Shown here piece by piece: positions 1 through 64,000 of a stretch of 64,000 nucleotides of DNA. Source of the DNA: a virus (Duplodnaviria; Heunggongvirae; Uroviricota; Caudoviricetes); the IMG/VR virus record IMGVR_UViG_2721755676_000001; one strand, written 5' to 3'. The position numbers were made by a program, and so were the translations under genes. The notes under the pieces are model-generated. The model had not been told where the DNA came from. It did no database searches and saw nothing but the letters and a program-made list of their open reading frames with translations. Within the stretch, counting starts at the first letter, position 1, and every line of letters begins with the position of its first letter.

Positions 1-155
1 GTGCCGCTCGAAAGGTTGGTGCGACGGTAATGGTGGCGACGACTCACGAAGACCTGAAGAACGCGCTGCGCCCGGATATGCAGATCACCAAGCACTACAA
101 AGAACGCGTGAAGGTGGAATATCACAATGGTAGTCATGATGAGGTCCATTCATGA
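1..155 (+). CDS. hypothetical protein, 3' fragment (5' end outside window)
   Basis: Frame open from window edge to TGA at 153-155; stop overlaps the next ATG (ATGA). Confidence 0.3.
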   Translation, partial: AARKVGATVMVATTHEDLKNALRPDMQITKHYKERVKVEYHNGSHDEVHS

Positions 156-1042
156 CGGACATCATCATTAAACGCTACCGCCCTGAAGAGTTCCCGCGTC
201 ATCTGGACTTTCTGGAGCGAATGACTGTTACAAAGGGAACTGTAGAGGACTGGCACGCTCTTAAGTCGCTTCACTACAAAACAGACGGCAAACCTTTCGC
301 GCCAACTTACTATCGCTGCGAACTTGATGACCGTCTGGTGGGCGTCGTGGTTATGGCTTACCCGAAACTACTGCTGGCACCTCGCCACCGCATGTTTCCT
401 AAGTTGAAACCAACCACTAATACCACCGTGGCTAACCAGTACTGGGGTCGGTACGTGAATAACAACTTTGCGGTGATCAGTCGCTCAGTTGTGGATACTC
501 AGTATCGTGGCGTAGGCGTCTCTTATCGAATGATTAACCTGGTTAGCAGGATGCATGACCGGCCAATCATTGAGATCCAGTCCTCGATGAGCAAATACAA
601 TCCCTTCGCCATGAAAGCAGGGTTTAAGTTCATCCGCCCTGAGCGACCGAAGAGCTATGAAAGTGCACTGCGTGTATTCCAGCGCCATTTCCGTTCCGAC
701 CCGGGTGATAACGAGGCGATCGTCAAAGAGTTGTTCGCAATGAGCGAGTCTCGTCGTCGCCGTGCACTGCGTGATCTGGTGGCGGACTACCACAAGAACA
801 GTTCCCTGGCAAAAGCTGGGCGGAATCGTGGCACGACGATTCAGGACATTGCCGACAGTCTGGTGGACGAGGCCAGCATTGTGAAGCTGCTCAAGGACAT
901 TCACAATCTGAGCTTTACGTCTCCGTTGTATGGTGTGTATCGAAACCCTGACTTTGGTCGTCGACTGCCTGACACGCTGCCACTGCTGGCATTCGACAAA
1001 CAACCTTTGGATAAACCGTTAGAAATTGCTTTGCCGGCATAA
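152..1042 (+). CDS. GNAT-fold acetyltransferase-like protein (putative)
   Basis: ORF with upstream GAGG; motif QYRGVGVSYRMINLV resembles GNAT motif A (Q/R-x-x-G-x-G/A); function otherwise unknown. Confidence 0.5.
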   Translation: MTDIIIKRYRPEEFPRHLDFLERMTVTKGTVEDWHALKSLHYKTDGKPFAPTYYRCELDDRLVGVVVMAYPKLLLAPRHRMFPKLKPTTNTTVANQYWGRYVNNNFAVISRSVVDTQYRGVGVSYRMINLVSRMHDRPIIEIQSSMSKYNPFAMKAGFKFIRPERPKSYESALRVFQRHFRSDPGDNEAIVKELFAMSESRRRRALRDLVADYHKNSSLAKAGRNRGTTIQDIADSLVDEASIVKLLKDIHNLSFTSPLYGVYRNPDFGRRLPDTLPLLAFDKQPLDKPLEIALPA

Positions 1043-1051
1043 GGATTTGCC

Positions 1052-1318
1052 ATGACGTTAACCGATAAACAAAAGGACATCATCAAAACGCTCAATCTCG
1101 GTTATGAGCGAGGTCATCTACTTGACCTGGACGAATTGCTTGAAGTTTTGCCGTACAAGACAACCAAGCAAAGTATCCAGTTCTCAATTCGCGCTCTGAT
1201 AAAAAAGGGGCTGGTGGAGAAAGGGCATACGCGCCAACGCAGTGACAATCGCTATCACCGCCGAACTCTTGGGTTAACCACTTTAGGTCGAGCCAAAGCG
1301 AAGTTACTGGTGATGTAA
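1052..1318 (+). CDS. hypothetical small basic protein
   Basis: ORF with AAGGA RBS 8 nt upstream; same strand as neighbours. Confidence 0.55.
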   Translation: MTLTDKQKDIIKTLNLGYERGHLLDLDELLEVLPYKTTKQSIQFSIRALIKKGLVEKGHTRQRSDNRYHRRTLGLTTLGRAKAKLLVM

Positions 1319-1342
1319 TCGGTCTGGGAGCTTATTTAAAGA

Positions 1343-1397
1343 CCTGCTTCTGTATATATAAATAATAAGTAACTTATTAAATATATACGGAAGCAGG
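1343..1397. repeat. 55-bp near-palindromic element, copy 1 (17-bp inverted arms CCTGCTTCTGTATATAT / ATATATACGGAAGCAGG around AT-rich core AATAAGTAACTTATT)
   Basis: Read directly; near-identical second copy at 34357-34409. Confidence 0.8.
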
Positions 1398-1513
1398 CTT
1401 CGTAAGACATGCCAGACCTAATTAAACACCCCAGAAAACAAGTTGGTTAGCAGATGCAGTAAACAAGTTGTTTTAGAGCGCATGGACGCGCTCTGTGTGT
1501 TTTAGAGGGATCT

Positions 1514-2146
1514 ATGACGGTCGAAAAAGACGAGGTAAAAACTCGCCTGACACCAGCGGAGTGGGCCGAAGCTGAAGCCAAATGGACGTCAGGCGAATAT
1601 ACACTCTCAAAGCTGGAGGAAGAGTACGGCATTCGTCGTGAAACACTCTCCAGACATTTCAAAAAGCGAGGATTAGAGAAAGGCGCGGACTCTGTTGGGA
1701 AGATGGTTCGTGAGTCTCTTAAATCTGACGCAGAGCTTCGCGCTAAAGCCCGTGCGGAAAAGATAGAAGAACGTCGTACACGTTATGACGGCTGGGCGTA
1801 TGCGTTGGGGCAGATGGTGATGGTCGAAGTCACTACGGCCAAACGTGAGGGTAAGCCTTTAGGGGCGATTGAGGATTCTCTCAAGAGCTTACAGAGAGCC
1901 AGTAATACCCTTGCAAAATGCTTTGAAGTTTCGTCCAAAGCATTGGGCATGGATCATGCGGAAAATGACGAGGAAGAAATTCCGAACCTGGTATTTGGTG
2001 AGCTTACGCCTTCCCAGGTGGCGAAATTACGTCAGGAAGACGACGAGCCTGAAATCATCGATGACGAATTGCTTGAGACGTTGGAAGAAGAAGCTCTAAG
2101 CGAATTTGATGCGACAGATGATGGAAGTGAAGGGGAGGACGAATAA
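1514..2146 (+). CDS. putative terminase small subunit
   Basis: Immediately upstream of and stop-start overlapping the large terminase; acidic C-terminus; GAGGGA RBS; assignment by synteny only. Confidence 0.45.
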   Translation: MTVEKDEVKTRLTPAEWAEAEAKWTSGEYTLSKLEEEYGIRRETLSRHFKKRGLEKGADSVGKMVRESLKSDAELRAKARAEKIEERRTRYDGWAYALGQMVMVEVTTAKREGKPLGAIEDSLKSLQRASNTLAKCFEVSSKALGMDHAENDEEEIPNLVFGELTPSQVAKLRQEDDEPEIIDDELLETLEEEALSEFDATDDGSEGEDE

Positions 2147-3402
2147 TGGCAATCCCGTCCTCGCTCAGTCTTGTGCAACTGCATTCTGGACAGATGAAAG
2201 TCTTCCAGTCTCCGCATCGATTTAAAGTTGTTTGTGCTGGTCGACGCTGGGGAAAATCCCGGTTGTCGATCTCCACTATTATTCGTGCGGCGGCAAAGGA
2301 AAAAAAGCAAAGGGTCTGGTATGTCGCTCCTACTTACCAGATGGCTCGCCAGATTTTGTGGGACGATCTACAGGAAGTTCTGCCTCGTAAGTGGGTTAGG
2401 AAAAAGAACGACACCACGATGACAATCGTGTTGAAGAACGGTTCGGAGATCGCCCTCAAAGGTGCTGATAAGCCTGACACTCTGCGCGGCGTAGCGTTGC
2501 ATTTTGTAGTGCTTGATGAATTTCAGGATATGAAGGCTGACACCTGGTACAAGGTGTTACGACCTACTCTTTCATCGACACGCGGCGGTGCACTGATCAT
2601 TGGTACGCCAAAAGGCTTCTCGGAATTTCACAAACTGTGGACTATAGGCCAGAACGTAGAGCTGCAAAGAAAGGGACAGTGGAAGAGCTGGCAGTTTGTA
2701 ACTGCCGATTCTCCGTTTGTGCCTACGGCGGAAATTGAAGCTGCTAAGAACGATATGGACCCGAAATCGTTCGCTCAGGAGTACCTGGCGAGCTTTGAGA
2801 ACATGTCCGGGCGCGTTTACTACCCGTTCGATCGTAACGTGCATGTAAAACTGCTTCAGTTCAACCCTCGGTTGCCTATATGGGTAGGGCAGGACTTCAA
2901 CATTGACCCGATGTCTTCCGTAATTTTGCAACCTCAGCCAAATGGTGAGCTATGGGCAATTGATGAATTGGTGCTCTTTTCCTCTAACACGGCAGAAGTT
3001 TGTGATGAGCTTGAGAGACGCTTCTGGCGCTGGAAATCACAGGTAACGGTATTTCCAGATCCGGCAGGTGCTTATCGCCAACATGCTCGTGGGGAGTCTG
3101 ACGTAGACATATTCAAAGAGAAGGGATTCTTACGTGTCGATTATTCGAAAAAGCACCCGCCAATTGCGGATCGTGTTAATGCTGTTAACCGAATGCTGAT
3201 GTCCGCATCTGGAGATATCCGGCTGTATATCGATCCGAAGTGCAAGCATTTGATTGATTCACTGGAAAAAGTCATCTACAAGCCTGGAACACGAGATATG
3301 GATAAGACAGGTGGCATTGAGCATAGTGCAGACGCATTGGGCTATCCAGTACATCGTAGGTATCCAGTCAAAAACCGTGTTATTCTTGGTGGTTCTCGAT
3401 AG
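2146..3402 (+). CDS. terminase large subunit
   Basis: Walker A-like VVCAGRRWGKS and Walker B-like VVLDEF near N-terminus, nuclease-like C-terminal half; position before portal. Confidence 0.85.
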   Translation: MAIPSSLSLVQLHSGQMKVFQSPHRFKVVCAGRRWGKSRLSISTIIRAAAKEKKQRVWYVAPTYQMARQILWDDLQEVLPRKWVRKKNDTTMTIVLKNGSEIALKGADKPDTLRGVALHFVVLDEFQDMKADTWYKVLRPTLSSTRGGALIIGTPKGFSEFHKLWTIGQNVELQRKGQWKSWQFVTADSPFVPTAEIEAAKNDMDPKSFAQEYLASFENMSGRVYYPFDRNVHVKLLQFNPRLPIWVGQDFNIDPMSSVILQPQPNGELWAIDELVLFSSNTAEVCDELERRFWRWKSQVTVFPDPAGAYRQHARGESDVDIFKEKGFLRVDYSKKHPPIADRVNAVNRMLMSASGDIRLYIDPKCKHLIDSLEKVIYKPGTRDMDKTGGIEHSADALGYPVHRRYPVKNRVILGGSR

Positions 3403-3417
3403 GTAAGTAATTATCTA
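3398..3417 (+). promoter_or_regulatory. junction motif GATAGGTAAGTAATTATCTA (TAAGTA family; stop codons in all three frames)
   Basis: Read directly; 14 of 20 bp identical to site at 6821-6840. Confidence 0.4.
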
Positions 3418-3428
3418 AGGTTATTCAA

Positions 3429-5003
3429 ATGGAATTGAACGACAAACAAATTAAGGATCTGGTGGCGCGACGCCACCCGGAATACGAAAAGAAAAAAGAA
3501 CATTGGGACTTCCTCGCCAGCACTTACGCTGGCGGGCGTGGTTGGTTTACAGACAATATCTTTCGTTACTTTAAAGAGGGAGATCAGGAGTTTAAGGAGC
3601 GTGTTGAGCGTGCCTATCGCTTCAACCACACTCGTGAGGTGGTAAACCTCATCAACAAATATCTCTTTAAAGAAGACATTCATAGAAATATCGAAGAGGC
3701 ACCAGAGCAGATCCGCAATTTCTGGAAACGTGCGACTCGCCAGAATGCCTCTATTGACTCATTTATGGCCGCCATTGATTTGCAGTCGTCTATTTACGGT
3801 CGCATATGGGTTGTTGTCGATAGCACGATGAGTGGTGATGTTGAGTCAGTAGCTGACGAGAAAAAGAAAGATGCTCGCGCCTACGCCTACTGGATTTCAC
3901 CTCAGCAAATGCTGGATGTGGCATGGGACGACGACGGGAATATGTTATGGGCGTTAATTGTGGAAGTCGCTCGCGATGACGCAGACCCTTTTACTTCTAC
4001 AGGTCAGGAATACCAACGTTATCGTCTGTGGACACAAAACGAGTGGTATCTGTTCCGTGAGGAAGTGAAGAAGGGGGCTGGTGGAGCAGGTCGTCGTCAG
4101 GCAAAAGTTATTTTAGAGGACAGCGGTGAGCATAATCTCGGCGTAGTTCCTGTGTTTCCTGTTGATTGTATTGGAGAAAGTGAATCACCGTATTTCAGCC
4201 CATCGTTGATCGATGATATCGCTTATCTTGATCGTGCGGTTGCAAACTATCTGTCAAACCTTGATGCCATTATTCAGGATCAGACATTTAGCCAGTTGGC
4301 TATACCGGTACAGTCGCTTTTACCTGGTGATGAAAACCACACTAAAGTGCTTGAAATGGGCACAAAGCGAGTCTTCACCTACGATTCTGAAGGTGGAAAC
4401 CAGCCGTTTTATCTGTCACCAGACCCGAAACAAGCTCAGATGATCATCACTACGATTAAGACGGTGATTAACGAAATCTACCATTCAGTTGGTGTAGCTG
4501 GTGAGCGAACGAAGCAGGACAACGCACAGGGAATCGATAATTCATCTGGTGCCGCAAAAATGTATGACTTCCAGCGTGTAAATAGCTTGCTTGTCACAAA
4601 AGCAGAGCGTCTGGAAAGGGCTGAACGCCAAATCATGCTACTGGTTGCGAAATGGATGGGGGTAGATCTGGACGAAGACCACTCTTTAATTGCGTATCCA
4701 GAAAGTTTCGATATTCGTGGCCTTACTGATGAATTTTCTGTTGCCGAGAAACTGTCATTACTTCAGGCACCGGACTCTGTACGTCGTCACCAGATGGAAA
4801 TGCTTATTGAGAAGATTTTCCCGAACATTACTGAGGCGATGAAAAAGGAATTTGATAAAGATCTCTTGAATTTTCCTCCAAAAAATGATCTAAATACCCT
4901 TGAAAATAAGTCAGTACTTACTTATGATCGTGGTGCAGCCCAAGAAAGCGGGCAAGATCAACCCCGAGGGAATGGGGACTCATCTACTCAAGAGAACGAG
5001 TGA
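3429..5003 (+). CDS. portal protein (putative)
   Basis: 524-aa ORF directly after large terminase, followed by scaffold and capsid; AAGG RBS. Confidence 0.7.
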   Translation: MELNDKQIKDLVARRHPEYEKKKEHWDFLASTYAGGRGWFTDNIFRYFKEGDQEFKERVERAYRFNHTREVVNLINKYLFKEDIHRNIEEAPEQIRNFWKRATRQNASIDSFMAAIDLQSSIYGRIWVVVDSTMSGDVESVADEKKKDARAYAYWISPQQMLDVAWDDDGNMLWALIVEVARDDADPFTSTGQEYQRYRLWTQNEWYLFREEVKKGAGGAGRRQAKVILEDSGEHNLGVVPVFPVDCIGESESPYFSPSLIDDIAYLDRAVANYLSNLDAIIQDQTFSQLAIPVQSLLPGDENHTKVLEMGTKRVFTYDSEGGNQPFYLSPDPKQAQMIITTIKTVINEIYHSVGVAGERTKQDNAQGIDNSSGAAKMYDFQRVNSLLVTKAERLERAERQIMLLVAKWMGVDLDEDHSLIAYPESFDIRGLTDEFSVAEKLSLLQAPDSVRRHQMEMLIEKIFPNITEAMKKEFDKDLLNFPPKNDLNTLENKSVLTYDRGAAQESGQDQPRGNGDSSTQENE

Positions 5004-5024
5004 TAAGTAACAAAAGGAATTTTT

Positions 5025-5912
5025 ATGAATCTGTGGCAAATGCTTTTGGCCCGTCGTGGTCTGATGGATGTCGCTGAAGCGCATGAGCGTGGAGGCGCTG
5101 GCGGTGTAGCTGCTGATAATGAGCAGAGCACACAAGATCCTGACAAACAGGGTGAACAAAAAGAGCAGCCGAAGGGCGATGACGAATACGCTGGGATGAC
5201 TCAGGAAGAGTTACTGGCCGAACTTCGTAAAACCAAGAAAGCTGGTGCTGAACTGCTGAAGGAGAACATGAAGCGCAAAGAGAAAGAGCGCACATTGGCC
5301 GATCAGCTTGCTCAGTACGGTGATATCGACCCGGCGCGTGCTCGCCAGCTTTTAGAAGCTGAACAGGCCGCAGAAAATGCACGTCGTGAGGCGGAGCAAG
5401 CTGAACTGGAGCGTCGTGGTGAGTTCGATGCTGTTAAAAAACAGATGATCGAAGCACACCAGGCAGAGCTGGCACAGCGTGACGAACGTTATACAGCACT
5501 GGAAAGTGAAAACGCATCACTGAAATCTCAATTAGTCGAGATGACCGTGGGCGCTTCCTTCAGTAACTCTCTCTTCCTACGTGACAAAGTTCTGATGACC
5601 CCGGCAAAAGCCCGCGTGATCTACGGTTCTCATTTTGAAGTGGGTGAAGACGGTAGCGTAGTGGGTTATGACAAACCGGCAGGTCATAAAGAACGAGCTG
5701 TTCTGGTTGACGGTGAAGGTAAGCCGTTGCCGTTTGAATCCGCGATTGAACGCATTGTGCGGGCAGATCCGGAAGCTGACGCATTGATGCGTAGCGAAGC
5801 CAAGCAGGGTGTAGGCTCACATTCCAAATCGACCTACACAATATCCCAACCGAAGAACAAGTCGACTATGGATAAGTTGGCCTCCGGTCTGGGGAAAATT
5901 GGACTTAAGTAA
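5025..5912 (+). CDS. scaffolding protein (putative)
   Basis: Highly charged Ala/Glu/Gln-rich coiled-coil-like sequence between portal and capsid genes. Confidence 0.55.
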   Translation: MNLWQMLLARRGLMDVAEAHERGGAGGVAADNEQSTQDPDKQGEQKEQPKGDDEYAGMTQEELLAELRKTKKAGAELLKENMKRKEKERTLADQLAQYGDIDPARARQLLEAEQAAENARREAEQAELERRGEFDAVKKQMIEAHQAELAQRDERYTALESENASLKSQLVEMTVGASFSNSLFLRDKVLMTPAKARVIYGSHFEVGEDGSVVGYDKPAGHKERAVLVDGEGKPLPFESAIERIVRADPEADALMRSEAKQGVGSHSKSTYTISQPKNKSTMDKLASGLGKIGLK

Positions 5913-5937
5913 CATCTAAATCAAAGGGAATTGATAG

Positions 5938-6813
5938 ATGCCATTACTGCGTGAAGAAGCTGAAAAGCTGTCTAACAACGAACTTGAACAGGGTGTGATC
6001 GAAACTATCATCGATCGCGATGACCTGTTTGCCATCCTGCCTTTTATGAAAATTAATTCAAAGGCATATCTGTACAACCGTGAAAAAACGCTGAGCGAAG
6101 CTACTTTCATTGATGTGAACGACACCATCACCGAAGGTGCAGCAACCTTCGAAGAGAAAGTTGCGAAGCTGCGCATTCTGGCTGGCGACGTTGACGTCGA
6201 CAAATTCCTGGCTACCACTATGGCTGATACCAACAACCAGCTGGCTATCCAGGTTCGTCAGAAAGTCAAAGGTCTGGCTCGTGCCTTCCGTCGCAATCTG
6301 ATTGTTGGCGACTCCACCACTAACAACAAAGCCTTCGACGGTATTCCGAAGCTGATGCATGACGATCAGAAGATCGACATCTCCGGCGCATCCATGACTT
6401 TCTCTATGTTCGACGAACTGGTCGACGCAGTTAAAGATCTGGGCGCAGACTGCATCATGATGCGTTCTGAGCATCTTCGCGCATATCGTGCGCTGCTGCG
6501 AACTGTAAACGTAGGCCCGTCCGAAATCATGATGGAAAACTTCGGTCGACCAATGCTGTGCCATAACGGCGTTCCGTTTATCGTAAACGACTTCATCCCG
6601 ACCGATGCTGGCAAAGCAAGCATCTACTGCCTGCATCTGTCAGAAGAGAACGGCGTTACTGGTCTGTATGGCGGCGACAACGCAGGTATCGTTGTTGAAA
6701 ACATTGGTACTGTACAGAACAAAGACGCAGTACGTACCCGTGTGAAGTGGTACTGCTCTCTGGCGAATAAGCACGATAAGGCTATCGCTGCACTGACCAA
6801 TGTAAAAATTTAA
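5938..6813 (+). CDS. major capsid protein (putative)
   Basis: 291-aa ORF after scaffold, followed by strong intrinsic terminator; synteny. Confidence 0.65.
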   Translation: MPLLREEAEKLSNNELEQGVIETIIDRDDLFAILPFMKINSKAYLYNREKTLSEATFIDVNDTITEGAATFEEKVAKLRILAGDVDVDKFLATTMADTNNQLAIQVRQKVKGLARAFRRNLIVGDSTTNNKAFDGIPKLMHDDQKIDISGASMTFSMFDELVDAVKDLGADCIMMRSEHLRAYRALLRTVNVGPSEIMMENFGRPMLCHNGVPFIVNDFIPTDAGKASIYCLHLSEENGVTGLYGGDNAGIVVENIGTVQNKDAVRTRVKWYCSLANKHDKAIAALTNVKI

Positions 6814-6820
6814 TCAGTGT

Positions 6821-6840
6821 GGTAGATAAGTAATTATCTA
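6821..6840 (+). promoter_or_regulatory. junction motif GGTAGATAAGTAATTATCTA (perfect dyad TAGATAA-GTAA-TTATCTA)
   Basis: Read directly; TAG/TAA/TAA in three frames. Confidence 0.4.
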
Positions 6841-6847
6841 TGTTTAA

Positions 6848-6873
6848 GGGTGGGCTATACGCCCACCCTTTTT
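6848..6873 (+). terminator. intrinsic terminator (GGGTGGGC-TATAC-GCCCACCC + TTTTT)
   Basis: 8-bp GC-rich stem, 5-nt loop, T-run; directly after capsid gene. Confidence 0.75.
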
Positions 6874-6886
6874 GTAGGAGCAAGAA

Positions 6887-7807
6887 ATGCCAGAACAAAA
6901 GATGAAGATTACGGAAGAGGCATTTTCGGATTTTACGGGGCATATGTGCCGCGCCGGATTTACCAATTCTATCTCCGATGAACCTTTAACCGAGCGGCAA
7001 CAAAGTCAGCTATCTGCTTGTTTGCAGGCGGTTCCCTTCTCCCAATCCGTAAACATAACTCCGGCTTCACCATCAGTTTTGGTTGGGAAAACTGTTCAAC
7101 TTAGTGCAGGTATTAGTATGGGTAAGAGTGCCAGTTCATTCACCTGGAAGTCAGCCAATGATCAAATTGCAACCGTTAACGGCACTGGATTAGTAACTGG
7201 CGTAGCCCCAGGCAAAGTAAAAATTACTGCAACTGATCAGGAAACCCAGCTTTCCGCTTCAGTGGAAGTCACCGTAAATCCGGTAGCCGTTCAATCCGTA
7301 ACGGTAACGCCAGAATCAACGTCTGTTGAGAAAGGGAAATCAGTCAGTCTGAAAGCGAATGTTCAGCCGTCAAATGCGACGAATAAGGCTGTTACCTGGT
7401 CTTCCAAAAATGAAGATAAGGCAACGGTAGACCAGAGCGGGAACGTAACTGGTGTAGAAGTTGGCACTGCGACGATTGAGATCGTTTCCCAAGATGGTAG
7501 CAAAAAGGCAACTGCAACGGTGGAAGTAACTGCGCCTGTTGTGGCTGTTACAGGCGTCGAAATCGACCCAAATAGCACAACCGTTGAGGCAAACAAAACT
7601 GTTCAGCTGACCGCAAATGTCGAGCCGGCAGGAGCCACAAATAAAACCGTTACTTGGGAATCCAAAAATACCGAGTTTGCAACGGTGGACAGCGAAACCG
7701 GTGTTGTAACTGGTGTTGCGGCTGGCACTGCCACAATCGAGGTTACTACCCAAGATGGTAGCCACAAAGCGACAGCGACCGTAGAGGTCACTGCCGCACA
7801 GGAATAA
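6887..7807 (+). CDS. Ig-like (Big_2-type) repeat protein, probable head decoration/fibre
   Basis: Three tandem ~90-aa repeats ending in TVTGV..GTATIEV, characteristic of bacterial Ig-like group 2 domains. Confidence 0.7.
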   Translation: MPEQKMKITEEAFSDFTGHMCRAGFTNSISDEPLTERQQSQLSACLQAVPFSQSVNITPASPSVLVGKTVQLSAGISMGKSASSFTWKSANDQIATVNGTGLVTGVAPGKVKITATDQETQLSASVEVTVNPVAVQSVTVTPESTSVEKGKSVSLKANVQPSNATNKAVTWSSKNEDKATVDQSGNVTGVEVGTATIEIVSQDGSKKATATVEVTAPVVAVTGVEIDPNSTTVEANKTVQLTANVEPAGATNKTVTWESKNTEFATVDSETGVVTGVAAGTATIEVTTQDGSHKATATVEVTAAQE

Positions 7808-7813
7808 CCGACA

Positions 7814-7835
7814 TTGGGCGGCGAAAGCCGCCCAA
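7814..7835 (+). other. stem-loop with GAAA tetraloop (TTGGGCGGC-GAAA-GCCGCCCAA), no T-run
   Basis: Read directly; between Ig-like gene and next RBS. Confidence 0.35.
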
Positions 7836-7851
7836 GAGGAGAGAAAGCGTT

Positions 7852-8286
7852 ATGAAACCAGCAAAAATTGTTTTATTAGAACCGCAATTTTCCGGTTATT
7901 CGGGAATGCTGTGCGGCGTTCAGTTCGAGAACGGGGTATCCGTAGCGGAGTTGCCTTTTATCGATCAGCAGAGGATTTGTGCTTCAATGCGAGCGTCAAC
8001 AGTAGAGGGCAAAAATGTCTCTCCGTCTGCCGCATACAGTGATCGTGGTGAATTGACAGCAGACCTGATTACCGAGCCAGCAGCGCCTGACATTGTGCCA
8101 ATGAAACGTGGAACACCAGATGAACCGGCCAAACAGATCCAGGCTTTCACACGAGAAGAGCTGGAGTCAATTGCAGACAACGAAGGTATTGCCGGTCTAC
8201 GAATTATTGGTAATCAGGTTGGTGTCAAAGCGAAAGGAATTGTCGAAATGATTGACGGCATCCTGAAAGCACAAGGCGGTGAGTAA
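7852..8286 (+). CDS. hypothetical head-associated protein
   Basis: ORF with GAGGAGAG RBS; stop-start overlap with next gene. Confidence 0.5.
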   Translation: MKPAKIVLLEPQFSGYSGMLCGVQFENGVSVAELPFIDQQRICASMRASTVEGKNVSPSAAYSDRGELTADLITEPAAPDIVPMKRGTPDEPAKQIQAFTREELESIADNEGIAGLRIIGNQVGVKAKGIVEMIDGILKAQGGE

Positions 8287-9119
8287 TGGCGCAGATCGAC
8301 TCGTATCGTAGCGGTGAAGCTGTTTCCCTTTCATTTGCCTTCAACGTGCTGGATATCGAATCTGCTACCTACACAGTAAAGGACAGCACCGGGGCTATTC
8401 TCGTTGATGGCGAGCCGCTAGAAATTACCAGCGGTCAAATGTCGATCCCGGTTGTCGTGTCGGCTGAATATAACCAGCTCTCTGAGAAAGAGCGAGATCT
8501 GCGGTACGTCATTGTGAAGGCTGTTGCATCGGGTCTGACGCATGAAGAGCGGCAAATGTATGTTCTGCTGAATAGTTTTGAACTGTCGATACCAGAACAG
8601 TCGTTTGCAACTGTCGCTGATGCTCAAATGCAGGCGATCGATATGCTGAATGGGGACACTTTGCTGTCGGATGGTGAAGGCTTAATGCGCAAGCGTCTCA
8701 TTGAGGCTACCAGACGAATTAAAACTTTACCGTTCTCAATCCGCAAAATTCTACGTATCGACTTTGACCGATACGATCGCTCTCAAAATATGCTGAATGT
8801 GTATGACATTCCGTGGGGAGCAGATGGAGCGTACCGGCATGATTTAGTCGATTGGGAAAAGATGACGCAGGAGAAGTTTGAAGAGTTCCCTGACTACTTC
8901 AAAGAAGCGTTGATGCTTGCCGTTGTCAACGAAGCGTGTGAGATCGCAAATGGCAATGATGTAGCCGCAGCACGAGAGGATGGCATTTTGTCAGAGTCCA
9001 TCGGTGAAACAACCAACATGTACCGTACCGGTAAAGCTGCAAACGTGCATGTGGCTCGTAGTACCTGGCGCTTGCTGGTCAGTTACATCAACAACCGTAT
9101 GATTGTTCGCCGTGCGTAA
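8286..9119 (+). CDS. hypothetical protein (head-tail connector region)
   Basis: ORF translationally coupled to upstream gene; synteny. Confidence 0.5.
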   Translation: MAQIDSYRSGEAVSLSFAFNVLDIESATYTVKDSTGAILVDGEPLEITSGQMSIPVVVSAEYNQLSEKERDLRYVIVKAVASGLTHEERQMYVLLNSFELSIPEQSFATVADAQMQAIDMLNGDTLLSDGEGLMRKRLIEATRRIKTLPFSIRKILRIDFDRYDRSQNMLNVYDIPWGADGAYRHDLVDWEKMTQEKFEEFPDYFKEALMLAVVNEACEIANGNDVAAAREDGILSESIGETTNMYRTGKAANVHVARSTWRLLVSYINNRMIVRRA

Positions 9120-9198
9120 CGCCAGTCGCATTATTTACTTTTGGTCGAAAGGTTTTTTGGCCAGTAATGAGAGCGACCGACAACAACAGGGAGAGAGC

Positions 9199-9543
9199 AT
9201 GAATATTTCATGGCAAACAGAAATTGCGATATACCGATTTGGCGCAAAGAATGTTTACGGCGAGGCGCAATTGCAATTCGTCAGGAAGACGAATGTCGGC
9301 GTGGTTAAGTTCGAACAGAGTAATGAGAAATCGTCAGTTCGTGCTGATAGCTCTGGTAGTCGTGGTAAGGCGAGCCTGGAACTGTTTGATGCTGTGTTAG
9401 TTGTCCCTTTGGAAGCGGCTGTACAACTTGATGATGTACTGATCCTTGAAGGTCAAAAATTAAAGGTGTCCAGTGTTCATCGCCGCTGGGGGCTACGAGG
9501 AAGACCAGGGCATCTTGAAGTGGGGGCGAATATATGGGTCTGA
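9199..9543 (+). CDS. hypothetical protein (start trimmed to ATG with GGGAGAG RBS)
   Basis: Track ORF 9103-9543 overlaps previous gene; internal ATG at 9199 has a strong SD. Confidence 0.45.
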   Translation: MNISWQTEIAIYRFGAKNVYGEAQLQFVRKTNVGVVKFEQSNEKSSVRADSSGSRGKASLELFDAVLVVPLEAAVQLDDVLILEGQKLKVSSVHRRWGLRGRPGHLEVGANIWV

Positions 9544-10007
9544 AATACGATGCGCATCAGTTCAAACGTGCGGGGAATAGACTCAATAACAGCCAGAAAG
9601 CATTTAAGCGATATCTTATTCGGGACATGGAAAAGCTGGCGCGTTTGGTTGAGCGTCTCAGCCGTGCAATGGCCCCGCTGGAAACCGGATCTCTGGAGAC
9701 AGCCATCTTTGCCAGGGTGATTAAAGAAGGTTATTCAGGGCTGCGCATTGAGCTTTCTGTGTCTGGAGCAAAACCACGTCAGGGGCATCCGGGCGTAGAA
9801 GTCGGTGACTATGCTAAGTACATGGAGCTGGGTAAATACCGACTCGGTTATCTTTCTCGAATGAAGAACGTGACAAACCCACCAATTGCCGGTGTTAAAC
9901 CTCGTGTTGGGCCACACTTTCTGGAAAGAGCGGTGGAAATTAGCGAGAAGCAGTTCTCAGAAGCGATTCTTGAGGCTGCCAGAAAAGCCGGTTTTACGAG
10001 AGGTTAA
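9534..10007 (+). CDS. hypothetical protein (possible tail completion protein)
   Basis: ORF in head-tail joining region; synteny only. Confidence 0.45.
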   Translation: MGLKYDAHQFKRAGNRLNNSQKAFKRYLIRDMEKLARLVERLSRAMAPLETGSLETAIFARVIKEGYSGLRIELSVSGAKPRQGHPGVEVGDYAKYMELGKYRLGYLSRMKNVTNPPIAGVKPRVGPHFLERAVEISEKQFSEAILEAARKAGFTRG

Positions 10008-10008
10008 T

Positions 10009-10392
10009 GTGTTTATTGAAGCGTTTGCAAGTTTGATGCAGAAGGCAAAGATTGGCACGGTCGGGACTGACATTTTCTGTCACTACTTGCCTGCCAATGT
10101 GAAATCTGGCGTCCTGCTTATTAACCCAAATACCGGTATCAGCATCGATCATGAGCTACAGGGCTTTTACCACGAATCATTCACAATAATTGTGCGTGGT
10201 TCGTCAATTACTACGACGGTTGAGAAAGCCAATAAAATCATTGAGATGTTTCCAGTAGAGGAAACGGAATCTGGTGGTGTTTATTTTCGACTGGTACGAC
10301 CGATGGCGATGCCAATCATTTATCCCAAAAATGATGGAGCATTAATAGAAGCAGGCATTCCTGTTGAATTTGCTGGCTATTTATTGAATTAG
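10009..10392 (+). CDS. hypothetical protein (possible tail terminator), GTG start
   Basis: In-frame GTG at 10009 preceded by GAGAGG; longer track ORF from 9886 would overlap previous gene by 120 nt. Confidence 0.4.
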   Translation: MFIEAFASLMQKAKIGTVGTDIFCHYLPANVKSGVLLINPNTGISIDHELQGFYHESFTIIVRGSSITTTVEKANKIIEMFPVEETESGGVYFRLVRPMAMPIIYPKNDGALIEAGIPVEFAGYLLN

Positions 10393-10466
10393 GTTAATCG
10401 GTAGGTATATACTTACTGTTAGCGCAATGAATGCGTAGAATTAACGGAAAAAGGAGTTTTCCATCA

Positions 10467-11213
10467 ATGTCTAATACCCATGTAAAAAACATCAAACTTG
10501 GTGCCTGTAAGGTGTCGTTTGGTGGTGTGGATTTGGGTTACACCAAAGGTGGTGTTCAGGTTGAAATCGCAACCGAAACGCTGAAAGTGACCGTAGACCA
10601 GCTGGGCCAGACCACGATCTCCGAGCTGATCCAGGGCCGTAACATCACCATTACTGCGCCGCTGGCTGAATCCGTGTTGAAAAACATGGTCGATCTGATG
10701 CCAGGTTCCACGCTGAGTTCTGGCGAAGATATCGTAACCATCACGTCTGCGCAGGGAGTGAACCTGATCGACGTTGCGAAAGAGTTGGTGCTGACCCCGC
10801 AGGATGCGACGGATTATGTTCTGACCATCCCTAAAGCAGCAACCGCGGGTAACTTCACCATGACCTACCAGTCTGACGACGTTCGCGTGTTCTCAGTTGA
10901 GTTTTCCGCTTACCCGGACGACGCTGGCGTGTTGGGGAAAATGAGCCTCCCAAAGCCGGTTGAGAGCGTCACGCTGACCCCGTCTTCACCGACCGTAAAA
11001 GTGGGCACTAAAGTTCAATTGAGCGCAACCTTCACCCCGGCCGATGCAACCAATAAGACTGGCGTGTGGAGCTCTGATGCGACTGATAAAGCGACCGTAG
11101 ATCAGAACGGACTGGTAACTGGTAAAGCTGTCGGTTCAGCCAATATCACCTTCACAACTAATGACGGTGCCAAGAAGGCGACCAAAGCCGTCTCTGTAAC
11201 TGCCGCAAGCTAA
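10467..11213 (+). CDS. major tail protein with C-terminal Ig-like domain (lambda gpV-like architecture)
   Basis: ATG at 10467 with AAGGAG 10 nt upstream; C-terminal Big_2-like segment; position before G/GT chaperones and tape measure. Confidence 0.7.
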   Translation: MSNTHVKNIKLGACKVSFGGVDLGYTKGGVQVEIATETLKVTVDQLGQTTISELIQGRNITITAPLAESVLKNMVDLMPGSTLSSGEDIVTITSAQGVNLIDVAKELVLTPQDATDYVLTIPKAATAGNFTMTYQSDDVRVFSVEFSAYPDDAGVLGKMSLPKPVESVTLTPSSPTVKVGTKVQLSATFTPADATNKTGVWSSDATDKATVDQNGLVTGKAVGSANITFTTNDGAKKATKAVSVTAAS

Positions 11214-11228
11214 ATTGTGATAACCCAA

Positions 11229-11248
11229 GAGGCCCATGGATGGGCCTC
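11229..11248 (+). other. stem-loop GAGGCCC-ATGGAT-GGGCCTC after major tail gene (no T-run)
   Basis: Read directly. Confidence 0.3.
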
Positions 11249-11274
11249 TGTATGAGTTTAAAAGGATTTAAACC

Positions 11275-11592
11275 ATGACCAAATTACTCGATCTCGACTC
11301 CATTCTGCCGCCGAAAAAAAGCATCAAATTTGGTGGCAAAGAATATCCCATCGTTGAAATGACCGTCGGCCTCTTTGTTTCCATCAAGCAGATGGAAGGC
11401 AAAGATCTCATGAACATGACTCCTGTTGAGCAAGTGACAGCTTATGCAGATCTGGTTCGTAAGGTTATCCCTTCAGTACCTGACGAAGTTCTTGAAAAAC
11501 TGACTGTTCCGCAACTCCAGCAGATCTTCACCTTCGCTATGGAAGTGATTGATGAAGAAAACGAAAAAGCGGCTGGCGAAGGGGCAAAGTAA
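11275..11592 (+). CDS. tail assembly chaperone (lambda gpG-like)
   Basis: 105-aa acidic ORF between major tail and tape measure genes; AAGGA RBS. Confidence 0.6.
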   Translation: MTKLLDLDSILPPKKSIKFGGKEYPIVEMTVGLFVSIKQMEGKDLMNMTPVEQVTAYADLVRKVIPSVPDEVLEKLTVPQLQQIFTFAMEVIDEENEKAAGEGAK

Positions 11593-11672
11593 TTTCCCGC
11601 GATGAATCCGGGACAAGGACCGTCTCAATAGATCTCGGATTCTATTTCAGTCGTGTAGTTGCTCACTACGCC

Positions 11673-11942
11673 GTGTCGCCATTAGAGCTACTGAACGTTC
11701 CTCTCACGATGTTCTGGATGCTCAGTCGCAATATAGACCGTCTGCGTGCGGAAGAGGATGTCCGCAACTTACAAGTCGCTCGTGCGTCCCAGGCGGATGG
11801 CGAGGCTGTGAAGGCGTTCATGGAGGGTTTGCAACTCAGGATTGGAAGACCAGTCGTAACAGATAAAGTCTACGATCCAAGCCAGGATAAGGCAGACCCT
11901 GACGCCAAAGAGCAACTGATGCAAATATTTGGCAGAGGATGA
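11673..11942 (+). CDS. tail assembly chaperone frameshift extension (gpT-like; frame open from 11556)
   Basis: ORF in the -1 frame relative to the G-like gene; -1 frame is open from 11556 and overlaps the G gene's last 36 nt; ends just inside tape measure start. Confidence 0.5.
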   Translation: MSPLELLNVPLTMFWMLSRNIDRLRAEEDVRNLQVARASQADGEAVKAFMEGLQLRIGRPVVTDKVYDPSQDKADPDAKEQLMQIFGRG

Positions 11943-11949
11943 CAAGGGA

Positions 11950-14900
11950 ATGTCACAAAACGTAGAGTTTATCCTGTCGCTGGAAGACAAACAGTTTACA
12001 GCGTCAATCGATCGTGCGGGGAAACTGCTTACTCGATTTGGTGAGCAGGTAACAAAGCCTGCTCAAAAAATCCAAACCTTTGAACGCTCTTTGGGTTCGG
12101 TCGCCCGTATCATTGGCGTTCTGGAAAGCAAGCTCGATTCTACGGCAGATAAACTACAGGATGTAGCTGCCGGTTTTGAGCTTGCTTCAGATGCTACGCG
12201 TAAAATGCGTGGCAACATCACCAGCCTCAATTCTGGTCTTAAAGCCCTGATTGAGCGCGTCGATACGACAACTTCTTCAGTAGATAAACTCACCGCGTCA
12301 TTACGTAAAGTGCAATCAGAGCTAAATGATTTCTCTGATTGGGCGACCTATGCAAGCAAAAGCGCAAGCCGCTTTGGTACGGAGGTCAAAGAAGCCTCTG
12401 CGTCCGTGAGTGGCATGAATACGCGCCTTAATACCACGACGAAGCGACTCAGTAATTGGGGTGTCACAACGAGTCAGGCTGCCGAGGGACTGAAAAAGGT
12501 TCGTGAGCAGATGGACGAAGTTATCGGACGTCAGCAACTGATTAGCAAGCCGGTACGCGTTCGTACATCTGGAAGTGGCGATGGTGGCAGCGGGCGGCGT
12601 AGCGGCTCTGGCCATAGCGATAAAAGTAACGAAGGAGGTATGTTCTCTGGCCTTCGTGGCAACATTTTCCTGCTTGGCGAGATCGGAGATGCAGCCAGAA
12701 CGGTTACTGACATCATGTTTGGGTGGCAGAAGCCTATTGTTGAAGCTGCGGCCGAAATGGAACGTATGCGGGTGATGCTTCGAGGGTTGAATAAGGAGAA
12801 GTCCAACCCGGGCCAGGCTGCCGCTGATGATATGAAGTACATCGTAGACATGGCTCAAAATGCGCCGTTCGCGATGCAGGCGTTAACAGATTCCTTCGTG
12901 AAGTTTCGTTCTGCTGGCTTAGATCCAACCGATGGCTCTCTGAAGGCGCTGGTGGACTCCGTTGCTCGTTTTGGTGGTGATAGTGAGCTGTTGAAACGTG
13001 CGGCTGTGGCCGTTCAGCAGATGTCCGGTAAGGGCGTCGTGTCAATGGAAGAGCTACGTCAGCAATTAGGTGAAGCCGTTCCTAACGCGATGCAGGCAAT
13101 GGCAGACGCCGCAGGCATCACTATGGGGGAACTGACTAAAGCCGTTGCCAGCGGTACGGTTGAGGCAAAACAGGCGTTGTCTCTGATGTTTGTTGGTCTG
13201 CGTGCGGAGAATGAGAACGCAGCGAAAGACATGATGCAAACCTACACAGGTGCGCTGGCGCAACTTCAGACGTCATTCACGTTATTTGCTGATCGGGTTG
13301 GTCAGGCCGGATATCTGGATTCTCTATCGAAGGGGATGAAAGAACTGGCTTCAATCATGAATAGCGCCGAAGGGATTTCGTTTGCCAATTCTTTAGGTTC
13401 GGGGTTAACAACGGCAATCGATGGGTTGCGTCAGCTTGCTCAATGGTTAGCAAAGAACCAAGAGCTGGTAATTAATCTCGGTAAGGTCGTGGCCGCGATG
13501 GTTGCGTTCAAACTGATGCGAGCATGGATCATGGGGGTAGTTGGCGCTGGGAGCCAGATGGTTAGCACCTTTGCCACGATGGCGACCGCCATACAGACTC
13601 CATTTAACCTCGGCGCTACAGCAGTAACTCGATTCAATCGTGCGGCACGTATGGGGCTGGCTCCGATCCCCTCTCTTATTTTCGCCATCCGTGGGGCGAT
13701 TACGGGGCTTAAAGGCGCTTTTGCTGGCCTGACTGCGTTTATTGCGGCGAATCCGATAGGTTTTGTTTTCACTGCTGCAATGACCGCTGTTGCTGGCTTA
13801 ATCACGTATATGACCATGCTTCGTAGCGAAACTTCAAAGGTCGTTGACGAGATTAGGAAAATACCAGAAGCGATGACGGCGGCTAAACGTGCACAGATGG
13901 CCGAGTATAAAGCGCGTCTTGAGCAACAAATCACGCAAAAGGAACAAGAGTTAAAATCTGGCGAAAAGGTGGTTTATGGGCCGGGTATGGCCGGAACTAC
14001 AGTAAAGATTAATCATGATGAACGTAAGCGAATAGAAAATGAGCTAAATGAACTTCGTAAGAAACGCGATAAAACCAATGAAACTATTGCCAGAGGGGAT
14101 TTGGCTGTAGCCAAACGTCTGGCAAAAGAGACGGCAGAATCCCAGATAGAGAAAATACTCGAAGAGAATAGAGACTTTGCGGCAACGTTCGTGAAAGCTC
14201 GTCAGGAGGCTCTGGAGAAAATCCAGAAAATCAAGGATGACGGTTCACTTTCGGATGACGAAAAGAACAAGCTATTGGCACCGTTACGTGAAACGGTAAA
14301 CAAAAGCTATCTGGAGCCTGCGCAAAAACTGGTTGATTCACTTTCTTCTCGTAAGAATGCGACCGAGAAGCAAATCGCGACTCTTAATGATCAGCTTGAA
14401 AAAGCGAAAAAGGAAGGAAATACCGAGCAGATTCAGAAACTGCAAGGAAGTATTCGTGGCTATCAGGAGCATTTGGAAGTCGTTGCTCAGGAACTGACTC
14501 AGGCAGAGTTTAAGAGGGATAACGCGGCCAAAAGTGGTAATGGCTTAGTGTCAATCAATGGAGATGTTCTGGGGTTAGGTACAACTGATAAAGCTGCTCA
14601 GAAGGCGCTGGCGCAATATATGCGAAACCAGATGGATTCTGCGACTTATCAGCGTACTTTGCCTGACGGCACTCCGATGATGGACTTCGAAGGTAAGCCG
14701 ATTATTGGGCCTAAACAACTCAAGACGCAGCTTAATTTGCAGAAAGCATCCAGCGCCAGCTCTCTGGAGAAAATGAGCGATGAAGAGCGTGCCGCAGCCA
14801 TTGCTGCACTAACTAAAGCTCGTGAACAGGATGCAGCAGCTGCCGAGAAAGCAGCCCAACGATCAGCTAACGCCTCGCAGCGTGCGGCCAAGAAGGAACA

Positions 14901-16506
14901 GGCAGCGCAACAGAAACTGGCAGCCGGATACCAGAAGGCTCTGGACAAAGCCGATCAGCTTATGGGGCAAATGGGTGAAAGCTCTAAGGCTACGGTATCG
15001 TTTGATCAGTCTCTTCGCGATACAACGAAATCGCTGACAGATTTGGCTAATGCGGTTCCTAACGAGTTCATCACTCAAGAGATGATCGACAAGGCGAAAA
15101 AACGTCTTGAAGACCTCAAAAATGCGACACCTGAATATCGCGAGATGTTTAATCGCCGCAATGTTGAGCAGATGATCTCCACTTGGGCACCGGAGGCGGA
15201 TTCCATTATTAGTGCTGGCTATACGCCGTCTCGCGAAGAGAAAGTTGCTGATTTCGAAGACACCTACAACCGCAATCTCAAAGCGTTGATAGAACTTCGT
15301 GATAAGGCGTCTGATCCTAAAGTTGTGGCGCTTTATACAAAGAAAATCAATCAACTGATTGCTGCTGGCAATACCGCGCTTATTAAAGAGACGGGGACTG
15401 CGACGCAGAAGTTGGCACTGGAATACGAAAACCTGGCAGAGCAGATCGAAAGCACCTGGACTGATTTGTTTAGTGGCTTAACTGATGTCCTGACTGATTT
15501 CGTTATTAACGGGAAGATGAGCTTCTCCAGCCTATCTCAGTCCATTTTGAAAGATATCACCAATATGGTCGTGAAGTCGCAGATCACGCTGCCTCTAATG
15601 AACATGTTGGGGATGGGAACCACCGCAGCTGGTAGTTCACAGAGTGGTAATTTGCTGACCGGGGTTGCTTCCGCCGTTGCCAATCAAGGGGTACGAATGG
15701 GCAACACTGTTAACGGCGACAAGTCGGTAGGAGAAGCCACGAAGGAGACGTCCAGTTCGGTAACTGGATTGGGGCAAACAACACAGCAGACCACCAGCGC
15801 AATTGGCACTGCAACAAATGCGATTGGTAGCTGGGTATCAGGGCTATTTGATAGCACTGAAGCCAAAGATGCCGAGACAAAAGCCGTGAAGGACTCCATC
15901 TTCTCGATGCAGAACCTCAGCTCTGTTACCGGCGCGCTGTCTGCCGCGTTTGCAATGCTTGGAGCTAATGCTTCCGGCTCTGGTAATAAGTGGTTGAGTT
16001 TTGGAGCAACGGTTGCATCTGGTCTTGTTTCAGCTTGGGCTGGCGGTGGTTTCGACAGCGTGACATCAAGCTCTGCTAAAACCGCAACCAGCAGTGTGGC
16101 TGACGGAACTAAAGGCATTCCTGCAATCCCGAAGTTTGCAAATGGAGGAATATTCGGAAAAGACGGCGTGATCCCGCTCCGTGCATACCAGAAAGGCGGT
16201 ATTGCTAACTCGCCTCAATTAGCGTTGTTTGGGGAAGGTTCTATGAATGAGGCGTATGTTCCATTGCCTGATGGCCGAACAATCCCTGTAACGCTCAGTA
16301 CCGATGGTATGAGTGGAGGCGGAAATGTTCTTTCTCCTGTATCAATTGAGATCAACGTCCATAGTGACGGTAGCACGACAGAATCCGGCGATACAGAAAG
16401 CATATGGAACAATGCCGCTCAACGGATGAAAGCAATCGCGCTTGAGACTATCGCTCAAGAGAAACGCCCTGGCGGATCACTCAACCCAAACACTCAACGT
16501 AACTAA
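11950..16506 (+). CDS. tail tape measure protein
   Basis: ~1500-aa mostly helical/coiled-coil protein after G/GT chaperones; ATG at 11950 (track ORF starts at TTG 11929). Confidence 0.85.
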   Translation: MSQNVEFILSLEDKQFTASIDRAGKLLTRFGEQVTKPAQKIQTFERSLGSVARIIGVLESKLDSTADKLQDVAAGFELASDATRKMRGNITSLNSGLKALIERVDTTTSSVDKLTASLRKVQSELNDFSDWATYASKSASRFGTEVKEASASVSGMNTRLNTTTKRLSNWGVTTSQAAEGLKKVREQMDEVIGRQQLISKPVRVRTSGSGDGGSGRRSGSGHSDKSNEGGMFSGLRGNIFLLGEIGDAARTVTDIMFGWQKPIVEAAAEMERMRVMLRGLNKEKSNPGQAAADDMKYIVDMAQNAPFAMQALTDSFVKFRSAGLDPTDGSLKALVDSVARFGGDSELLKRAAVAVQQMSGKGVVSMEELRQQLGEAVPNAMQAMADAAGITMGELTKAVASGTVEAKQALSLMFVGLRAENENAAKDMMQTYTGALAQLQTSFTLFADRVGQAGYLDSLSKGMKELASIMNSAEGISFANSLGSGLTTAIDGLRQLAQWLAKNQELVINLGKVVAAMVAFKLMRAWIMGVVGAGSQMVSTFATMATAIQTPFNLGATAVTRFNRAARMGLAPIPSLIFAIRGAITGLKGAFAGLTAFIAANPIGFVFTAAMTAVAGLITYMTMLRSETSKVVDEIRKIPEAMTAAKRAQMAEYKARLEQQITQKEQELKSGEKVVYGPGMAGTTVKINHDERKRIENELNELRKKRDKTNETIARGDLAVAKRLAKETAESQIEKILEENRDFAATFVKARQEALEKIQKIKDDGSLSDDEKNKLLAPLRETVNKSYLEPAQKLVDSLSSRKNATEKQIATLNDQLEKAKKEGNTEQIQKLQGSIRGYQEHLEVVAQELTQAEFKRDNAAKSGNGLVSINGDVLGLGTTDKAAQKALAQYMRNQMDSATYQRTLPDGTPMMDFEGKPIIGPKQLKTQLNLQKASSASSLEKMSDEERAAAIAALTKAREQDAAAAEKAAQRSANASQRAAKKEQAAQQKLAAGYQKALDKADQLMGQMGESSKATVSFDQSLRDTTKSLTDLANAVPNEFITQEMIDKAKKRLEDLKNATPEYREMFNRRNVEQMISTWAPEADSIISAGYTPSREEKVADFEDTYNRNLKALIELRDKASDPKVVALYTKKINQLIAAGNTALIKETGTATQKLALEYENLAEQIESTWTDLFSGLTDVLTDFVINGKMSFSSLSQSILKDITNMVVKSQITLPLMNMLGMGTTAAGSSQSGNLLTGVASAVANQGVRMGNTVNGDKSVGEATKETSSSVTGLGQTTQQTTSAIGTATNAIGSWVSGLFDSTEAKDAETKAVKDSIFSMQNLSSVTGALSAAFAMLGANASGSGNKWLSFGATVASGLVSAWAGGGFDSVTSSSAKTATSSVADGTKGIPAIPKFANGGIFGKDGVIPLRAYQKGGIANSPQLALFGEGSMNEAYVPLPDGRTIPVTLSTDGMSGGGNVLSPVSIEINVHSDGSTTESGDTESIWNNAAQRMKAIALETIAQEKRPGGSLNPNTQRN

Positions 16507-16511
16507 CTATC

Positions 16512-16533
16512 GACTGCCCCGACCGGGGCAGTC
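16512..16533 (+). other. stem-loop GACTGCCCC-GACC-GGGGCAGTC after tape measure gene (no T-run)
   Basis: Read directly. Confidence 0.3.
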
Positions 16534-16548
16534 TCACAAGGATGTGAG

Positions 16549-16884
16549 ATGGAAAGACAAACGTTTAATTGGTATCCAGATTACGAATCTGAAAAGAGCG
16601 TAAAACCGAATGTAACGGTACTTAATTTTGGTGATGACTACGAGCAGCGACAGGCTCAAGGTCTTAATCGTATTAAAGAAGAATGGTCGTTAACCTTTAC
16701 CAGGTCATACAACGAAATTAATGCAATCGATGATTTCCTGACTGAGCGATCAGGTGTTGAATCGTTCTATTGGGTTAATCCAAGAGGCAAGCAGATTGTA
16801 GTTGTATGTGACAGTCATACGGTCAAGCGATATCAGGGGTACTGTGTCTTAACTGCTACATTCAGACAAGTATTTGAGGCTTAA
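16549..16884 (+). CDS. minor tail protein (lambda gpM-like)
   Basis: 111-aa ORF first after tape measure, as in lambda M-L-K-I-J order. Confidence 0.7.
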   Translation: MERQTFNWYPDYESEKSVKPNVTVLNFGDDYEQRQAQGLNRIKEEWSLTFTRSYNEINAIDDFLTERSGVESFYWVNPRGKQIVVVCDSHTVKRYQGYCVLTATFRQVFEA

Positions 16885-16890
16885 GCATCT

Positions 16891-16913
16891 GGATAAGTAA
16901 GTACTAATTTACT
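16891..16913 (+). promoter_or_regulatory. junction motif GGATAAGTAAGTACTAATTTACT
   Basis: Read directly; TAA in all three frames. Confidence 0.4.
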
Positions 16914-16966
16914 ATCATTGTGGCGCTGACAGGATGTTAGCGCCTACTTATTTCAAGGATGAAACA

Positions 16967-17665
16967 ATGGGAATTAAAGCTGATATTCAGAGCTTATCTC
17001 CCTCTGCACTCATTGAGTTGTTCGTACTGGATATGTCGAACACAACTTCAGGGGGGAAGCTATTCTTCCACGCCGGAACAAACGAACTGATGCAACCGGT
17101 CGTCTGGCAAGGAGTGACATACGAGCCGTGGCCAATCAAAGCATCAGGCTTTGACAAAACTGGCCAGGGAACGTTGCCACGTCCAAAAATTCAGGTATCG
17201 AACTTTGCCGGAACCGTCTCTGCGGAAGTTCAGGCGAACGACGATCTTGTTGGCTGCCGCATTATTCGCAAGATGACGCTGGCTCGCTTCCTCGATGCCG
17301 TTAATTTTAAAGATGGTAATCCAACAGCAGATCCAAACCAACATTTCCCGGATGAAATGTGGTTTATCGAACAGAAAACGCTCGAAACTCATCAGGTTGT
17401 CGAGTTTGAGTTGTCCAGTGTGTTCGATTTGATGGGGGTGCAACTGCCGTATCGTCAGATCATTAAAAACACCTGCCCGTGGAAATACCGAGGGCCAGAA
17501 TGCGGCTATACCGGTCCATATTTCGACAAAAATAACCAGCAGACGTCTATGTCTGGTGCTGATTACTGCACAAAACGTTATGACGCCTGTAATGCGCGTC
17601 GGAATTATTTTGCCAACGGAGTGATCCATTTTGGCGGGTTTATTGGAGCTACGCGATATGGGTAA
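16967..17665 (+). CDS. minor tail protein (lambda gpL-like)
   Basis: Cys cluster CPWKYRGPECGY in C-terminal part, as in gpL-type proteins; ATG 16967 with AAGGA RBS. Confidence 0.75.
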   Translation: MGIKADIQSLSPSALIELFVLDMSNTTSGGKLFFHAGTNELMQPVVWQGVTYEPWPIKASGFDKTGQGTLPRPKIQVSNFAGTVSAEVQANDDLVGCRIIRKMTLARFLDAVNFKDGNPTADPNQHFPDEMWFIEQKTLETHQVVEFELSSVFDLMGVQLPYRQIIKNTCPWKYRGPECGYTGPYFDKNNQQTSMSGADYCTKRYDACNARRNYFANGVIHFGGFIGATRYG

Positions 17666-18455
17666 TAAAGCAATCCCTGAGCTTGGCTCTGATGTTATGC
17701 AGCAAATCTATCTCTGCGCCATAAATCGCTACCCTAATGAAGCGTGTGGCTTTCTGGTGAGAACTAATGGCGACAAATATCGCTTTATGGAAGCGCGAAA
17801 TGTTTCGGAGAACCCGCAGAACACTTTTGTAATGCACGTTGACGACATTATGGCGGCAGAGGATGCGGGTGATGTTATCGCAATCTGGCATTCACATACT
17901 GATGAATCAGCAGAAGCATCTGATGCCGATCGTGCAGGCTGTGAAGCGACGGAAGTTCCGTGGATGATTCTGGCTATTCGCAAGAATGTTGAGGGAGATG
18001 CCCCTTTCCATTTTAGCGAGATGAATGTGATCACACCTGATGGTTTCGAAATGCCATACCTGGGTAGACCGTATGTATTTGGCGTATTCGATTGCTGGAT
18101 GTTGTGTCGGGACTATTTGAAGCGTGAGTTTAACGTCGAACTAAACCCGAACGCACACCTGCATATTCCATCGTGGTACACCGGCGATAACGACATTCTC
18201 GATCAGAACTACCGTAACGAGGGATTGGTGCGTCTTGCGCCCGGAACAGAGCCTCAACGTGGGGACGTATTCTTTATCCAATACGGAAAAATGCCTGACC
18301 ACTGTGCGGTTTATATCGGCGATGGAATGATTCTTCATCACCAGATCGACCGCCTTAGTTGTCGTGCTTATTACGGCGGGATGTATCAGAAACATACGAC
18401 GCATCACTTGCGTCACAGAGACTTGCTCAAGGGAGATGAGACGTGTCTGAGTTAG
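17658..18455 (+). CDS. tail assembly protein (lambda gpK-like; JAB/MPN plus NlpC/P60-like)
   Basis: JAMM-like H-S-H-x7-S-x2-D (IWHSHTDESAEASDAD); ATG 17658 with GGAG RBS overlapping L stop. Confidence 0.75.
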   Translation: MGNKAIPELGSDVMQQIYLCAINRYPNEACGFLVRTNGDKYRFMEARNVSENPQNTFVMHVDDIMAAEDAGDVIAIWHSHTDESAEASDADRAGCEATEVPWMILAIRKNVEGDAPFHFSEMNVITPDGFEMPYLGRPYVFGVFDCWMLCRDYLKREFNVELNPNAHLHIPSWYTGDNDILDQNYRNEGLVRLAPGTEPQRGDVFFIQYGKMPDHCAVYIGDGMILHHQIDRLSCRAYYGGMYQKHTTHHLRHRDLLKGDETCLS

Positions 18456-19036
18456 TTCATGTGCAGCTTGGCGGCCCTATGGCCAAACATTTTGGCCGCC
18501 ACTGGCATCTAAAGGTGCGCAATACAAAACAGGCTCTGGATTTAATTGAGGCCAACAAGCCTGGGTTTAAAGCATGGATGAAGCGCAACATCAAAACCTA
18601 TGACAGATACCACATCCAGATCACCAATAAACAGGGCCACAAGTGGTCTGTGGACGAGAGTGAATATCAGATGATGGGGCAGTCTGACAACATAGCCAAA
18701 ATCCGCATTACCCCTGTTCCGCGAGGAAGCGGCGGTTCTGCTTTTGGGTGGTTTCAGACGGTAGTAGGAGCCGCTTTGTTGGTTGTATCGGCGGTAATGA
18801 TGCCCGCTCTTGCGCCTCTCGGTTTGTCACTGATGATGGGCGGTATAGCGCAAATCATATCTCCGCAAGCCACTAACGAAAGTGTGAGGCAGGCGGATAA
18901 CTCGAACTCTTATTACTTTGATGGACCTCAAAACACAACAAACCAGGGGAACCCTGTACAGCTTATCTATGGCGAGGAAATTTTAGTTGGCTCACAGGTC
19001 GTGAGTTCTTCTATCACCATCGACCAGCTTATGTAA
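18443..19036 (+). CDS. tail assembly protein (lambda gpI-like)
   Basis: GTG start with GGGAGA RBS; hydrophobic/Gly-rich C-terminus; position between K and J. Confidence 0.65.
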   Translation: MSELVHVQLGGPMAKHFGRHWHLKVRNTKQALDLIEANKPGFKAWMKRNIKTYDRYHIQITNKQGHKWSVDESEYQMMGQSDNIAKIRITPVPRGSGGSAFGWFQTVVGAALLVVSAVMMPALAPLGLSLMMGGIAQIISPQATNESVRQADNSNSYYFDGPQNTTNQGNPVQLIYGEEILVGSQVVSSSITIDQLM

Positions 19037-19047
19037 TCAAGGATTTT

Positions 19048-22000
19048 TTGGACATGGAACAGTTCAAGAAGAAAAAATTACCGCTTCTTATTGCCGGTGC
19101 TGGTGGCAAGAAAAGTAAAAGCTCCAGCCGTACCCCGGTTGAAGCTGATGATACTGTCAATTCTCGTGCTATGGCAGCCATCCTCGACCTTCTTGGCGAG
19201 GGGGTTATCGGTGGCCTGGTAAATGGCGCAAAGTCGATCTTCATCGACGATTTACCGATCTTGAATGAAGATGGCTCTTCCAACTTCAGCGGTATTACAT
19301 GGGATTTTCGTGACGGCTCACAAGACCAGACGCCAATGGCTGGTTTTGATTTTGTTGAAACGCCTAAGTCCGTAAATATTCAGCTTAAAAAAACACACGA
19401 CGTTACGGTTTCAATCGATAACGATGAAGCTGATCGCGTTCGTGTCATCATGAAATTCCCCTCTTTACGTAGCGTTGATAAAAGCTCTGGCGATACAAAT
19501 GGCACTACGGTGAAGTACAAATTCCAGATCGCCAACGCAGACGCAACATTTTCTGATGTAGTGGCAGAAGGTGAGAAAAGCGTTGATATCACGCTAACGG
19601 CAAAGAAAACCGGCGTGTATTACCGTAGCTATGAGCTGAAACTGCCTAAGCCTGGTCGTGCATACAAGGTTAGGGTGATTCGTCTTACAGATGATAATAG
19701 TAGCCAGTACCTCTACAACGACACATGGGTTGATTCCATCGGTGAGATTGTCGACACGCCAATGAACTACCCTAACTCTGCTCTTGTTGGCTTGAAGGTC
19801 AATTCAGAGCAGTTTGGTAGCACAATGCCTTCCCGTTCGTATTTGGTGCGCGGTATCAAAATCCGAGTACCGTCAAACTACAACGAATACACCAATACTT
19901 ATGTCGGCGTATGGGACGGTACTTTTAAGCTGTTGTCTTCTTCAAACCCTGCGTGGATTCTCTACGATTTGCTTACCAATACTCGGTATGGTCTTGGGCA
20001 ATTTGTGTCGGAATCCATGATTGACCTCGGCCAGCTCTACCAGATTGGTCGATATTGTGACGAGGAGGTCGATGATGGCTTTGGGGGTAAAGAGAAACGT
20101 TTTGCAATCAATACGCAGATCACTAGCCGACAGGATGCATACCGATTAATTCAGGATATTGCCGGTGCATTCCGCGGCATGGTGTTTTGGGCTGGTGGCA
20201 TGGTTAACATCATGCAGGATAGCCCATCAGATCCGGTAATGATGTTTACCAACTCCAACGTCAAAGATGGACTGTTTACCTATAAAGGTTCTGCGCGTAA
20301 AGATCGCCCATCCGTTGCGCTCGTAACCTACAACAACAAGGAGGACGGTTATAAGCAAAATATCGAGTACGTTGAAGATCAGGACGCAATGCGCCGTTAT
20401 GGTGAGCGTAAAACAGAAGTCGTAGCATTTGGATGTACAAGCCGAGGCCAGGCTCACCGAGTTGGTTTGTGGCTTTTGTATACCGCCAGAATGGAGTCGG
20501 ATGTAATTACATTTACTGCCGGCTTAGACGCCTCATTTCTGATGCCTGGTGAAACCGTTCTGATTCAGAACAAATATCGTGCAGGTAAACGTAACTCCGG
20601 TCGAATTGTGGAGTTTACCAAAAACAGCATCACTCTCGATGCGCCTGTGTCGTTAGCTAAAAGCGGCAGCTTTATTCGGATATTGAATCAGGAAGGCAAA
20701 ATCGTTGAACGCGATGTTCTTGAAACTGGCGAAAACATAACAAAGGTTACGTTTTCAAAAGCCCTGTCGTCAGCGGAAACGCCTGTTTTGAACGGTGTCT
20801 GGACAATTACAGAACCAGATCTCGAACCTATGCGCGTTCGCATCGTTAACATCGCACAGGGGGAAACGCCGGGTAGCTTTGACATCACCGCTGTTGAGAA
20901 CAATCCGTCTAAATATGAGGCAATCGACAATGGTGCAACGCTGATCCCGCAGAATACGACGGTATTGGACCCAACTTACTCCAAGCCATCTAATCTGCAA
21001 ATCACTGAAGGGACTTATCTCTCAAGCCCGGGCAACCTGTCAGTAAAACTGACTGCAACATGGGAAGGGAAGTCTCCAGAGTATTGGATCAGTTGGCGAC
21101 GTTCTGATGAAAACAATGTATCGAACTGGCAATCGGCGCGTGTAACCGAAGAGCAATACGAAATCGTTAATGTCGCGGAGAATGGACGCTACGACTTCCA
21201 GCTGTATGCGGTTTCATTCAACGGTAAAAAAACAGAGATTATCAGTACCGTTTATCAGGTGTTGGGCACAATGACACCGCCTGATGCCCCAACGTCATTA
21301 ACGGCCGTTGGAGACTATCGTAATGTGATACTGAATTGGGTTAATCCAGATTCGGTAGACCTTGATCACATTAATGTTTACGCATCCCAGACCAACAATC
21401 TGGATACGGCGAAACTGATCGCAGAGTCTGCAAGCACCACCTTTACACATGCTGGTCTTGGGGATAGCGAAACGTGGTATTACTGGGTTCGAGCATCGAA
21501 CAAGCGAGGTATGTTAAGCCCTCCGAACTCAAACTTGGGTACAGAGGCGACAACTCGCGATGTACTGTCGTTCCTGGCTGGCAAAATTACATCTTCCGAG
21601 CTTGGTCAGGCTCTGCTTGAGGACATCAACAGCAAAGCCTCTCAAGAAGCAGTTGACGAGTTAAATGAGCATATCAACCAGAGCGTCGAATCTTTAGAGG
21701 GGGCGGTAAACGACGTTAAGGAAGATATAGCTGAATTAGATAAGCAGTTCAGCGATAACCTCGCGGATTTTGAAATAAAATTCAACGAGCGTAGCGATGC
21801 TTTGGAGAACGCACAAACCGAGCTTAAAGGTGAGGTTTCGGCAACGATTGACAAGGTCAATGAAGCGTTTGAAAAAATTGATGCTACTGATGCTGCAATT
21901 GTTGAAATCGAAAACACCGTATCTGAACACGATAAAGCTCTCGCTAATACAGTCGAGGCAATAAAGGCTGCAAGAGATGAAGCGGCGGCTCTTATTGCTA

Positions 22001-23778
22001 AGGAAAGCGAGGCTCGTGTTGAAGGCGATGCTGCAAACGCTAAACAACTGGAAGTGTTGCAGTCAACGGTAGAGGAAAGCTCCGCTGCCGTTGAAGAAAT
22101 GAAAAAGACGGTTGCAGAGGTCGATCGTGCCAGTGCAGAACTGACTACGAACATTGAGGCGTTAGCCAAAACAAATATTGACCTGGCTCTTCGTCAAGAT
22201 GAAGACCAGCACAAGCAGATGGTCAATAACGCGAAGATCGCAACAACACAGAAAACCTTTGCTGATGATATGTCTGCAATGGCCACGAAGGTTGAGGAAA
22301 TTCGCGTAGAAATTGGCGAAGACATTAAGGCCAGTATTCTGGAAGAGTCCACCGCTCGTGCCGATGGCGATGAAGCGTTGGCAAAGCGTGTCACTCAGCT
22401 GCAATCTAAGTTTGAAGGAGATATCAGCGCGGCGATTAGTACAGAGCAGGAGGCTCGTACATCTGCCGATGAAGCTCTGACGACACAAATCACTCAGCTT
22501 GAGTCGAAAGTAAGCAACGATATCGTCGCAGCTATTAAGGAAGAGCAAGAAGCCCGAGCAACGGAAGATTCGGCTCTGGCAAGCCAGATCACCCAACTTC
22601 AGGCAAAGGTTGATGATGATATTTCTGCTGCAATACGTAGTGAGCAGGAGGCCCGAGCAAGCGGGGACTCTGCGTTAGCCAAACAAATAAACCAGCTTCA
22701 GTCAAAGGTTGACGGTGATATATCCGCTGCCATCACTCAGGAGCAGGAGGCCAGAGCAAGTGCTGACCAGGCGCTCTCACGAGAAATTAACAGCCTGCGA
22801 GCACAAACCGGAACTGATATTGCCGCAGCGGTTGCTGTAGAGACAAAAGCAAGGACTGATGCCGATAGTGCATTGTCTACCCAGATTACGTCTCTTACAG
22901 CAAAAGCTAATGATCTCAAGGCGTCTCTTGCCAGAGAAACAACGGCTCGTGCAGATGGTGATACCGCTTTAACAAAAGAGGTTTCAAGTTTAAAAGCACA
23001 GACAGCGAAAGATATTAGTGCGGCCGTTGCAGTTGAAACGCAGGCTCGAACTGATGCTGACTCGGCGTTGTCGTCTCAGATCACCAAGCTGACCTCTCAA
23101 TACAAAGAGGATATTAAAGCGGCTGTAGCAACCGAAACGAAAACACGTACAGAGCAAGATGCTGCATTGGCGACTCAAATCACAAACTTAGAGTCTCAAA
23201 CGGCAGCCAACATTTCCGCGGCGGTCACAACTGAAACGACAGCGAGAACGCAGGCAGATAATGCTCTGAGTGGGCGAATCGATACTCTGAAAGCAGAGGT
23301 GAATGGAAATACCGCGACAATTCAACAGCAGGCAACAGCTATTGCTGATACCAACAAAAAAGTGTCAACCGCGTGGACGTTGAAAATGGAGACTTCAACG
23401 AGCGGAGGGCAGAAGTATGTTGCCGGTATTGCGCTTGGTATTGACACCACTGGGCTATCTCAGTTTTTGGTTCAGGCGGACAGGTTTGGTTTGGTCAACT
23501 CTGTTAACGGGAAGATCACAACGCCATTTGTTATCGAAAACAGTATCGCCTATATGAATGGAGCGTATATCAAGGATGGCACAATCACCAATGCAAAAGT
23601 AGGCGATCTGCAATCTACCAATTTTGTTAGCGGTAGATCTGGATGGCGATTCGGCAAAAATGGAACGCTTGAGATCAACGGTAATAGCGGCGGCAATGGG
23701 CGATTGGTTATAAATGGTCAGCGGATTGACGTTTATGACGATAACAACGTCTTACGAGTAAGAATTGGCCGTCTGTGA
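19048..23778 (+). CDS. central tail fibre / host specificity protein (lambda gpJ-like)
   Basis: Recognisable gpJ-type blocks (YPNSALVGLKVNSEQFGS, VPSNYN, GVWDGTFK, FGCTSRGQAHRVGLWL, KYVAGIALGIDT..LSQFLV) recalled from lambda J. Confidence 0.9.
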   Translation: MDMEQFKKKKLPLLIAGAGGKKSKSSSRTPVEADDTVNSRAMAAILDLLGEGVIGGLVNGAKSIFIDDLPILNEDGSSNFSGITWDFRDGSQDQTPMAGFDFVETPKSVNIQLKKTHDVTVSIDNDEADRVRVIMKFPSLRSVDKSSGDTNGTTVKYKFQIANADATFSDVVAEGEKSVDITLTAKKTGVYYRSYELKLPKPGRAYKVRVIRLTDDNSSQYLYNDTWVDSIGEIVDTPMNYPNSALVGLKVNSEQFGSTMPSRSYLVRGIKIRVPSNYNEYTNTYVGVWDGTFKLLSSSNPAWILYDLLTNTRYGLGQFVSESMIDLGQLYQIGRYCDEEVDDGFGGKEKRFAINTQITSRQDAYRLIQDIAGAFRGMVFWAGGMVNIMQDSPSDPVMMFTNSNVKDGLFTYKGSARKDRPSVALVTYNNKEDGYKQNIEYVEDQDAMRRYGERKTEVVAFGCTSRGQAHRVGLWLLYTARMESDVITFTAGLDASFLMPGETVLIQNKYRAGKRNSGRIVEFTKNSITLDAPVSLAKSGSFIRILNQEGKIVERDVLETGENITKVTFSKALSSAETPVLNGVWTITEPDLEPMRVRIVNIAQGETPGSFDITAVENNPSKYEAIDNGATLIPQNTTVLDPTYSKPSNLQITEGTYLSSPGNLSVKLTATWEGKSPEYWISWRRSDENNVSNWQSARVTEEQYEIVNVAENGRYDFQLYAVSFNGKKTEIISTVYQVLGTMTPPDAPTSLTAVGDYRNVILNWVNPDSVDLDHINVYASQTNNLDTAKLIAESASTTFTHAGLGDSETWYYWVRASNKRGMLSPPNSNLGTEATTRDVLSFLAGKITSSELGQALLEDINSKASQEAVDELNEHINQSVESLEGAVNDVKEDIAELDKQFSDNLADFEIKFNERSDALENAQTELKGEVSATIDKVNEAFEKIDATDAAIVEIENTVSEHDKALANTVEAIKAARDEAAALIAKESEARVEGDAANAKQLEVLQSTVEESSAAVEEMKKTVAEVDRASAELTTNIEALAKTNIDLALRQDEDQHKQMVNNAKIATTQKTFADDMSAMATKVEEIRVEIGEDIKASILEESTARADGDEALAKRVTQLQSKFEGDISAAISTEQEARTSADEALTTQITQLESKVSNDIVAAIKEEQEARATEDSALASQITQLQAKVDDDISAAIRSEQEARASGDSALAKQINQLQSKVDGDISAAITQEQEARASADQALSREINSLRAQTGTDIAAAVAVETKARTDADSALSTQITSLTAKANDLKASLARETTARADGDTALTKEVSSLKAQTAKDISAAVAVETQARTDADSALSSQITKLTSQYKEDIKAAVATETKTRTEQDAALATQITNLESQTAANISAAVTTETTARTQADNALSGRIDTLKAEVNGNTATIQQQATAIADTNKKVSTAWTLKMETSTSGGQKYVAGIALGIDTTGLSQFLVQADRFGLVNSVNGKITTPFVIENSIAYMNGAYIKDGTITNAKVGDLQSTNFVSGRSGWRFGKNGTLEINGNSGGNGRLVINGQRIDVYDDNNVLRVRIGRL
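22342..23305 (+). repeat. ~10 tandem 99-bp (33-aa) coding repeats inside the gpJ-like gene (unit ~ EQEARAsADsALstQItqLqsKvddDISAAI)
   Basis: Periodic protein sequence read from translation. Confidence 0.8.
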
Positions 23779-23807
23779 TGGTGGAAAAAAAATTTTATAT
23801 CGGTAAA

Positions 23808-23831
23808 AATAGGTAAGTATCTACTTAATAG
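23808..23831 (+). promoter_or_regulatory. junction motif AATAGGTAAGTATCTACTTAATAG
   Basis: Read directly; upstream of side tail fibre gene. Confidence 0.35.
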
Positions 23832-23871
23832 CGGGCAAGGATAGCCCGCCAAATCAAGGAGCATATTCAAC

Positions 23872-26800
23872 ATGTGGTACAGGGAAGGTACTATCACATT
23901 TACACAGGGCAGCAATACTCTGGTTGGGGCAGGGACAGCCTGGAACGTAACAGCTAATGGTGTGTTGCCGGGGATGATCGTCATTGGCCCCGACAATAAG
24001 CTGTATGAGATCAAGCGCGTAACCAGTGATACGAACATTGTTCTCTCAGAACCTTATACCGGCGAAACTCAGTCTGAAGTTCCGTGCCGAATCATTACGA
24101 CCTATGAAGGCGACTTAACACAGTTTAGCGCGCGCTTTACTGCGCTAATGTCGCGTATGTCGGCTGATTCCAAGTCCATACGCAGTTGGTTGACTGCGCT
24201 GGATGAGGTGACAATCGAGCGTGAAGACGGTACAGAAGTGACCGTTAAGCCGCTAATGCAGATCGCCAACGAGCACAACGAAAACGTTGAGTGGTATAAA
24301 AATAACACTGACGCGATTGATGCTGCTGGCGACAAAGCTCGTGAGGCGGCGGCCAGTGCTGCCGCAGCAGCAAAAAGCGCCAATGCCGCTGGAGAAAAAG
24401 CCTCTCAAGCGTCTCAAAGTGCATCCGCTGCGGCATCCTCACAAAGTGCCGCAAGTGCGAGTGCAACTGCTGCGAAAAAATCTGAAACGAATGCTGCAGC
24501 GTCACAAAAATCTGCAGCCACTTCTGCATCCACCGCGACCACGAAGGCGTCAGAAGCTGCCACCTCAGCCCGGGATGCGGCGGCCTCAAAAGAGGCAGCG
24601 AAATCATCAGAAACGAACGCATCCTCAAGCGCCAGTAGTGCCGCTTCCTCGGCAACGGCGGCAGGAAATTCCGCGAAGGCGGCAAAAACGTCCGAGACGA
24701 ACGCCAGGTCTTCTGAAACGGCAGCGGGACAGAGCGCCTCAGCTGCGGCAGGCTCAAAAACAGCGGCTGCGTCGTCTGCCAGTGCCGCGTCAACAAGTGC
24801 CGGGCAGGCCTCAGCCAGTGCCACCGCCGCCGGAAAATCGGCAGAAAGTGCCGCATCGTCTGCTTCAACAGCCACAACGAAGGCTGGCGAAGCCACTGAA
24901 CAGGCCAGCGCAGCAGCGAGGTCTGCTTCCGCAGCGAAGACATCCGAAACGAACGCGAAAGCGTCGGAAACCAGCGCAGAATCCTCAAAAACGGCTGCCG
25001 CATCGTCCGCCAGTTCGGCGGCGTCATCGGCATCATCGGCGTCTGCTTCAAAAGATGAGGCGACCAGACAGGCGTCAGCAGCGAAGGGCAGCGCCACGAC
25101 GGCATCCACGAAAGCAACAGAGGCGGCAGGCAGTGCGACGGCAGCATCTCAGAGCAAAACTGCTGCTGAATCCGCTGCGACTCGTGCGGAAGCTGCTGCT
25201 GATCGTGCTGAAGAGATTGCCGGTGCAGTTGCGATGGAAGACGCAAGCCTTACAACTAAAGGTGTTGTGAAACTTAGCAGTGCTGTCGACAGCACCAGTG
25301 AATCGCTGGCCGCAACGCCAAAAGCAGTTAAAGCAGCCAATGACAATGCGAATAGCAGGGTGCCATCTAACCGAAAAGTTAACGGTAAAGCACTGACTGC
25401 GGATATCAAATTAACGCCGAAAGATATTGGTACTTTAAATTCAGTAACGATGTCTTTCTCTGGCGGGGCAGGGTGGTTCAAACTGGCTACGGTTACCATG
25501 CCACAAGCGAGTTCCATCGTTTACATCGCATTGATTGGTGGCGCTGGTTACAACGTCGGCTCCCCACATCAGGCAGGCATTTCAGAACTGGTTCTACGAG
25601 CAGGCAATGGAAACCCCAAAGGGATTACAGGTGCTTTGTGGAAGCGTACAGCTGTCGGATTAACGAATTTCGCCTGGATCAACACATCCGGCGATACATA
25701 TGATATTTACGTTGAGATTGGCAATTATGCGACTCGTGTAAATATCCATTGGGATTGTACTGCAAATGCGACAGTTTCTATTTATACCTCGCCAACATAT
25801 TCAGCGAGTAAGCCTTCCAGCGTTACCGATGGTGTTGTTTATACGATGTATAGCACACATCAGAAACCGACGCCGTTAGATATTGGAGCACTGCCAACAA
25901 CCGGAGGAACAGTTTCAGGTCCGTTGTCTGTTACAGGTGGATTAACTGGTTCATTGAATGGTAATGCAAGTACAGCCACGAAATTGCAGACGGCAAGATC
26001 TATCGGTGGAGTTGTTTTCGACGGTTCTGCAAATATTAACCTTCCAGGTGTAAACACTACGGGTAATCAGAACACCACTGGTAATGCTGCAACTGCTACA
26101 AAACTTCAGACTGCAAGAAAAATATCCGGTGTTCCATTTGATGGTTCTACTGATATCACTTTAACCGCTGCGCATGTTGCCGCTTTCGCAAGAAGGGCAA
26201 CAGGGTCATATGCGGATGCTGATGGTGGCGTGCCGTGGAATGCTGAATCTGGTGCTTACAATGTAACTAGAACAGGCGACAGTTATATTCTTGCCAACTT
26301 TTATACCGGTGTAGGTAGTTGCCGGACCCTGCAGATGAAGGCGCATTACAGAAATGGAGGTCTGTTCTACCGTTCCTCAAGAGATGGCTATGGTTTTGAA
26401 AGTGGTTGGGAGCAGGTTTACACGACTGGATTTATGCCTCAGCCGGCTGATATAAACGCGCCAACCGCTGCCGCTGGATGGTTAAATAGTGGTAACGGAA
26501 CGGCATTTACGACTGCTCAATTTATAACTTGGCTAAATAATCAGGGGGCATTTACAAACAAACATTGGATCGCACGGTGCTCATGGGCTTACGCCAACAA
26601 TAATTATATAGACGACACTGGTTGCGGTAGGATCGATCTATCTGGTTCCGTGATTGAGGTGTTTAGTAATAAGGCAACAAGCCACTACACTATTCGTGTT
26701 ACAACGACAACAACATCGGGTCATGGTGGTGTTAACAATGCGGAATTTATTTATGTGTACAATGGAAGTGATTATGCACCAGGCTGGCGTCGTTCTTATA

Positions 26801-28170
26801 ACACTAGAAACAAACCAACAGCTTCTGATGTAGGAGCATTATCGCTTTCTGGAGGAGCGTTAACTGGCGGATTAACTGCTGCTGGCGAGATTATTTCAAA
26901 ATCGGCGAATGGTCTGCGCATTGCCTACGGAAACTACGGATTCTTTATCCGAAACGATGGTTCAAGCACATACTTCATGTTGACCGATTCGGGTAACAGC
27001 CTGGGAACCTATAATAGTTTAAGGCCGCTTATCATTAACAATGCCAATGGTGCTGTTAGGATCGGTAATGGACTCAATGTTACTGGCGGCATCAATGGTA
27101 GTTTGAACGGTAATGCTTCAACAGCTACGAAGTTGCAAACAGCGAGAAACATCAATGGTGTTAAGTTTGATGGTTCAGGCGATATCAACATTAATACATT
27201 GGTATCTCGTGGCCGAGTTACGGCGTTAAGCGGCTCTACTCAAGGCACTGCTGGCATTCAAATGTATGAGGCGTACAACAATAGCTACCCGACCACGTAT
27301 GGCAACGTATTGCACATGAAAGGTGCGAGTGCTGCTGGTGAGGGCGAGTTGCTTATTGGCTGGAGTGGTACGAGCGGTGCACATGCGCCAGTTTTCATTC
27401 GCTCACGAAGAGATAACACAGGTGCAGCATGGTCAGCGTGGGCGCAGGTATATACCGCTAAGGATTCAATCCCTGGTGTGAATACAACTGGTAATCAGAA
27501 CACTACTGGTAATGCCGCAACCGCCACAAAATTGCAGACAGCAAGGAAAATTGCTGGTGTGGCGTTTGATGGCTCTGCCGATATAACTTTGACTGCGGCT
27601 AACCTTAATGCTTACACGAAAACAGAGGTAGCAAACCTTCTAAGCTCCTATGCAAGCAGATCATCACTGACAGGCTATAGTGGCAACCTGGATATTGTTG
27701 CTGAAACACTGGTTGTCAAATCAGGCGGTAGTGGAGGGTTTGCTATATGGGATATTGGCACAACTACTAGCGGTGCCAATATGTACATTGATCCAAACCC
27801 AGGTATCAATACAGTTTGGCGTTCAACGTCTTCAAGGCGCTATAAAAAGGATATTGAAACATTACAAGATCGATATGCTGATGAACTTTTGTCATTAAGA
27901 CCTGTTTGGTATCGTTCAATTTGTCGAGGTGACCGAAAGGATTGGGGGTATTACGGCCTTATTGCTGAAGAGGTTGGTGAGATTGCCCCGCAATATGTCC
28001 ATTGGCGTGAACCAACAAATAATGATTCTCCAGAAGATATTTCCTCAAATGGTATGGTCGCTGAAGGAGTGATGTATGAGCGTTTGGTTGTACCACTCAT
28101 TCATCATATTCAGCAATTGACCAAAAGGGTTGAGGAGCTTGAAACGAAGTTAAATTCACCTAAAGAATAA
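23872..28170 (+). CDS. side tail fibre protein (Stf-like) with C-terminal intramolecular chaperone (peptidase S74-like) domain
   Basis: Long Ala/Ser/Thr-rich segment (ASEAATSARDAAASKEAAKSSETNASSSA...) as in lambdoid Stf; repeated NTTGNQNTTGNAATATKLQTARKI modules; C-terminal SSRRYKKDIETL..GYYGLIAEEV; AAGGAG RBS. Confidence 0.85.
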   Translation: MWYREGTITFTQGSNTLVGAGTAWNVTANGVLPGMIVIGPDNKLYEIKRVTSDTNIVLSEPYTGETQSEVPCRIITTYEGDLTQFSARFTALMSRMSADSKSIRSWLTALDEVTIEREDGTEVTVKPLMQIANEHNENVEWYKNNTDAIDAAGDKAREAAASAAAAAKSANAAGEKASQASQSASAAASSQSAASASATAAKKSETNAAASQKSAATSASTATTKASEAATSARDAAASKEAAKSSETNASSSASSAASSATAAGNSAKAAKTSETNARSSETAAGQSASAAAGSKTAAASSASAASTSAGQASASATAAGKSAESAASSASTATTKAGEATEQASAAARSASAAKTSETNAKASETSAESSKTAAASSASSAASSASSASASKDEATRQASAAKGSATTASTKATEAAGSATAASQSKTAAESAATRAEAAADRAEEIAGAVAMEDASLTTKGVVKLSSAVDSTSESLAATPKAVKAANDNANSRVPSNRKVNGKALTADIKLTPKDIGTLNSVTMSFSGGAGWFKLATVTMPQASSIVYIALIGGAGYNVGSPHQAGISELVLRAGNGNPKGITGALWKRTAVGLTNFAWINTSGDTYDIYVEIGNYATRVNIHWDCTANATVSIYTSPTYSASKPSSVTDGVVYTMYSTHQKPTPLDIGALPTTGGTVSGPLSVTGGLTGSLNGNASTATKLQTARSIGGVVFDGSANINLPGVNTTGNQNTTGNAATATKLQTARKISGVPFDGSTDITLTAAHVAAFARRATGSYADADGGVPWNAESGAYNVTRTGDSYILANFYTGVGSCRTLQMKAHYRNGGLFYRSSRDGYGFESGWEQVYTTGFMPQPADINAPTAAAGWLNSGNGTAFTTAQFITWLNNQGAFTNKHWIARCSWAYANNNYIDDTGCGRIDLSGSVIEVFSNKATSHYTIRVTTTTTSGHGGVNNAEFIYVYNGSDYAPGWRRSYNTRNKPTASDVGALSLSGGALTGGLTAAGEIISKSANGLRIAYGNYGFFIRNDGSSTYFMLTDSGNSLGTYNSLRPLIINNANGAVRIGNGLNVTGGINGSLNGNASTATKLQTARNINGVKFDGSGDININTLVSRGRVTALSGSTQGTAGIQMYEAYNNSYPTTYGNVLHMKGASAAGEGELLIGWSGTSGAHAPVFIRSRRDNTGAAWSAWAQVYTAKDSIPGVNTTGNQNTTGNAATATKLQTARKIAGVAFDGSADITLTAANLNAYTKTEVANLLSSYASRSSLTGYSGNLDIVAETLVVKSGGSGGFAIWDIGTTTSGANMYIDPNPGINTVWRSTSSRRYKKDIETLQDRYADELLSLRPVWYRSICRGDRKDWGYYGLIAEEVGEIAPQYVHWREPTNNDSPEDISSNGMVAEGVMYERLVVPLIHHIQQLTKRVEELETKLNSPKE

Positions 28171-28182
28171 ACAACTTCAATC

Positions 28183-28205
28183 GGGGCTGGAGCTAAACCA
28201 GCCCC
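28183..28205 (+). other. stem-loop GGGGCTGG-AGCTAAA-CCAGCCCC after tail fibre gene (no T-run)
   Basis: Read directly. Confidence 0.3.
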
Positions 28206-28230
28206 TGCTTAAAAGTATAAGGATATATTT

Positions 28231-28485
28231 ATGAGCTATGGTGCACAGGTTTGGTCGCCATCAAGACAGGAGATGGTCAATGCGTTGGCCCCTGTTTATT
28301 ACCTCGATTATTTTACTCCCTCTGGTTCAGGAAGTAGAACATATGAGGTTGAGGCGGGATTGGGAATCGACTATTACATAATGGACGTAACCAATGGAAA
28401 GTACACAAGTCTTACGGTTTCTGGAAATACCATTTCGTGGTCTGGAGCTAGTGGTAATTTAAACATATTGGTTTTTCAAAAATAA
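28231..28485 (+). CDS. hypothetical protein (AT-rich cargo gene)
   Basis: ORF with AAGGA RBS; visibly lower GC than flanking structural genes. Confidence 0.5.
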   Translation: MSYGAQVWSPSRQEMVNALAPVYYLDYFTPSGSGSRTYEVEAGLGIDYYIMDVTNGKYTSLTVSGNTISWSGASGNLNILVFQK

Positions 28486-29093
28486 TGTACGGAAGCAAGA
28501 TATATCGATCTGACGGGAAGGTCTGGATGTCTCCTTCTTTGTCTCCTATCGTTTTTCAGAGAAAGCAGGTTGTTTCTTTGTCCGGCGGGACAGAGTTTAA
28601 CACCAAAATATCTCCAGATCGTTCACCGATTATTTTTGTTGCCTATTCGAAAGCTGTTTCATTAATAGCCAACAGAATAGTGCGTAACAACCAGGTGATT
28701 TACAGTTTCGGAGGTCGGGGTAGCGACTCTAGTGCCACGATATACGTATTTTCGAAAGGTATAGCCAAAAAAGAAACTTGGGGCATGAGTTTTTTCAATG
28801 CACAAGGGGGGGAAATCTATAATACGGCAAATATCCCACTTTCATTTACCTTTCTTAATAATACGGAGTGGAACAGCTCTGGAGGGCATGTTTTTGATTA
28901 CCCTCCAGCGATAATCCCAACATATGCGAATGTGTTCGCTGTTCCAGTACCGGGCGGAGCCATGACAATGGTTTATGGATATGCGGCGTATGGAAATACT
29001 GTTAGCTCGATATTCGTAAACCAACTTAATGGCGGCCATAGTTTTAGCGTAAATGGCAGAGTACCGGTAATAAATAGAAATCTGTATAACTGA
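28485..29093 (+). CDS. hypothetical protein (AT-rich cargo gene)
   Basis: ORF start overlaps upstream stop (TAATG). Confidence 0.5.
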   Translation: MYGSKIYRSDGKVWMSPSLSPIVFQRKQVVSLSGGTEFNTKISPDRSPIIFVAYSKAVSLIANRIVRNNQVIYSFGGRGSDSSATIYVFSKGIAKKETWGMSFFNAQGGEIYNTANIPLSFTFLNNTEWNSSGGHVFDYPPAIIPTYANVFAVPVPGGAMTMVYGYAAYGNTVSSIFVNQLNGGHSFSVNGRVPVINRNLYN

Positions 29094-29100
29094 TGAGTAA

Positions 29101-29334
29101 ATGATGAAAAGATTATTTCTAACAATAGCTGTTGTTCTCTCTCTTACTGGCTGCCAGAAATTGCCGACACCTATATGTTATGGTGAAGCTATCATTGGTG
29201 GACAGGAGACAGTCATACCCATATATGCTGTTAAAAAAGTGAACGACTATACCTTATACAAAGCGGGTAGCATCTATAACTGGCGATGGGTTGGAGTAGG
29301 TGCTTTCTCATCAATCGGTTGCAATGCTGAATGA
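29101..29334 (+). CDS. small lipoprotein (candidate Cor/Llp-like superinfection-exclusion protein)
   Basis: Signal peptide with lipobox LSLTGC; 77 aa; located directly after tail fibre genes. Confidence 0.5.
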   Translation: MMKRLFLTIAVVLSLTGCQKLPTPICYGEAIIGGQETVIPIYAVKKVNDYTLYKAGSIYNWRWVGVGAFSSIGCNAE

Positions 29335-29354
29335 TAGGTAAGTACACACCTACA
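29334..29354 (+). promoter_or_regulatory. junction motif GATAGGTAAGTACACACCTAC
   Basis: Read directly; ~50 nt upstream of lysis cassette. Confidence 0.35.
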
Positions 29355-29403
29355 ACAAAAGGGTGAAATGTGATATAAATCCGCCATCCCGATTTGACTT
29401 TTC

Positions 29404-29739
29404 ATGGAGGAAAACATGTCGAACGAGATGGCGGGCGTTACAACAGAGCAAGTTGAGCGTATTGCCGCGATCGTTGCTCGGGAGGTTGTTGGCAAATTAG
29501 GTAAAGAGCTACGTGAAGAAATTGGCCAGGAGGTCAATGATCAGCTGAAAACCTACTTTGGTGATATGACCCCGGCGCAACATAGTATTCAACACTCCAA
29601 TCTGGACAAACTCCTTAACCGGTTAGATTCCATCTCAAGTGGGTTCTTTGGCGGCATTGTTTCTAAAATAACGTCGTTCATTATTACCGCACTGCTTTTG
29701 GGGTTAGCCGCGTATGGCGTAAAAAGTGGACTGCAATAA
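29404..29739 (+). CDS. membrane protein, putative holin (single C-terminal TM helix)
   Basis: GGAGG RBS; hydrophobic ITSFIITALLLGLAAYGV; first gene of lysis-like cassette; assignment by position. Confidence 0.4.
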   Translation: MEENMSNEMAGVTTEQVERIAAIVAREVVGKLGKELREEIGQEVNDQLKTYFGDMTPAQHSIQHSNLDKLLNRLDSISSGFFGGIVSKITSFIITALLLGLAAYGVKSGLQ

Positions 29740-29752
29740 CAGGAGATCAAGG

Positions 29753-30445
29753 ATGAAGACTCCGAGAGGCATTCGTAATAATAACCCCGGTAATCTTGAT
29801 AAAGGATCACCGTGGCAAGGTCTGGTTGCGAATCCAGACGAACCGCGCTTTTGCACGTTTAAAGACCCTGTTTGGGGGATTCGTGCGCTGGCGGTGACTC
29901 TAATTACCTACCACGATAAACGTCGCGCAAAAGACGGCTCAAGTATCGATACCATTCGTGAAGTTATTGAACGCTGGGCACCGCCGAATGAAAACAATAC
30001 TGACGCCTACATTAATGAGGTGTCTAAAGCCGTTGGTGTAACCGCAGACATGATCATCGATCTGCATGATTACGACATCCTTCGACCTTTGGTTGAGGCA
30101 ATCATTCGCCACGAGAATGGCCGAGGCCCGCTAAAAACGCTGAACACCTGGTATGCGGCAGAAGTTATTGAGGAAGGTCTGCGTCGAGCTGGCGTTGTTA
30201 AGCCGGTGAAAACCGTGAAGGCTGTTCCTGTAACTAAAGAAACCGCAGGCGCAACTGTTACAGCAGGTATTGGTCTGGCGCAGCTGGCCGATGTTATGCC
30301 GCAGGTTTCCGCTGCTATGGATAAAGCACAAGGTCATATCTCTAGCGGGGATACAGTACGCATCATCTTCGGTATTGCCACTATTGTTGTGGCAGGATTC
30401 ATTGCCTGGTCGCAGGTAAGAAAACACCAGAAAGGGATGGTCTAA
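29753..30445 (+). CDS. putative endolysin / cell-wall-active protein with C-terminal membrane anchor (family not recognised)
   Basis: ATG 29753 with CAGGAG RBS; conserved-looking N-terminal GIRNNNPGNL block; C-terminal TM IIFGIATIVVAGFIAW; sits between holin-like and spanin genes. Confidence 0.4.
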   Translation: MKTPRGIRNNNPGNLDKGSPWQGLVANPDEPRFCTFKDPVWGIRALAVTLITYHDKRRAKDGSSIDTIREVIERWAPPNENNTDAYINEVSKAVGVTADMIIDLHDYDILRPLVEAIIRHENGRGPLKTLNTWYAAEVIEEGLRRAGVVKPVKTVKAVPVTKETAGATVTAGIGLAQLADVMPQVSAAMDKAQGHISSGDTVRIIFGIATIVVAGFIAWSQVRKHQKGMV

Positions 30446-30446
30446 T

Positions 30447-30698
30447 ATGCTAGGCAGCCTGATGACAAAGCTAAAAGTTGCTTTGATTACGCTGGCTGCC
30501 GTTCTTTTCGTTCTGGTCGGCGCTTACACGATGGGCGGAAATGCGGCGCGACGAGCAATGGAAGAGAAGGCAAAACAGGAAGACAGGAAACGACTTCAAA
30601 GCACAGTGGATGTCAAAAATGAAACGGTTAATGAAGTGCGGCAAAAAGATGCCTCTGGTGTTCATCGCGAGCTGTTTGATAAATGGGTGCGTGATTAA
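30447..30698 (+). CDS. i-spanin (Rz-like), N-terminal TM plus charged helical periplasmic part
   Basis: N-terminal TM VALITLAAVLFVLVGAY followed by charged region; o-spanin-like lipoprotein ORF overlaps in another frame. Confidence 0.6.
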   Translation: MLGSLMTKLKVALITLAAVLFVLVGAYTMGGNAARRAMEEKAKQEDRKRLQSTVDVKNETVNEVRQKDASGVHRELFDKWVRD

Positions 30699-30846
30699 GA
30701 CGCAGGCTCCAGGCGTGCTATTCTGCGATGCTGCAAATCCTATCTATGTGAGTAGAGAGGATTTTATGACTGAGGAAACGGAGCGACAGTTGCTTATCCA
30801 CAATACGATAGGTGAAAGGCTGTGTGAGTGGGGGCACCTGAACTGA
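30619..30846 (+). CDS. o-spanin (Rz1-like lipoprotein), overlapped architecture
   Basis: Starts inside i-spanin in the +1 frame and extends beyond it; MKRLMKCGKKMPLVFIASCLINGC has signal peptide and lipobox-like NGC; start codon uncertain (30610/30619/30631). Confidence 0.45.
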   Translation: MKRLMKCGKKMPLVFIASCLINGCVIKTQAPGVLFCDAANPIYVSREDFMTEETERQLLIHNTIGERLCEWGHLN

Positions 30847-31070
30847 GTCGATGATTGATGAGTGGTCTCAGTTTACCTTTTATCCTAAAGATGGCATCTT
30901 CACTCATATACACGCCTGTTCACTCAAGCTCATGTTGAATCATTTAGTAATTTGATGTAGATTTATTAGGCATCCACGTAAGTGGGCACATACAGGCTAC
31001 GCATCCTCGTAGCCTTCAACCCCGAGAGGGGTGCCGCAATGACACTTGTGTTAACGGCTAAGGTGGATAT

Positions 31071-31490
31071 ATGCTAAATTATCATGACAATACGCGTTCT
31101 ATGCAGACGATCCGCACCAATACTGCGGTCATCGACAGCTTTCCTATGCGTATTCACAACAGTGAAGACGCAGTAGAAGTGCGACGTATGTTGTGCCGTG
31201 AATCAGCTAACCGCCAGCACTTCATCGTCACTTTTAAGAGCGATGTGGCGCGTGCCGAAAAGATCTCTAATTCTACGTCACTGGTTAAACCGTTGGCCGA
31301 GGTTGTCGCTAACGGTAAACGAACCTCTTTTGTTTTAGATGTTGCTGAACAATATCCTGACTTGAAGTGTTTAGATCGTGATATTTCTTCACGAATCAAA
31401 CAAGTTGTAGAGTCTTTTATGAAGAAATTCTGTAAAATCGATGATATGGAACCATCAACGGCACAGAATACTTCATGGCACCATCTCTAA
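31071..31490 (+). CDS. hypothetical protein (first gene of two-gene cargo operon)
   Basis: AAGGTGGA RBS; preceded by 220-bp AT-rich non-coding region. Confidence 0.5.
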   Translation: MLNYHDNTRSMQTIRTNTAVIDSFPMRIHNSEDAVEVRRMLCRESANRQHFIVTFKSDVARAEKISNSTSLVKPLAEVVANGKRTSFVLDVAEQYPDLKCLDRDISSRIKQVVESFMKKFCKIDDMEPSTAQNTSWHHL

Positions 31491-32248
31491 TTGGTCAGGC
31501 GAACAGATTAATCCCTGAAATAGAAGACTACAGCAAGGTCTTGTCTGAAATGCCGAGAGCGACGAGAATTATCGCTCTCGGTGAGTTCTATTTTATCTCC
31601 CGAGGTTTCGATCTAATTCGATTTACCGAATACGAGCTTGTTGATTCGGCCTATGAACGCTGTATTGTTGGCGAGTGTCTTGAGTCATGTGATCCTGATT
31701 ACCAAGAGCAGGAAGTTAAGCGACTCAAACGTGCTGGTTACACACCTCTTGAGATAGGAGCAGAAATTGAATCCTACAAGTTGCATGTGGGGCAGCCAGT
31801 CCAAACAGTCTTCCGCGTGGCCTACTGCGAGTTTCCAATCAAGGATAAATCTGGAGTAAAAGTCAGCGCCAAGCAGATTAGAGGGGTTTTTACTCATGCT
31901 GATTATATGGGATTAGGCATCGCAAGTTTTGCTTACCTTTATCTCGTAGATAAGTATCAGTACTTGGTTTGCGATACGTTACAGACGGTAAAAGGCGCAA
32001 CTCTTTGGGCTGTGAGTATGCGCAAACATGGACTGGTCGAAATTTACGATACGAAGAACGAAAATTTTATAGAGGAATTGGGTGAGGATGCCTGTGGCGT
32101 AAGTGGTTTTATTCCGTGGGATATCGGTAAGTCTGACGGAGGCCAGATGCGAAGACGTGAAGAGTGGGGGACTAATAAAATCAATCTCACCCCAGGTGCT
32201 TGTACTCATATAGTGAACATTCTGACTAAACGATCTATGAATCAATAA
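31475..32248 (+). CDS. hypothetical protein, possible GNAT-like fold
   Basis: Overlaps upstream gene by 16 nt; segment IRGVFTHADYMGLGIASFAYLYLV weakly GNAT-like; followed by intrinsic terminator. Confidence 0.45.
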   Translation: MAPSLIGQANRLIPEIEDYSKVLSEMPRATRIIALGEFYFISRGFDLIRFTEYELVDSAYERCIVGECLESCDPDYQEQEVKRLKRAGYTPLEIGAEIESYKLHVGQPVQTVFRVAYCEFPIKDKSGVKVSAKQIRGVFTHADYMGLGIASFAYLYLVDKYQYLVCDTLQTVKGATLWAVSMRKHGLVEIYDTKNENFIEELGEDACGVSGFIPWDIGKSDGGQMRRREEWGTNKINLTPGACTHIVNILTKRSMNQ

Positions 32249-32249
32249 A

Positions 32250-32269
32250 CCCGCTACGGCGGGTTTTTT
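32250..32269 (+). terminator. intrinsic terminator (CCCGC-TACG-GCGGG + TTTTTT)
   Basis: GC stem plus 6-T run immediately after stop at 32248. Confidence 0.7.
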
Positions 32270-32397
32270 GTTATTAAGCCCCCCCTATGTACCTATCATT
32301 AAACCTTTACACCGCAGCCGTAGGCATTTAGGCTATATCACATATAAGAAAACAAGTTGTTTCAGACGATAATTATATACGCAAAGGGAACTCTCCA

Positions 32398-33066
32398 ATG
32401 ACCAAGATCTTTGTGGTTGGCGGCACAAAGGGCGGGCCTGGCAAATCCACCGTTGCCCAGCAAATTGCCGTTTGCCTGAAAGTCAAAAAGAAGAAGAAGG
32501 TTTATATTACCGATATAGATATTCAGCGCACGACAACGAGCTGGTGTGAAGACCGTCGACAGAACGAAGACCTTGAGCTGATTCCTTTTGCATACGTTCA
32601 GGATGACATCATTAAGCACCTAAAATCGCTTCAGGGTAGAGCTGAGTTTGTAGTGGTAGATGCTGGTGGCTTCGACTCCGAAATTCAGCGACAAGCGATG
32701 CTGATGGCTGACGTTATCATTATCCCGCTGCGTCCTAAGCGTCGTGATTTGAAATCTTTACGTGACATCGATCCTATTATCGACAATGTTCGCAATGTAA
32801 ACGATAAAGTGAAGGTCCGCGCGGTCATGAACCAGTGCCCGGCTTTGCCATCACAAGTGTCTCGCATTCTGGCGGCTAAAGAGATTGTTGAGACGTTTGG
32901 AATCGAGTCTGCGCCAGTCAATCTATATAACCGCAACGTCTATGATGATGCGGAAGAGTCTGGTCGTTCTATCTTTGAAATGACCGGTAGCGAGCGCGAC
33001 AAAAAGGCGGAAGCCGAGTTTGAAGAATTTGTAGATTATCTGTTGAGTCTGGAGGAAGAAGAATAA
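32398..33066 (+). CDS. ParA/MinD-family partition ATPase (small type Ib-like)
   Basis: Deviant Walker A GGTKGGPGKST at N-terminus; 222 aa without N-terminal HTH; AAAGGGA RBS. Confidence 0.8.
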   Translation: MTKIFVVGGTKGGPGKSTVAQQIAVCLKVKKKKKVYITDIDIQRTTTSWCEDRRQNEDLELIPFAYVQDDIIKHLKSLQGRAEFVVVDAGGFDSEIQRQAMLMADVIIIPLRPKRRDLKSLRDIDPIIDNVRNVNDKVKVRAVMNQCPALPSQVSRILAAKEIVETFGIESAPVNLYNRNVYDDAEESGRSIFEMTGSERDKKAEAEFEEFVDYLLSLEEEE

Positions 33067-33425
33067 TGTCCATGAAAATGGGTGACCTAGCAAAGCGCAA
33101 AGAGCCTGATGCACCGGCTAAGAACACAACTCCTTTGCGCCAACCAGTCAGACCACAGGGACGCCCGACTCGTGGCAAAGAGAAAATTAAAAGCCGCACA
33201 ATGTCACTGGAGGACGAATACTTCGAACTGCTGGAGATGATGAAGTTCATCCCTCGCTTCGAGAAGTTCACTCGTTCTGACGTGATTCGAGCAGCCATTT
33301 TCCATCTGGCAGAGAAGTCACCGCAGGAAATCGAGGACATCGTGAAATTGAATGAGGCGATCACCGCTGCCGATGTCACGATGCGTACCGATGAAATCAA
33401 ACGAGAGTTGATGAAGAAAGGTTAA
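33066..33425 (+). CDS. small ParA partner protein (putative ParG/ParB-like centromere-binding protein)
   Basis: 119-aa basic protein translationally coupled (TAATG) to the ParA-like gene; role inferred from synteny. Confidence 0.45.
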   Translation: MSMKMGDLAKRKEPDAPAKNTTPLRQPVRPQGRPTRGKEKIKSRTMSLEDEYFELLEMMKFIPRFEKFTRSDVIRAAIFHLAEKSPQEIEDIVKLNEAITAADVTMRTDEIKRELMKKG

Positions 33426-33430
33426 AAATC

Positions 33431-33461
33431 ATGCATTGGCGCGTACATTGCGCCAATGCAT
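33431..33461. terminator. 12-bp perfect stem-loop (ATGCATTGGCGC-GTACATT-GCGCCAATGCAT) between convergent genes; possible bidirectional terminator
   Basis: Read directly; no strong T-run. Confidence 0.45.
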
Positions 33462-33477
33462 AACTACAGTGTCAGCT

Positions 33478-34245
33478 TTATGCCGCGCTAACACTATGTT
33501 CAGTCCTAACCACCCCAACCTTCACAAAAGGGCTACCGTAGCTTGGTGGCTTCTTGATTAATTTGCCTACATACAGTTTTCTAATATGCTCATCGGCTAT
33601 TCTGCCAACAAATTCATAACGTTTTGTGTCGGGGCCAAGAGCTATATCCCTTGTAAAGTACTGCTGAGAACCGGCTTTGACCCAGCATTCAATCTGATAA
33701 ACTTCCATTATCAGCCCACCATATGTAGCGTAGGCATATTTGAGATTCTCGTCTCTTGGAACCTTTGCCCATACGCCACGCGTAGCTTCATATAATGCCA
33801 GAGCGGACATTCCTGACTTGTAGGTGCTGTTTAGCAGGAAGGCAAGACCGGCGTGCTCAGGAGCAATTTCAGTTTCCTCTTGCAGCACTAAGTGATGGTA
33901 GGCGTCCAGTGATATTCTGCCCATCATGGAACCACTTCCTCGTACCTTATTCGTAAGCTCTCCGACCCCCATAAGGTCGATGCATGTCGCCTCAACAAGT
34001 TTGGCTGTGGTTTCATCCATACCATGACGAAGTATATCTATGCCTAATTTTTTATTAGCCAAAAGTTCTTTGATCCGCATGGATTTGGGAGAGTCATCGG
34101 GATACTTGATGTGATCGAGACAACGAGTCGATTTGCCTTTTCCTATGTAAAACGGTCTTTTCATCTTGTCTTCTGTATCATAGAGACAGTAAACATAGTA
34201 TTTAGCCTTATCCAATGATCTCGCGTATACCGATAAATCGTCCAT
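33478..34245 (-). CDS. GIY-YIG domain endonuclease (homing-endonuclease-like)
   Basis: N-terminal YYVYCLYD...PFYIGKGK matches GIY-x10-YIG; lone minus-strand gene among plus-strand genes. Confidence 0.75.
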   Translation of the reverse strand: MDDLSVYARSLDKAKYYVYCLYDTEDKMKRPFYIGKGKSTRCLDHIKYPDDSPKSMRIKELLANKKLGIDILRHGMDETTAKLVEATCIDLMGVGELTNKVRGSGSMMGRISLDAYHHLVLQEETEIAPEHAGLAFLLNSTYKSGMSALALYEATRGVWAKVPRDENLKYAYATYGGLIMEVYQIECWVKAGSQQYFTRDIALGPDTKRYEFVGRIADEHIRKLYVGKLIKKPPSYGSPFVKVGVVRTEHSVSAA

Positions 34246-34356
34246 TATTGCATCTCTTTGCTACTGACTAATGCGTTCTATTTTACACATAAGTTTTTAA
34301 TCAATTTAACAGGCTCAAAGTGTAGAGCTTCTGGGCGTCTAAGACGACAAGTTATG

Positions 34357-34409
34357 CCTGCTTCTGTATATAAATAATAAGTAACTTATTAAATATATAC
34401 GGAAGCAGG
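34357..34409. repeat. 53-bp near-palindromic element, copy 2 (identical to 1343-1397 except one TA unit)
   Basis: Read directly; lies in divergent intergenic region before replication module. Confidence 0.8.
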
Positions 34410-34492
34410 TCTTTTAAAAGACACCACCAGAACAACTCCCTTCCGTTTCCACTTCCAAAAACTGCCACCAGTCGCTATCATCCGCTCATTGT

Positions 34493-34510
34493 GATAAGTA
34501 AGTAACTACC
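34493..34510 (+). promoter_or_regulatory. junction motif GATAAGTAAGTAACTACC
   Basis: Read directly; TAA in three frames; 16 nt upstream of ATG 34526. Confidence 0.4.
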
Positions 34511-34525
34511 AACTAGGTGAGCCAC

Positions 34526-35266
34526 ATGAGCCAAATCTTTTTCGATACCATCGACAACGACCAGTACGACTTCATGACAGAGTGGAATACCGCTGTTATG
34601 GACAAGTGGGTCGCTGAAAACATTGGTTTGTCGCGCTGTAAAGACGAGGCTGAACTCTTCGAGACGAAGTGGTTTGATTACCGCGACATGCATCCTCTCA
34701 TGGCCACCTGTCTTTTTACGGAGGCATACAAACGTCAGTACTCAAATATCATGCTGACGCACGGTCGCGAACACTTTGAAACAGCTCCGTTCACCACCGG
34801 GTTAAAACGCCTGCCTTATCAGGAGTTGTCGACTGCCAATAAAACGTCGCTATGGAAAGCACGCCAGTTTGCGGATCGCTATTGCTGCTCATACGACTAC
34901 TTTATCTCCACCGTTCTTTCCGCAGCTGCACGACGGCTGTGGGACAAGCTGCCGCGCCCACAGCATTTATGGCAGCCAGAACTGATTGAGATATTTGAAG
35001 AGAAATTAGCCAGACGCGCAACAACCCGTCTGGATGACTCTCTGGTTAGCTTTAAGCATATGGGAGACATGCAGTTCAACCCGATTCAGGAAAGCTATTT
35101 TGAGTGGATTCTGGAGCGTTTGCGCACCATCCCTCGCAGCAAGCGCATACGCGCAATTTTCTCCGCTATCTGGCTAATGGAAATCGTTCCAGAGCGCCTT
35201 ATTTCCGCCCACTTTCCAGAAGAACTGGAAGAAGCACGGCGGTTTATTGATCCCCTATCTAATTAA
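34526..35266 (+). CDS. hypothetical protein (first gene of replication module)
   Basis: ATG 34526 with AGGTGA 5 nt upstream (track ORF begins at GTG 34517). Confidence 0.55.
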   Translation: MSQIFFDTIDNDQYDFMTEWNTAVMDKWVAENIGLSRCKDEAELFETKWFDYRDMHPLMATCLFTEAYKRQYSNIMLTHGREHFETAPFTTGLKRLPYQELSTANKTSLWKARQFADRYCCSYDYFISTVLSAAARRLWDKLPRPQHLWQPELIEIFEEKLARRATTRLDDSLVSFKHMGDMQFNPIQESYFEWILERLRTIPRSKRIRAIFSAIWLMEIVPERLISAHFPEELEEARRFIDPLSN

Positions 35267-35309
35267 CTAATACTAGAAAACAATTTGTTTAAAAAACAAA
35301 GGAAAGCAC

Positions 35310-36650
35310 ATGACCGAACTTTGCCATACAGGACGCGGGCTGTCCGAAGAGTTTGATGAAGATTTCCAGAACAGACTGACGGCATATTTTTGTCGTGATC
35401 ACGAGTTTCTTACTCGTGCGGGAGATCTGGTTGTGCCTAGCCAATTTGCCAATGCGGCCAATGCCATATTGGTTAATATGGTTTCGGGCTATTACCGTAT
35501 GTACAAGAGCGCGCCCTCTTCATCTGCAATTCTGGATATGCTTAAGCGTGCGAAACGCGATAAGACTATCCGTGAGGAACTATTCGCCGATGTTGTTGCT
35601 GCGTTTAAGCGCATTCTTGCAGAAAAATTGTCCGATACCTCGTACATGGTTGACCAGGTATCAACCTTCGCAAAAAGTGTAGCGTTTGATGATGCTCTGA
35701 TTAAGGCTGCTGAACTGAAAGAGAAAGGCGACTTTCACGGGGCGATGGCAATCATGGCCAAGGTTCAGCAGATTGGATCGAACGAAGCGACCGGAATCTA
35801 TGACTACTACACCTCCGCAAGTGAGCGATTGAAAGCGCGTGAATATGAGGCTTCAGAGGAGTATGTACCAAACAGTATTACAACTGGACTCCCTCTTCTC
35901 GATAGGTTGCTGTACCAAAAAGGCTGGGCAAAGCGCGAAATGGTGCTCTTCATGGGGTTCGCTAAATCCGGTAAATCGACCGCAATGGGTGAGTTTTCCA
36001 TAAACGCAACACTTGCTGGCTACAATGTTCTGTATCTCTCGCTGGAGGTTCACACCACCATTTTATCCGACCGTTTTGATGCAAGATTGTCGGAGACGGA
36101 AATGTCCAAGCTGGTGGAACGGCGCGATGAGGTTCATCGTAAGTTGGCAGAGTTGGGAGCCACGAAGGGGATTGGTAGTTTGTGGGTGGTTGAGCGTCCG
36201 TCAGGAAGTATGTCACCGGCAGATCTGGACCGTATGCTTAACAGCATGAAAGCCAATGGCATGGTGCCTGACATGGTTGTTGTCGACTACGCAGATTTGA
36301 TGCGTGCCAGTTATGATCTTCGTGATGATCGCGCCAACATTCGTAGTATCTACACCGATTTACGTGCTCTTTATGACAAGCATAACGTTGCTGGGATCAC
36401 GGCATCGCAGACAAACCGTGAAGGTGGCGCGTCAGAAGTTGCCACAATGATGCACGCTGCCGACAACATCGAAAAAGTACGTATTGCTGACCTGGTAATA
36501 ACGATCAACAAAACCGAAGAAGAAGAAGCGAAAGGAGAGGCTCGTCTCTACTTTGCTGGTTCACGTAACCAGCAGGGAGGGATCAGCATTCGCGTTAAAC
36601 AAAACCTCGAACAAATGCGCTTCATTGAGCGAATCTTAGACGTTACCTAA
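35310..36650 (+). CDS. replicative DNA helicase (DnaB-like)
   Basis: Walker A MGFAKSGKST and Walker B VVVDYADLM in C-terminal RecA-like domain; AAAGGAAAG RBS. Confidence 0.8.
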   Translation: MTELCHTGRGLSEEFDEDFQNRLTAYFCRDHEFLTRAGDLVVPSQFANAANAILVNMVSGYYRMYKSAPSSSAILDMLKRAKRDKTIREELFADVVAAFKRILAEKLSDTSYMVDQVSTFAKSVAFDDALIKAAELKEKGDFHGAMAIMAKVQQIGSNEATGIYDYYTSASERLKAREYEASEEYVPNSITTGLPLLDRLLYQKGWAKREMVLFMGFAKSGKSTAMGEFSINATLAGYNVLYLSLEVHTTILSDRFDARLSETEMSKLVERRDEVHRKLAELGATKGIGSLWVVERPSGSMSPADLDRMLNSMKANGMVPDMVVVDYADLMRASYDLRDDRANIRSIYTDLRALYDKHNVAGITASQTNREGGASEVATMMHAADNIEKVRIADLVITINKTEEEEAKGEARLYFAGSRNQQGGISIRVKQNLEQMRFIERILDVT

Positions 36651-36655
36651 AAAAT

Positions 36656-36680
36656 AAGCGTGGAGAACACCTCCACGCTT
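36656..36680 (+). other. 10-bp stem-loop (AAGCGTGGAG-AACAC-CTCCACGCTT) right after helicase stop
   Basis: Read directly; contains the GTG that the ORF track uses as primase start. Confidence 0.4.
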
Positions 36681-36731
36681 GATTCATTGGTGAAACAACT
36701 TTTCTTTTGCCAAACCACAAAAGAAAAACAC

Positions 36732-37913
36732 ATGAGCCTTTATGTTATATCAACATTTAGGTTGGTCACAATATTGCCTGTTAAAAGTGGAATTATCGTG
36801 AGCGAGCTGAAAGAGCTAATTACCGAATTAGATTTTGAACAATGGTTGGATACTGAAGGTATCGTTTATCGACGTGGAGGCGTGAGTACTCGCGGTCGTG
36901 AAGTGAATATCAAGGAGTGTCCGGTATGTGGCAGCTCCAACTGGAAGGTATATTTCAATCTGACCAGTGGCGTCGGTAAATGCTTCGCTGGTGATCATCC
37001 CGAAGAGATTCAGTTCAATAAGCTGGTCTTCCTCAAGCACTACAGCGGCAAATCACGACGACAGTTCGAGGAATATGTGCAGAACGCCCTTCTTTCCCAG
37101 GGGTGGGCACCAAAGAAAGAAGAGCTAGTGCTTGCAAGCACAGTCGAGTTAGAGGGGCCAGTTGCACTCCCTCGTCATTACGAGCTTCCTATAGATGGCC
37201 GTCTTCCAGACTATCTGGTTGAACGAAACATATCGCCTGAAATGGCAAAGTATTTTGACCTACGATACTGCGTCGAAGGCAAGTACGCCTATGTAGATCC
37301 GTATACAGATCAGGTTAAAGGACAGATATTCGATATGCGAATACTGATACCGGTTTACGATCTGGATGGGGTAATGAAGACATTTCAGGGACGAGACATT
37401 ACCGGTACAGCAGAACGCCGCTACCTCTTTCCTATGCAACTTCCAGCTTCAGGTAAGTTTCTCTACAACGGCCATAATGCAGTCGGCAAACAGACTGTAG
37501 TTGTCTGTGAGGGGGCGTTCGATGTTATGGGGGTTAAACGAGCTATTTTTGACGAAGAAACATTACGTGATTACGTGGAACCAATAGGAACGTTCGGGAT
37601 GCATCTATCTGGTAACACCACTCAGGATGCAGAAGATCAGTTAGGCGCGTTCCTGACGCTCAAGGCGCGTGGGTTACGTAATGTGATCATGATGTGGGAT
37701 AGTGAAAAGCAAGCTATACGCAACACTATGGCCGCAGCCAGGCGACTGACCAGTATCGGTCTTAATGTCAAAGTTGCGTGTTTGGGTGAGGAAGGACTCG
37801 ACCCGGGCGGTGCAACGCCAGAACAAATTATCAAAGCCTATTATCGGGCAAAACCGTATACCAAACAGTTGGAGTTGCAAAGCAAGGTTTTGGGCATTAA
37901 GGCTCTATCATAA
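36732..37913 (+). CDS. DNA primase (zinc-finger plus TOPRIM)
   Basis: Zn-ribbon CPVCGSSNWKV...GKCFAGDH; TOPRIM-like VVVCEGAFDVMG and MMWDSEKQA; start uncertain (36732 ATG or 36798 GTG). Confidence 0.7.
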   Translation: MSLYVISTFRLVTILPVKSGIIVSELKELITELDFEQWLDTEGIVYRRGGVSTRGREVNIKECPVCGSSNWKVYFNLTSGVGKCFAGDHPEEIQFNKLVFLKHYSGKSRRQFEEYVQNALLSQGWAPKKEELVLASTVELEGPVALPRHYELPIDGRLPDYLVERNISPEMAKYFDLRYCVEGKYAYVDPYTDQVKGQIFDMRILIPVYDLDGVMKTFQGRDITGTAERRYLFPMQLPASGKFLYNGHNAVGKQTVVVCEGAFDVMGVKRAIFDEETLRDYVEPIGTFGMHLSGNTTQDAEDQLGAFLTLKARGLRNVIMMWDSEKQAIRNTMAAARRLTSIGLNVKVACLGEEGLDPGGATPEQIIKAYYRAKPYTKQLELQSKVLGIKALS

Positions 37914-37927
37914 CAATCACCTTTAAA

Positions 37928-37949
37928 ATAAGTAGATGATTACTTATCT
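37928..37949 (+). promoter_or_regulatory. dyad motif AATAAGTAGATGATTACTTATC (ATAAGTA / TACTTAT arms)
   Basis: Read directly; upstream of 37989 gene. Confidence 0.35.
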
Positions 37950-37988
37950 TTCTGTGAGAATACTTTCATCTGTTAGCTAGGAGTTGGT

Positions 37989-38771
37989 ATGAAAGACGAA
38001 ATTCAGAAATTAGCCTGCGACATCATTGATAAAACTGGTTTAGAAATCAGCGAGAGCAATCGGCTAGACATCATTGAAAAAGCCGTAAAAACAGCAATGG
38101 ATCATATCGCCACTCGTTTGGTCGAGATCCCGCTACCGGGGCTACCTTATCTGAAGGTTAAGTTACACGTATGGGGTGAACCTTCTTGTGCACGGCGTTC
38201 TGCATTAGTTGTTTTTATTAGCAAAGAAAACCCGATCAGTCTTAAAGTGCAGGTTGGGGCATGGATGGATGGCAAAGTGATCTACACAAATACCGTTTTT
38301 TGTGCGTCAAATGACAGTATTATTGAAGAGGCTATTCAAGAATCACTTCTAACTATGCATAGCTTATTTTTGCTGGAAGACAAGCAAAACTACGAAGAGT
38401 ACTTGCGGTCGATAAAAGGTGAGAGAACATTGTCACTTAAAGCCGATTTCGTTACCCCGACAAACCTGTTGGAAGTCTTGCTTAATAAAGGGGCTAATGA
38501 TGCCGTAAATGTAATCAGAGAGAGTGAGTATGCGTCTCTTTGCGACATGTGCAAAAGCCAGTTGGATCTGGTGCATATCGTTATTGATGCTGGGAAGGCA
38601 TGTGATGGCGTAATGGCGGAGTTTGCTGGGAAGATGGTCAGGATTGCTAACGAATTACCGATGATAGAGCAAGAGGCTAAATCATACGCCACCAATCATG
38701 TCACAGAGCTTCTTGTCCCCTATCGCTTAGAAAGCGATCAGCGCAAGATGATTAGCTGGGGAAGTTGGTAA
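37989..38771 (+). CDS. hypothetical protein
   Basis: ORF with AGGAG RBS. Confidence 0.55.
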   Translation: MKDEIQKLACDIIDKTGLEISESNRLDIIEKAVKTAMDHIATRLVEIPLPGLPYLKVKLHVWGEPSCARRSALVVFISKENPISLKVQVGAWMDGKVIYTNTVFCASNDSIIEEAIQESLLTMHSLFLLEDKQNYEEYLRSIKGERTLSLKADFVTPTNLLEVLLNKGANDAVNVIRESEYASLCDMCKSQLDLVHIVIDAGKACDGVMAEFAGKMVRIANELPMIEQEAKSYATNHVTELLVPYRLESDQRKMISWGSW

Positions 38772-38826
38772 GCTCTCAGTGTGTCGTTTTTTACGCAAAT
38801 AATGATAGGTAAGCACAAGATTATTT

Positions 38827-39309
38827 TTGGCGGTAATTGTGAAAGCTGATTTGTCAAAAATCCCCTCTATTTCAGGAAATAATGGTTATTCACTTCGTTG
38901 TGAGGAAGTAAAGATAAACGGTGAGTCGGCATATTGCAGCTACTCCGTTTGCCAGCACACCATTCTTGCCTTCAAAGAAAACCGTCTTCCTCGAACTTCA
39001 TTCCAGTCGTGCGCAACCGCTATCAAAGCAGGCAAATGCAAGGCGTTAAAAATGATGGTTGAAGAGATTCGTAAAGGAGAATCTCTGTATTTCGAAGATA
39101 TGACCGCGCTCATTAAGGAGGTTGAAGAACGGAATAAACAAGCCAGAACTTTAAAACGAAAACGTGACAGTGTAACGATTAATAGCATGGTTAAGAAGAG
39201 CACCACATCACAAACAGCGATCACTGACGTGTATGCGGCGTTGCTTGAAGAAACAACAAAAGAAACACATGAGCAAATCGATCAACATATGGAGGTAAAA
39301 CAACAATGA
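38827..39309 (+). CDS. hypothetical Cys-containing protein (start uncertain, TTG/GTG)
   Basis: ORF with no in-frame ATG near 5' end; stop overlaps ligase start. Confidence 0.4.
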   Translation: MAVIVKADLSKIPSISGNNGYSLRCEEVKINGESAYCSYSVCQHTILAFKENRLPRTSFQSCATAIKAGKCKALKMMVEEIRKGESLYFEDMTALIKEVEERNKQARTLKRKRDSVTINSMVKKSTTSQTAITDVYAALLEETTKETHEQIDQHMEVKQQ

Positions 39310-40628
39310 AAAAGTTGATCGCACTTAAGCATAAGCTGGACGAAATGAAAGCTATGGGAACCAATGCAAAAAAAGAGGCATTGGCCAACATGGATGACTT
39401 TGAACAAAGCATGGTTTCATTGATGCTCAACCCTTTCATCCGTTTTGGGGTAAAGAAATACAAAGTGGCAGAGCCGCTTAGTGAGTCCATCCCAAGTGAC
39501 GAAAAAGCCATTGATGTACTGAATAAGCTGGCCTCTCGCGAGCTAACGGGGAACGCAGCAATAGCAGCTGTTGAGTCTATCGTGGCGTCAATGTGCGCCG
39601 ATGGGCAGGACGTGTTCCGTCGTTTCCTCTTAAAAGACCCGAAAGCAGGTGTTGGGATTAGCCTATGCAACAAGGTTTTTGAAAATCCCATTCCGAAATT
39701 CGAGGTGCAGCTGGCGTCAACGTATAAAGAAAAAGGCGACAAATACCCCTTCAAGCCAAATCCTAAAGCAAAATGGCCGATGATTGGCAGTCTTAAGCTC
39801 GATGGTTTGCGAGTAATTTGCGAGGTTATTGTTGACGAGGAAGAGGTTAACTTCCTTTCTCGTACTGGTAATCCAATCACGTCTCTCGATCACCTAAAGC
39901 CAGCCATGCTCGAATTAGGCAAACTTTCAGGCCACAAACACATCTTCTTCGATGGCGAAGGAACTGCCGGTTCATTTAACCAGTCCGTATCTGCATTGCG
40001 CAAAAAGAACGTGCAGGCAATTGGCGCTATTTATCATATTTTCGACTTCTTCCTACCGGAATGGCGAGCACAGGCTAAATCCAAAGAGTATGCAAAGACA
40101 GGTATGAAGCTGAAAGAGCGCCTGGCTATGCTGGTGGCGTTGTTCAAAAACGATCGCAGTGAAGGCTACACACAAGACATTCACCTGCATCCGTTCTATA
40201 TCATCCATAGCCACGAAGACTTCATCGAACGCTTCATGAAACGCCTGGACGATAACGAAGAAGGGGAGATGGGCAAAGATCCGAACTCTGTTTACGAGTT
40301 TAAACGTACCCGCAGCTGGTGGAAGTTAAAAGACGAAGATTCAGAAGATGGTGAAATTATCGACTTTGAGCCGGGCGATCCGGACTCTGGTTTTGCCAAC
40401 ACGCTTGGAAAAATTGTTATTCGCCTTGAAAACGGTGTGATTGTTCGTGCGAGCGGCATTAAGCATAAATATCTGGACGAGATCTGGAACAACAAAGAGA
40501 AGTACCGTGGTCGTATTGTCGAGGTTCATTGTCACGAGAAAACACCTGATGGCAGCTTACGCCACCCACGACTGAAATGGCCGCGTTGCTTACGCGATAC
40601 CGAAGATCGAATCGGAGATAAAGAATGA
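39306..40628 (+). CDS. ATP-dependent DNA ligase
   Basis: Adenylation motif KLDGLR (KxDGxR); size ~440 aa; GGAGG RBS. Confidence 0.7.
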   Translation: MKKLIALKHKLDEMKAMGTNAKKEALANMDDFEQSMVSLMLNPFIRFGVKKYKVAEPLSESIPSDEKAIDVLNKLASRELTGNAAIAAVESIVASMCADGQDVFRRFLLKDPKAGVGISLCNKVFENPIPKFEVQLASTYKEKGDKYPFKPNPKAKWPMIGSLKLDGLRVICEVIVDEEEVNFLSRTGNPITSLDHLKPAMLELGKLSGHKHIFFDGEGTAGSFNQSVSALRKKNVQAIGAIYHIFDFFLPEWRAQAKSKEYAKTGMKLKERLAMLVALFKNDRSEGYTQDIHLHPFYIIHSHEDFIERFMKRLDDNEEGEMGKDPNSVYEFKRTRSWWKLKDEDSEDGEIIDFEPGDPDSGFANTLGKIVIRLENGVIVRASGIKHKYLDEIWNNKEKYRGRIVEVHCHEKTPDGSLRHPRLKWPRCLRDTEDRIGDKE

Positions 40629-40840
40629 TCGTATTAAGTAAAAGGGAGAAAGAAACGCTTCATGAAATCAGTAAGTGGCCGGAGTTCCCTGAGTACTGGA
40701 AGCCTAAAACGCGAGCTAAGTTAGAGCGTTTAGGGTTGGTTGCAAACGTTTCTGAAACGTGGTGCTCGGCCAACTACCAGTTAACTGATAAAGGGAAAGT
40801 ATTGCTACAGCAATTAGTAGAATCAGGAGTGTTAAAATGA
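40625..40840 (+). CDS. hypothetical small protein
   Basis: Translationally coupled (ATGA overlaps) with ligase and next gene. Confidence 0.5.
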   Translation: MIVLSKREKETLHEISKWPEFPEYWKPKTRAKLERLGLVANVSETWCSANYQLTDKGKVLLQQLVESGVLK

Positions 40841-40989
40841 TTCCATACATCTCATTAGCTTTTATGGGTGGCTTCCTTATCGGCTTCGGCATCTGTCGTG
40901 ATTTAATTAAGCAGGAACTTAAAACCAAAACACTGTGCATCGGAAAGCGTGTGTATCGGGTAGTTCATGAAACAAAGGTTAGAAAATGA
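40837..40989 (+). CDS. small membrane protein (50 aa; not in ORF track)
   Basis: ATG 40837 overlaps upstream stop, stop overlaps next ATG at 40986; hydrophobic LAFMGGFLIGFGI. Confidence 0.4.
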   Translation: MIPYISLAFMGGFLIGFGICRDLIKQELKTKTLCIGKRVYRVVHETKVRK

Positions 40990-41276
40990 GCAATTTAACT
41001 TCTTGGGACTGGTGGTTGGCCACCTATTTCTTAGCGGCCGGAGTCGCATTCGCCTTTTACGTAGGTCAGTTAGTCGTAAAACTGCTGCTGATTAAATTTG
41101 CCAGTCATAAACGTATCGATGATGGTCTGTGGCGTCTTGGCACCCTGGTGGAAACTCGCTACGGGCAACTTAAGGAGAACGAAACCATTACTATCCAAGC
41201 GAAACGGTTCACTGCCACCATCACAAGAACACCTAGTCGTAGAGTGGCATTGATCAAAAAAGTCACAACCGAATAA
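40986..41276 (+). CDS. small membrane protein
   Basis: N-terminal TM WWLATYFLAAGVAFAFYVGQLVV; coupled to upstream ORF. Confidence 0.5.
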   Translation: MSNLTSWDWWLATYFLAAGVAFAFYVGQLVVKLLLIKFASHKRIDDGLWRLGTLVETRYGQLKENETITIQAKRFTATITRTPSRRVALIKKVTTE

Positions 41277-41285
41277 AAACATATT

Positions 41286-41313
41286 GATAAGTATTTACTT
41301 ACTTATCTTTTAT
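41286..41313 (+). terminator. stem-loop GATAAGTA-TTTACT-TACTTATC followed by TTTTAT (weak terminator; also a TAAGTA-family site)
   Basis: Read directly. Confidence 0.4.
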
Positions 41314-42054
41314 GTATAAGATGACTTTGTTTTCGTTGAGACGCGACTGTTTGAACTTAAATACAAGTGCAAACGAAGAAGTCTATCTGGCAGTAGCCTA
41401 ATAAGCCAAACACCAGCGAGGTCAGTTTCCAGCCTCGTTACCGAAATGGGACACACTGAGCGAGTGTGATTGCAGAACGCAGGAGGGAACATGAATGTTC
41501 CCTCCGATGAAGTAACAGAATGGGCGGTTGGTATATTTTCAACTCCATATGACTCCCGGATTCTTAGCCACTGACCGCCCATCCTGTTACGTCATTTTGT
41601 TCAATTATGTCGTTTATACTGGGTTAAAAAGCGGCGACGTAGCCCGGCTGGTATGGTTAGCCAGCACACAACGTTGAGGCCATTACATTTTTATCAATTC
41701 TAAGGTTCTATTCACAGAGATACCGGCGAGCGTTGATATGTAACATGTTGGGCAAACATTCAATCGGAGTAGTGGCCTCAACGTTGTGAAGACAGGATTG
41801 TTGTGTAGGTTTAACCACTGTTGCCATTGGTGCCTGTTTTCACAACAAATGATTCCATACATCACATTGTATAAATTACAAAGTAGGTGCTGTCCTCAGA
41901 AACATCATCTACTTAAAGATTTTGCCTTCTACTATTGAGCGAAGTCGAAAGCGTCTGGCACTAACGAAAAGTGCAAGTAGCGGTGCGTTTCCTGGCAGAA
42001 ACTAAACCGTTGCGATTGGCACTGTTGAGTAATAAATACTGGCAGTGCTGAATT

Positions 42055-42126
42055 GATGGTGTAGCTCAGCGGTAGAGCAGTTGGCTGTTAACCAACTGGT
42101 CGGTGGTTCGAATCCACCCACCATCG
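42055..42126 (+). tRNA. tRNA-Asn (anticodon GTT)
   Basis: Cloverleaf folded by hand: acceptor GATGGTG/CACCATC, anticodon loop CTGTTAA, T-arm GGTGG-TTCGAAT-CCACC, discriminator G then CCA. Confidence 0.85.
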
Positions 42127-42134
42127 CCAATTTA

Positions 42135-42218
42135 GGGGAGTTAGTCCGTAGGGGCAGCGGAGTAGACTGTAAATCTACTGTCATGGCGACTCGGGTGGTT
42201 CGACTCCATCACTCCCCA
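42135..42218 (+). tRNA. tRNA-Tyr (anticodon GTA), long variable arm
   Basis: Acceptor GGGGAGT/ACTCCCC, anticodon stem GTAGA/TCTAC with loop CTGTAAA, long variable arm, TTCGACT T-loop, CCA encoded. Confidence 0.8.
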
Positions 42219-42225
42219 CCAAATT

Positions 42226-42298
42226 GCCGGTTTAGCTCAGTTGGTAGAGCGCCTGCCTTGTAAGCAGGATGTCAGCGGTTCGAGTCCGCTAACCGGCA
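42226..42298 (+). tRNA. tRNA-Thr (anticodon TGT)
   Basis: Acceptor GCCGGTT/AACCGGC, D-arm GCTC-AGTTGGTA-GAGC, anticodon loop CTTGTAA, T-arm AGCGG-TTCGAGT-CCGCT, CCA encoded. Confidence 0.85.
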
Positions 42299-42525
42299 CC
42301 AATACAACGATAAGATCATTACGGTTAATCGTCGTTCATGTGCACAATGACTGGTCGAAAGGTAGTGATCTTACCGTTGTGGTGGATTCGCAGACTGATG
42401 CGATAGCTTTCTTGGATGTTAGGGAAATGCGGCCGCAAATCTTCCCTTTCGCGAGCGGTGATCGTCCGTAGTCCTAATTGGCTGCACCGTATGCCGGAGA
42501 TTCAGTACCGGCCACCACAACGGCC

Positions 42526-42609
42526 GGAGAGTAGGGAGCATGGTGCTCAAGCGGTCTTGAAAACCGTCCCATTGCGCAAGCGATGATGGTTCGATTCCAT
42601 TACTCTCCG
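42526..42609 (+). tRNA. tRNA-Ser (anticodon TGA), long variable arm
   Basis: Acceptor GGAGAGT/ACTCTCC, anticodon loop CTTGAAA, long variable arm, T-loop TTCGATT, discriminator G, CCA encoded. Confidence 0.7.
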
Positions 42610-42789
42610 CCAGACACAGCGTTGAGCGGTTTGGCCTTTTAATCACCCAGATTAAGACTCCGCTAACATAAACCAGACCGCTCAACGCTGTGATAGACAA
42701 TTACGGCAGACGTTCTTAACCATAGCTTGCTAACATCCTAGCAACACTTTTTTCAGCGCAAAATTCAAAGGGGCTTCGGCCCCTTTTTG

Positions 42790-43686
42790 TTAATGATTAT
42801 CTAGGTATGCTATTAACTCATTTTTAATGATAAGTGAATATTCTAAAATCTCACCTAGTAAATATTCTGCTTTTTTAAAATGCCAACCCATATAGCCTAA
42901 TTTTTCTGAAGGTCCTTCTAACAACATTATAATATCGCTGTCTTTCTCTTTGGCAATGTATTGTCTTATTTCTATCTCAAAATTATTTCTTGTCTTCCCA
43001 CTTATTGATGATTCATCCAAAACTTTAGTTATAAACTTTTCCGTGTCGATGAACTTTCCTGCATTATGCACAATTGTATGTCTTAGCAGCTCAATTAAAG
43101 TGATCTCGAAACGATAGTTTTTACCTATCTTGTTATTTATTTCTACGTCTCTAAAATTGGGTAACTTTCTTCTAAATACTTTCAGGATTTTTTTTGGTGC
43201 TTTATTATTTCTTTTTATCGCATTGTAGTAGGTTTCCATGTCTCCATTTTGTTCGATCTGAACATTTTTAAATTCACTAGGTTGCCAAAAATGGTCATGA
43301 ATACTCACTGTATGGGCATATATTTTCTTAATATAGTCTTCAAACAATTCATATGCTTCGGTTATAACCCATTGATACTGTTTATTTTTTAACACTTCAC
43401 ATAACTTTATCTTCTCTGAAAGATCTGTTCTAGTATGCCCAATTCCAAATGTTGAACCTGTATATGGATTTGAGCATGTATGGTTTGCTAACGTTGTCCC
43501 GCATGTTAATGGGAAAGTATTATTAGCATCTAGATTTTGTACGTTTTCAAGTGTATGCTTAAATCGCTTTATGTTGTCTTTCGTTGTAACATTTATATGA
43601 CCTAACAAGTCACAACGTAAAATTATTTCATTTCTTAAATCAGTGAATATTTTTTCGACAAAAGAACCTGATGGGTTTTCAATCAT
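42790..43686 (-). CDS. hypothetical AT-rich protein with HEPN-like R-x4-H motif (candidate abortive-infection/defence protein)
   Basis: 298-aa minus-strand ORF, Lys/Asn/Ile-rich, AGAGG RBS; motif RHTIVH; directly flanks tRNA cluster. Confidence 0.5.
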   Translation of the reverse strand: MIENPSGSFVEKIFTDLRNEIILRCDLLGHINVTTKDNIKRFKHTLENVQNLDANNTFPLTCGTTLANHTCSNPYTGSTFGIGHTRTDLSEKIKLCEVLKNKQYQWVITEAYELFEDYIKKIYAHTVSIHDHFWQPSEFKNVQIEQNGDMETYYNAIKRNNKAPKKILKVFRRKLPNFRDVEINNKIGKNYRFEITLIELLRHTIVHNAGKFIDTEKFITKVLDESSISGKTRNNFEIEIRQYIAKEKDSDIIMLLEGPSEKLGYMGWHFKKAEYLLGEILEYSLIIKNELIAYLDNH

Positions 43687-43861
43687 CTAAACCTCTACGA
43701 AAATCTTACCTATAAGACAGTCCTTAATGTAATCTGTTTTCTCCACTACTTCAAATTACCTCACAATCTATTGATAGGTGACTACCTACTTACATACAAA
43801 GTTGATTTATAGTATAGTCCCTCTGTTGCGTATTAGTATTTTAAAAGGCATCTGTTAAGTT

Positions 43862-44107
43862 ATGACGATCACTATCTACGGACGAGATAACTGCTCATAC
43901 TGCAAACGTGCGGTCGAGCTGGCGAAGCAACTAAAGGGACATGGCTACGGTGATTATAAGTACATCGACATCACCACTGCCGGTATCGATAAGGAAAAAC
44001 TTAGCGAAATTGTTGGAAAACCGGTAGAGACTATCCCCCAGGTGCTGATCGATGGCCAGCCGATTGGCGGATACACAGAGATGGCATCTTTCGTAAGTTT
44101 CTTATAA
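43862..44107 (+). CDS. glutaredoxin (NrdH/Grx-like)
   Basis: 81 aa with CSYC active site near N-terminus and glutaredoxin-like C-terminal GG motif. Confidence 0.8.
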   Translation: MTITIYGRDNCSYCKRAVELAKQLKGHGYGDYKYIDITTAGIDKEKLSEIVGKPVETIPQVLIDGQPIGGYTEMASFVSFL

Positions 44108-44144
44108 GTAAAGGCCACATCTTTGTATATATAGTACATATAAC

Positions 44145-44170
44145 AAAAAAGGCCCATGTGGGCCTTTTTC
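44145..44170. terminator. bidirectional intrinsic terminator (AAAAAA-GGCCC-ATGT-GGGCC-TTTTT)
   Basis: GC stem flanked by A-run and T-run between convergent genes. Confidence 0.65.
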
Positions 44171-44198
44171 ATAACTTCTAGCTAATCACTACAGAGGC

Positions 44199-44335
44199 TT
44201 AAAGACCACTTCACCCTTGCGTTCAGCTTCAGCTTTAGCAGTCATGAATCGTTTGATCATTTCGACTTTGCTAGCATGGATAGTTTTAAAATCAATCTTC
44301 CCTTTGTTTTGGGTAGTGTTGTGTTCGTATCGCAT
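44199..44335 (-). CDS. hypothetical small protein (45 aa; not in ORF track)
   Basis: Minus-strand ORF ATG 44335 to TAA 44199, overlapping the 3' end of the upstream minus-strand gene by 44 nt. Confidence 0.25.
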
Positions 44336-44846
44336 AGGAAGCTCCGTCATTTAAATAAGTTAGGCCACGCTCTTGTGTAAATCTCTTCACATATCTCTTG
44401 TATGTGGCCATCAGTTCTTCGCGTTCTGCCGCAAAGAATAAAATCTGTATGCCTTCATTGTCGGCAACTTTGAGCATTAAGTCAACTAAAGTACCGTAAA
44501 GGTATTGAAGTTCACCTAAAGTAAGATTAAAAGACCCTTCGGGTTTGGCAAATACGTTAATTGGCTCTTCCGCTCCAAGAGCAGCATTCTGGAGCTGTTC
44601 TTGCTGCCTGTCAAGTTGAATCATGTCCACAAAACTAACGACAGATACACACAACCCATAAACATCAGCACCTAACATATTATGCATAGTTTCTGCGGCA
44701 ACAGGATCTAAAGAAGGAGGGCAAAAGACTAAACGGTATCTAGCCTTACGAGCTTCATTGCCAGAGAAAACAAAGTCTATATCTAAATATGACAGATCAC
44801 CCGGCAATGAAGCCAAACCAGGTGTAACCAACTTATGCAAGTGCAT
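44292..44846 (-). CDS. hypothetical protein
   Basis: 184-aa minus-strand ORF divergent from the recombinase gene. Confidence 0.5.
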   Translation of the reverse strand: MHLHKLVTPGLASLPGDLSYLDIDFVFSGNEARKARYRLVFCPPSLDPVAAETMHNMLGADVYGLCVSVVSFVDMIQLDRQQEQLQNAALGAEEPINVFAKPEGSFNLTLGELQYLYGTLVDLMLKVADNEGIQILFFAAEREELMATYKRYVKRFTQERGLTYLNDGASYAIRTQHYPKQRED

Positions 44847-44985
44847 CTGTCTCGAATCCCTCTTTATTAGTATAAGTTGTCTTATTGTACCCTACCAAAC
44901 GTTTATATGCATTGTTATGTATTATTTTGATTTTCAATATTACCTCCTAGAACGAAGGGTAGATTTCAAAAAACGCATCCTTAAT

Positions 44986-45012
44986 GATTCCATACCTACT
45001 ATGTATGGAATC
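44986..45012. repeat. perfect 10-bp inverted repeat GATTCCATAC-N7-GTATGGAATC in recombinase upstream region
   Basis: Read directly. Confidence 0.7.
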
Positions 45013-45113
45013 ATTAGTGAAAATGAGTTACTTTTACTCTTGATCCTATAAGAATCTATGCCTAATATACTGTTTACTTATACAGTGAATCGGCGTAACT
45101 CGGTGATTGTCAT

Positions 45114-46217
45114 ATGAAAAATAGCTTTGACAGAGCACGCGCTGCGGAGAACACCTCAAAAGAGGCGATAGAGTATCTCGAAAGAGCATCTCAAATGCAG
45201 GCCGTTATGATCTCCCAGGTCAGCAATGACATGAGATTCTCGGACGCATTCATGTTATTCACTCGCTTATCTCTGCTGATAACCAGACGTCGGCCAGAGA
45301 TCGCTGTTCATTGTATTTTGATACATGTTTTGCCGCACATTGCCGATGTAAAAGTAAGTGACATTAATAGGTTCATGGTGAACCAACTGGTCAACCCACT
45401 AATACTGGATGGCAAAATTGTTATGGGCCGCCGCGTTTTCTCTCTGATGAAGCAGTTCCTTAGCTGGTGCGCCTTCCAGGGGATGATAGACGTGTCACCG
45501 TTAAACGATATGTCACTAAACAAAGTTGCCGGTGGCGCAAAGCCCACACCTCGCGAGCGGAAGCTGACCGACGCAGAGGTATGGGTGTTCTGGAATATAT
45601 GGGACTACTTCAATGTGTGCGCTGGTACAAAATGGGCGGCCAGGCTGTGTCTTGTATCCGCAAGACGACCTGACGAAGTACTGCGGGCTAAAAAAAGTGA
45701 GTTCAATCTTAAGCGTGGGGTTTGGAATCAAGGCAAGAGGAACAAATCTGCCCGTGAGCATTCTCTGCCTTTAAGCTCATTAATGCGCACTTGTATTGAA
45801 GAGTTGTTCGAATATGGTAAAGACAGCCAGTGGCTCGTGCCTTCGAATAAAAAAATCGGGAAAGACCTTCCTATGTCTAAAGTGGCAATAGCCCAGGCAT
45901 TACGTCGTATTCTGGAACGACCAGAACTGATGGAGCTTGAGCCATTTACACCCCGAGACTTGCGCCGTACTGCGCGTAGTTACTTCCCAGCATTAGGCAT
46001 AAGCCAGGAGGTATCACGCAAAATCATGAACCACAGTCTTGAGGGGATAGATCGAGTCTACGACCGGCACGATTATATGGACGAGATGCGAGACGCCTTA
46101 GAAAGTTTCTCGACGTACATCGCATCAATCGTAGAGCAACCGGATTTAGACGAAATTGACCACAAATTCAAGGGAGATCGTCTATCAACAGAGCTTATTC
46201 GTGTAAATTTTTCATAG
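45114..46217 (+). CDS. tyrosine recombinase / integrase family protein
   Basis: C-terminal catalytic-region pattern TPRDLRRTARS...IMNHSLEGIDRVYDRHDY (R, H, Y positions); upstream Arg ARRPDEV; GGTGA RBS. Confidence 0.65.
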   Translation: MKNSFDRARAAENTSKEAIEYLERASQMQAVMISQVSNDMRFSDAFMLFTRLSLLITRRRPEIAVHCILIHVLPHIADVKVSDINRFMVNQLVNPLILDGKIVMGRRVFSLMKQFLSWCAFQGMIDVSPLNDMSLNKVAGGAKPTPRERKLTDAEVWVFWNIWDYFNVCAGTKWAARLCLVSARRPDEVLRAKKSEFNLKRGVWNQGKRNKSAREHSLPLSSLMRTCIEELFEYGKDSQWLVPSNKKIGKDLPMSKVAIAQALRRILERPELMELEPFTPRDLRRTARSYFPALGISQEVSRKIMNHSLEGIDRVYDRHDYMDEMRDALESFSTYIASIVEQPDLDEIDHKFKGDRLSTELIRVNFS

Positions 46218-46598
46218 AGACTTTATGGCCTCAACAACCTTTTGTGATGCGCCTTTCTCTTTACCGAATCGCTCGTTATATGCAGCAAGAACCTGTTTTT
46301 CGTCCTCGTTAAGAGGAGCGGTGCCTTCTTTGTATAAAAATGCTGCGAGTTCAGGTTGGCGTTCTTCCAGCACCATCATCATAAGACGACTTGGCTCAAT
46401 ACCCAGCGCCAGCGCCAACGGACGAACCTTATCGATAGGCAAAGGAATTTTGCCACTTTTAATTAAAGAAAGGTTGTTGGCATTTTTATAACCAATAAGT
46501 CTGGCTATTTGGGCCTGACTCATAGGTGAGGATTCAATCAGCCCTGCGATAAAAGCAGCATAGCGACTTTCTATAAATTCAATCTTGTTGTCAGACAT
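46212..46598 (-). CDS. XRE-family helix-turn-helix transcriptional regulator (putative repressor)
   Basis: HTH-like MSQAQIARLIGYKNANNLSLIKSGK; convergent with recombinase gene; AAAGG RBS. Confidence 0.7.
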   Translation of the reverse strand: MSDNKIEFIESRYAAFIAGLIESSPMSQAQIARLIGYKNANNLSLIKSGKIPLPIDKVRPLALALGIEPSRLMMMVLEERQPELAAFLYKEGTAPLNEDEKQVLAAYNERFGKEKGASQKVVEAIKSL

Positions 46599-46626
46599 TG
46601 TTACAACCTTTGCGCGTTCAATTCTC

Positions 46627-46640
46627 TCTGGTAAGTGCTT
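46627..46640. promoter_or_regulatory. perfect 14-bp palindrome GGTAAGTGCTTACC (candidate operator) upstream of the XRE regulator gene
   Basis: Read directly; 29 nt upstream of the regulator start codon; shares GTAAGT half-site with the genome-wide motif. Confidence 0.5.
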
Positions 46641-46848
46641 ACCGATATTACATCAAAGGTTAGGGTTGTAAAGCTATTATCATTTTTTCGATAGGCACTT
46701 AAAAGACCGGTTAAAGGCCATTGCACGGAGAAAAATTAGCCCAAAACAGGTAAGAAAATTAACTTGCATATGATATGAATGTATTCAGTATTGATATAAA
46801 TTTTAGTAGTATTCCTTACCATAGTATAAGTTAGAATGGATTGATTGA

Positions 46849-47061
46849 ATGAACACCACTATTTCCAGCCTAATCGCTCTTGAGATCGGACACGTACAGA
46901 AATTAGCTGATGAGTGTGTAGCTGACATCCTCACCGATCTACCGAATGAGCAGATTCAGGTTGGTGTGAATGACACAACTGGCTTTATATTCGAACTTAA
47001 CAACAAACGCTTCACGCTTCTCAATATCGGCTCCGGGTCTTTAGCCGTCAGAATCTGTTAA
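46849..47061 (+). CDS. hypothetical small protein divergent from the repressor (Cro-like position)
   Basis: 70-aa ORF preceded by TATAAGTTAG; followed by stem-loop at 47074-47106. Confidence 0.35.
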   Translation: MNTTISSLIALEIGHVQKLADECVADILTDLPNEQIQVGVNDTTGFIFELNNKRFTLLNIGSGSLAVRIC

Positions 47062-47159
47062 CCCCTCTTCTCCCTGCGCGAATGGCTTAGTTCCCTGTTC
47101 GCGCAGTGCTACATTAAACACACTAGTAAATAATTTGTTTTCATAACAAAGGATTAGCC

Positions 47160-49268
47160 ATGTCTAAAAAACGTTCCATCAAAGAGGTTCAGGACTTCCG
47201 TGACAGTGTAAAACGAGTAGTCGCTCTCCTTTCAGGTAAAAACATCCCTGTTGCAGAACGAGGGGACGACGCTTATGTACGCTATAACGATGATGGAGAG
47301 CCAATTCTCGTAAACATCCCATCAATCCCGGATAACGCAACACCGGCATTGATGAATGCTGTGCGCGGATTTCTCGATCATGAGGTTGCTCACATTTTGT
47401 TTACCGATATTCGTGTGTCCAACAAAATGAGAGAAAAAGGACGCGTTCCTTCCTGGTCGCTATGGAATGCCTTAGAAGACGTGTTCATCGAGCGAAAAAT
47501 GGGTCAGGTCTTTAACGGAACAAGACGTAATCTGATGGCAACTCAGCGCCTTATAATCGAAAAAGTCTTTAAACCAAAGGCTTCAGAGGCTATTGCTTAT
47601 TGTGGCAAAGATCAGCGCGCGCTTTTTCTAAACTTCTTTCTCTGTCCGGTTGTAAGAGCCTGGGATGGCCAAGCACCGTTCGTAGATTTCATGGATGAAC
47701 ATTGGCCTGTCATTGAGAAACCAATTTCATTATTAAAAGAACATGGTATCGATGTGGCCGTGCGTAACATGTCTTGCACCGAGGATTGTGTAAAGGTGGC
47801 TGCGACCATAGCTAAGATCCTCAAAGACACTGAAAGTGAAAGCAAAGGTAAGGAGTCAGCTCCGGGAAAAACTTCCGATCCTTCAGACGCTGACCAGACG
47901 GATGCCTCTGGAGAAAACAATGAAGACAACGAAGATCATGAGACTCCCTCAGTGTTAGATAATCACAAATCTATCAAATCAGAATCACATAGTAAGTACA
48001 AACATGATAATAACGACAGTGATGATTCAGATAATTCTGAATCATCAGAAACAATATTCGATGATACAGAAAATGATAAAGAGGTATCAGATTCTGATGC
48101 TTCTGATAACGCGGCGTCAGAATCATTAACCGCTGACCACGAAAAAAGAAAAACGACAGAAGACGGCTCTTCAGATATCCCAACTCCGTCAAAAATGAGT
48201 CTGGAAGAGGCTTTAGAGGAGCTGGATAGCATAGAAGATGAAGTCGGAGGCATGACAGAAGATGCTCTATCCGAAACGATTAAAAGCGAGTTAACAGAAA
48301 GCTCGAAAAGCGAATACAGGCCATACAATCGCTCATACGACTTCATCGGCTCGATTGATCAGGCAGAAGCCCATATCAAACGGCTTATTAAAACATTCTC
48401 CGATATTGATTTGGGAGGATATCCAATCAGCCGCTATCGCATCGTTCCTGAAGGCAACCAGCTCTTCGACAAATATATTGAAAAGCATCTTTCGTCAGGT
48501 GTTTCGTCGACGCTGGCAAAAGACCTGGAGCGAGCAATAGCAAGCAGAAACAGAGTTCAGTTTATACCGGGCCAGCGTCGGGGGCGCATTCATGGTTCTA
48601 GTATCTACAGATTAGCAATGAATGATGCTCGCGTGTTTCGTAAAAAAGAAGAATCTAAAGCCGTTAACGCCTGTGTTCAACAAGTGATTGATTTATCAGG
48701 TTCAATGAGTGGTATAACGATTAAACTGGCTCTTGCAAGTGCATATACCATCGCCGATGCCCTTGATCGAATAAATGTTCCCAACATTATCACCGGCTTC
48801 ACTACATTTGGTAGTCATATGGCGGCAGGAGAACTTAAGGCTGTCAAGTATGAGTTCTCTCGCTTTGAATCTTTAATGCTACCTATCATCAAAAATTGGA
48901 ATGAAAAGGTAAATTCTCGCGAAGTTCGCTCACGTATGGGGTGCGTAGGCTACACATTCCCACTTCTTAATAACGTGGATGGTGAAAGCATAGCCAGCCT
49001 TGCATCGTTATTTTCCGGTCGCATGGAGGACAGGAAGATCATGCTTGTTCTGAGTGATGGCGCGCCGTGGGCTGTTGGGAGAGGTTTTGACGCTCATTTG
49101 CGTTCAGTTGCGAAGCAAATTGAAACGCAGACTGATATTGATTTGATGGCAATTGGCATCATGACTGACGCACCGGAGAAATTTTACTCAAATCATGCCC
49201 TGGTAACGAGCGTTGATAGTCTTGGTTCATCTGTAGTTACTGAACTATCTCGTATCATTTTAAAGTGA
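47160..49268 (+). CDS. CobT-like protein with C-terminal von Willebrand A domain
   Basis: MIDAS motif VIDLSGSMSG in C-terminal domain; long acidic Asp/Ser/Glu-rich linker; paired with downstream AAA+ ATPase. Confidence 0.7.
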   Translation: MSKKRSIKEVQDFRDSVKRVVALLSGKNIPVAERGDDAYVRYNDDGEPILVNIPSIPDNATPALMNAVRGFLDHEVAHILFTDIRVSNKMREKGRVPSWSLWNALEDVFIERKMGQVFNGTRRNLMATQRLIIEKVFKPKASEAIAYCGKDQRALFLNFFLCPVVRAWDGQAPFVDFMDEHWPVIEKPISLLKEHGIDVAVRNMSCTEDCVKVAATIAKILKDTESESKGKESAPGKTSDPSDADQTDASGENNEDNEDHETPSVLDNHKSIKSESHSKYKHDNNDSDDSDNSESSETIFDDTENDKEVSDSDASDNAASESLTADHEKRKTTEDGSSDIPTPSKMSLEEALEELDSIEDEVGGMTEDALSETIKSELTESSKSEYRPYNRSYDFIGSIDQAEAHIKRLIKTFSDIDLGGYPISRYRIVPEGNQLFDKYIEKHLSSGVSSTLAKDLERAIASRNRVQFIPGQRRGRIHGSSIYRLAMNDARVFRKKEESKAVNACVQQVIDLSGSMSGITIKLALASAYTIADALDRINVPNIITGFTTFGSHMAAGELKAVKYEFSRFESLMLPIIKNWNEKVNSREVRSRMGCVGYTFPLLNNVDGESIASLASLFSGRMEDRKIMLVLSDGAPWAVGRGFDAHLRSVAKQIETQTDIDLMAIGIMTDAPEKFYSNHALVTSVDSLGSSVVTELSRIILK

Positions 49269-49363
49269 ACAAAACAGCCTTTACGATAAGTAACCACTTA
49301 CGATATATAATGATATATTTATATAAGAAGTTGAACGCTCATTAGAGAACAAAGGAAAAACGC

Positions 49364-50599
49364 ATGACGACTACTGCACTGCAAAATGAAAAAAATCCTT
49401 CTGATTACCTTGTTTGCAAGTGGTGCGGCAAATCATTTCACTATTTTAAGTCCCATGTAGCCAATGGTAATTGCGAGGGCATTCCTGAGTCAGTAAAAGA
49501 TGCCGATCCTGACACCGTACTGAAAATGTACACAACGCAGTTTCCAGATGAACCAACGCTATCGAAAAAGGCACTTGATGCAATTCAAGCTAAACGTGCC
49601 GAGCAAAAAAGCGAAATGGCCAAATCTTCTGGCTTGACCAGTAGCCCTGGCTACACAGGCACAGTTGAGTACAAGACAGATCTGGTCGCAGCTCACGAAC
49701 TGCTAAACGTAACAGTGGAAGAACTCGGAACAAAACGTGGGACGCCGCTCATGGTTAGCGTCAACGTCAATACGCCGTATCCAGAGTTCGTTCCCGAAGT
49801 GAAGAAAGGCTACGTATATGGCGACTTCGAACTGATCAAAGATATTTTCATGATGCTTGAACTTGGCATACCTGGCTATTTGTGGGGTCATGCAGGAACA
49901 GGCAAATCGTCATTGCCTACACAGCTATGTGCTTTGCTCAATCGTCCGTTGATCCGTGCCCAACATACAGCATCAATGGAAGAGGCACATGTTACGGGGC
50001 AAATTCTGGCGCGTGATGGCTCTACGTATTTCGAACCTGGCTTGCTTGCGCTCGCAATGAAGCATGGCTGGGTTTACCTCGCGGATGAATACGACTTTGC
50101 GTTTCCACAAATTCTTGGCGTGTATCAGCCAGTGCTGGAAGGTGAAGCGTTGGTCATCAAAGAGGCAACTCCAGAATGGCGTCGCATTACTCCGCATGAA
50201 CGGTTTGCTTTCATTGGCACTGGCAACACGAACGGATCTGGTGATGAAACCGGCTTGTACCAGGGTACAAACATCCAGAACGCCGCGAACTTTTCGCGTT
50301 TTGGCATCGTTTCGAATGTGAAATACATGAGCAAAGACGCAGAGATCAACATGTTGACAAATGCAGGCATCGTGGATGAATACGCTGAAAAGATGGTTAA
50401 GTTTGCCGGTATCGTTCGCGATGGATACGAAGAACACCTCATTAGTCAGCCAATTGGCCCTCGTGAACTTTTGTTGTCGGCCAAGATTGGAATGATGCGA
50501 GGCGACTTTGTGACAGGTATTGAGCGTTCTTTCATTAACAAACTCCCTTCAGCTTCTGCACAAGCGGCTCGTGAAGTTGTTCAAAAAATATTTGGTTAA
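49364..50599 (+). CDS. CobS/MoxR-like AAA+ ATPase
   Basis: Walker A GHAGTGKSS, Walker B VYLADEYD; AAAGGAAA RBS. Confidence 0.75.
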   Translation: MTTTALQNEKNPSDYLVCKWCGKSFHYFKSHVANGNCEGIPESVKDADPDTVLKMYTTQFPDEPTLSKKALDAIQAKRAEQKSEMAKSSGLTSSPGYTGTVEYKTDLVAAHELLNVTVEELGTKRGTPLMVSVNVNTPYPEFVPEVKKGYVYGDFELIKDIFMMLELGIPGYLWGHAGTGKSSLPTQLCALLNRPLIRAQHTASMEEAHVTGQILARDGSTYFEPGLLALAMKHGWVYLADEYDFAFPQILGVYQPVLEGEALVIKEATPEWRRITPHERFAFIGTGNTNGSGDETGLYQGTNIQNAANFSRFGIVSNVKYMSKDAEINMLTNAGIVDEYAEKMVKFAGIVRDGYEEHLISQPIGPRELLLSAKIGMMRGDFVTGIERSFINKLPSASAQAAREVVQKIFG

Positions 50600-50601
50600 T
50601 C

Positions 50602-50805
50602 GTGCGTAAAGGATGTTTCGGCTCTCTTATCGCTGCTTCTGAAACTGGTAAGGCTTGTCTGGTGTGTCCAGACAAGCCCGATTGTCACCAATCAGCAAAA
50701 GAAGTTGCGATTTCGATGCATGGGAAGTTCGTAGGCTTCCCCAATGACAAAATCAAAAAAACCAGAAAGGTAAAAACACATGAAGGCACTGATGGTTCGA
50801 ACTGA
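50602..50805 (+). CDS. hypothetical small Cys-rich protein
   Basis: 67-aa ORF with C-x13-C-x2-C-x5-C pattern; overlaps polymerase start. Confidence 0.35.
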   Translation: MRKGCFGSLIAASETGKACLVCPDKPDCHQSAKEVAISMHGKFVGFPNDKIKKTRKVKTHEGTDGSN

Positions 50806-53800
50806 CTTCTCACTTGGGGAGTCGGCTCTAAAAGCAGAAAACGCGGTGAAGATTGCCAGAGAAGCTGGCTACACCGCTGTAATTTCAGCAGATAGCATGA
50901 ATATTGCGAGCGTTATTCCACTACAACGTGCCGCTGGTGACGACATGGCGGTTATTTGTGGTGTGAAACTAAACATTGTTGATGATCCCACATACGAGCA
51001 CCGGGCTAAACTTGCTAAAGAATCTATGAGATGTATGGAATCATTAGAGCGAGGACGTAACTACTCGTTTACCGCTCTAATTAAAAATGAGAAAGGATAT
51101 CGCGACATCTGCGAACTAATGACGGCGGCCAACACACGAGAACAGTTCTACTTTGTACCGCGTCTCTCGCTCGAACAGTTGGTTTCTACATATGCCAAAG
51201 GCAACATCATCCTGCTTACTTCCGACATCGGTAGCGTGTTCCAACGCAACGATTTTGCAAAAATCATAAGCACACTGATTACAGCGGGTGGAAAAGACAA
51301 CTTCTATAGTGTGGTTTATCCGCACCCTACCCCATTCTACGACCAGATTAACGTCCGGGCGATGAAAGTCGCCAGCGCATTGAAAATAGAGCCAGTGGCG
51401 TTCTATCCCGCTTATTACGAATCGATCGACGATGCAGACATTAAAGACATTGCGCACATGGTTACGAACAACATCAAAATCGACCAGCCGCATCGTCTGC
51501 GTATCCCCCACCAGCGAGATAACGCCGTCAATGGTCGCCGCCATCTCCTTGAGGCGCTTAAAGCCTTCTCCGTTCGCATGGATGTGCCGGTAACAGCTGC
51601 AATGGCCTCAACAACGCAGGATACCATTATCGATGCCTGCACATGGCGCTGGCATGAATTGCCGCCAGCACTGCCAAAGATGGCAGACGACGAGCCTGCA
51701 ACGCTGATGAAACTGGCTGTTGCAGGGCTGCGTAAACGTCTTACCACAAAAGAGTTTGGCTACACACCACCTGCTTCTGAGAACAGGGTTTATGTTGAGC
51801 GGCTAAAGTACGAAATGGACACGCTGACTCGCCTGGGATTCTGTGGTTACTTCCTGATGGTGCGCGATCTGATGAATCATAGTTGTGAAACTGGCATTCC
51901 CGTTGGGCCTGGTCGTGGTTCCTCTGCCGGTTCTCTGGTGGCGTGGTGCATAGGCATAACCAACGTCGACCCAATCCGTCACGGTCTTCTGTTTGAGCGT
52001 TTCATCAACCCTGAGCGTCTCGACTTGCCGGATGCGGACTTGGACTTCAGCCAGGCACGTCGCCATGAGGTGATCGAGTATCTGAATGAACGCTACGGCG
52101 AAGATTACGTTGCAGGCATTCCGAACTTCACCTACCTGGGCGCAGCCTCTGCACTACGTGACACCGCTCGTATTTATGGTGTGGAGTCCGCAGATATGGC
52201 GGTATCAAAAGAGCTGAAGAACGTCGAGGATGATAGCCTTCCATTGGAAGAGCTGCGCGAACAACTGGCAAGTCTCGACAAATACGCAACAAAATATCCT
52301 GATGCATTCAATGCAGCCTGCAAGTTACAAAGTCTTATGCGTGGCTTTGGTAGACATGCGGCAGGGATGATCGTAGCAGGTGTTCCTCTGACAGAACGTA
52401 CACCGGTTGAACGCCGTGGTGACGCGCGTTGTATCGCATTTGACAAGCGTTACTGCGAGGCTATGGGCCTAATTAAACTGGACGTACTTGGTCTGGCAAC
52501 TCTCGATTTGCTCGATAGTGCAAAACGCTACATAAAAGAGAACACAGGTGAAGATATCAATCTTGATGCCATTTCTCTTGAAGATCGCAAGGTGCTGGAT
52601 GGTTTTGCTGCTGGGTACACTCAAGGTGTTTTCCAGCTTGAATCAGGCCCAATGCGCAAGCTGCTTAAAGATTTAGGTGGTGGAATTGAGCCAATGAGCT
52701 TTAAAACGGTTGTTGCTACGACTGCGCTCTTCCGGCCGGGGCCAATTCAGTCAGGCATGTTGGATGACTATGTTTCTGTAGCCAAAGGCTTTATGACGCC
52801 GGAATCATTACACCCCGTTCTTGATGAACTTACCGCAGAAACAAATGGCGTGATTCTCTATCAGGAACAGACGATGAACGCGACTCGATTGCTTGCTGGC
52901 TTCACAATGGCTGAAGCTGACGGCGTTCGTAAAGCGATCGGCAAAAAAGACATGGAAAAAATGAAGAGCATGGGCGAGAAGTTCATCGTTCAGGCTCAAG
53001 CTGGCTGGATAGACGTTGAGCTGGAAGATGGCACTACACAGCGCATTCACCGTGCGGAACATTTTAAATGCGAAGACGGAACTCTGAAAACTGTCGAAGA
53101 GGCACTTGAGTACGGCGCAAAACTACCTATAAACGCAGTACGCGTTACAGCGTCACATCCAGGGCTATCAGAGATGAAAGCGAAGGAGATCTGGACCGCA
53201 TTCGAAAAGAATGGTGCCTACCAGTTCAACAAATCACACTCTGTTGCTTACTCCTTAATCAGTTATCAATCTATGTGGTTGAAAACTCATTATCCCGCGG
53301 AGTTCTTCGCTGCTGCTCTCACTATTCTTGGCGAAGATAAACACCAGGGGCTGGTTAAAGATGCGCTGACCTATGGTATTCGCGTATTGCCACCAGACGT
53401 TAACGTGTCATCTAACCGAATCGAGATCCGCACGCTTGAAGATGGCAGCCAGGTGCTGTATGCGCCCTTCTCTGCTGTGAAAGGGTGTTCTGAGAATGGC
53501 TGCCAAGCCATCATGAGAGCGCGAGAAAAAGTTGGCGGCAAATTCGAGTCACTGGCGCAATTCGAAGAAGCTGTCGAGAAACGTGCCTGTAATAGTCGAG
53601 TGCGCGAATCGCTGCAAAAAGTAGGGGCGTTTGCATCCATCGAGCCAGGCAGTCTGCCAGCAACTGATCCAGAGCGCCTACGCGACCAGGCTGAATTGAT
53701 GGGAAACCTTGTCATAGATGCAGTTAAAGCCTCACGTCCGTTTGAGATGAACCCCAAACGTTCGGCTGAAATTAACGTACTCATGACGCGGATGGCGGCT

Positions 53801-54298
53801 GAAATGGGCTTAGGTGATGAACTAATCCGCCCCAGCATTGGTATTAAGCCGAAAATCATGATCATTCTGGACAATGCGAACGGCAATGATGCTCGAACCG
53901 GTTACTTTATGGAGAACGGATACGACGACTTTAAGGCCAAGCTATTGACGGCTGGAGATTTACGCATGGGCGATCTCTATGTCACAGGTGTTTGCAAGAA
54001 GGTTAAAGACAAAGAAAAAGACTACACCAAAGACGAGATCGGCCAGTTCACCGACTTTATGCGTGAAGAGATCAATCTGGTGCGTCCGACCTATGTGCTG
54101 ACGTGTGGCAGCCGGGCAACTTCATTGTTTAACAACAAAAACAAGCCATCCGATTTGGTCGGCAGGAAGGAGTATCTTCCAGACCTTGACGTTACTGTCT
54201 TTTACGGGTTTAACCCCAACATTCTTTACTTCAGACCTGAAGAGGGAGAACGACTAGAAGCGATATTAGCCGACGTAGCAGAAACCATTAAGACGTGA
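50780..54298 (+). CDS. DNA polymerase III alpha subunit-like (DnaE-type) replicative polymerase
   Basis: N-terminal PHP-like domain; block GYFLMVRDLMNHSCETGIPVGPGRGSSAGSLVAWCIGITNVDP...LLFERFINPER closely matches the conserved DnaE polymerase core. Confidence 0.9.
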   Translation: MKALMVRTDFSLGESALKAENAVKIAREAGYTAVISADSMNIASVIPLQRAAGDDMAVICGVKLNIVDDPTYEHRAKLAKESMRCMESLERGRNYSFTALIKNEKGYRDICELMTAANTREQFYFVPRLSLEQLVSTYAKGNIILLTSDIGSVFQRNDFAKIISTLITAGGKDNFYSVVYPHPTPFYDQINVRAMKVASALKIEPVAFYPAYYESIDDADIKDIAHMVTNNIKIDQPHRLRIPHQRDNAVNGRRHLLEALKAFSVRMDVPVTAAMASTTQDTIIDACTWRWHELPPALPKMADDEPATLMKLAVAGLRKRLTTKEFGYTPPASENRVYVERLKYEMDTLTRLGFCGYFLMVRDLMNHSCETGIPVGPGRGSSAGSLVAWCIGITNVDPIRHGLLFERFINPERLDLPDADLDFSQARRHEVIEYLNERYGEDYVAGIPNFTYLGAASALRDTARIYGVESADMAVSKELKNVEDDSLPLEELREQLASLDKYATKYPDAFNAACKLQSLMRGFGRHAAGMIVAGVPLTERTPVERRGDARCIAFDKRYCEAMGLIKLDVLGLATLDLLDSAKRYIKENTGEDINLDAISLEDRKVLDGFAAGYTQGVFQLESGPMRKLLKDLGGGIEPMSFKTVVATTALFRPGPIQSGMLDDYVSVAKGFMTPESLHPVLDELTAETNGVILYQEQTMNATRLLAGFTMAEADGVRKAIGKKDMEKMKSMGEKFIVQAQAGWIDVELEDGTTQRIHRAEHFKCEDGTLKTVEEALEYGAKLPINAVRVTASHPGLSEMKAKEIWTAFEKNGAYQFNKSHSVAYSLISYQSMWLKTHYPAEFFAAALTILGEDKHQGLVKDALTYGIRVLPPDVNVSSNRIEIRTLEDGSQVLYAPFSAVKGCSENGCQAIMRAREKVGGKFESLAQFEEAVEKRACNSRVRESLQKVGAFASIEPGSLPATDPERLRDQAELMGNLVIDAVKASRPFEMNPKRSAEINVLMTRMAAEMGLGDELIRPSIGIKPKIMIILDNANGNDARTGYFMENGYDDFKAKLLTAGDLRMGDLYVTGVCKKVKDKEKDYTKDEIGQFTDFMREEINLVRPTYVLTCGSRATSLFNNKNKPSDLVGRKEYLPDLDVTVFYGFNPNILYFRPEEGERLEAILADVAETIKT

Positions 54299-54423
54299 TC
54301 CCATAAACATGGCCTCTATGGCCATGTTTTCTCTTATCCCCTCATATCCCCTATCCTCGAACTCCTTGCCTTATCATCACAATGATATAATCAATATAAG
54401 ATGATAAGTAAAAAGGAAAGCAC

Positions 54424-54855
54424 ATGATCACCGATATTTACGAGAAAATAATGTCTGATCTCGAGTTTGACCGAGACAATCTGGAGGAAGTCTGGCGTAG
54501 ACAACCCCGCCTTTTAATGGAGTATGGCTCAAAACTCGCTCATGCAGAAAGAAGTGTCGCAGAGGCAAAACTTAACCTTGAAGCTGTTGAAGCAAAGCTA
54601 TACGACACAGAGCGTAAGAACTTGAGTATGAACGGCATTAAGTTCAACGAATCTGTACTGGACGCTAAGGTTAAAACAAACCCACAGTATCTGTCTAAAA
54701 GGCAGAAGTTGGATGAAGCACGGCACATCGCAGACATATACAAACATGCTGTCGCCGCCTTTTCGCATCGCCGAGACATGATCGTTCAGGCGTCAAAGAT
54801 GGCCATCGTTGAATTAGAGCGATTAGGCTCTGAACGCTTTATTACTCCCCGTTGA
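54424..54855 (+). CDS. hypothetical helical protein (speculatively a recombination mediator)
   Basis: 143-aa ORF with AAAGGAAAG RBS; no secure motif. Confidence 0.45.
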   Translation: MITDIYEKIMSDLEFDRDNLEEVWRRQPRLLMEYGSKLAHAERSVAEAKLNLEAVEAKLYDTERKNLSMNGIKFNESVLDAKVKTNPQYLSKRQKLDEARHIADIYKHAVAAFSHRRDMIVQASKMAIVELERLGSERFITPR

Positions 54856-54860
54856 TTTTT

Positions 54861-54889
54861 GATAGATAATAAGTAAGTACTGATCTATC
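54861..54889 (+). promoter_or_regulatory. dyad motif GATAGATAATAAGTAAGTACTGATCTATC
   Basis: Read directly; 7-bp inverted arms GATAGAT/ATCTATC around TAAGTAAGTA core. Confidence 0.4.
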
Positions 54890-54972
54890 ATTTAACAGCT
54901 CGAAAGAGCCACGAATGAACGAAAGCCCAACGCGCATAGCGCCATCGGCCAAATCACAACAAGGAGAAACAC

Positions 54973-56001
54973 ATGTCTAAGACATTACTTGATTTGCTTA
55001 ACAAAACTCGTGAAGACATTGCCGCCAAACGTGGTAACAACGTTGATCTGACTCGCTTAAAAGACGGCGTCAACTATATCCGCATCTTCCCGAATAAAGA
55101 CGACCCAAACGGTAAGTTCTTCCAGACTTTCGGTATGCACTACGTTAAGTATCAGAACGAGGAAGGTAAAGAAGCAACCAACGCTTATATTTGTGAGCAA
55201 CATACTCACGGTCGCGCTTGTCAGCTATGCGAAATGGTGATGGAAGGTCGCGCTCGTCACAAGGGTAACAAAGCAATGGAAGAACGCATCGGTCAAATGC
55301 GTGCCACTCCTCGCTACCTGGTCAACGGCATTCTTTCTGCTCGTGAGGATTTCGCAGATGCTGAGAAATGCCAGTTAATCGAGCTGCCGTCTACTGTATT
55401 CGATGATATCTGCAAAGCAATCACCGAAGACATCGCTGATGATATCGGCAATCCACTGAGCAAAGAGGAAGGCTACGCATTCCTGATTAAACGTACTGGC
55501 TCTGGTCGCGATACCAAATATGACGTCTCGCCTAAGCGTAAAGTCTACAAAGGCGATATCGAAGATAAATTCTGGAATACCCAGCATGATCTGATCGCAT
55601 ACGCAAATCAGGCTGATGAAACTCGTCTTCTGTCGACAGTTCGCACTATGGGTCGTCTGATTGGCATCGCTGCACCAACTGCCGCAGCATCTGCACCAGC
55701 AATTTCCTCAACCGCGAAAACATCGGCTGCGGCACTACCTGGATTTGGCTCTGTCACTGGTCATACGGAGGGTGCGACGGCTGTAGCTACCGCTCATACC
55801 CCAGCTTCTGAACCAACCAGTCTGGTTGATGAAGAAATCCTCCGTGCCGTTGAAACTGAATTTAAACCAGAAGCAAGTTCCGCTGCCGTTGCAGTATCAG
55901 TCAAAGAGTCTGAAGCAGTCGCAGCGACATCTGTAGCAGCCGCATCTGCGACGGAAGATGAAGGTCTGGATGACCTACTGAGAGAGCTGGACTCTCTGTA
56001 A
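54973..56001 (+). CDS. putative single-stranded DNA-binding protein (gp32-like zinc-binding type)
   Basis: Cys/His cluster CEQHTHGRACQLCEM; acidic C-terminal tail EDEGLDDLLRELDSL; position in replication module. Confidence 0.5.
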   Translation: MSKTLLDLLNKTREDIAAKRGNNVDLTRLKDGVNYIRIFPNKDDPNGKFFQTFGMHYVKYQNEEGKEATNAYICEQHTHGRACQLCEMVMEGRARHKGNKAMEERIGQMRATPRYLVNGILSAREDFADAEKCQLIELPSTVFDDICKAITEDIADDIGNPLSKEEGYAFLIKRTGSGRDTKYDVSPKRKVYKGDIEDKFWNTQHDLIAYANQADETRLLSTVRTMGRLIGIAAPTAAASAPAISSTAKTSAAALPGFGSVTGHTEGATAVATAHTPASEPTSLVDEEILRAVETEFKPEASSAAVAVSVKESEAVAATSVAAASATEDEGLDDLLRELDSL

Positions 56002-56017
56002 TCCCATTACGTGACCA

Positions 56018-56046
56018 GTAAGGCGTCTACGGACGCCTTACTTTTT
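56018..56046 (+). terminator. intrinsic terminator (GTAAGGCGTC-TACG-GACGCCTTAC + TTTTT)
   Basis: 10-bp stem plus T-run directly after SSB-like gene. Confidence 0.75.
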
Positions 56047-56061
56047 GGAAGGAATGTACCG

Positions 56062-57006
56062 GTGAATTATCTCTTCGTAGATGGCAATAGCCTGGGTTAT
56101 TACCACCAACAATCTGACAAATTGCACAACGGCGAAATGGAAGTACAGGCTGCTTTCGGCTTTGTTAAGAACGTCCGTCGTTATGCCTCCATCCTCCATG
56201 CCCGACCTATGATTCTTTGGGATGGATTTAGTGACAAGCGTCGCGACTTTTACCCGGACTACAAAGCAAATCGCGACGACGATCCTGATATGAAAAAGAT
56301 GAAGGAAGGCTTTGCTATCCAGAAGCCATACATCCTCAAAATGATGACCGCGCTTGGAGTTACCCAACTCATTGCAAAAGATGCAGAAGCGGATGATCTG
56401 GCCGGGCTGCTGGTATCCCGCATGGCAGCGCAGCCAACCGTTGAACACATCTATCTGTTAACAGGCGATAGCGACTGGCTTCAGTTAGTTCGCGAAAACG
56501 TAAGCTGGGTAAGCCTGCGTGAAGACGCCAAAAACAAGCAGGTTAATTTTGAGCAATTTGCGGAGCTGACAGGATTCGCTACTCCTCGCGCATTTTTGGA
56601 AGCAAAAGCATTACAAGGCGATAAATCGGACAACATTAGCGGTGTTGGTGGCATTGGTGCTGGCGGTGCGAAAGAGCTGCTGCATGAATGGGGAAGTGTC
56701 GCAACGATGGTACGCGGCATCAACGACGGCTCAATCGTGGTTGACAAAGGACGCCATAAGACCGCCTTCAACAAACTAGCGAAGAATGCCTTCAACGAGA
56801 AAACAGGCTGTCGAATGCTCGAAGCGTTCAAGAGAAACATCACGCTAATGAACCTGATTGAGACGAAGTTTCCGCCTACCGAAATCGAAACAATCAAAGG
56901 CAATCGTGACGTGAAAGCATTCGAGCAACTGTGCTACGAGCTGAATTTCCGTTCGTTCCTTGAAGACCTTGAAGTGTTTGTTCTTCCATTCGAAAGGTAT
57001 TGCTAA
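56062..57006 (+). CDS. 5'-3' exonuclease / flap endonuclease (Pol I N-terminal domain-like)
   Basis: N-terminal LFVDGNSLGYY and H3TH-like GDKSDNISGVGGIGAGGAKELL; GTG 56062 with GGAAGGA RBS (track ORF start at 56011 lies inside the terminator). Confidence 0.75.
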   Translation: MNYLFVDGNSLGYYHQQSDKLHNGEMEVQAAFGFVKNVRRYASILHARPMILWDGFSDKRRDFYPDYKANRDDDPDMKKMKEGFAIQKPYILKMMTALGVTQLIAKDAEADDLAGLLVSRMAAQPTVEHIYLLTGDSDWLQLVRENVSWVSLREDAKNKQVNFEQFAELTGFATPRAFLEAKALQGDKSDNISGVGGIGAGGAKELLHEWGSVATMVRGINDGSIVVDKGRHKTAFNKLAKNAFNEKTGCRMLEAFKRNITLMNLIETKFPPTEIETIKGNRDVKAFEQLCYELNFRSFLEDLEVFVLPFERYC

Positions 57007-57272
57007 TGCTTAAATCGATTATCAATGGCGCTACAACCACCCCTGCCCAACTGGCAAAAGAGATTGTCTTTTATCACGGTGAGTACGCTGTCATCGCACT
57101 GCCGTCAATTCTAGGCGCTGCCGGAATGAAAGCGACAGATCGCGAGTTTGGATTAGTCAGCGAGCAGGTCGTAAAAATCCTCGCTCGTGTATCCAGACTC
57201 CTTAACCACGATGCGATTGTATTCGACGAATCCGCCGCTTTAAAACGAATCAACGAAACAAAAGGAGCCTGA
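57006..57272 (+). CDS. hypothetical small protein
   Basis: ATG overlapping upstream stop (TAATG); AAGG RBS. Confidence 0.45.
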   Translation: MLKSIINGATTTPAQLAKEIVFYHGEYAVIALPSILGAAGMKATDREFGLVSEQVVKILARVSRLLNHDAIVFDESAALKRINETKGA

Positions 57273-57274
57273 TC

Positions 57275-58348
57275 ATGGCAAAAGGAAAATCCGCACTGGC
57301 ACTTGCTCTGAAAAAGAAAATCGGTAGCAACGACGAAATTCAGAAAGTAACTCATTGGATTGATACAGGCTTTCCACCGTTAAACAAAGCTATTTCTGGT
57401 CGTTACGATGGCGGCTTCCCATGTGGTCGTATCGTCGAAGTATTCGGTCCTCCAAGTGCAGGGAAAACGTTCCTTGCAACAGCAGCGATGATCTCCGCTC
57501 AAAAACAAGATGGTCTGGCGGTATTCCTCGATCATGAAAACAGTTTTGACGTTGGCCTGGCTGTAGCCAATGGCCTGAACGCAGATGAGGATGACGGTCA
57601 GTGGGTCTACAAACAGCCGGATACCTTCGAAGACTCCGTAGAGCTGATCGGCACAATCCTCAAGCTGGTGCGCGACGAAGAGCTTATTCCGGAAACAGCC
57701 CCTATCTGCATCGTAGCCGACTCTCTGGCGTCGATGGTTCCGAACTCGAAGGCTGAGAAGTTCGACAAGATGGCAGAAGGCACTGCGAAGGACAAAGATC
57801 AGCTGAACATGAACGACAACACGGCGCTGGCGCGCGCGACAAGTGCGAACTTCCCTACTCTGGCGCTTTGGGCGCGTAAGTACAACGCGTGCATCATCTT
57901 CTTGAACCAGGTGCGTACCAAAATTGGTGTGATGTTTGGCGATCCGACTACGTCTCCGGGTGGCGACTCTCCGAAGTTCTACGCGTCGGTGCGCATCCGT
58001 CTGGGTGCATCCGTCATGAAGGATGGCAAAGAGAAGATCGGACAGGACGTTGGCGCCGAGTGCATTAAAAACAAAGTCGCGCCTCCGTTTGGCAAATGCT
58101 CATGGAAATTCTACTTCGACCCGACTCGCGGGCTGGACGTCGTCGAGTCTCTGGTTGAATACATGCTGGAGGAAGGATACCTGCCCAAGAGCGCCAGCGG
58201 GCGTGTGGAAATTGGCGAGAAGAAATACACCAAATCACAGATCGTCGAGATGTACCGGGAGAAGCCATTAGCTGAAATCATTGCTGCGTTACAGGCAATA
58301 GATGACAGGCGCGAGAAGACATCACCGACAGATGAATTAGAAGATTAA
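57275..58348 (+). CDS. RecA-family recombinase (RecA/UvsX-like)
   Basis: Walker A GPPSAGKT, Walker B ICIVADSLAS, RecA-like FLNQVR block; AAAAGGAG RBS. Confidence 0.85.
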   Translation: MAKGKSALALALKKKIGSNDEIQKVTHWIDTGFPPLNKAISGRYDGGFPCGRIVEVFGPPSAGKTFLATAAMISAQKQDGLAVFLDHENSFDVGLAVANGLNADEDDGQWVYKQPDTFEDSVELIGTILKLVRDEELIPETAPICIVADSLASMVPNSKAEKFDKMAEGTAKDKDQLNMNDNTALARATSANFPTLALWARKYNACIIFLNQVRTKIGVMFGDPTTSPGGDSPKFYASVRIRLGASVMKDGKEKIGQDVGAECIKNKVAPPFGKCSWKFYFDPTRGLDVVESLVEYMLEEGYLPKSASGRVEIGEKKYTKSQIVEMYREKPLAEIIAALQAIDDRREKTSPTDELED

Positions 58349-58353
58349 TTTTC

Positions 58354-58378
58354 AGGCGTCCGAATGGACGCCTTTATA
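58354..58378 (+). terminator. putative terminator (AGGCGTCC-GAAT-GGACGCCT + TTATATCTT)
   Basis: 8-bp stem, weak U-tract. Confidence 0.5.
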
Positions 58379-58438
58379 TCTTGAAAATATATAAGCACTT
58401 ACTTTTCATCTACATACAATAGCCACATAGGAAAACAC

Positions 58439-58639
58439 ATGATCAAACTCTATCTGATGGCAGTGGCTACAGGTATATCTGTAGTTTTCATCTACTGTTT
58501 GCTGGTTCCGTCGCTGATCTCGGCTAAAAGCGATATTGCCGTAATGCTTGGAATCATTGTTGCTTTTGGCGCTCCTGTTATCGGCTTTAATGTTGGTCGT
58601 AACTTTCTGAAGTCACTAATTAATTCGAAGGGGAAGTAA
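58439..58639 (+). CDS. small two-TM membrane protein
   Basis: 66 aa with two hydrophobic segments; AGGAAAA RBS. Confidence 0.45.
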   Translation: MIKLYLMAVATGISVVFIYCLLVPSLISAKSDIAVMLGIIVAFGAPVIGFNVGRNFLKSLINSKGK

Positions 58640-58642
58640 GTA

Positions 58643-58834
58643 ATGAAGAAAGGTTTACTGGCAGTGATCGTGGCTGCTGTTTGCACAATGGGTCTTACAG
58701 GCTGCGATCGTGTTGAGCCTGGGTACGTTGGCATCAAAGTAAACAAATTGGGTGAAGACAAAGGTATCGGTGAAGTTGTCGGCGTTGGCCGTCAGTGGAC
58801 TGGTCTGAATACCGAGCTGTACACCTCTCTTTAA
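58643..58834 (+). CDS. small lipoprotein (short or truncated)
   Basis: Signal peptide with lipobox LTGC; only 63 aa; GGGGAAG RBS. Confidence 0.45.
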   Translation: MKKGLLAVIVAAVCTMGLTGCDRVEPGYVGIKVNKLGEDKGIGEVVGVGRQWTGLNTELYTSL

Positions 58835-58847
58835 GTCATCTTAAATG

Positions 58848-58895
58848 ACTCTGAGGTGTCTGTTAAACCTGTGGCGATTCAGTCTATTAAACCTG
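58848..58895. repeat. tandem direct repeat, 2 x 24 bp (GTCTGTTAAACCTGTGGCGATTCA / GTCTATTAAACCTGTGGCGATTCA)
   Basis: Read directly; one mismatch between units. Confidence 0.85.
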
Positions 58896-59066
58896 TGGCG
58901 ATTCACTTTATGGTGTCATAAACTTAAATCTAGCGCCGGGTAGAACAAGTTAATCGAACGATGTAGCGGCCATTTAGGCGTTACAGAAAGAACAGAATTT
59001 TAAATTTATAGTGAAGCCGTTGCAGCAACTTTGTGGGGTGCAACCAACACTGAACAGGAAAAGAAA

Positions 59067-61496
59067 ATGGATCATAGTGTACATAACAAGCTCATCTCAT
59101 TTATATGGAACATTGCCGACGACTGTTTACGTGATGTGTACGTTCGCGGTAAGTACCGCGATGTGATTTTACCTATGGTGGTATTACGACGTTTAGATAC
59201 GTTACTTGAACCCACCAAAGAAGCCGTGCTTGAAGAGGTCAAGTTCCAAAAAGAAGAGATGCAAGCCACGGAGCTTGATGATGAACCATTGAAGGCGGCT
59301 AGTGGTTATGTTTTTTACAATACATCTAAATGGACCCTGAAATCCCTGTTCAACACCGCAACGAATAACCAACAGATATTACTCGCCAACTTTGAAGAGT
59401 ACCTGCTTGGCTTTAGCGATAATGTTAAAGAAATCATTGAATGCTTTAACCTCAAGTCGCAAATTCGTCACATGGCCTCAAAGCAAGTCCTTCTTGATGT
59501 CGTCGAAAAGTTTGTTTCCCCTTACATCAACTTAACTCATGAAACGATCGAAGACCCAGATGGCAACAAGATGCCAGCCCTTACTAACCTGGGTATGGGG
59601 TACGTGTTCGAAGAGTTGATCCGTAAGTTCAACGAGGAGAATAACGAAGAAGCCGGTGAGCACTTTACACCTAGGGAAGTGATTGAGCTGATGACACACT
59701 TGGTTTTTGACCCAGTGAAAGAGCAGCTACCATTGACCATGACCGTTTACGACCCTGCGTGTGGTAGCGGTGGTATGCTCACTGAATCTCAAAACTTCAT
59801 TGAAGAGAAATACCCGAACGACAGCCGAGATATTTACCTTTACGGCAAAGAGATCAATGACGAGACCTACGCGATTTGTAAATCGGACATGATGATCAAA
59901 GGTAACAACCCTGAGAACATCAAGGTAGGCTCAACCTTGTCTACCGACGAGTTTGCGGCTTCTCGCTTTGACTTTATGTTGTCTAACCCGCCATACGGTA
60001 AGAGTTGGGCGTCTGAACAGAAGTACATTAAAGACGGCAGCGATGTGATTGACCCGCGTTTTAAGGTTAGCCTGAAAGACTATTGGGGAAATCTCGAAGT
60101 GGTGGATGCCACGCCACGTTCGAGTGATGGCCAGCTGCTTTTCTTAATGGAGATGGTCAACAAGATGAAAGATCCGAGCGTAAGTCCATTAGGCAGCCGG
60201 ATTGCCTCTGTTCATAACGGCTCATCGCTCTTTACCGGTGATGCGGGCGGTGGCGAAAGTAATATTCGTCGCTTCATCATTGAAAACGACATGCTAGATG
60301 CCATCGTTCAGTTACCTAATAACCTGTTCTATAACACTGGCATTACCACTTACATTTGGGTGTTGAACAACAATAAACCTGAGGCGCGTAAAGGTAAGGT
60401 GCAATTAATTGATGCCAGCTTGCTCTACCGTAAGTTGCGCAAGAACTTAGGTAACAAAAACTGCGAATTTGCGCCTGAGCACATCACGGAAATTACCGAT
60501 ACTTACCTCGCGTGTAAGGATGTTGAAAGAGCACTGGATGCAAACAATGATCCTGTTGGCATCGCCAGTAAGGTATTCAGCAATGACGATTTTGGCTACT
60601 ACAAAGTCACTATCGAGCGCCCAGATCGCCGCAAAGCCAAGTTTACTCAAGATGCCATAGCCCCACTGCGTTTTGATAAGCAACTTAGTGAAGTGATGGA
60701 GTACGTGTACGCAGAGCACGGCGAACGTGTTTACGAAAAAACTGGCTACGGGTCAGATCAGAAAAAGAGCTTCTTAAAATCCATCGAGAAAGACATTCTT
60801 TCTTGGTGTGAAGATAACGACATCAGTCTCAATGCTAAGGCTAAGGCCAAACTGCTTGATGTGAAACACTGGCTGGCGCTAAAAGCATTGCTTGAAACTG
60901 CACAAACGCTGATGGCTGACATCGGTAGCATTGAATTTGATGACTTCAATAGCTTTAAAACCCAAGTTGATAAATCGCTAAAAGCCCATGCTATTAAGCT
61001 TTCAGCACCTGAGAAAAATGCCATTCTTCACGCGGTGAGCTGGTATGACGAAACCGCCAAGAAAGTGGTTAAAAAGGTAGTTAAATTAACGGGTGATAAA
61101 TTAAACGACCTGCTGGAGCGCTATGAGTGTGAAGTCGCTGACTTGCCAGATTTTGGTTATTACCCCGTTCCTTCAGCAGAAGGCGGTAAAAAAGGCGAGT
61201 ATATCACTTACGAGACCAATTCAGACCTGCGAGATACAGAATCTGTTCCATTAAAGCAAAGCATTTACCAGTACTTCCTAGATGAAGTGAAGCCTCATGT
61301 CGATGAAGCATGGATAAACCTAGATACGGTAAAAATTGGCTATGAAATCAGCTTCAATAAGTATTTCTACCGTCATAAACCGCTGCGTAGTTTAGAAGAG
61401 GTTGCAACCGACATCATCAACCTAGAACAAAAAGCCGAAGGTCTCATTGCGCAGATATTGGGTGTTAAAGTGGCGGAAGCTCAGGGAGAAGCGTAA
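59067..61496 (+). CDS. hsdM: Type I restriction-modification system methyltransferase subunit (HsdM), long form
   Basis: N6-adenine methyltransferase motif IV NPPYG (MLSNPPYGKSW) and SAM-binding region DPACGSGGML; followed by HsdS; ATG 59067 with AGGAAAAG RBS. Confidence 0.85.
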   Translation: MDHSVHNKLISFIWNIADDCLRDVYVRGKYRDVILPMVVLRRLDTLLEPTKEAVLEEVKFQKEEMQATELDDEPLKAASGYVFYNTSKWTLKSLFNTATNNQQILLANFEEYLLGFSDNVKEIIECFNLKSQIRHMASKQVLLDVVEKFVSPYINLTHETIEDPDGNKMPALTNLGMGYVFEELIRKFNEENNEEAGEHFTPREVIELMTHLVFDPVKEQLPLTMTVYDPACGSGGMLTESQNFIEEKYPNDSRDIYLYGKEINDETYAICKSDMMIKGNNPENIKVGSTLSTDEFAASRFDFMLSNPPYGKSWASEQKYIKDGSDVIDPRFKVSLKDYWGNLEVVDATPRSSDGQLLFLMEMVNKMKDPSVSPLGSRIASVHNGSSLFTGDAGGGESNIRRFIIENDMLDAIVQLPNNLFYNTGITTYIWVLNNNKPEARKGKVQLIDASLLYRKLRKNLGNKNCEFAPEHITEITDTYLACKDVERALDANNDPVGIASKVFSNDDFGYYKVTIERPDRRKAKFTQDAIAPLRFDKQLSEVMEYVYAEHGERVYEKTGYGSDQKKSFLKSIEKDILSWCEDNDISLNAKAKAKLLDVKHWLALKALLETAQTLMADIGSIEFDDFNSFKTQVDKSLKAHAIKLSAPEKNAILHAVSWYDETAKKVVKKVVKLTGDKLNDLLERYECEVADLPDFGYYPVPSAEGGKKGEYITYETNSDLRDTESVPLKQSIYQYFLDEVKPHVDEAWINLDTVKIGYEISFNKYFYRHKPLRSLEEVATDIINLEQKAEGLIAQILGVKVAEAQGEA

Positions 61497-62818
61497 TGGA
61501 GCGTTTAGCATTGATGCCGAAATATGAGGATTATGTAGATTCTGGAGTTGAATGGTTAGGGGATTTACCGAGCCATTGGGACGCAGTAAAAATGAAGTTT
61601 CTTTTCAAAGATACGTCGATGAAAAACAAGCCTAACGAAACTTTATTATCTGTTACACAAAGTCAAGGTGTTGTTCCCAGAGAGTGGGTAGAAAACAGAA
61701 TGGTTATGCCATCTGGCAATCTAGAAAGCTTCAAGTTCATTGCAAAAGGTGACTTTGCTATAAGCCTTCGTTCCTTTGAAGGTGGTTTGGAGTATTGTCA
61801 TCATGATGGAATCATAAGCCCTGCTTATACGGTGTTAAAAACTAAGAAAGATTATCTACTTGCAGGATATTACAAATATTTGTTTAAAAGTCAGACTTTT
61901 ATTTCAGAGTTACAAACATCGATTGTAGGGATTCGTGAAGGAAAAAACATCAGTTATGAGGAGTTGCAATATTCACTTCTTCCTATTCCGGCTGAAGAAG
62001 AACAAACCCGTATCGCCAACTTCCTCGACAAGAAAACCGCTCTAATCGACGAAGCGATTTCGATCAAAGAGCAGCAAATTAGCCTGCTGAAAGAGCGTAA
62101 GCAGATCATCATCCAACAGGCGGTGACCCAAGGGCTTGATCCCAATGTGCCAATGAAAGACTCCGGTGTGGATTGGATTGGTAAGATTCCAGCGCATTGG
62201 GACGTTAAGAGGTTAAAATATCTTGGTAAATCGATCATTGGGTTAACTTATTCGCCAAATGATTTAAGTGATGAAAAAGGCGGAACTCTAGTTGCGCGAT
62301 CATCAAACTTATACGAAGGGAAGTTTAAGTATGGTGAAAAGGAAAATGTTTATATCAATTGCTTTATTCCTGAGCACTTAAAGCTTAAAAAAGGTGATAT
62401 TTTGATATGCTCCAGGAATGGAAGTCGAGACCTAATTGGCAAGTGTGCATTTGTATCTGACGCTGATGAGGGAAACAGCTTCGGGGCCTTTACTACGGTA
62501 TTCAGATCTAAACACAATGAGTATTTATTTTGCATTCTAAATAGTGATGTTTTCAAAATGTTATCAGGGACATTTCTTACATCAACAATTAATCAGCTTA
62601 CAGTGGGGAATCTTAATAGCATTTTTGTGCCTTTCCCCCCTTCTAAAAATGAACGAGATGGAATTATTACGTACATTAACAGATTAAATGGTGATGTTGA
62701 GCGAGCTATAGAGTATCAAAAAATAAAAATCGAAAAGCTTAAAGAATATAAAACCACCCTGATCAACAGCGCCGTGACAGGAAAAATCAAGATCACCCCA
62801 GAAATGGTTGAGCAATAG
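61496..62818 (+). CDS. hsdS: Type I restriction-modification system specificity subunit (HsdS)
   Basis: Two target-recognition-domain halves separated by conserved helical spacers (EEQTRIANFLDKKTALID and NERDGIITYINRLNGDVE); coupled to hsdM (TAATG). Confidence 0.85.
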   Translation: MERLALMPKYEDYVDSGVEWLGDLPSHWDAVKMKFLFKDTSMKNKPNETLLSVTQSQGVVPREWVENRMVMPSGNLESFKFIAKGDFAISLRSFEGGLEYCHHDGIISPAYTVLKTKKDYLLAGYYKYLFKSQTFISELQTSIVGIREGKNISYEELQYSLLPIPAEEEQTRIANFLDKKTALIDEAISIKEQQISLLKERKQIIIQQAVTQGLDPNVPMKDSGVDWIGKIPAHWDVKRLKYLGKSIIGLTYSPNDLSDEKGGTLVARSSNLYEGKFKYGEKENVYINCFIPEHLKLKKGDILICSRNGSRDLIGKCAFVSDADEGNSFGAFTTVFRSKHNEYLFCILNSDVFKMLSGTFLTSTINQLTVGNLNSIFVPFPPSKNERDGIITYINRLNGDVERAIEYQKIKIEKLKEYKTTLINSAVTGKIKITPEMVEQ

Positions 62819-62827
62819 GAAGCGAAT

Positions 62828-63991
62828 ATGTTCACGGTAAATCATCAGACCAACAGGATTAGTCCGGTTAAGACGAAGAGATTCAGTGAGTTGGGCTTTA
62901 CTGAGCGCAAAAATCTTCAGGAATGGTTGGCACACGAGCCTTCCGCACTGGGTGAAGAGCTGCTGATTATTCAAAAAGAGTTCGATGGCTTTGATGACAC
63001 CCGTGAACGCTTAGATTTACTGGCACTGGATAAAGATGGCAACTTGGTCATTATTGAAAACAAGCTGGACGACAGTGGCCGCGATGTGGTGTGGCAGGCG
63101 CTTAAATATGCCTCCTACTGCGCAAGTTTAACCAAAGCGCAAATCGTTGAAATTTACCAGCAGTACTTAGACCGCTATGAGCCTGTAACAGGAGAGGTTG
63201 ACTTGTTTAATACCCCTGCAAGTGCCTCTGCTAGAATATGTGAGTTTTTGGATGCGCCCGATCTCGATGAGTTAAAGCTCAACCTGGGTAACAGCCAGCG
63301 CATTATGTTAGTTGCGGCAAACTTTCGCAAAGAAGTGACCAGCACCGCGCTGTGGTTATTGGGTCAAGGCATTAGCATTGCCTGCTTCAAAATCACGCCT
63401 TATTCACTGGGTGAACAGCTACTGATTAATATTGACCAGATCATTCCAACGCCAGAAGCGAAAGAGTTGATGATCGGCATTAATGCCAAGGAAGCGGAAG
63501 AAAAAACCACCGAAGTGGTACTAAAAAACCGCCATACCGTGCGTCGCGAGTACTGGGAGCGTGCCTTAGAGGCGTTTCAGAAAAGCTCTTGCCAACTCTA
63601 TAACAACATTAGCCCAAGCAAAGATCATTGGTTATCAGCAGGCTCAGGGCTAAGTGGATGTCCGTATAACCTGATATTTCTGCAAAAAGAGCTTCGAGTA
63701 GAGCTTTGGATCAGCCGTGGGGTTACCGAAGAGAATAAATACCTTTTTGATTTGTTGAGTCAGTCCAAACAAGACATTGAGCATACTTTTGGTGCAGAAC
63801 TTGAGTGGATGAGGCTGGATGAGAAGAAATCTTGCCGTATCCAGTTTTCGACCAAAGCTGACGGGTTTAACAAAGAGACTTGGCCCCAAGCGGTTGCGTG
63901 GCACTTAGAGCAGATGACAAAGTTAGAAAAAGCCTTAAAAGGACCGCTGCAAAAAGCGGCTGAGGCAATGAAACAGAAGAATTTTGATTAA
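62828..63991 (+). CDS. hypothetical protein with PD-(D/E)xK nuclease-like N-terminal motif, embedded in R-M locus
   Basis: Motif LDLLALDKDGNLVIIENK resembles D...E-x-K restriction-endonuclease-fold signature; AGGAAG RBS; sits where accessory genes often lie between hsdS and hsdR. Confidence 0.45.
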   Translation: MFTVNHQTNRISPVKTKRFSELGFTERKNLQEWLAHEPSALGEELLIIQKEFDGFDDTRERLDLLALDKDGNLVIIENKLDDSGRDVVWQALKYASYCASLTKAQIVEIYQQYLDRYEPVTGEVDLFNTPASASARICEFLDAPDLDELKLNLGNSQRIMLVAANFRKEVTSTALWLLGQGISIACFKITPYSLGEQLLINIDQIIPTPEAKELMIGINAKEAEEKTTEVVLKNRHTVRREYWERALEAFQKSSCQLYNNISPSKDHWLSAGSGLSGCPYNLIFLQKELRVELWISRGVTEENKYLFDLLSQSKQDIEHTFGAELEWMRLDEKKSCRIQFSTKADGFNKETWPQAVAWHLEQMTKLEKALKGPLQKAAEAMKQKNFD

Positions 63992-64000
63992 GGGAACTTA

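Follow-up and report, generated by a model that had tools for sequence, protein, structure and literature searches.

Near-identical hairpins at three fixed intergenic positions of SSU5-like phage-plasmids, probable terminators at the ends of transcription units

Two near-identical palindromes, copy 1 (c1) and copy 2 (c2), lie at borders of large gene blocks in the stretch of viral DNA analysed here (64,000 nucleotides of IMG/VR record IMGVR_UViG_2721755676_000001, hereafter the window). We read them, with moderate confidence, as paralogous RNA hairpins that end transcription units as terminators or insulators, c2 being strong and c1 leaky. Such hairpins would act in the plus-strand transcript and punctuate a genome in which nearly all genes share one direction. 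In the mechanism we infer, c2 would be an intrinsic terminator of the Rho-independent type, its stem being GC-rich at the base and AU-rich over a long upper part, with a U-tract after it. It would halt transcription from the partition, toxin and defence-cargo region short of the promoter of the replication genes, and the lytic replication genes would be kept silent behind it in the plasmid state. Copy 1 would be a paralogue without the U-tract, embedded in a palindrome of about 98 nucleotides after the last gene of a ParB-like operon: at most a leaky stop, and perhaps rather a hairpin that stabilises the 3' end of the RNA or serves for its processing, upstream of the region that regulates terS. 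The preliminary description of this DNA had seen the palindromes as heading the two modules and had proposed three alternatives: a shared regulatory switch, a structured DNA site (origin, partition or packaging) or a target linked to the neighbouring GIY-YIG endonuclease. What survives of this is a single cis-acting family at the borders of big gene blocks, plausibly with a common role; the endonuclease link and the heading role do not, the elements being better seen as ending the preceding transcription unit.

By sequence comparison, the window is an SSU5-like phage-plasmid of Escherichia coli. It is 97-99.5% identical to the Escherichia phages CMS-2020a, PhiR41_1 and Cyrano (pLF82), and about 80% identical to Salmonella phage SSU5 and to Klebsiella phage-plasmids. 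The features discussed below are listed in Table 1.

Table 1. Coordinates of the palindromes and of other features in the window
Feature	Position	Strand	Remarks
Copy 1 (c1), inner hairpin	1343-1397	+	55 nt; 17-bp arms with one T.G
Copy 2 (c2), inner hairpin	34357-34409	+	53 nt; equals copy 1 minus one TA
Extended palindrome at copy 1	1321-1418	+	About 98 nt; outer stem and intermediate pairs
TTCTGG, weak upstream half of copy 2 outer repeat	34329-34334	+	Partner CCAGAA at 34427-34432
CCAGAA, downstream half of weak copy 2 outer repeat	34427-34432	+	
T-tract TCTTTTAA	34410-34417	+	Directly 3' of copy 2; U-rich tail of the proposed terminator
Promoter-like region of the replication module	34453-34481	+	TTCCAA, 17 nt, TATCAT; then GATAAGTAAGTAAC
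Short GC-rich hairpin (GAGCGC...GCGCTC), then TGTGTGTTTTAG	1474-1495 (region 1474-1512)	+	Terminator scan
GIY-YIG gene, LEM-3-like	33478-34245	-	Pfam PF22945 (LEM-3_GIY-YIG); PADLOC PD-T4-3, E = 1.3e-23
Ordinary GC-rich hairpin	33428-33465		Local fold scan; left border of the cargo slot
ATAAGTAAGTA sites	3399, 4906-4925, 6826, 16893, 23809, 29334, 34494, 41296, 54869	mostly +	
AAACAANTTGTTT sites	1436-1448, 1461-1473, 32350-32362, 35278-35290, 47128-47140		
AATGATTCCATACATCTCAT sites	40836-40855, 41848-41867, 51026-51045		One inside the DNA polymerase III alpha gene
Three-tRNA gene cluster	42055-42298		

That the two palindromes differ by a single TA unit, that their 17-nucleotide inverted arms carry one mismatch (T/G at arm position 9), and that AAAGA precedes copy 1 and TCTTT follows copy 2 had been reported in the preliminary description, and all of it was confirmed. 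The 16-nucleotide arm CCTGCTTCTGTATATA and its inverted partner (with one mismatch) occur exactly four times in the window, namely in the two palindromes; shuffled sequences gave a mean of 0.38 matches, and none of 100 shuffles reached four. The lower stem is GC-rich, CCUGCUUC pairing with GAAGCAGG, and at c1 it carries an AT-rich upper stem with a 3-nucleotide loop. Read as plus-strand RNA, copies 1 and 2 do form secondary structures, folding at -30.5 and -30.0 kcal/mol (z = -8.6 and -8.2; 0 of 200 shuffles as good). The minus-strand RNAs fold at -26.4 and -25.4 kcal/mol, some 4-5 kcal/mol worse, because the T.G pair becomes C.A. The 88-aa gene that closes a ParB-like/ABC-ATPase operon stands upstream of copy 1, and terS starts about 120 nucleotides downstream of it; copy 2 is flanked by the minus-strand GIY-YIG gene and by a 246-aa gene, the first of the DnaB and primase module.

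At copy 1 the 55 nucleotides first described are only the inner part of the palindrome, whose full extent is about 98 nucleotides. The outer stem pairs GGTCTGG (1321-1327) with CCAGACC (1412-1418), which brings the full stem to about 45 bp; the whole hairpin folds at -48.4 kcal/mol (z = -9.3) and begins 2 nucleotides past the TAA stop codon (1316-1318) of the 88-aa gene. The outer helix is also part of the c1 consensus structure derived from 30 relatives. The corresponding repeat of copy 2 is weak or absent at many c2 loci because the upstream flank was swapped, and in many genomes only its downstream half is present. A third copy, c3, which is described below, has an outer repeat of 9-14 bp (GTCTGGGAGTT with AACTCCCAGAC) that shows a double change between lineages. 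In relatives, each of the three copies has a motif of the C(T)CCCAGAC type on its 3' side; TCTGG motifs also turn up repeatedly near the copies. A longest-complement statistic for the outer repeat was no better than in shuffled sequences; it is the steady position and sequence at c1 and c3, with a few double changes, that argue for an outer stem at these two positions.

Is the element a common repeat of the host chromosome? It is not. Among 5426 complete E. coli genomes, 259 carry it, mostly in two copies and sometimes in three, and 1037 of the 1039 places at which it occurs are on plasmids of roughly 108 kb. One chromosomal place was inspected: its neighbours are genes shared with SSU5-like plasmids, so that it apparently represents an integrated phage-plasmid. 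A pattern scan of IMG/VR and GTDB (one genome per species) returned 135 copies, spread over Escherichia, Salmonella, Klebsiella, Kluyvera, Buttiauxella and Yersinia. All but one of them, 134, fall at three orthologous places between genes: c1 upstream of terS, c2 ahead of the replication module, and c3 behind an adenine methylase gene. The last position, 3' of a phage N6-adenine methyltransferase gene, lies outside the window and holds a third copy in some relatives only. The 135 copies revealed no new insertion sites and no target-site duplications. These fixed positions, together with the plasmid location, mean that the element is neither a host repeat nor a mobile repeat: it is specific to the SSU5-like phage-plasmid group.

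For an unbiased comparison, the c1, c2 and c3 regions were gathered through their neighbouring proteins and not through the pattern of the element. The hairpin was present in all 73 orthologous c1 loci and all 74 orthologous c2 loci with full flanks, and at both it is better conserved than the surrounding intergenic DNA. Its length varies from 49 to 57 nucleotides among copies, through TA slippage and other insertions or deletions. The arms are near-invariant over 14 nucleotides at three dispersed sites and across several genera, which is more than structure alone requires. The core motif TAAGTA, which had been singled out in the preliminary description, is absent from c3 and from several c2 variants and is not a conserved part of the element. 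Rfam, applied to the whole window at its gathering threshold and to the surroundings of the two copies at a relaxed E-value, recognised only tRNAs and gave weak, meaningless matches to microRNA precursors. A literature search on the termini, cos sites, palindromes and terminators of SSU5 or pHCM2 returned nothing specific to the element, and we located no Rfam family and no paper that describes it.

Distant relatives illustrate how far the element can change. In two of them (L374 and L375, with methylases 61-64% identical), the arms are quite different in sequence and still complementary to each other. The full pattern built on the arms of L374 matched only the L374 copy itself, and its bare 14-mer gave unrelated chance matches only. 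The element has decayed in a diverged Klebsiella lineage. The relative K. pneumoniae pB-KP1118-1 (L215-L217), whose 246-aa protein is only about 55% identical, has at c1 a degenerate palindrome followed by a very strong T-tract, and c2 is absent; at c3 only the 3' half is found, with an arm matching the c1 of the same genome, and a separate ordinary terminator follows.

The variation among copies largely respects base pairing. Compensatory arm changes occur at several pairs, as in CCTGCTTTCG with CGAAAGCAGG and CCTGCGTCTG with CAGACGCAGG. In Klebsiella c3, T8-A replaces C8-G; the relative L340 has G6-C for T6-A and T9-A for C9-G; and pair 5 at c2 passes from C-G through U.G to U-A (in DNA, C5-G via T.G to T-A). 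In the c1 alignment of 30 relatives, 97% of cells are paired and both sides have changed at 4 pairs; the lower stem of c2, read on the plus strand, is 99.3% paired. One-sided changes that preserve RNA pairing are tolerated in the arms. On the plus strand, G.U cells number 17 against 2 A.C cells at c2, and about 37 against 3 at c1, counts in which cells linked by shared ancestry are not independent events. This asymmetry fits a plus-strand RNA better than a cruciform, in which it is not expected, and a C-to-T mutation bias, with shared ancestry, could be a partial source of it. There is no G.U asymmetry at c3. Uncompensated mismatches occur at c1 (A.A, G.A and C.A) and at c3. Judging from these alignments and from the tails described next, pairing and T-tracts at c2 are under selection.

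Wherever the upstream gene is co-directional (c1, c3, and c2 of SSU5 and Cyrano), the inner hairpin starts some 22-25 nucleotides after its stop codon; c1, for instance, lies 24 nucleotides past the stop codon of the 88-aa gene. The nearest gene upstream of c2 is on the minus strand in the window, and on the plus strand in SSU5 and Cyrano. A T-tract follows c2 and most c3 copies; it is missing at c3 of the distant relatives L362-366, L374 and L375. In the first 8 nucleotides past the stem, the number of T averages 5.2 at c2, 4.15 at c3 and 2.9 at c1, with a background of 2.0. At c2 this T-richness is kept across 15 different tail sequences, 73% of the tails having at least 5 T (background 3%). 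Copy 1 is followed by CTTCGTAAG, without a T-tract, and its tail CTTCGTAA has no U-rich tract. Since the tract is missing at c1 and at the distant c3 copies, termination cannot be the universal role of the family. No matching A-tract was found upstream of the stems, so any terminator would work on the plus strand only.

Scans for terminators and sigma-70 promoters called neither copy, because the long, bulged hairpin falls outside the stem and loop rules of the scan. Its stem of about 25 bp is AU-rich and atypical of terminators, ordinary short GC-rich terminators being present elsewhere in the same genome. Downstream of the two copies stand two further signals. The region 44 nucleotides past copy 2 is promoter-like and may serve the replication module: it falls below the scan threshold and is conserved across 53 variants as well as in a relative whose 246-aa protein is about 55% identical. 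The short GC-rich hairpin that the terminator scan reported before terS lies just upstream of the terS ribosome-binding site, which the longer region overlaps. It is kept in 46 of 46 variants, with a double change from GCGC to GCAC/GTGC, and resembles an attenuator or a site of antitermination for the late operon.

Expression data were available for Cyrano, which is 98% identical to the window around c2 and has a plus-strand gene upstream of it. Misson et al. (PMC9928086, S1 Table) published RNA-seq of the Cyrano prophage-plasmid in ten samples, as log2(FPKM+5) values in which 2.32 stands for zero. CYRAN_30, upstream of c2, ranges from 5.7 to 10.4 and CYRAN_31, which starts 193 nucleotides further downstream with c2 inside the gap, from 2.3 to 4.2 (PMC9928086). 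The drop across c2 exceeds 100-fold in most conditions and is smaller in the two lowest ones (about 10-fold) and in overnight LB (about 9-fold), these being gene-level abundances from a relative and not 3' ends (PMC9928086). Across c1, CYRAN_123 and CYRAN_1 differ by about 2-3-fold only, both near background (PMC9928086). The RNA pattern agrees with the sequence features: c2 strong, c1 leaky.

The long AU-rich stem, the near-fixed arms and the lack of a U-tract at c1 and at distant c3 copies leave room for a reader acting in trans or for a role at the DNA level. As to the former, there is a small chance that all copies are recognition points for one phage-plasmid-encoded factor, and together form a genome-wide punctuation switch. 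The near-invariant arms would then be what the factor recognises; it might be an antiterminator, a protein that binds RNA or one that binds DNA hairpins specifically, with RNase III perhaps taking part at the extended stems. If this is true, the copies would shield the replication and late modules from the expressed cargo in the plasmid state, and on induction all copies would be jointly read through or processed.

A role in DNA, as a cruciform or hairpin serving for packaging (cos or pac) at c1, for initiation of lytic replication or for priming, has in our estimate a small chance. The location about 120 nucleotides upstream of terS is the usual place of a cos or pac site, and the only hint of packaging there comes from two linear records: that of SSU5 (NC_018843.1) begins and ends inside c1, its position 1 corresponding to 1380 in the window, and that of Cyrano (OV696614.1) opens at the same point (window equivalent 1380/1381) and likewise ends inside c1. 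c2, for its part, sits just before the DnaB and primase module. An AT-rich centre would favour cruciform extrusion, and a DNA site could also account for the highly conserved arm sequence, for the C(T)CCCAGAC and TCTGG motifs around the copies and for the persistence of the element without a T-tract in distant relatives. However, a cos or pac site is expected once, by the terminase genes, whereas each genome has two or three near-identical copies, and c1 and c2 of the window are identical at the supposed cut site. Only SSU5 and Cyrano are linearised at c1, other virion-derived records not, and no palindrome in the SSU5 genome is more perfect than its c1, so that an assembly break there is plausible; the record ends may thus be either real DNA ends or an artefact of assembly or linearisation at a near-perfect palindrome. 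Our literature search for the termini of SSU5 found no paper. The large terminase subunit, moreover, matches Terminase_6N and Terminase_3 and not the lambda GpA family, which we take to be a pointer to headful packaging. The G.U asymmetry at c1 and c2, as seen above, runs against a cruciform and agrees better with a plus-strand RNA. A protelomerase-type telomere site, which the size of the palindrome had suggested, was rejected in view of circular plasmid deposits and of the multiple copies.

Why, then, are the two copies so alike? In the genome type of the window, c1 and c2 are identical but for one TA. In Cyrano, c2 differs at many interior positions despite flanks 98% identical, and its interior looks flipped. 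In two other lineages, homogenisation has given all three copies the same interior, peculiar to the lineage, and lineage-specific arm variants recur at different positions, sometimes as reverse complements. Flipped or homogenised interiors and shared arm variants argue that the near-identity of c1 and c2 reflects gene conversion and not a need for that exact sequence. Acting between copies 33-47 kb apart, this would be a small, clean case of non-coding concerted evolution within one replicon.

The copies might also be functionless remnants of a palindromic repeat of the MITE or REP type, whose likeness gene conversion maintains: the elements are long imperfect intergenic palindromes in clear concerted evolution, with uncompensated mismatches at c1 and c3 and decay in the diverged Klebsiella lineage. 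We nevertheless consider relics unlikely. All but one of the 135 copies occupy orthologous positions, no target-site duplication was seen, retention is complete at the c1 and c2 loci across genera, and the element is more conserved than nearby intergenic DNA. The apparent selection on T-tracts and pairing at c2, and the RNA drop across it, also speak for function.

Inverted repeats with near-invariant 14-nucleotide arms at three dispersed sites might also be double-stranded binding sites for a phage-plasmid protein, either dispersed centromeres as in N15 or repressor operators. The phage-plasmid encodes candidates for such a protein: ParA, its partner of 119 aa and two ParB-like proteins, the operon of the latter ending at c1. 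A dimeric site is expected to have a fixed spacing, yet the spacing of the arms varies among elements of 49-57 nucleotides, which would shift the phase of the half-sites. The tolerance of one-sided changes that preserve RNA pairing, the interior that can flip and the conserved T-tracts make this reading quite improbable as well, and other short palindromes of the window (AAACAANTTGTTT and ATAAGTAAGTA) are better operator candidates.

These short motifs are over-represented in their own right. ATAAGTAAGTA occurs 10 times (0.6 expected), sometimes as the 20-nucleotide palindrome ATAAGTAAGTACTTACTTAT; most sites lie about 20-100 nucleotides upstream of gene starts, and the core of the big palindrome resembles half of the motif. 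Operator, promoter element and 5'-UTR signal are all conceivable roles for it. The 13-nucleotide palindrome AAACAANTTGTTT occurs 5 times (0.4 expected), just upstream of terS (twice), parA, dnaB and a 702-aa gene, and may be bound by a shared regulator or by a partition protein. Two inverted copies of AAACAANTTGTTT are present in a diverged Klebsiella relative. A further 20-nucleotide sequence, AATGATTCCATACATCTCAT, is found three times at 95-100% identity, twice in direct and once in inverted orientation; in a diverged Klebsiella relative, a TGATTCCATAC...GTATGGAATCA palindrome adjoins the integrase gene. The window also has repeated coding units of 79 and 26 nucleotides (25960-27586 and 24469-24956) in a 1432-aa tail-fibre-like gene.

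Upstream of c2 the DNA is hypervariable. We compared the slot between the gene of the ParA partner and copy 2 in its equivalents (L004, L005 and L218-L297) and found at least 15 contexts and at least 8 alternative genes. The gene beside c2, in 72 loci, is PD-T4-3-like in 25, a 357-aa protein gene in 16, PDC-S31 (DUF2971) in 11, PDC-S49-like in 6 and PD-T7-5 in 4 (E = 4.5e-139), the remainder being other genes; PDC-S31/DUF2971 is the occupant in SSU5 and Cyrano. On the other side, an ordinary GC-rich hairpin between the convergent 119-aa and GIY-YIG genes already follows the par operon; this, like the minus-strand orientation of the gene upstream of c2, weighs against the terminator reading in the window. 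In these comparisons c2 appears as the fixed right border of a defence-gene hot spot, and the GIY-YIG gene of the window, going by its database matches, is a PD-T4-3-like anti-phage defence gene: a neighbour of the element and not part of it. It stands beside c2 in only 25 of the 72 loci (16 of 55 in the pattern-selected set) and never beside c1 or c3, which leaves no specific link of the kind that the preliminary description had proposed. That the palindrome is the cleavage or homing target of this endonuclease is scarcely credible: the gene adjoins c2 in the window and the same pair persists as a remnant in an unrelated 141-kb plasmid, but that remnant is a piece of the same region between IS elements, the protein matches the PD-T4-3 family, and the same slot houses PDC-S31, PD-T7-5, PDC-S49-like and other genes.

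Among clinical Enterobacteriaceae, phage-plasmids of the SSU5 type are common, and they carry resistance and defence genes. To our knowledge, almost nothing is known of how some 100 kb of co-directional lytic genes are silenced in the plasmid state while the cargo is expressed. A conserved terminator between the defence hot spot and the replication promoter would be a concrete piece of that insulation. c2 would also provide a fixed landmark for finding new cargo and defence genes in this group.

How do these elements compare with known systems? The dispersed centromere sites of N15 are short palindromes of fixed spacing bound by SopB. As there, a few inverted repeats are scattered around a phage-plasmid genome near module borders; unlike them, the elements described here vary in spacing, are followed by T-tracts and show a pattern of variation that fits RNA pairing. 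REP/BIME and ERIC sequences of enterobacteria and Correia elements of Neisseria are intergenic palindromes present in tens to hundreds of copies at non-orthologous sites, many of them spread by transposases, and they are supposed to be mRNA 3' stabilisers, terminators or processing sites. The resemblance lies in repeated imperfect palindromes within transcribed intergenic DNA just after genes, whereas our elements number two or three per genome, keep fixed positions in one phage-plasmid group and have no detectable sequence similarity to these families.

With intrinsic terminators the elements share a stem that is GC-rich at its base and, at c2 and most c3 copies, runs into a U-rich tract, a location 3' of a co-directional stop codon, compensatory and G.U changes that keep pairing, and, in the Cyrano data, an RNA abundance that drops across c2. 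They depart from them in their AU-rich stem of about 25 bp, in the arms shared and sequence exchanged among two or three copies, in the U-tract that c1 and some c3 copies of distant relatives lack, and in being nested in a larger palindrome. A comparable nesting is known from the tI/sib retroregulator of phage lambda, whose terminator hairpin lengthens into an RNase III site when transcripts read through it. Complementary segments likewise flank the inner hairpin at c1 and c3, and because the downstream half of the outer stem lies beyond the termination point or T-tract, the long stem could form on read-through RNA only. tI has a U-tract and c1 does not, and c2 has only a weak outer stem. At c1 and c3, the predicted extended stem and its partial covariation recall sib-like retroregulation.

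Follow-up and report, generated by a model that had tools for sequence, protein, structure and literature searches.

A dispersed 18-bp palindrome at the gene junctions of SSU5-like phage-plasmids: candidate operators of an element-encoded repressor

Introduction

What reads a short AT-rich word that recurs between the genes of a phage-plasmid, often just ahead of a start codon? The question is raised by a 64,000-nt stretch of DNA (hereafter the window) from IMG/VR record IMGVR_UViG_2721755676_000001 (Caudoviricetes), which belongs to an SSU5-like phage-plasmid and is 96% identical to E. coli phage Cyrano. The initial annotation, made from the letters of the window, listed 18 junction sites and offered two readings, a promoter or stoperator-like operator bound by a dimeric regulator, or a three-frame translational stop.

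Results

The recurrence itself is real, being strongly enriched over shuffled sequence, but the shape and the membership of the motif differ from those first described. ATAAGTAA is the most over-represented 8-mer in the window (10 copies against 0.96 expected), TAAGTAAGTA, allowing up to one mismatch, has 16 copies where shuffles have 3.0 (shuffle maximum 7), and 27 of the 46 copies of TAAGTA are intergenic, although intergenic DNA makes up 7% of the window. When sites were scored with a symmetric matrix trained on those of SSU5, the window contained 12 strong sites (15 bits or more) against 0.03 in shuffles, and 11 of the 12 fall outside coding sequence (P = 2.6e-12). SSU5 has about 21 matrix matches, and Cyrano about 21 of at least 20 bits, 8 of which lie beyond the part covered by the window.

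The motif is an 18-bp imperfect palindrome (left half TA[AG]GTAAGT, right half ACTTAC[CT]TA) with symmetric A/T-rich flanks, a form that bears out the dyad symmetry noticed earlier. There are about 15 intergenic copies in the window and about 25 copies per whole genome, with a variable spacing of the arms that gives 18-bp, 14-bp and 16-bp forms. No published description of the 18-bp motif was found. The sites, which are given no strand, are the following:

3400-3417: site TAGGTAAGTAATTATCTA, 19.6 bits; its first three bases are the large terminase stop codon and the portal start lies 11 nt downstream; orthologous site found in SSU5, Klebsiella and the type B and C lineages
4907-4924: site TAAGTCAGTACTTACTTA within the portal gene, 28.4 bits; takes up the 17-bp spacer of the promoter-like TTGAAA(4900-4905)-17-TATGAT(4923-4928); next gene 100 nt on
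6823-6840: site TAGATAAGTAATTATCTA, 22.3 bits, between the major capsid gene stop and the intrinsic-terminator hairpin 6848-6864; orthologous sites exist
10398-10415: site TCGGTAGGTATATACTTA upstream of the major tail gene, 19.4 bits; readable also as the 14-bp form TAGGT-ATAT-ACTTA; overlaps promoter-like TTGAAT-18-TATACT; orthologues exist
16894-16911: site TAAGTAAGTACTAATTTA between minor tail genes M and L, 21.9 bits; followed by a hairpin at 16922-16944; overlaps promoter-like TGGATA-17-TATCAT
23810-23827: site TAGGTAAGTATCTACTTA between the tail-tip J and tail fibre genes, 26.6 bits; kept in Cyrano and SSU5
29335-29352: site TAGGTAAGTACACACCTA, 21.8 bits, with the holin gene 51 nt downstream; the SSU5 orthologue is the perfect palindrome TAGGTAAGCGCTTACCTA
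34495-34512: site TAAGTAAGTAACTACCAA directly ahead of the first gene of the helicase/primase module, 23.2 bits; a TATGAT-like -10, conserved in the alignment, lies about 20 nt upstream
37929-37946: site TAAGTAGATGATTACTTA after the primase gene, 24.6 bits; next gene 42 nt on
38806-38823: weak site TAGGTAAGCACAAGATTA, 9.4 bits; right half degenerate, left half good and shared by SSU5, Klebsiella and Cronobacter at this junction
41288-41305: site TAAGTATTTACTTACTTA, 30.7 bits, the top score of the window; between the final ligase-block gene and the tRNA region; orthologues exist
43775-43792: moderate site TAGGTGACTACCTACTTA in a divergent intergenic region, 13.7 bits; adjoined by a promoter-like match
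46629-46644: operator-like copy TGGTAAGTGCTTACCG at the XRE promoter, 8.1 bits as an 18-mer
49285-49302: degenerate site GATAAGTAACCACTTACG with 14-bp arm spacing, followed by TATATAAT; missed by the matrix; the Cronobacter orthologue, TAAGTAGGCAACTACTTA, is a good type B site
54870-54887: site TAAGTAAGTACTGATCTA, 29.0 bits, ahead of the gp32-like single-strand-binding protein gene; within promoter-like TAGATA-17-TATCAT at 54863-54891
58388-58405: site TATATAAGCACTTACTTT, 22.4 bits, after the terminator 58354-58373 and ahead of a small membrane-protein gene; the SSU5 orthologue sits in TTGAAA-17-TATCAT

Ten of the 18 positions listed earlier thus correspond to strong members (3398, 6821, 10401, 16891, 23808, 29334, 34493, 37928, 41286 and 54861). 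Three more (38804, 46627 and 49283) are weak or degenerate in the window, although their junctions carry a related site in relatives, and the remaining five (4993/5004, 5903, 44101, 54401 and 58631) are stop-codon runs or single half-sites that do not belong to the family; no site was found in relatives at the 4993/5004, 5903 and 54401 junctions, where this comparison was made. Three sites had been missed: 4907-4924, 43775-43792 and 58388-58405. The two long palindromes (1343-1397 and 34357-34409), whose core was taken for another copy of the motif, are a separate element, with arms CCTGCTTCCGTATAT kept in all lineages and a centre that does not track motif type.

The sites occupy the same gene junctions in relatives, as the annotation had proposed to check, while the word itself changes in concert at all the sites of a genome. 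At least seven lineages, reaching out to Acinetobacter, can be told apart by their words:

Type A half-site: TARGTAAGT
Type B half-site: TAGGTAGTT (Cronobacter)
Type C half-site: TAGGTATTT (Moellerella)
Type D: TATGTA-N6-TACATA
Type E: GATAAG-N6-CTTATC
Type F half-site: TCAGTCAGT (Acinetobacter, 8 copies in 34 kb)
Type G half-site: TATGTATGT

Such concerted, lineage-specific change implies, at the level of sequence comparison, that a sequence-specific trans-acting factor would read the sites. That they are instead short boundary sequences promoting recombination between gene modules, or targets of a host factor, we consider very improbable. The sites do fall on junctions between genes in a phage group with mosaic genomes, but 18 bases are too short for homologous exchange, and neither idea explains the dyad symmetry and promoter overlap. 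A general host-factor site is also hard to reconcile with the rarity of the perfect 18-mer: 2.9 million viral contigs contain only 31 stretches with it, of which at least half are on contigs retrieved by other searches as SSU5-like, and most of the remaining contigs are similar to these in size.

Because mismatches within the palindromes show no strand bias (33 G:T against 29 A:C) and the hairpins are weak (mean -5.6 kcal/mol, with AT-rich stems), the motif is, judged from its sequence, an element of DNA rather than of RNA. The best-scoring strand of the SSU5 sites is likewise evenly divided (10 versus 11). A function in RNA, be it that of a hairpin directing termination, processing or translational control or simply that of the three-frame stop suggested earlier, would find some comfort in the folding of the palindromes (mean z-score -3.8 against shuffles), in A- and T-rich flanks that look like bidirectional terminators and in the stop codons supplied by several type A copies. 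Nevertheless, it appears highly implausible: a generic hairpin is not expected to change in concert by lineage, the next start codon is anywhere from 2 to 131 nt away, and type C and the Acinetobacter variants (type F) have no stop in at least one frame. Moreover, the copy within the essential portal gene is read through by translation, its word having C and not A at position 6, whereby an in-frame TAA is avoided.

This portal-internal copy is also the best conserved. The site and its TTGAAA-17-TATGAT setting are kept in every lineage, and the promoter-like match has the best sigma-70 score in the 1-20 kb region (10/12). Its hexamers are retained in 37 distinct sequences, in which the inner word and the portal protein sequence track the lineage type, so that the protein sequence changes along with the local word. 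The genes reported to be expressed in Cyrano lysogens do not include those of the capsid (PMC9928086 Table 1), and we count this combination of a near-consensus promoter with capsid genes outside the reported expressed set in favor of an operator.

Plus-strand sigma-70-like matches fall on sites in 4-5 of 16 cases in 60 kb. Among 52 sites, the full promoter geometry is found six times in the direction of the gene and never in reverse, whereas a -10-like hexamer is present in 28/52 forward and 37/52 in reverse. Most sites have no recognizable -35, which counts against an operator placed at a promoter. It could instead speak for sites that bind an activator of middle or late promoters, recruiting host RNA polymerase to a -10 at the downstream edge of the palindrome, much as in P1, in which Lpa binds a 9-bp inverted repeat that stands in for the -35 at 11 late promoters (PMC10695390). 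The half-site here is likewise a 9-bp inverted repeat, placed before many phage-plasmid operons like the P1 element (PMC10695390); TATCAT-like hexamers begin at core position 17, and structural, lysis and DNA-metabolism operons are preceded by sites. We nonetheless regard an activator as unlikely. The present sites, unlike Lpa promoters, have no evident directional -10 partner, given the hexamer counts above, extend beyond late genes and include some where a promoter cannot work: several lie 2-18 nt from the next start codon and one is upstream of an intrinsic terminator, leaving no room for a leader. Furthermore, the best-conserved site has a near-consensus -35 and a 17-bp spacer, for which an activator is unneeded, the copy downstream of the XRE -10 is in a repressing position, and the annotation of the Cyrano record has several P1-like proteins but none like Lpa.

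The positions close to start codons (3-15 nt at several sites) and upstream of a terminator, together with a -10-like flank that is equally frequent on either side of the palindrome, also leave a universal phage-specific promoter unsupported. Of the earlier suggestions, it is the operator for a dimeric regulator that sequence evidence appears to support best, in view of the dyad symmetry, the concerted lineage change, the overlap of some sites with sigma-70 promoters and the copy at the promoter of the XRE gene itself. The product of this gene is the leading candidate for the binder:

46212-46598, minus strand: XRE-type helix-turn-helix protein, 128 aa

Its similarity to Pfam HTH_19 (E = 0.0015) is below the curated cut-off and that to solved members is marginal (E = 0.15). 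According to the structure prediction, in which helix 3 comprises residues 41-47, the N-terminal fold is nevertheless of the Cro/C1 helix-turn-helix type; this domain of the model matches C.BclI, C.AhdI and the 434 repressor (TM 0.7-0.8), a class that also includes HipB and HigA. Autoregulation is common among dimers of this type, whose operators are palindromes of about 14-18 bp, but a regulon of about 25 sites would be unusually large for them.

The XRE promoter, TTTACA-16-TAATAT at 46672-46645 on the minus strand, has a motif copy that starts directly downstream of its -10. The annotation had seen a perfect palindrome here; the copy, GGTAAGTGCTTACC, has in fact 6+6 arms around a non-symmetric TG centre. 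Its position is kept in the type A sub-lineages sampled, in which the XRE protein is only 57-68% identical to that of the window, and related copies are found at the XRE promoter in types C, D and G. No clean type B palindrome was found beside the -10 in the type B control region. The Acinetobacter XRE control region contains two palindromic copies. A half-matching third copy can be read there by eye.

XRE residues 38-45, which reach from just ahead of the predicted recognition helix into it, differ among all seven motif types, a comparison of seven lineages in which kinship was ignored and any diverging protein would differ. The same residues are unchanged in the 57-68% identical type A sub-lineages, and in a lineage with an XRE protein 62% identical overall, but with five changes in residues 38-45, the motif has changed. 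The XRE gene occurs in nearly all plasmid relatives: 961 plasmid records carry it and 1037 carry the terminase, and the counts per genus agree among Enterobacterales. All contigs on which the family was detected measure about 100-116 kb. The lytic isolate SSU5 has no XRE gene, yet has some of the best palindromes. The corresponding SSU5 junction is interrupted in 98-99% identical Enterobacter plasmids, one of which carries XRE and integrase genes about 7 kb past the break, and a recent deletion in SSU5 would probably explain the discrepancy.

Another possible reader is one or other of two ParB-like proteins with genes upstream of those for the terminase, for which the sites would serve in loading or binding and thereby in partition, DNA organization or long-range silencing, with Noc sites and the KorB operators of plasmid RK2 as models. 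KorB operators are about a dozen dispersed palindromes that control many plasmid operons, and dispersed palindromes are the usual form of such sites. Both ParB_N-domain proteins are kept in all relatives, and their operon has a site a short way upstream in types A, B and C. This seems quite unlikely all the same: both genes lie outside the window, a helix-turn-helix was detected in neither protein, and sites overlap promoter cores, including one at the XRE promoter. Although KorB is of the ParB family, the ParB-like proteins here show no sign of setting specificity: when those of motif types A, B and C were compared, type-specific residues formed no cluster.

Discussion

We put the probability at roughly 0.55, somewhat better than even, that the sites are dispersed operators of a dimeric, sequence-specific repressor encoded by the phage-plasmid, most likely the XRE protein. 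Protein binding at the sites, the XRE protein as binder and repression as the effect are inferred; the enrichment, dyad symmetry, conservation at orthologous junctions, concerted change, promoter-like overlap and XRE-promoter copy were computed directly. An odd feature for a symmetric homodimer, which counts against the operator reading, is that many type G sites are hybrids of two kinds of half-site. The variable arm spacing, the -10-like flank on both sides of the palindrome and the type B control region weigh against it as well.

There are precedents for such an arrangement. The C1 protein of P1, which likewise lives as a plasmid with many transcription units, is a single repressor whose many operators are distributed along a genome of about 100 kb and overlap early and replication promoters. 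C1 operators are asymmetric 17-bp sites, unlike the present palindromes, and the word described here also precedes structural and lysis genes, whose P1 counterparts depend on Lpa. The stoperators of cluster A mycobacteriophages (bound by gp71 in L5) number about 25-30 per genome and are confined almost entirely to short spacers between genes; promoter overlap is limited to some of them, and the others could block elongation. These are, however, asymmetric 13-14 bp sites oriented with transcription, whereas the present motif is an 18-bp palindrome whose copies in SSU5 favor neither strand, and both the hosts and the repressor families are unrelated.

If the sites are operators, a palindrome that occupies a sigma-70 promoter at its spacer or -10/+1 region would, once bound by the dimer, exclude RNA polymerase, as may be the case at the portal-internal promoter, at the promoters of the gp32-like and membrane-protein genes and at that of XRE itself. 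Sites with no evident promoter, such as those at the terminase/portal junction and between the capsid gene and its terminator, might act as roadblocks or cooperative anchors. In the plasmid (lysogenic) state, the repressor would then bind some 25 palindromes per genome and so keep the virus silent.

The phage-plasmid and its relatives

The window matches Escherichia phage Cyrano (plasmid prophage pLF82 in E. coli LF82) at 96% identity over long stretches and Salmonella phage SSU5 at about 80%, and all three belong to the SSU5-like phage-plasmids, elements of about 105 kb. The Cyrano record begins, at its position 1, where the window has position 1381. The plus strand carries nearly all of the window's genes, in the order packaging – head – tail – lysis – partition – helicase/primase/ligase – tRNAs – integrase and XRE protein – CobT-like proteins – DNA polymerase III alpha – recombination genes. 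The group is common and widespread, with terminase relatives in about 1000 plasmid records of PLSDB (1037), and the literature that we searched contains no apparent account of how its members are silenced in the plasmid state or switch to lytic growth.

The region around the tRNA genes (41.3-43.9 kb) diverges from Cyrano and has minus-strand ORFs; the window has four tRNA genes here (Asn, Tyr, Thr and Ser; 42055-42612), while three are annotated in Cyrano and one in SSU5. A 184-aa minus-strand ORF (44292-44846), for which a Pfam scan gave no match, corresponds to CYRAN_43, whose expression in LF82 lysogens is 723-fold over the prophage background (PMC9928086, Table 1). Among the genomes compared, such an ORF is missing from SSU5, Klebsiella pJN2-26 and Cronobacter. 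Outside the window, Cyrano has a conserved minus-strand gene (L003:780-1301) that matches the FljA family (Pfam Flag1_repress, E = 1e-80). FljA is the phase-1 flagellin repressor and acts on translation by binding RNA; a gene of this family is an unexpected passenger for a phage-plasmid.

An 18-bp palindrome between the genes

The initial annotation had pointed to an AT-rich motif that recurs between genes, and this motif is real. Its aligned copies define an 18-bp imperfect palindrome with 9-bp half-sites, TA[AG]GTAAGT followed by ACTTAC[CT]TA (for example TAGGTAAGTACTTACCTA), with symmetric A/T-rich flanks; variation at motif position 3 is independent of that at its partner, position 16. The most over-represented 8-mer in the window is ATAAGTAA (10 copies versus 0.96 expected), TAAGTAAGTA with at most one mismatch occurs 16 times versus 3.0 in shuffled sequence, and 27 of the 46 copies of TAAGTA are intergenic, the intergenic share of the window being 7%. 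A symmetric matrix trained on the SSU5 sites only finds 12 strong sites (≥15 bits) in the window versus 0.03 in shuffles, all except one of them intergenic (P = 2.6e-12). A matrix trained on the window sites gives about 21 matches at 20 bits or more across the complete Cyrano genome, with eight beyond the part that the window covers, and about 21 matches in SSU5; in both genomes almost all are intergenic. Sites lie between 2 and 131 nt from the start codon that follows, and the genes with a site upstream include those for helicase, single-strand-binding protein, ribonucleotide reductase, thymidylate synthase and methylase. A moderate site is also present within a gene:

47956-47973: TAGATAATCACAAATCTA, 14.7 bits, inside a CobT-like gene and also in Cyrano

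The spacing of the two arms varies between sites; they are 4 bp closer at 10401 and 49287, in the copy at the XRE gene promoter and in one of the lineage-specific versions (type E, below). In all versions of the motif the half-site is a doubled tetranucleotide (e.g. window 16894-16911 and L207 2958-2975): type A has (TAAG)2T, the Acinetobacter version (TCAG)2T and type G (TATG)2T. Just downstream of the site at 41288, a block TTGTTTTCGTTGAGACGCG (about 41325-41345) is shared without change by the window, SSU5 and Klebsiella pJN2-26, and the stretch between site and block has diverged among the three.

Could these be binding sites of a host transcription factor? This is unlikely, as the perfect word is largely limited to contigs of this phage group: 2.9 million viral contigs contain the perfect 18-mer in just 31 stretches, at least half of them on contigs that other searches retrieved as SSU5-like, and most of the others on contigs of similar size. 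To our knowledge no consensus site of CRP, Fur, LexA, TyrR or TrpR resembles the motif. In the Cronobacter version (type B) the inner 10 bp are those of the trp operator core, a match that we take for a coincidence. Neither the word nor a description of such a motif was found in the literature searched.

An RNA hairpin or terminator was rejected on the symmetry of the mismatches and the weak pairing energy. At 63 sites in four genomes, mismatched arm positions comprise 33 G:T and 29 A:C pairs, so pairing in the sense RNA is not favoured, and the mean hairpin energy is just -5.6 kcal/mol. The sites do not fit the description of intrinsic terminators, which have a stable G+C-rich stem, a U-tract and strand-specific pairing; one copy lies within coding sequence. 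The motif would act as double-stranded DNA.

Concerted change across lineages

The relatives sampled comprise 80 sequences around the terminase gene, complete Cronobacter, Klebsiella and Moellerella plasmids and stretches from other lineages. In all lineages fetched the same junctions carry a site: between terminase and portal genes, inside the portal gene, at the capsid end, at the major tail gene and ahead of the ParB-like operon. What varies by lineage is the word, and within one genome every site shows the same change.

Lineage-specific versions of the motif (type; half-site or word; where found; residues 38-45 of the XRE protein)
Type A; TARGTAAGT; E. coli, Salmonella, Klebsiella; KN(A/P)N(N/I)LSL
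Type B; TAGGTAGTT; Cronobacter; ENANNLSN
Type C; TAGGTATTT; Moellerella and relatives; TAHNNISM
Type D; TATGTA-N6-TACATA; one viral contig; PNVNTLSI
Type E; GATAAG-N6-CTTATC; Klebsiella; ENANNISL
Type F; TCAGTCAGT / ACTGACTGA; Acinetobacter (8 copies in 34 kb); KRPNVLSM
Type G; TATGTATGT mixed with TAAGTAAGT; E. coli; KYQNQVSF

The copy inside the portal gene appears to be the most telling case. The peptide that it encodes is KSVLT, RLSTT or RYVNT depending on the lineage, changing in such a way that the DNA keeps to the local lineage word. Concerted change of this kind at old orthologous sites requires a sequence-specific trans-acting factor and rules out generic hairpins or stop signals. A translational stop in all three frames, as initially proposed, is contradicted both by the variant words and by the type A portal-internal copy, which has C rather than A at position 6 and thus avoids an in-frame TAA.

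The membership of the family can also be revised. Ten of the 18 sites first listed are strong members, three are weak or degenerate, and five half-sites (4993/5004, 5903, 44101, 54401 and 58631) do not belong: the junctions at 5004, 5903 and 54401 have no site in relatives, and at the 5004 junction the type B genomes show no switch to their own word. Three sites, at 4907, 43775 and 58388, had been overlooked.

Relation to promoters

Sigma-70-like matches number 10, 5 and 22 in successive 20-kb blocks, versus 20.9, 30.2 and 32 in shuffles. The depletion is strong in 20001-40000 and also seen in 1-20000, suggesting that spurious promoters are selected against in the late region. Four or five of 16 plus-strand matches coincide with sites, including the top-scoring one of the first 20 kb:

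4900-4928, plus strand: TTGAAA-17-TATGAT inside the portal gene, with the palindrome as its spacer

Both hexamers of this promoter are conserved in 37 distinct sequences from all lineages. A palindrome within a near-consensus promoter of optimal spacing would occupy the position of a repressor.

The initial annotation had proposed a promoter or operator bound by a dimeric regulator. The dyad symmetry and the concerted change agree with such a regulator; a general promoter role is not supported. Full promoter geometry was found at six of 52 sites in three genomes in the direction of the gene and at none in reverse. The -35 is absent at most sites, where its position is A-rich and unlike TTGACA, and a -10-like flank is present in reverse at 37 and forward at 28. 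Several sites could not be promoters for the next gene, because its start codon is too near (3-15 nt at some window sites, 2-18 nt at four SSU5 sites) or because a terminator lies downstream, as at the window site between the capsid gene and the capsid terminator. The capsid genes are not in the list of genes expressed in Cyrano lysogens (PMC9928086). With promoter-like sequence overlapping some sites and not others, the set appears to be a mixture of promoter-embedded and off-promoter sites.

A candidate repressor

The best candidate for the protein that binds these sites is the XRE-type protein:

46212-46598, minus strand: gene of the XRE protein (128 aa, XRE-type helix-turn-helix)
46672-46645, minus strand: its promoter, TTTACA-16-TAATAT, directly followed by TGGTAAGTGCTTACCG

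TGGTAAGTGCTTACCG departs from the central 14 bp of the type A word only at the two middle bases. This arrangement of promoter and copy persists in the sampled type A sub-lineages, even though their XRE proteins are only 57-68% identical to that of the window; related copies adjoin the -10 of the XRE gene in types C, D and G; and the Acinetobacter control region has two palindromic copies and a half-matching third, the last read from the sequence by eye. In type B there is no clean copy beside the -10 of the XRE control region. The protein occurs in 961 plasmid records versus 1037 with the terminase, per-genus counts agreeing among the Enterobacterales, and the contigs on which its family was found all measure about 100-116 kb.

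SSU5, a lytic isolate, lacks the XRE gene. This first counted as evidence against the candidate and was then withdrawn, since the SSU5 junction (about 42640-42700 of its genome, L004) is interrupted in Enterobacter plasmids that are 98-99% identical (e.g. NZ_CP064658.1), one of which has XRE and integrase genes about 7 kb past the break. On the simplest reading SSU5 would be a recent deletion derivative, and its sites would be intact because the deletion is recent.

The XRE protein falls below the curated Pfam cut-offs (HTH_19, 18.9 bits versus 30.2; HTH_37, 16.4 versus 27). Its predicted model (mean pLDDT 75.5; 85-89 for residues 11-70) is a Cro/C1-type helix-turn-helix domain with a five-helix fold, in which helix 3 comprises residues 41-47, and has TM-scores of 0.7-0.8 to C.BclI, C.AhdI, SinR and the 434 repressor domain. 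Residues N41, S44, I46 and K47 are the same in all types, and the remainder of the putative recognition region differs (see table). Klebsiella pJN2-26, whose XRE protein is 57% identical to the window's, retains K38, N39, L43, S44 and L45 and the type A motif; the type G protein, at 62% overall identity, has five changes in residues 38-45 and a changed motif, its sites being hybrids of two half-site kinds. That the recognition helix follows the motif type is suggestive, the comparison being one of seven lineages uncorrected for phylogeny.

Among the products of genes close to the terminase, no convincing specificity pattern was seen in the two ParB-like proteins, the small terminase, an ABC ATPase or a putative winged-helix protein of 88 aa, whose putative recognition helix is nearly constant between motif types. 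About 30 conserved small proteins, scanned against Pfam or PHROGs by batch, gave only "unknown function".

Comparison with known systems

The phage-plasmid P1 has many operators for its C1 repressor, which are asymmetric and 17 bp long. As there, a single consensus is scattered in many copies far above chance; the dyad-symmetric 18-mers described here may work like the P1 C1 system, but they do not belong to it, because its operators are asymmetric. In cluster A mycobacteriophages the stoperators likewise lie in short intergenic spacers in tens of copies per genome. Stoperators, however, are asymmetric and have a single orientation relative to transcription, and for that reason the present sites are not stoperators: they are palindromic, their mismatches are symmetric, and in SSU5 the best-scoring strand is plus at 10 sites and minus at 11. 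The KorB operators of plasmid RK2 follow a comparable logic of control; in the two ParB_N proteins of the relatives we detected neither a helix-turn-helix nor a cluster of type-specific residues (types A, B and C). Finally, the late promoters of P1 contain a 9-bp inverted repeat that takes the place of the -35 (PMC10695390). The present sites share such a repeat with these Lpa-type promoters, and at most of them the -35 position is unlike TTGACA. The present sites differ in having the -10-like hexamer on both sides, in leaving no room for a leader at some places (2-18 nt, or a terminator) and in not being limited to the late morphogenesis and lysis operons.

Two long palindromes

Two near-identical palindromes of 53-55 bp, located by pattern matches, had been counted among the copies of the motif:

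1343-1397: upstream of the small terminase gene
34357-34409: upstream of the helicase module

Their arms, CCTGCTTC(T/C)GTATAT and ATATACGGAAGCAGG, are kept in all lineages, with relatives from E. coli, Salmonella, Klebsiella and Cronobacter among them. Conservation does not extend to the AT-rich centre, which does not track the motif type, and we regard them as a separate element. The GenBank records of Cyrano and SSU5 both start and stop in the middle of the first copy, which hints at an origin or at a site for packaging or for the terminus.

Implications

Taken together, the sites constitute a strongly non-random, conserved and co-evolving set of putative protein-binding palindromes. That they are the dispersed operators of a phage-plasmid repressor is, in our estimate, slightly better than an even bet (a probability of roughly 0.55 for the repressor-operator model as a whole); that the XRE protein is the repressor that binds them is somewhat less probable than the model itself. 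More speculative, and in our opinion rather doubtful, is the proposal that this one small protein silences an entire 100-kb phage-plasmid through about 25 palindromes, some of them off-promoter, with a (TNAG)2T half-site in which 4-bp shifts or single-base changes would create new specificities, the seven or more types being immunity groups.

If this is true, such immunity groups would decide the coexistence and superinfection of SSU5-like phage-plasmids, many of which carry resistance genes, across the Enterobacterales and Acinetobacter, and these elements could be sorted by sequence into likely immunity types. The site map would serve as a candidate list of regulated transcription units, with a candidate master repressor that can be tested, and a symmetric Cro/C1-type case would join the few phages known to be ruled by tens of dispersed operators. 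The significance of the finding would rest mainly on the wide spread of this phage group and on a control of lysogeny that is otherwise undescribed.

Follow-up and report, generated by a model that had tools for sequence, protein, structure and literature searches.

A programmed −1 ribosomal frameshift is the probable link between two tail assembly chaperone frames in an SSU5-like phage-plasmid

Two overlapping reading frames in the tail gene cluster of an SSU5-like phage-plasmid are, with a probability that we put at about 0.86, joined by a programmed −1 ribosomal frameshift at A_AAG, so that a short G and a long GT chaperone would be made from one start. A frameshift of the G/GT type had been proposed from a sequence-only reading of this DNA, and it is supported by four lines of evidence: the position of the two frames among the tail genes, an invariant slip site in close relatives, conserved coding of the −1 frame from the slip site onward, and canonical slippery heptamers at the same place in remote homologues. 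The arrangement has been unannotated until now. The class of frameshift to which it belongs is well known, and its slip site is slightly unusual in being minimal. A literature search found no paper on an SSU5 frameshift or on a fusion protein in SSU5-like phages.

Genomic setting and arrangement of the two frames

The window, as we call the whole stretch of 64,000 nucleotides that was analysed, is an SSU5-like phage-plasmid. The region of interest shares 91-97% nucleotide identity with Escherichia phages Cyrano and CMS-2020a, Klebsiella phage pJN2-26 and Salmonella phage SSU5. Of 5,426 complete E. coli genomes, 231 have the locus on plasmids, one plasmid copy being 100% identical over 676 nt, and it is also present in Klebsiella, Salmonella, Kluyvera and Yersinia pestis. 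The cassette of the two frames recurs at 96% G-protein identity on a contig of ~108 kb from Y. pestis NCTC5923 (L086) and in Kluyvera (L087, L088), and at 69% in Photorhabdus asymbiotica (L090, L091), which indicates that the tail module is widely spread among enterobacterial plasmid-like elements.

Gene order, as assigned with Pfam, is of the lambda type: a tail terminator, a major tail protein with a Big_2 domain, G, T, a tape measure protein, and then gpM, gpL and gpK. The two chaperone frames, the elements around the shift site, and the major tail protein and tape measure genes are all on the + strand. The tail terminator spans 10006-10389 (PF12691) and the major tail protein, with its C-terminal Big_2 Ig-like domain, 10467-11213 (alternative start 10431; Pfam Big_2 E 4.9e-23, in agreement with the SSU5 and Cyrano annotations). 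The tape measure gene occupies 11950-16506 (Pfam TMP_3 E 4.3e-27, Tape_meas_lam_C E 6.1e-13), and its ATG at 11950 is preceded by AAGGGA. Lambda-like phages encode their G and GT chaperones between the major tail protein and tape measure genes, and it is in this interval that the two frames of the window are found.

The G-like gene (11275-11592) encodes a 0-frame product of 105 amino acids (11.7 kDa) and ends with GCA (11584-86), AAG (11587-89) and TAA (11590-92). The −1 frame is closed upstream by a TGA at 11553-11555, is open from 11556 and runs to its own TGA at 11940-42. Both the ending GCA-AAG-TAA at 11584-11592 and the opening of the −1 frame at 11556 had been described before, and both can be read directly from the sequence; the overlap, given earlier as 36 nt, exists and comes to 37 nt when the stop codon is counted, a trivial difference. 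The T segment (11589-11942, 117 amino acids and the TGA) has no start of its own, and is predicted only as the C-terminal part of a GT fusion. This predicted protein, join(11275..11589,11589..11942), would have 222 amino acids and 24.9 kDa, with EGAK of the G frame followed directly by VISRDESG of the −1 frame at the junction.

The letters at the junction say little by themselves. The window has 25 copies of AAAGTAR where chance would give 18.4, so that the motif alone carries no weight, and a stop-free stretch of 39 codons is likewise not rare by chance. The observation gains its weight from where it lies and from how well it is conserved. The GenBank/RefSeq records checked always carry two separate hypothetical-protein coding sequences, with no joined feature. 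Database gene calls for the T frame use eight different starts, giving products of 74 to 116 amino acids that are always named 'hypothetical protein', and among the calls returned for this frame there is no entry of ~222 amino acids, the length of the G-T fusion.

Scans of G, T and GT against Pfam and NCBIfam gave no match to a chaperone family. In PHROGs, G matches phrog_893 and T matches phrog_1131, both listed as 'unknown function'. The match to phrog_1131 is restricted to residues 45-128 of the −1 frame, which points to a family built from N-terminally truncated gene calls. Profiles of G and T aligned to lambda G and T with hhalign gave probabilities below 1%, that is, no similarity, and Phage_TAC_7 was matched weakly by 2 of the 63 G family members scanned. 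The structure model of G bears a moderate resemblance to annotated tail assembly chaperones, and that of T gave no informative fold match. The labels 'G-like' and 'T-like' used in the sequence-only reading are thus upheld by position, by the frameshift architecture and by the moderate fold match of G, but not by sequence similarity to lambda G or T. Taken together, the data indicate that a tail assembly chaperone pair is represented by these two families, its G part by phrog_893 and its T part by phrog_1131.

Coding in the −1 frame upstream of any start codon

Related loci were gathered from phage records, IMG/VR, GTDB genomes and assemblies; among the 97 loci there are 49 unique sequences in the region of the G stop, with identities of 60-99% for the G protein. 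The −1 frame can be shown to code for protein from the codon overlapping the G stop onward. From the G stop to the first conserved ATG, a stretch of 44 codons, 30 unique sequences differ by a minimum of 28, 13 and 65 substitutions at codon positions 1, 2 and 3, respectively, and by one in-frame indel of 3 nt; the 0 frame over the same codons contains 135 stops across the 30 sequences.

The first start codons available to the −1 frame are GTG 11673, ATG 11709 and ATG 11718, none of which is preceded by a Shine-Dalgarno sequence. From the G stop to the first of them, 28 codons evolve as protein in the −1 frame. Read from GTA at 11589, the −1-frame peptide begins VISRDESG(T/V)(R/K)TVSIDLGFYFSRVVAHYAVSP..., and within the whole downstream frame conservation is highest in this N-terminal stretch; the conserved peptide VISRDESG..SIDLGFYFSRVVAHY lies wholly upstream of any start codon. 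The second frame thus overlaps the first, is coding from the overlap onward and has neither a start nor a ribosome-binding site of its own, as in the G/GT class.

Coding that begins at the G stop would be explained equally well if T were made separately, either by termination-reinitiation or from a non-canonical AUU start at 11592-94 that overlaps the TAA, with AAGGGG helping and no fusion being formed. The window does contain the sequence AAGGGG-N7-AUU. However, neither element is conserved: AUU is AUA, AUC or GUU in relatives (GUU in the TAG variants), and AAGGGG gives way to GAAGAAG, GAAGACG or GACGACG, while what is conserved instead is AAG and the A upstream of it. Remote homologues, described below, carry canonical heptamers and a hairpin at the same place, a combination that is sensible only for frameshifting. 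We therefore regard separate synthesis of T as improbable, even if it fares best among the alternatives to a programmed shift.

Still less credible is an independent start of the downstream frame at GTG 11673, ATG 11709 or ATG 11718, by which 11593-11672 would be a non-coding spacer and the overlap fortuitous. The two separate hypothetical proteins of the GenBank/RefSeq annotations would agree with such a start, as would the coverage of residues 45-128 only by phrog_1131. Yet the supposed spacer shows a strong third-position substitution bias and an in-frame indel, and contains the most conserved T peptide. The codon at GTG 11673 is lost in several relatives, being GTA in pJN2-26 and encoding Ile in L091, L092 and L094, and no candidate start has a Shine-Dalgarno sequence before it. 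Gene callers disagree on where T begins (74 to 116 amino acids), and the best-predicted part of the T structure model is residues 1-60.

Slip site, remote homologues and downstream stem-loop

The shift site of the window is G_GCA_AAG (11583-11589), within which only the A-site tetramer A_AAG (11586-11589) permits cognate re-pairing of tRNA-Lys, from AAG in the 0 frame to AAA in the −1 frame. The overlap of the two frames therefore contains a conserved slippery sequence of the tetranucleotide class at 11586-89, a tetramer and not the full X_XXY_YYZ heptamer. Directly 3' of it is the 0-frame stop TAA (11590-11592), a 'shifty stop' context that is kept as TAA or TAG in 49 of 49 relatives. The whole of [C/T]A_AAG followed by TAA or TAG is invariant in these 49 unique sequences. 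The A that precedes AAG is the synonymous third position of two different codons (GCA and GTA), yet it never changes, and among the relatives the Ala and Gly codons next to it occur in three or four synonymous forms.

In most relatives, SSU5 included, the −1 frame has a TGA (inside GGT GAA) 10 nt before the G stop, which confines the frame change in these sequences to GGG/GAG/GAA/GAC, GCA/GTA and AAG. The comparative data support A_AAG as the place of the putative shift. The earlier suggestion of tRNA-Lys slipping on A_AAG is supported by the invariance of A_AAG-TA(A/G) in the 49 relatives, by the narrowing of the permitted interval to 10 nt and by the heptamers at the same place in remote loci.

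A shift elsewhere in the 37-nt overlap of the window is as doubtful as an independent start. The −1 frame of the window is open from 11556, and on the A-run GAA_AAA_G (11563-69) a tRNA-Lys on AAA 11566-68 could re-pair on AAA 11565-67. In SSU5 and most relatives, however, the −1-frame TGA lies downstream of this run, and a shift there would terminate at once; diverged relatives have GAAGCC or GAAGCA in its stead. The −1-frame TGA and the lack of conservation rule out GAA_AAA_G as the slip site.

Several other features around A_AAG were considered. The Shine-Dalgarno-like AAGGGG (11579-84), which lies 1 nt before the slip site and 7 nt before the AUU at 11592, is restricted to the clade of E. 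coli, Klebsiella and Salmonella, the other relatives having the three replacements given above. As a stimulator of the −1 shift it is rejected, since it is not conserved and is too close for an action of the dnaX type, and the 49 relatives have no conserved Shine-Dalgarno-like sequence 10-14 nt upstream of the slip site. Synonymous diversity, in a scan that is not normalised for codon degeneracy and is supportive only, has a trough around the slip site. A second and deeper trough is seen at ~11805-11850 (T codons ~76-90, KAFMEGLQLRIG), some 100-145 nt before the tape measure gene begins; its values are 0.02-0.09, the mean being 0.25, and it may reflect an RNA element, a recombination tract or an artefact of low degeneracy. 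A search of viral contigs did not find the nearest outgroups, P0154 and P0156, which stand at 39-49% identity and whose C-termini (..EEAK) suggest the same GCx-AAG ending.

A profile search with G returned 427 cluster representatives, and all of the 63 that were scanned (63/63) fall in phrog_893. The remote set that was analysed comprises 32 IMG/VR loci, L099-L129 among them. The distance is illustrated by L101, where G has 30% identity to that of the window (E 2e-14) and the −1-frame T 40% (E 3e-20). In 32 of the 32 remote loci, the T homologue lies in the −1 frame, and its motif E-E-I/L-D-F-G-F-L/F-F-C-R-V is the counterpart of SIDLGFYFSRV in the window. Alignment with related phages, which had been named as a check on the proposal, thus finds the overlap of two frames in all 49 unique relatives and the −1-frame T in the 32 remote loci.

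A canonical −1 heptamer stands directly before the G stop in 28 of the 32 remote loci: G_GGA_AAG (n=4), G_GGA_AAC (n=13) or A_AAA_AAG (n=11). A bipartite hairpin begins 8 nt after the heptamer, with minimum free energy z-scores mostly of −3 to −5. Its lower stem is approximately CCGGCA/UGCCGG, and its upper stem GAGGAAAUCG/CGGUUUCUUC is capped by a tetraloop. In the upper helix, 97% of cells are paired, and a C-G pair switches to A-U at 12:7, an Ile/Leu codon on one arm varying together with GGU/GGG on the other; the covariation score of this helix was reached by 0 of 500 shuffles. Heptamers, an adjacent stop and a covarying hairpin are hallmarks of programmed −1 frameshifting.

That a once single G-T gene has been split by a frameshift mutation, by decay into a pseudogene or by a sequencing error, or that the fusion arises by transcriptional slippage (for which the run of 6-7 A in the remote A_AAA_AAG could in principle suffice), is barely conceivable, since the same two-frame arrangement recurs in 49 unique relatives, 231 complete E. 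coli genomes and 32 remote loci, and the site in the window has three consecutive A only, too few for polymerase slippage.

In the window, a candidate stimulatory stem-loop (11598-11655), which the sequence-only reading had not described, was identified from folding, from the conservation of its pairing and from the equally spaced hairpin of the remote loci. It too is bipartite, with a lower stem at 11598-11603/11650-11655, an upper stem at 11604-11611/11635-11642 and a loop of 23 nt. Like the remote hairpin, it starts 8 nt after the slip site, and its 3' arms fall on codons homologous to those that carry the 3' arms of the remote one (LGF and SR). The predicted fold of −17.9 kcal/mol is, with z of −1.26 to −1.28, statistically unexceptional on its own. 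The upper stem can pair in 24 of 24 distinct close-relative sequences (100%); the changes observed there are three one-sided, compatible ones and one compensatory change from U-A to G-C in Photorhabdus, and the observed score was reached by 1 of 500 shuffles. Conservation of the stem-loop is confounded with protein-coding constraint. Because the single-sequence fold is unremarkable and the conservation is entangled with coding, we call the stem-loop only a probable stimulator of the shift, acting alongside the stop codon. A search of positions 11400-11800 against Rfam gave no match to any family at E<=1.

Proposed mechanism, significance and comparison with known systems

In the mechanism that we propose, most ribosomes would decode ...GGG GCA AAG and terminate at TAA 11590-92, releasing the 105-residue G. 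A minority would slip back by one base when the tRNA-Lys on AAG (11587-89) re-pairs with AAA (11586-88); with GTA (11589-91) as the next codon, they would then read the −1 frame to TGA 11940-42 and produce the 222-residue GT. Slow decoding of the adjacent stop codon probably promotes the slip, as probably does the bipartite stem-loop at 11598-11655. Enterobacteria have a single species of tRNA-Lys, with the anticodon mnm5s2UUU, which pairs weakly with AAG. The window encodes a cluster of four tRNAs at 42055-42612 on the + strand (Asn-GTT, Tyr-GTA, Thr-TGT and Ser-TGA). A tRNA-Lys gene is not encoded in the window, so no phage tRNA would interfere at the slip site.

On the lambda model, the tape measure protein would be coated with many G and few GT molecules, bound to it by G and by the G part of GT; the T part would recruit the major tail protein, and neither G nor GT would be retained in the virion. 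We infer the occurrence and the efficiency of slippage, the ribosomal site (A or P) of the slipping tRNA, and the chaperone functions of G and T.

A similar sequence is found in the neighbouring major tail protein gene. In L092 (1184-1194), and also in L093, L094 and L095, a major tail protein frame of 163 amino acids ends GCC CCA AAG TAA, that is, with C_CCA_AAG and a stop, and the −1 frame carries on into a Big_2 Ig-like domain (PKVSVTGVTVAPASV...), an arrangement conserved in three unique sequences. The Ig domain of L092-L095 seems to be added by a −1 shift on this 'A_AAG-TAA' cassette. The window has the tube and Ig domains of its major tail protein in one in-frame reading frame (compare 10949-10963), with a shift-prone C_CCA_AAG in frame at 10949-10955, exactly at the boundary between the two domains. 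A −1 slip on it would stop translation 4 codons later (TGA 10961-63), leaving a tail tube protein that lacks the Ig domain; the heptamer here may be incidental. Other clades have the non-slippery CCT AAA at the boundary.

A more detailed scenario is speculative, and we consider it unlikely as a whole. In the SSU5 clade, the canonical heptamer of the family would have been reduced to a minimal A_AAG that abuts the stop. The shift would then rely mainly on slippage of a single tRNA, the peptidyl-tRNA-Lys in the P site, with release factors as kinetic competitors, and the same 'A_AAG-UAA' cassette would also append the Ig-like domain to the major tail protein of L092-L095. If slippage does compete with release factors in the P site, the ratio of G to GT, and hence tail assembly, would be tied to termination efficiency and to the growth state of the cell. 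If the cassette is shared, it would be a reusable recoding module within one tail gene cluster.

For the programmed shift itself, the consequences are mainly of two kinds. The finding corrects the annotation of a widespread element, in which both frames are 'hypothetical' with inconsistent starts in every record checked, and recognition of the frames as a G/GT pair assigns a function to two PHROG families. In addition, a natural A_AAG site with an adjacent stop now stands beside canonical heptamers in one protein family; this comparative series for frameshift efficiency could show how heptamer degeneracy, the adjacent stop and the hairpin jointly set that efficiency. The general picture of tail assembly is unchanged.

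Classic, well-studied natural cases of a 'shifty stop', such as prfB, are +1 shifts. The site in the window resembles 'shifty stop' frameshifting (Weiss et al. 1987, as cited in PMC5009743) in that a stop lies directly 3' of the slippery codon, where slow termination would be expected to favour slippage of the peptidyl-tRNA.

That A_AAG is a shifty site in E. coli, as the sequence-only reading stated, agrees with published reporter work provided that a stimulator is present: A_AAG is the most shift-prone Z_ZZN tetramer in E. coli, but stays at background level alone, and the 5.6% that it reached required a strong pseudoknot (PMC4066793). IS1222 (G_CGA_AAG) and B. subtilis cdd (A_CGA_AAG) contain natural A_AAG sites, and the 5' codon affects efficiency (PMC5009743). 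The window is like these two sites (Sharma et al. 2014, PMC4066793) in that only the A-site tRNA-Lys can re-pair cognately and a flanking stimulator would be needed. It differs from them in its context, a phage tail chaperone gene, in its 5' codon, which is GCA here and GCA or GTA among its relatives, and in the stop immediately 3'.

A close mechanistic parallel is with lambda G/GT, as far as the summary in PMC5009743 describes it (Levin, Hendrix & Casjens 1993; Xu, Hendrix & Duda 2004, 2013, 2014). Common to both are two overlapping frames in the interval from the major tail protein to the tape measure gene, a second frame in −1 without a start, tRNA-Lys on AAG near the end of G, and the expectation of a short product and a long fusion. 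Apart from the absence of detectable similarity in the G and T sequences, the window differs from lambda in having G_GCA_AAG, in which the tetramer only is slippery, where lambda has G_GGA_AAG. It also differs in having its slip codon as the last sense codon, with the stop directly after, and in its conserved downstream stem-loop.

The remote members of phrog_893 and phrog_1131 (L099-L129) share with the window the −1 architecture, a slip site that abuts the stop and a hairpin 8 nt downstream, whose 3' arms lie on the G-F and C/S-R codons in the remote members as they do in the window. In contrast to the canonical heptamers and compact tetraloop hairpin of these remote relatives, the SSU5 clade has a degenerate heptamer and a loop of 23 nt.

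Follow-up and report, generated by a model that had tools for sequence, protein, structure and literature searches.

The gpJ-like central tail fibre protein encoded in the 64,000-nucleotide stretch of viral DNA analysed here (the window; IMG/VR record IMGVR_UViG_2721755676_000001), which comes from an SSU5-like phage-plasmid of Escherichia coli, contains ten tandem units of about 33 residues between its conserved tail-tip core and its distal domain, and this array is probably a modular, metastable and trimeric coiled-coil shaft. By analogy with the F-type pyocins, we lean, by a modest degree, towards the reading that the array makes up two-thirds, at the distal end, of a long coiled-coil shaft of three chains and acts as a metastable 'spring' that may switch its fold. 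A first-pass annotation of the same DNA had proposed that the repeat could set the length of the fibre; as the only role of the array, that of a length-setting spacer is judged to be incomplete.

The gene lies after the tape measure gene and the M-L-K-I homologues, a position typical of the TipJ/lambda gpJ family (Table 1). The previously noted protein length of about 1576 aa was confirmed for the TTG start, while an alternative ATG start at 19054, used in the RefSeq annotations of 99.9%-identical plasmids, gives 1574 aa. Pfam domains were identified as FNIII-A_GpJ (PF24801) at aa 103-237, Phage-tail_3 (PF13550) at aa 359-522, fn3 (PF00041) at aa 746-825 and Phage_Tail_Tip (PF09327) at aa 1424-1558. 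PDB sequence matches to the hub and FNIII core (aa ~16-868) range from E 1e-115 to 1e-154, and include the F2-pyocin fibre (E 1e-154), T1 gp33 (E 9e-134) and lambda gpJ (E 3e-127). Minus-strand ORFs over the repeat (22162-22596 and others) are unsupported as genes, lying inside a plus-strand gene with strong homology.

Table 1. Positions in the window of the central tail fibre gene, its parts and the neighbouring genes
Feature	Position (nt)	Strand	Basis
gpK-like (JAB + NlpC/P60) and gpI-like tail tip assembly genes	17631-19036	+	directly 5' of J; Pfam, annotations of relatives
gpJ-like central tail fibre / tip attachment protein gene	19048-23778	+	1576 aa from first TTG (19048)
Proximal aperiodic shaft part, aa 849-1098	21592-22341	+	degenerate unit copies and highly conserved non-repeat segment
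Ten tandem 33-aa units, aa 1099-1427	22342-23328	+	offset-33 identity, register, motif per unit, predicted helix
Starts of units 1-5	22342, 22441, 22540, 22639, 22738	+	register layout
99-bp deletion stretch, units 3-5	22604-22764	+	deletions in near-identical alleles
Starts of units 6-10	22837, 22933, 23032, 23131, 23230	+	register layout
Unit 6, sole unit of 32 aa (lacks a residue near position 24; local register shift)	22837-22932	+	spacing
Distal beta-prism 'central straight fibre' domain (PF09327)	23329-23775	+	Pfam E 1.4e-41; ends ...RVRIGRL
Side tail fibre, 1432 aa	23872-28170	+	Pfam Gp34_trimer and Peptidase_S74
phrog_557 gene	28231-28485	+	PHROG E 2e-24
phrog_425 gene	28485-29093	+	PHROG E 6e-48
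Cor superinfection-exclusion lipoprotein gene	29101-29334	+	PHROG E 8e-30

Self-comparison of the protein across the repeat coordinates first noted (22342-23305) gave identities of 48% at an offset of 33, 40% at 66 and 32% at 99, against a background of ~15% at unrelated offsets in the same comparison, and thus the tandem 33-aa periodicity proposed earlier is real. The start of that interval is exact, but its end falls inside unit 10; the estimate of about ten units is borne out, as ten could be laid out in register. Units 1-5 and 7-10 are 33 aa long and unit 6 is 32 aa, a spacing found at the same place in the present protein, Cyrano, L002 and L003. At the DNA level, the ten units are only 39-70% identical in pairwise comparison (units 3 and 4 being the closest pair at 70%) and the longest exact word common to units is 12 nt, because of which no 99-bp array was detected by Tandem Repeats Finder in a search of 19000-26000. 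Since the identity limit of that program is ~70%, its null result reflects the tool, the repeat itself being present. The description of the array as consecutive 99-bp units is therefore valid as a statement about the reading frame and invalid as one about a DNA repeat.

The coiled-coil nature first suggested for the repeat is in agreement with structure prediction. AlphaFold2 was run on monomers only, once with an 80-sequence alignment and once with the single sequence in imitation of the deep/shallow contrast of CF-random, and predicted a continuous helix at aa 1091-1406 (pLDDT 70-89) with or without the alignment; in both monomer runs units 1-9 are helical and no beta state appears. Helix confidence in the 80-sequence model goes down to 51-72 across the distal three units, and the single-sequence model has a helix break at aa 1294-1303, the end of unit 6. 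Each unit corresponds to three hendecads, with 3.67 residues (33/9) to each core position. The whole of aa 849-1427 is devoid of proline and has a hydrophobic period of 3.55-3.65, with the array harmonic at 3.65 and that of the proximal part (aa 849-1098) at 3.55; a second strong harmonic at 2.06, indicative of beta-type alternation, is more pronounced in the array than in the shaft upstream of it, in which the 3.55 period prevails. The proximal part contains forward and reverse copies of the unit motif (aa 949, 964, 981, 996 and 1013), a match to the unit HMM at aa ~986, which lies 114 aa before the array and is present in all SSU5-like J proteins, and a non-repeat segment (aa ~1030-1094; NIDLALRQDEDQHKQMVNNAKIATTQK...) highly conserved in SSU5, Photorhabdus and others. 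At 0.15 nm per residue, the ten units would span ~49 nm and the putative helical region aa 849-1406 ~83 nm; the shaft of SSU5, with ~390 aa, would come to an estimated 55-60 nm. A trimeric state is inferred because gpJ homologues all have a tip of threefold symmetry, and from the pyocin structures (PMC13455828). A Foldseek search of the 80-sequence model against PDB retrieved matches to the distal domain only (lambda 8xcj/8xci, SU10 7z4b) and none to pyocins, probably because a single long helix has no fold signal. By sequence, the shaft units and the distal domain are homologous to T1 gp33 (E 4.6e-31) and the F2-pyocin fibre (E 1.8e-24).

Comparison with lambda gpJ (PDB 8iyk, 8xcj), which has homologous hub, FNIII and central-straight-fibre domains and the same M-L-K-I-J gene order, places the shaft precisely. 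Residues 3-837 of lambda gpJ align to aa 22-862 and residues 840-971 to aa 1420-1548; as lambda lacks a helical shaft and the block ending at 837 runs straight into 840, about 560 aa are present here where lambda has almost none. The first-pass annotation was thus right in regarding the repeat as an insertion after the gpJ core, but what follows is the PF09327 beta-prism and not a receptor-binding region. The distal domain aligns to lambda gpJ 840-971, to T1 gp33 986-1168, where the match reaches its last residues, and to F2 pyocin 1021-1193. The C-terminus is indeed shorter than that of lambda J, as had been noted: 28 aa remain after the block ending at lambda 971, against 161 in lambda, in which a LamB-binding domain of ~160 aa, absent here, follows the fibre domain. 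The further suggestion of a different receptor-binding domain stands in so far as the end is not lambda-like; PF09327, however, is common to lambda, T1 and F-pyocins, and receptor binding probably falls to a separate protein.

T1 is a Cor-type, FhuA-dependent phage. Its gp33 (PDB 9l9p; PMC11945409) has its own 33-aa repeats before the same distal domain and ends alike (...RVQIGRL), but its 1172 aa include about 3-4 units, among them a nearly identical pair, as compared to the ten units here; its C-terminal 352 aa are unresolved and have been predicted only, as a fibre of ~37 nm (PMC11945409). T1-like phages carry receptor binders and exclusion genes downstream of gpJ, and separate receptor binders are expected (PMC8594841); the F-pyocins point in the same direction. 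A Cor gene is present here as well. The order phrog_557, phrog_425, Cor also occurs in SSU5, and by this analogy the genes at 28231-29334 form a candidate separate receptor-binding/exclusion locus, with a putative role in receptor binding.

The central fibre of F-type pyocins (F7 PyoF10/PA0641; F2 PDB 25vf) offers the closest parallel for the shaft itself. It has the same hub and FNIII core, likewise a helical shaft between FNIII-2 and the PF09327 beta-prism, an alignable distal domain and last units, the SxSxxMxxLxS motif and Glu/Asp-Arg pairs in common, and no lambda-type receptor-binding domain either. The pyocin shaft also appears to consist of ~31-33-aa units by hand reading of printed alignments, not by computation. 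It differs in being 163-180 aa long with a degenerate periodicity, whereas here the shaft is ~560 aa, 329 aa of which are the ten regular units, and the pyocin is a headless Pseudomonas bacteriocin as against an E. coli phage-plasmid. The N-terminal domains of the side fibres are also related: aa 2-109 of the side fibre (the N-terminal ~110 aa, nt 23875-24198) weakly match residues 3-106 of the F2-pyocin side fibre 25ve_A (E 2.8e-4), a domain which in pyocins docks on the central-fibre shaft (PMC13455828; PMC12874032).

[quoted passage not shown] Fibres of this kind are marked by conversion upon binding to the cell, by loss of function once the prism corners are enlarged, and by the recovery of both conformations in trimer predictions with deep and shallow alignments. 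The switch has been demonstrated for the F7 pyocin only, with a switching segment of 163 aa (He et al., 2026 preprint). The word 'repeat' is absent from the pyocin fold-switch paper, and the F7 pyocin preprint, in which 24 phages were analysed, makes no mention of SSU5 in its text.

Several of the features associated with such switching were found in the array or next to it. SxSxxMxxLxS occurs as a forward copy in 10/10 units and as a reverse copy at 10/10 junctions, with spacings of 18 and 15 aa, giving 26 matches as compared to 5.4 +/- 2.3 (maximum 13) in 2000 shuffled sequences, and its direction alternates from strand to strand as in the fold-switching fibres of PMC12874032. In a unit logo built from 507 unique units of about 120 homologues, the six 'S' positions (5, 7, 12, 14, 22 and 30) are small residues in 92-100%, positions 13, 17 and 20 are hydrophobic in 95-96%, positions 25-27 are acidic, and E2, R6 and the R6/D10 pair are present in 100%, 98% and 92%, respectively, in keeping with the pairing of Asp/Glu at an M position with Arg at a distance of four residues. 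Conservation of small residues at non-core positions matches the requirement of prism corners for small residues flanking, or facing away from, the coiled-coil core (PMC12874032). Small flanking residues could alternatively reflect tight trimer packing. In fold-switching fibres, a seed of three non-switching prism strands follows directly on the helix, and the 80-sequence model has strands immediately after the last unit (aa 1421-1434, 1438-1450, 1456-1465 and beyond).

It is on the forward and reverse motif copies and the buried Glu-Arg pair in each unit that the proposal of a metastable 'spring' is based. The shaft would separate the tail-tip cone (gpJ hub and FNIII) from the distal beta-prism domain, as in T1 gp33 and the F-pyocin. 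Engagement of the cell surface by the distal end may allow the seed, the three strands with which PF09327 begins, to nucleate conversion, upon which the units would turn into beta-hairpin rungs, each unit passing from ~4.9 nm of helix to an estimated ~1 nm of prism; the fibre would thereby shorten, and the tip would be pulled to the membrane and opened for exit of the tape measure and DNA. As the array is twice the length of the 163-aa pyocin segment, perhaps only the distal units switch. The copy number (5, 6, 9 or 10) would set the length of the shaft and possibly the stroke. A bolder and decidedly tentative extension is that the 32/33-aa unit is the quantum of the fold-switching spring, with stroke length and stored energy of the tail-tip trigger scaling with 5, 6, 9 and 10 units and tuned to host envelopes through rare in-register indels of units; if true, the ten-unit spring would be the longest when set beside the characterised homologues in lambda, T1, F-pyocins and SSU5, with a contraction of roughly 40 nm.

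The number of units varies among relatives. SSU5 gp20, Cyrano/pLF82, PhiR41_1 and pMT1 of Yersinia pestis are direct orthologues and share this layout down to the degenerate unit upstream of the array; the paper on Cyrano (pLF82) gives head and tail dimensions only and nothing on the fibre. Unit numbers of 10, 10, 9 and 5 were observed in one comparison and 6 or 5 in other relatives: SSU5 has 5 and the Salmonella/pMT1 type 6. Overall, most E. coli have 9-10 units, whereas Salmonella, Yersinia and a minority of E. coli alleles have 5-6. Some SSU5-like J proteins have an extra distal domain after '...NAKIG', and in Klebsiella relatives the whole distal half is replaced by a fibre of >2000 aa with carbohydrate-binding-like modules. 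Full-length counts were taken from DNA loci, the protein search having returned only sequences under ~940 aa, many of them partial. Ten units are kept in about 95% or more of E. coli alleles. When the 166 complete E. coli genomes with the region were sampled by rank, 9-unit alleles appeared only among the lowest-ranked; 4 of about 164 plasmid records carry nine units, and no allele with 11 was seen in either set. Three independent, exact in-register differences of 99 bp, at microhomologies of 10-12 nt, were identified between alleles 97-98% identical; the missing stretch is nt 22604-22702 in NZ_CP027358 and nt 22666-22764 in NZ_CP081792. Gain and loss of units, which the first-pass annotation had anticipated, do therefore occur, by whole units, but are rare, since the units are old, diverged in DNA and kept at ten in most E. 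coli alleles. Changes would arise by occasional one-unit deletions or duplications at short microhomologies. For the same reason, the locus is one of slow modular evolution and not prone to slippage, and the near-constant ten in E. coli is evidence of some constraint on length.

These data bear directly on the possibility of a hypervariable 'contingency' repeat, in which frequent replication slippage would generate subpopulations with different fibre lengths. The exact one-unit differences between otherwise closely similar alleles, and the near-identical neighbouring units in P0008 (units 4-6) and in the T1 gp33 repeats, speak in its favour; the low DNA identity of the units, with at most 12 shared consecutive bases and no TRF array, the rarity of 9-unit and absence of 11-unit alleles in the sets surveyed, and the positional orthology of units across lineages 18% apart in DNA largely refute it, and it is considered highly improbable. 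A docking rack, in which each unit or its acidic V-D-(D/G)-D-I turn binds side-fibre trimers or accessory proteins and the copy number determines the number of appendages, is also unlikely, if less so. [quoted passage not shown]

A more serious contender, to which we give a minor share of the probability, is a static spacer: a stable trimeric coiled coil that would serve solely to keep the distal binding domain, possibly along with the side fibres, a fixed distance away from the tail tip, as might be needed to get past O-antigen or capsule, with the tip opened by bending or receptor binding as in lambda and T5. Helix is the only state predicted here, length classes differ among host genera, the E. 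coli lineage shows strong conservation of unit number, and lambda and T5 tips open without a fold switch according to He et al. (PMC12874032), all of which a spacer would accommodate. It leaves unexplained, however, the six small non-core positions retained in diverged units, the strict alternation of forward and reverse motifs and the beta-type harmonic, and the homologous pyocin shaft is metastable. The metastable spring is the reading that we prefer.

The energy source by which non-contractile tails breach the cell envelope is an open question, to which the pyocin switch is a new answer obtained from one bacteriocin. The present locus suggests a switching segment built of countable 32/33-aa modules, in a common inducible phage-plasmid family of E. 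coli and Salmonella that provides natural alleles of 5, 6, 9 and 10 modules, including pairs exactly one unit apart in genes that are otherwise nearly identical. The relationship of module number to fibre length, adsorption and ejection is therefore directly testable in real phages, and is of relevance to the engineering of tailocins and to the prediction of host range for phage-plasmids that spread resistance genes.

The window covers the half of an SSU5-like phage-plasmid that encodes its structural proteins, with the genes in the order terminase, portal, capsid, tape measure, M, L, K, I, J, side fibre and lysis genes. The gene for the gpJ-like central tail fibre (J) is 95% identical to that of Escherichia phage CMS-2020a and Cyrano (pLF82) and 99.9% identical in E. 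coli plasmids such as pSTEC409_1; in identical plasmids, RefSeq places the start at ATG 19054 (MEQFKKKK...), two codons after TTG 19048. Four domains were identified in J using Pfam (FNIII-A_GpJ, Phage-tail_3, one fn3 and Phage_Tail_Tip), with none in aa 826-1423.

Coordinates of J, its repeat array and the neighbouring genes
Feature	Position	Strand	Basis or remark
Tape measure	11929-16506		
J ORF	19048-23778	+	1576 aa counted from first TTG (mechanical ORF call)
Non-repeat shaft segment	aa ~1030-1094 of J (22135-22329)	+	
Ten in-register units	aa 1099-1427 of J = nt 22342-23328	+	unit alignment
Unit 6	22837-22932	+	single 32-residue unit
Phage_Tail_Tip (PF09327)	aa 1424-1558 of J	+	Pfam
Side fibre	23872-28170	+	1432 aa
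phrog_557 gene	28231-28485	+	PHROG match; small, conserved; after side-fibre gene
phrog_425 gene	28485-29093	+	PHROG match; small, conserved; after side-fibre gene
Cor superinfection-exclusion lipoprotein gene	29101-29334	+	phrog_1119, E 8e-30

The tandem 33-aa repeat reported in J by the first-pass annotation is borne out by protein self-identities of 48%, 40% and 32% at offsets 33, 66 and 99, respectively, over the region it had delimited, and by the in-register alignment of ten units (consensus x-E-t-e-A-R-a-d-a-D-s-A-L-a-x-Q-I-T-q-L-x-s-k-v-x-x-D-I-s-A-A-i-a). Tandem Repeats Finder reported no 99-bp array, because the units are only 39-70% identical pairwise in DNA and share at most 12 consecutive bases. 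Protein identity is about equal to that of the DNA. The units arose by duplication long ago, and selection on the protein maintains their pattern. The 32-aa length of unit 6 is kept at the same place in all the E. coli alleles examined.

Lambda gpJ residues 3-837 and 840-971 align to J aa 22-862 and 1420-1548, respectively; residues 837 and 840 thus map to aa 862 and 1420, and about 560 aa are therefore inserted between two lambda-aligned blocks where lambda has none. The C-terminus is also shortened as had been suspected, with 28 residues after the distal domain against 161 in lambda gpJ. Proline is absent from the inserted stretch. In the array, hydrophobic residues recur with a period of 3.65 (33/9; three hendecads per unit), and there is a second strong harmonic at 2.06, corresponding to beta alternation, whereas in the 250 aa upstream a period of 3.55 is dominant and the 2.06 harmonic much weaker. 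AlphaFold2 with an 80-sequence alignment predicted an unbroken helix over aa 1091-1406 (pLDDT 70-89), with the first beta strands at aa 1413, within unit 10; in this deep-alignment model the three most distal units score lower, with pLDDT 51-72. Prediction without an alignment gave two long helices with a break at aa 1294-1303, the end of unit 6, which on this model may be a hinge or docking kink.

Ten units are present in Cyrano, as in the window, and in CP054387; PhiR41_1 has nine, exactly one 33-aa unit fewer than CP054387, Salmonella and Yersinia pMT1-type relatives six, and SSU5 and some E. coli five. Nucleotides 22604-22702 are absent from the near-identical E. coli allele of NZ_CP027358, and 22666-22764 from NZ_CP081792 and two sister records. 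These, along with the CP054387/PhiR41_1 pair, constitute three independent in-register 99-bp differences, all at 10-12-nt microhomologies within units 3-5, the most similar units. The J region was identified in 166 complete genomes out of the 5426 in the E. coli set, on plasmids in all 166, with nine-unit alleles solely among the lowest-ranked of these positives. Thus, the predicted variation in unit number does occur as exact one-unit differences among relatives, but frequent change is not observed, nine-unit alleles being rare (4 of ~164 full-length plasmid records), and no 11-unit allele was seen among the ~164 plasmid records and the sampled E. coli genomes. The window units are positionally orthologous to those of a lineage 18% diverged in DNA, while only the last unit maps one-to-one to SSU5. 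Neighbouring units are nearly identical in the metagenomic protein P0008 and in T1, indicating recent duplication in those lineages. The initial interpretation is right in part. The possibility of a contingency repeat prone to slippage can essentially be discarded.

A profile HMM built from the ten units detected arrays of 2-11 units, with periods of 32, 33, 36 or 39 aa and commonly PF09327 downstream, in more than 100 of the homology-search proteins; the unit is thus a widespread module. PDB sequence searches with the repeat and the distal domain identified two solved proteins, T1 gp33 (9l9p) and the F2-pyocin central fibre (25vf). The C-terminal 352 aa of T1 gp33 are unresolved and predicted to form a ~37 nm fibre (PMC11945409); its C-terminal end is matched by that of J (...RVRIGRL). 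Three 2026 studies show the pyocin shaft to be a coiled coil of three strands to which the side fibres dock (PMC13455828; 10.64898/2026.02.24.707460; PMC12874032). About five degenerate ~31-33-aa units like those of the window were read by hand from alignments in the F-pyocin fibre, the switching segment of which is not described as a repeat by He et al. (PMC12874032). The repeat is interpreted as a modular coiled-coil shaft like those of T1 and the F-pyocins, longer and more regular than in any other characterised homologue in the comparison (lambda, T1, F-pyocins, SSU5).

[quoted passage not shown] It is accompanied by a low-complexity stretch of ~300 aa that is rich in Ala and Ser and contains SETNA-like motifs, by a trimerisation domain of the T4 gp34 type and, at the C-terminus, by an S74 chaperone; the protein is 1341 aa in Cyrano and 1385 aa in pSTEC409_1, with split genes in PhiR41_1. 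The non-repeat shaft segment (NIDLALRQDEDQHKQMVNNAKIATTQK...) is conserved across genera far better than the flanking units and carries an acidic cluster; comparison with the acidic kink in the shaft of the pyocins makes it a candidate site for attachment of the side fibres. The order phrog_557, phrog_425, Cor is the same in SSU5. Cor is a marker of FhuA-dependent phages, and its gene hints at FhuA as the terminal receptor. T1-like phages encode separate receptor binders and exclusion genes downstream of gpJ (PMC8594841); by analogy, 28231-29334 may be such a locus, which would fit a J ending without its own receptor-binding domain.

Klebsiella relatives carry a completely different distal half of J. 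In two Klebsiella phage-plasmid loci (L004 and L005; J gene from locus position ~6007 and 5412, respectively), J is shared over the first ~870 aa, followed by repeated carbohydrate-binding-like modules between coiled-coil segments, exceeding 2000 aa and continuing past the fetched locus. In five proteins from Salmonella, Citrobacter and the Yersinia pestis pMT1 type (P0016, P0017, P0021, P0023, P0024), the distal domain lacks its final ~60 aa and instead continues, right after the conserved '...DGTI(T/S/D)NAKIG', into an additional domain of 150-250 aa (PF12421 in some of them); this boundary resembles a junction at which receptor-binding ends are swapped as modules. IS elements (IS100, ISEc23, IS1203) interrupt J in the otherwise intact phage-plasmids NZ_CP035843, NZ_CP124394 and NZ_CP085184, which therefore probably do not form infectious tails.

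[quoted passage not shown] The strands follow the pattern SxSxxMxxLxS in alternating direction, with Asp/Glu-Arg pairs at four-residue spacing; the shaft is followed by three seed strands that do not switch, and enlarging the small residues abolishes killing (PMC12874032). [quoted passage not shown] The forward pattern occurs at positions 12-22 in 10/10 units, and the reverse pattern bridges all the junctions between units (from position 30 to position 7), giving 26 matches in the window against 5.4 +/- 2.3 in shuffles. In the set of 507 unique units, E2 never varies and R6 and D10 are conserved at 98% and 92%, respectively, E2/R6 representing by sequence the acid-Arg pair; positions 13, 17 and 20 are 95-96% hydrophobic, and the strands predicted at aa 1421-1465 are consistent with the seed strands.

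A stable shaft acting as a static spacer, without a fold switch, is a serious rival, and the AlphaFold2 monomer models of the array are helical in both runs. The strongest point for the fold switch is the family-wide retention of small residues where a static coiled coil would impose no constraint (positions 5, 7, 12, 14, 22 and 30; 92-100% Ala/Ser/Thr/Val/Gly in the same 507 units). That the repeats serve as a rack of binding sites for appendages is possible but less likely. The main value of the array lies in providing a natural length series in which the fold-switch mechanism can be tested.
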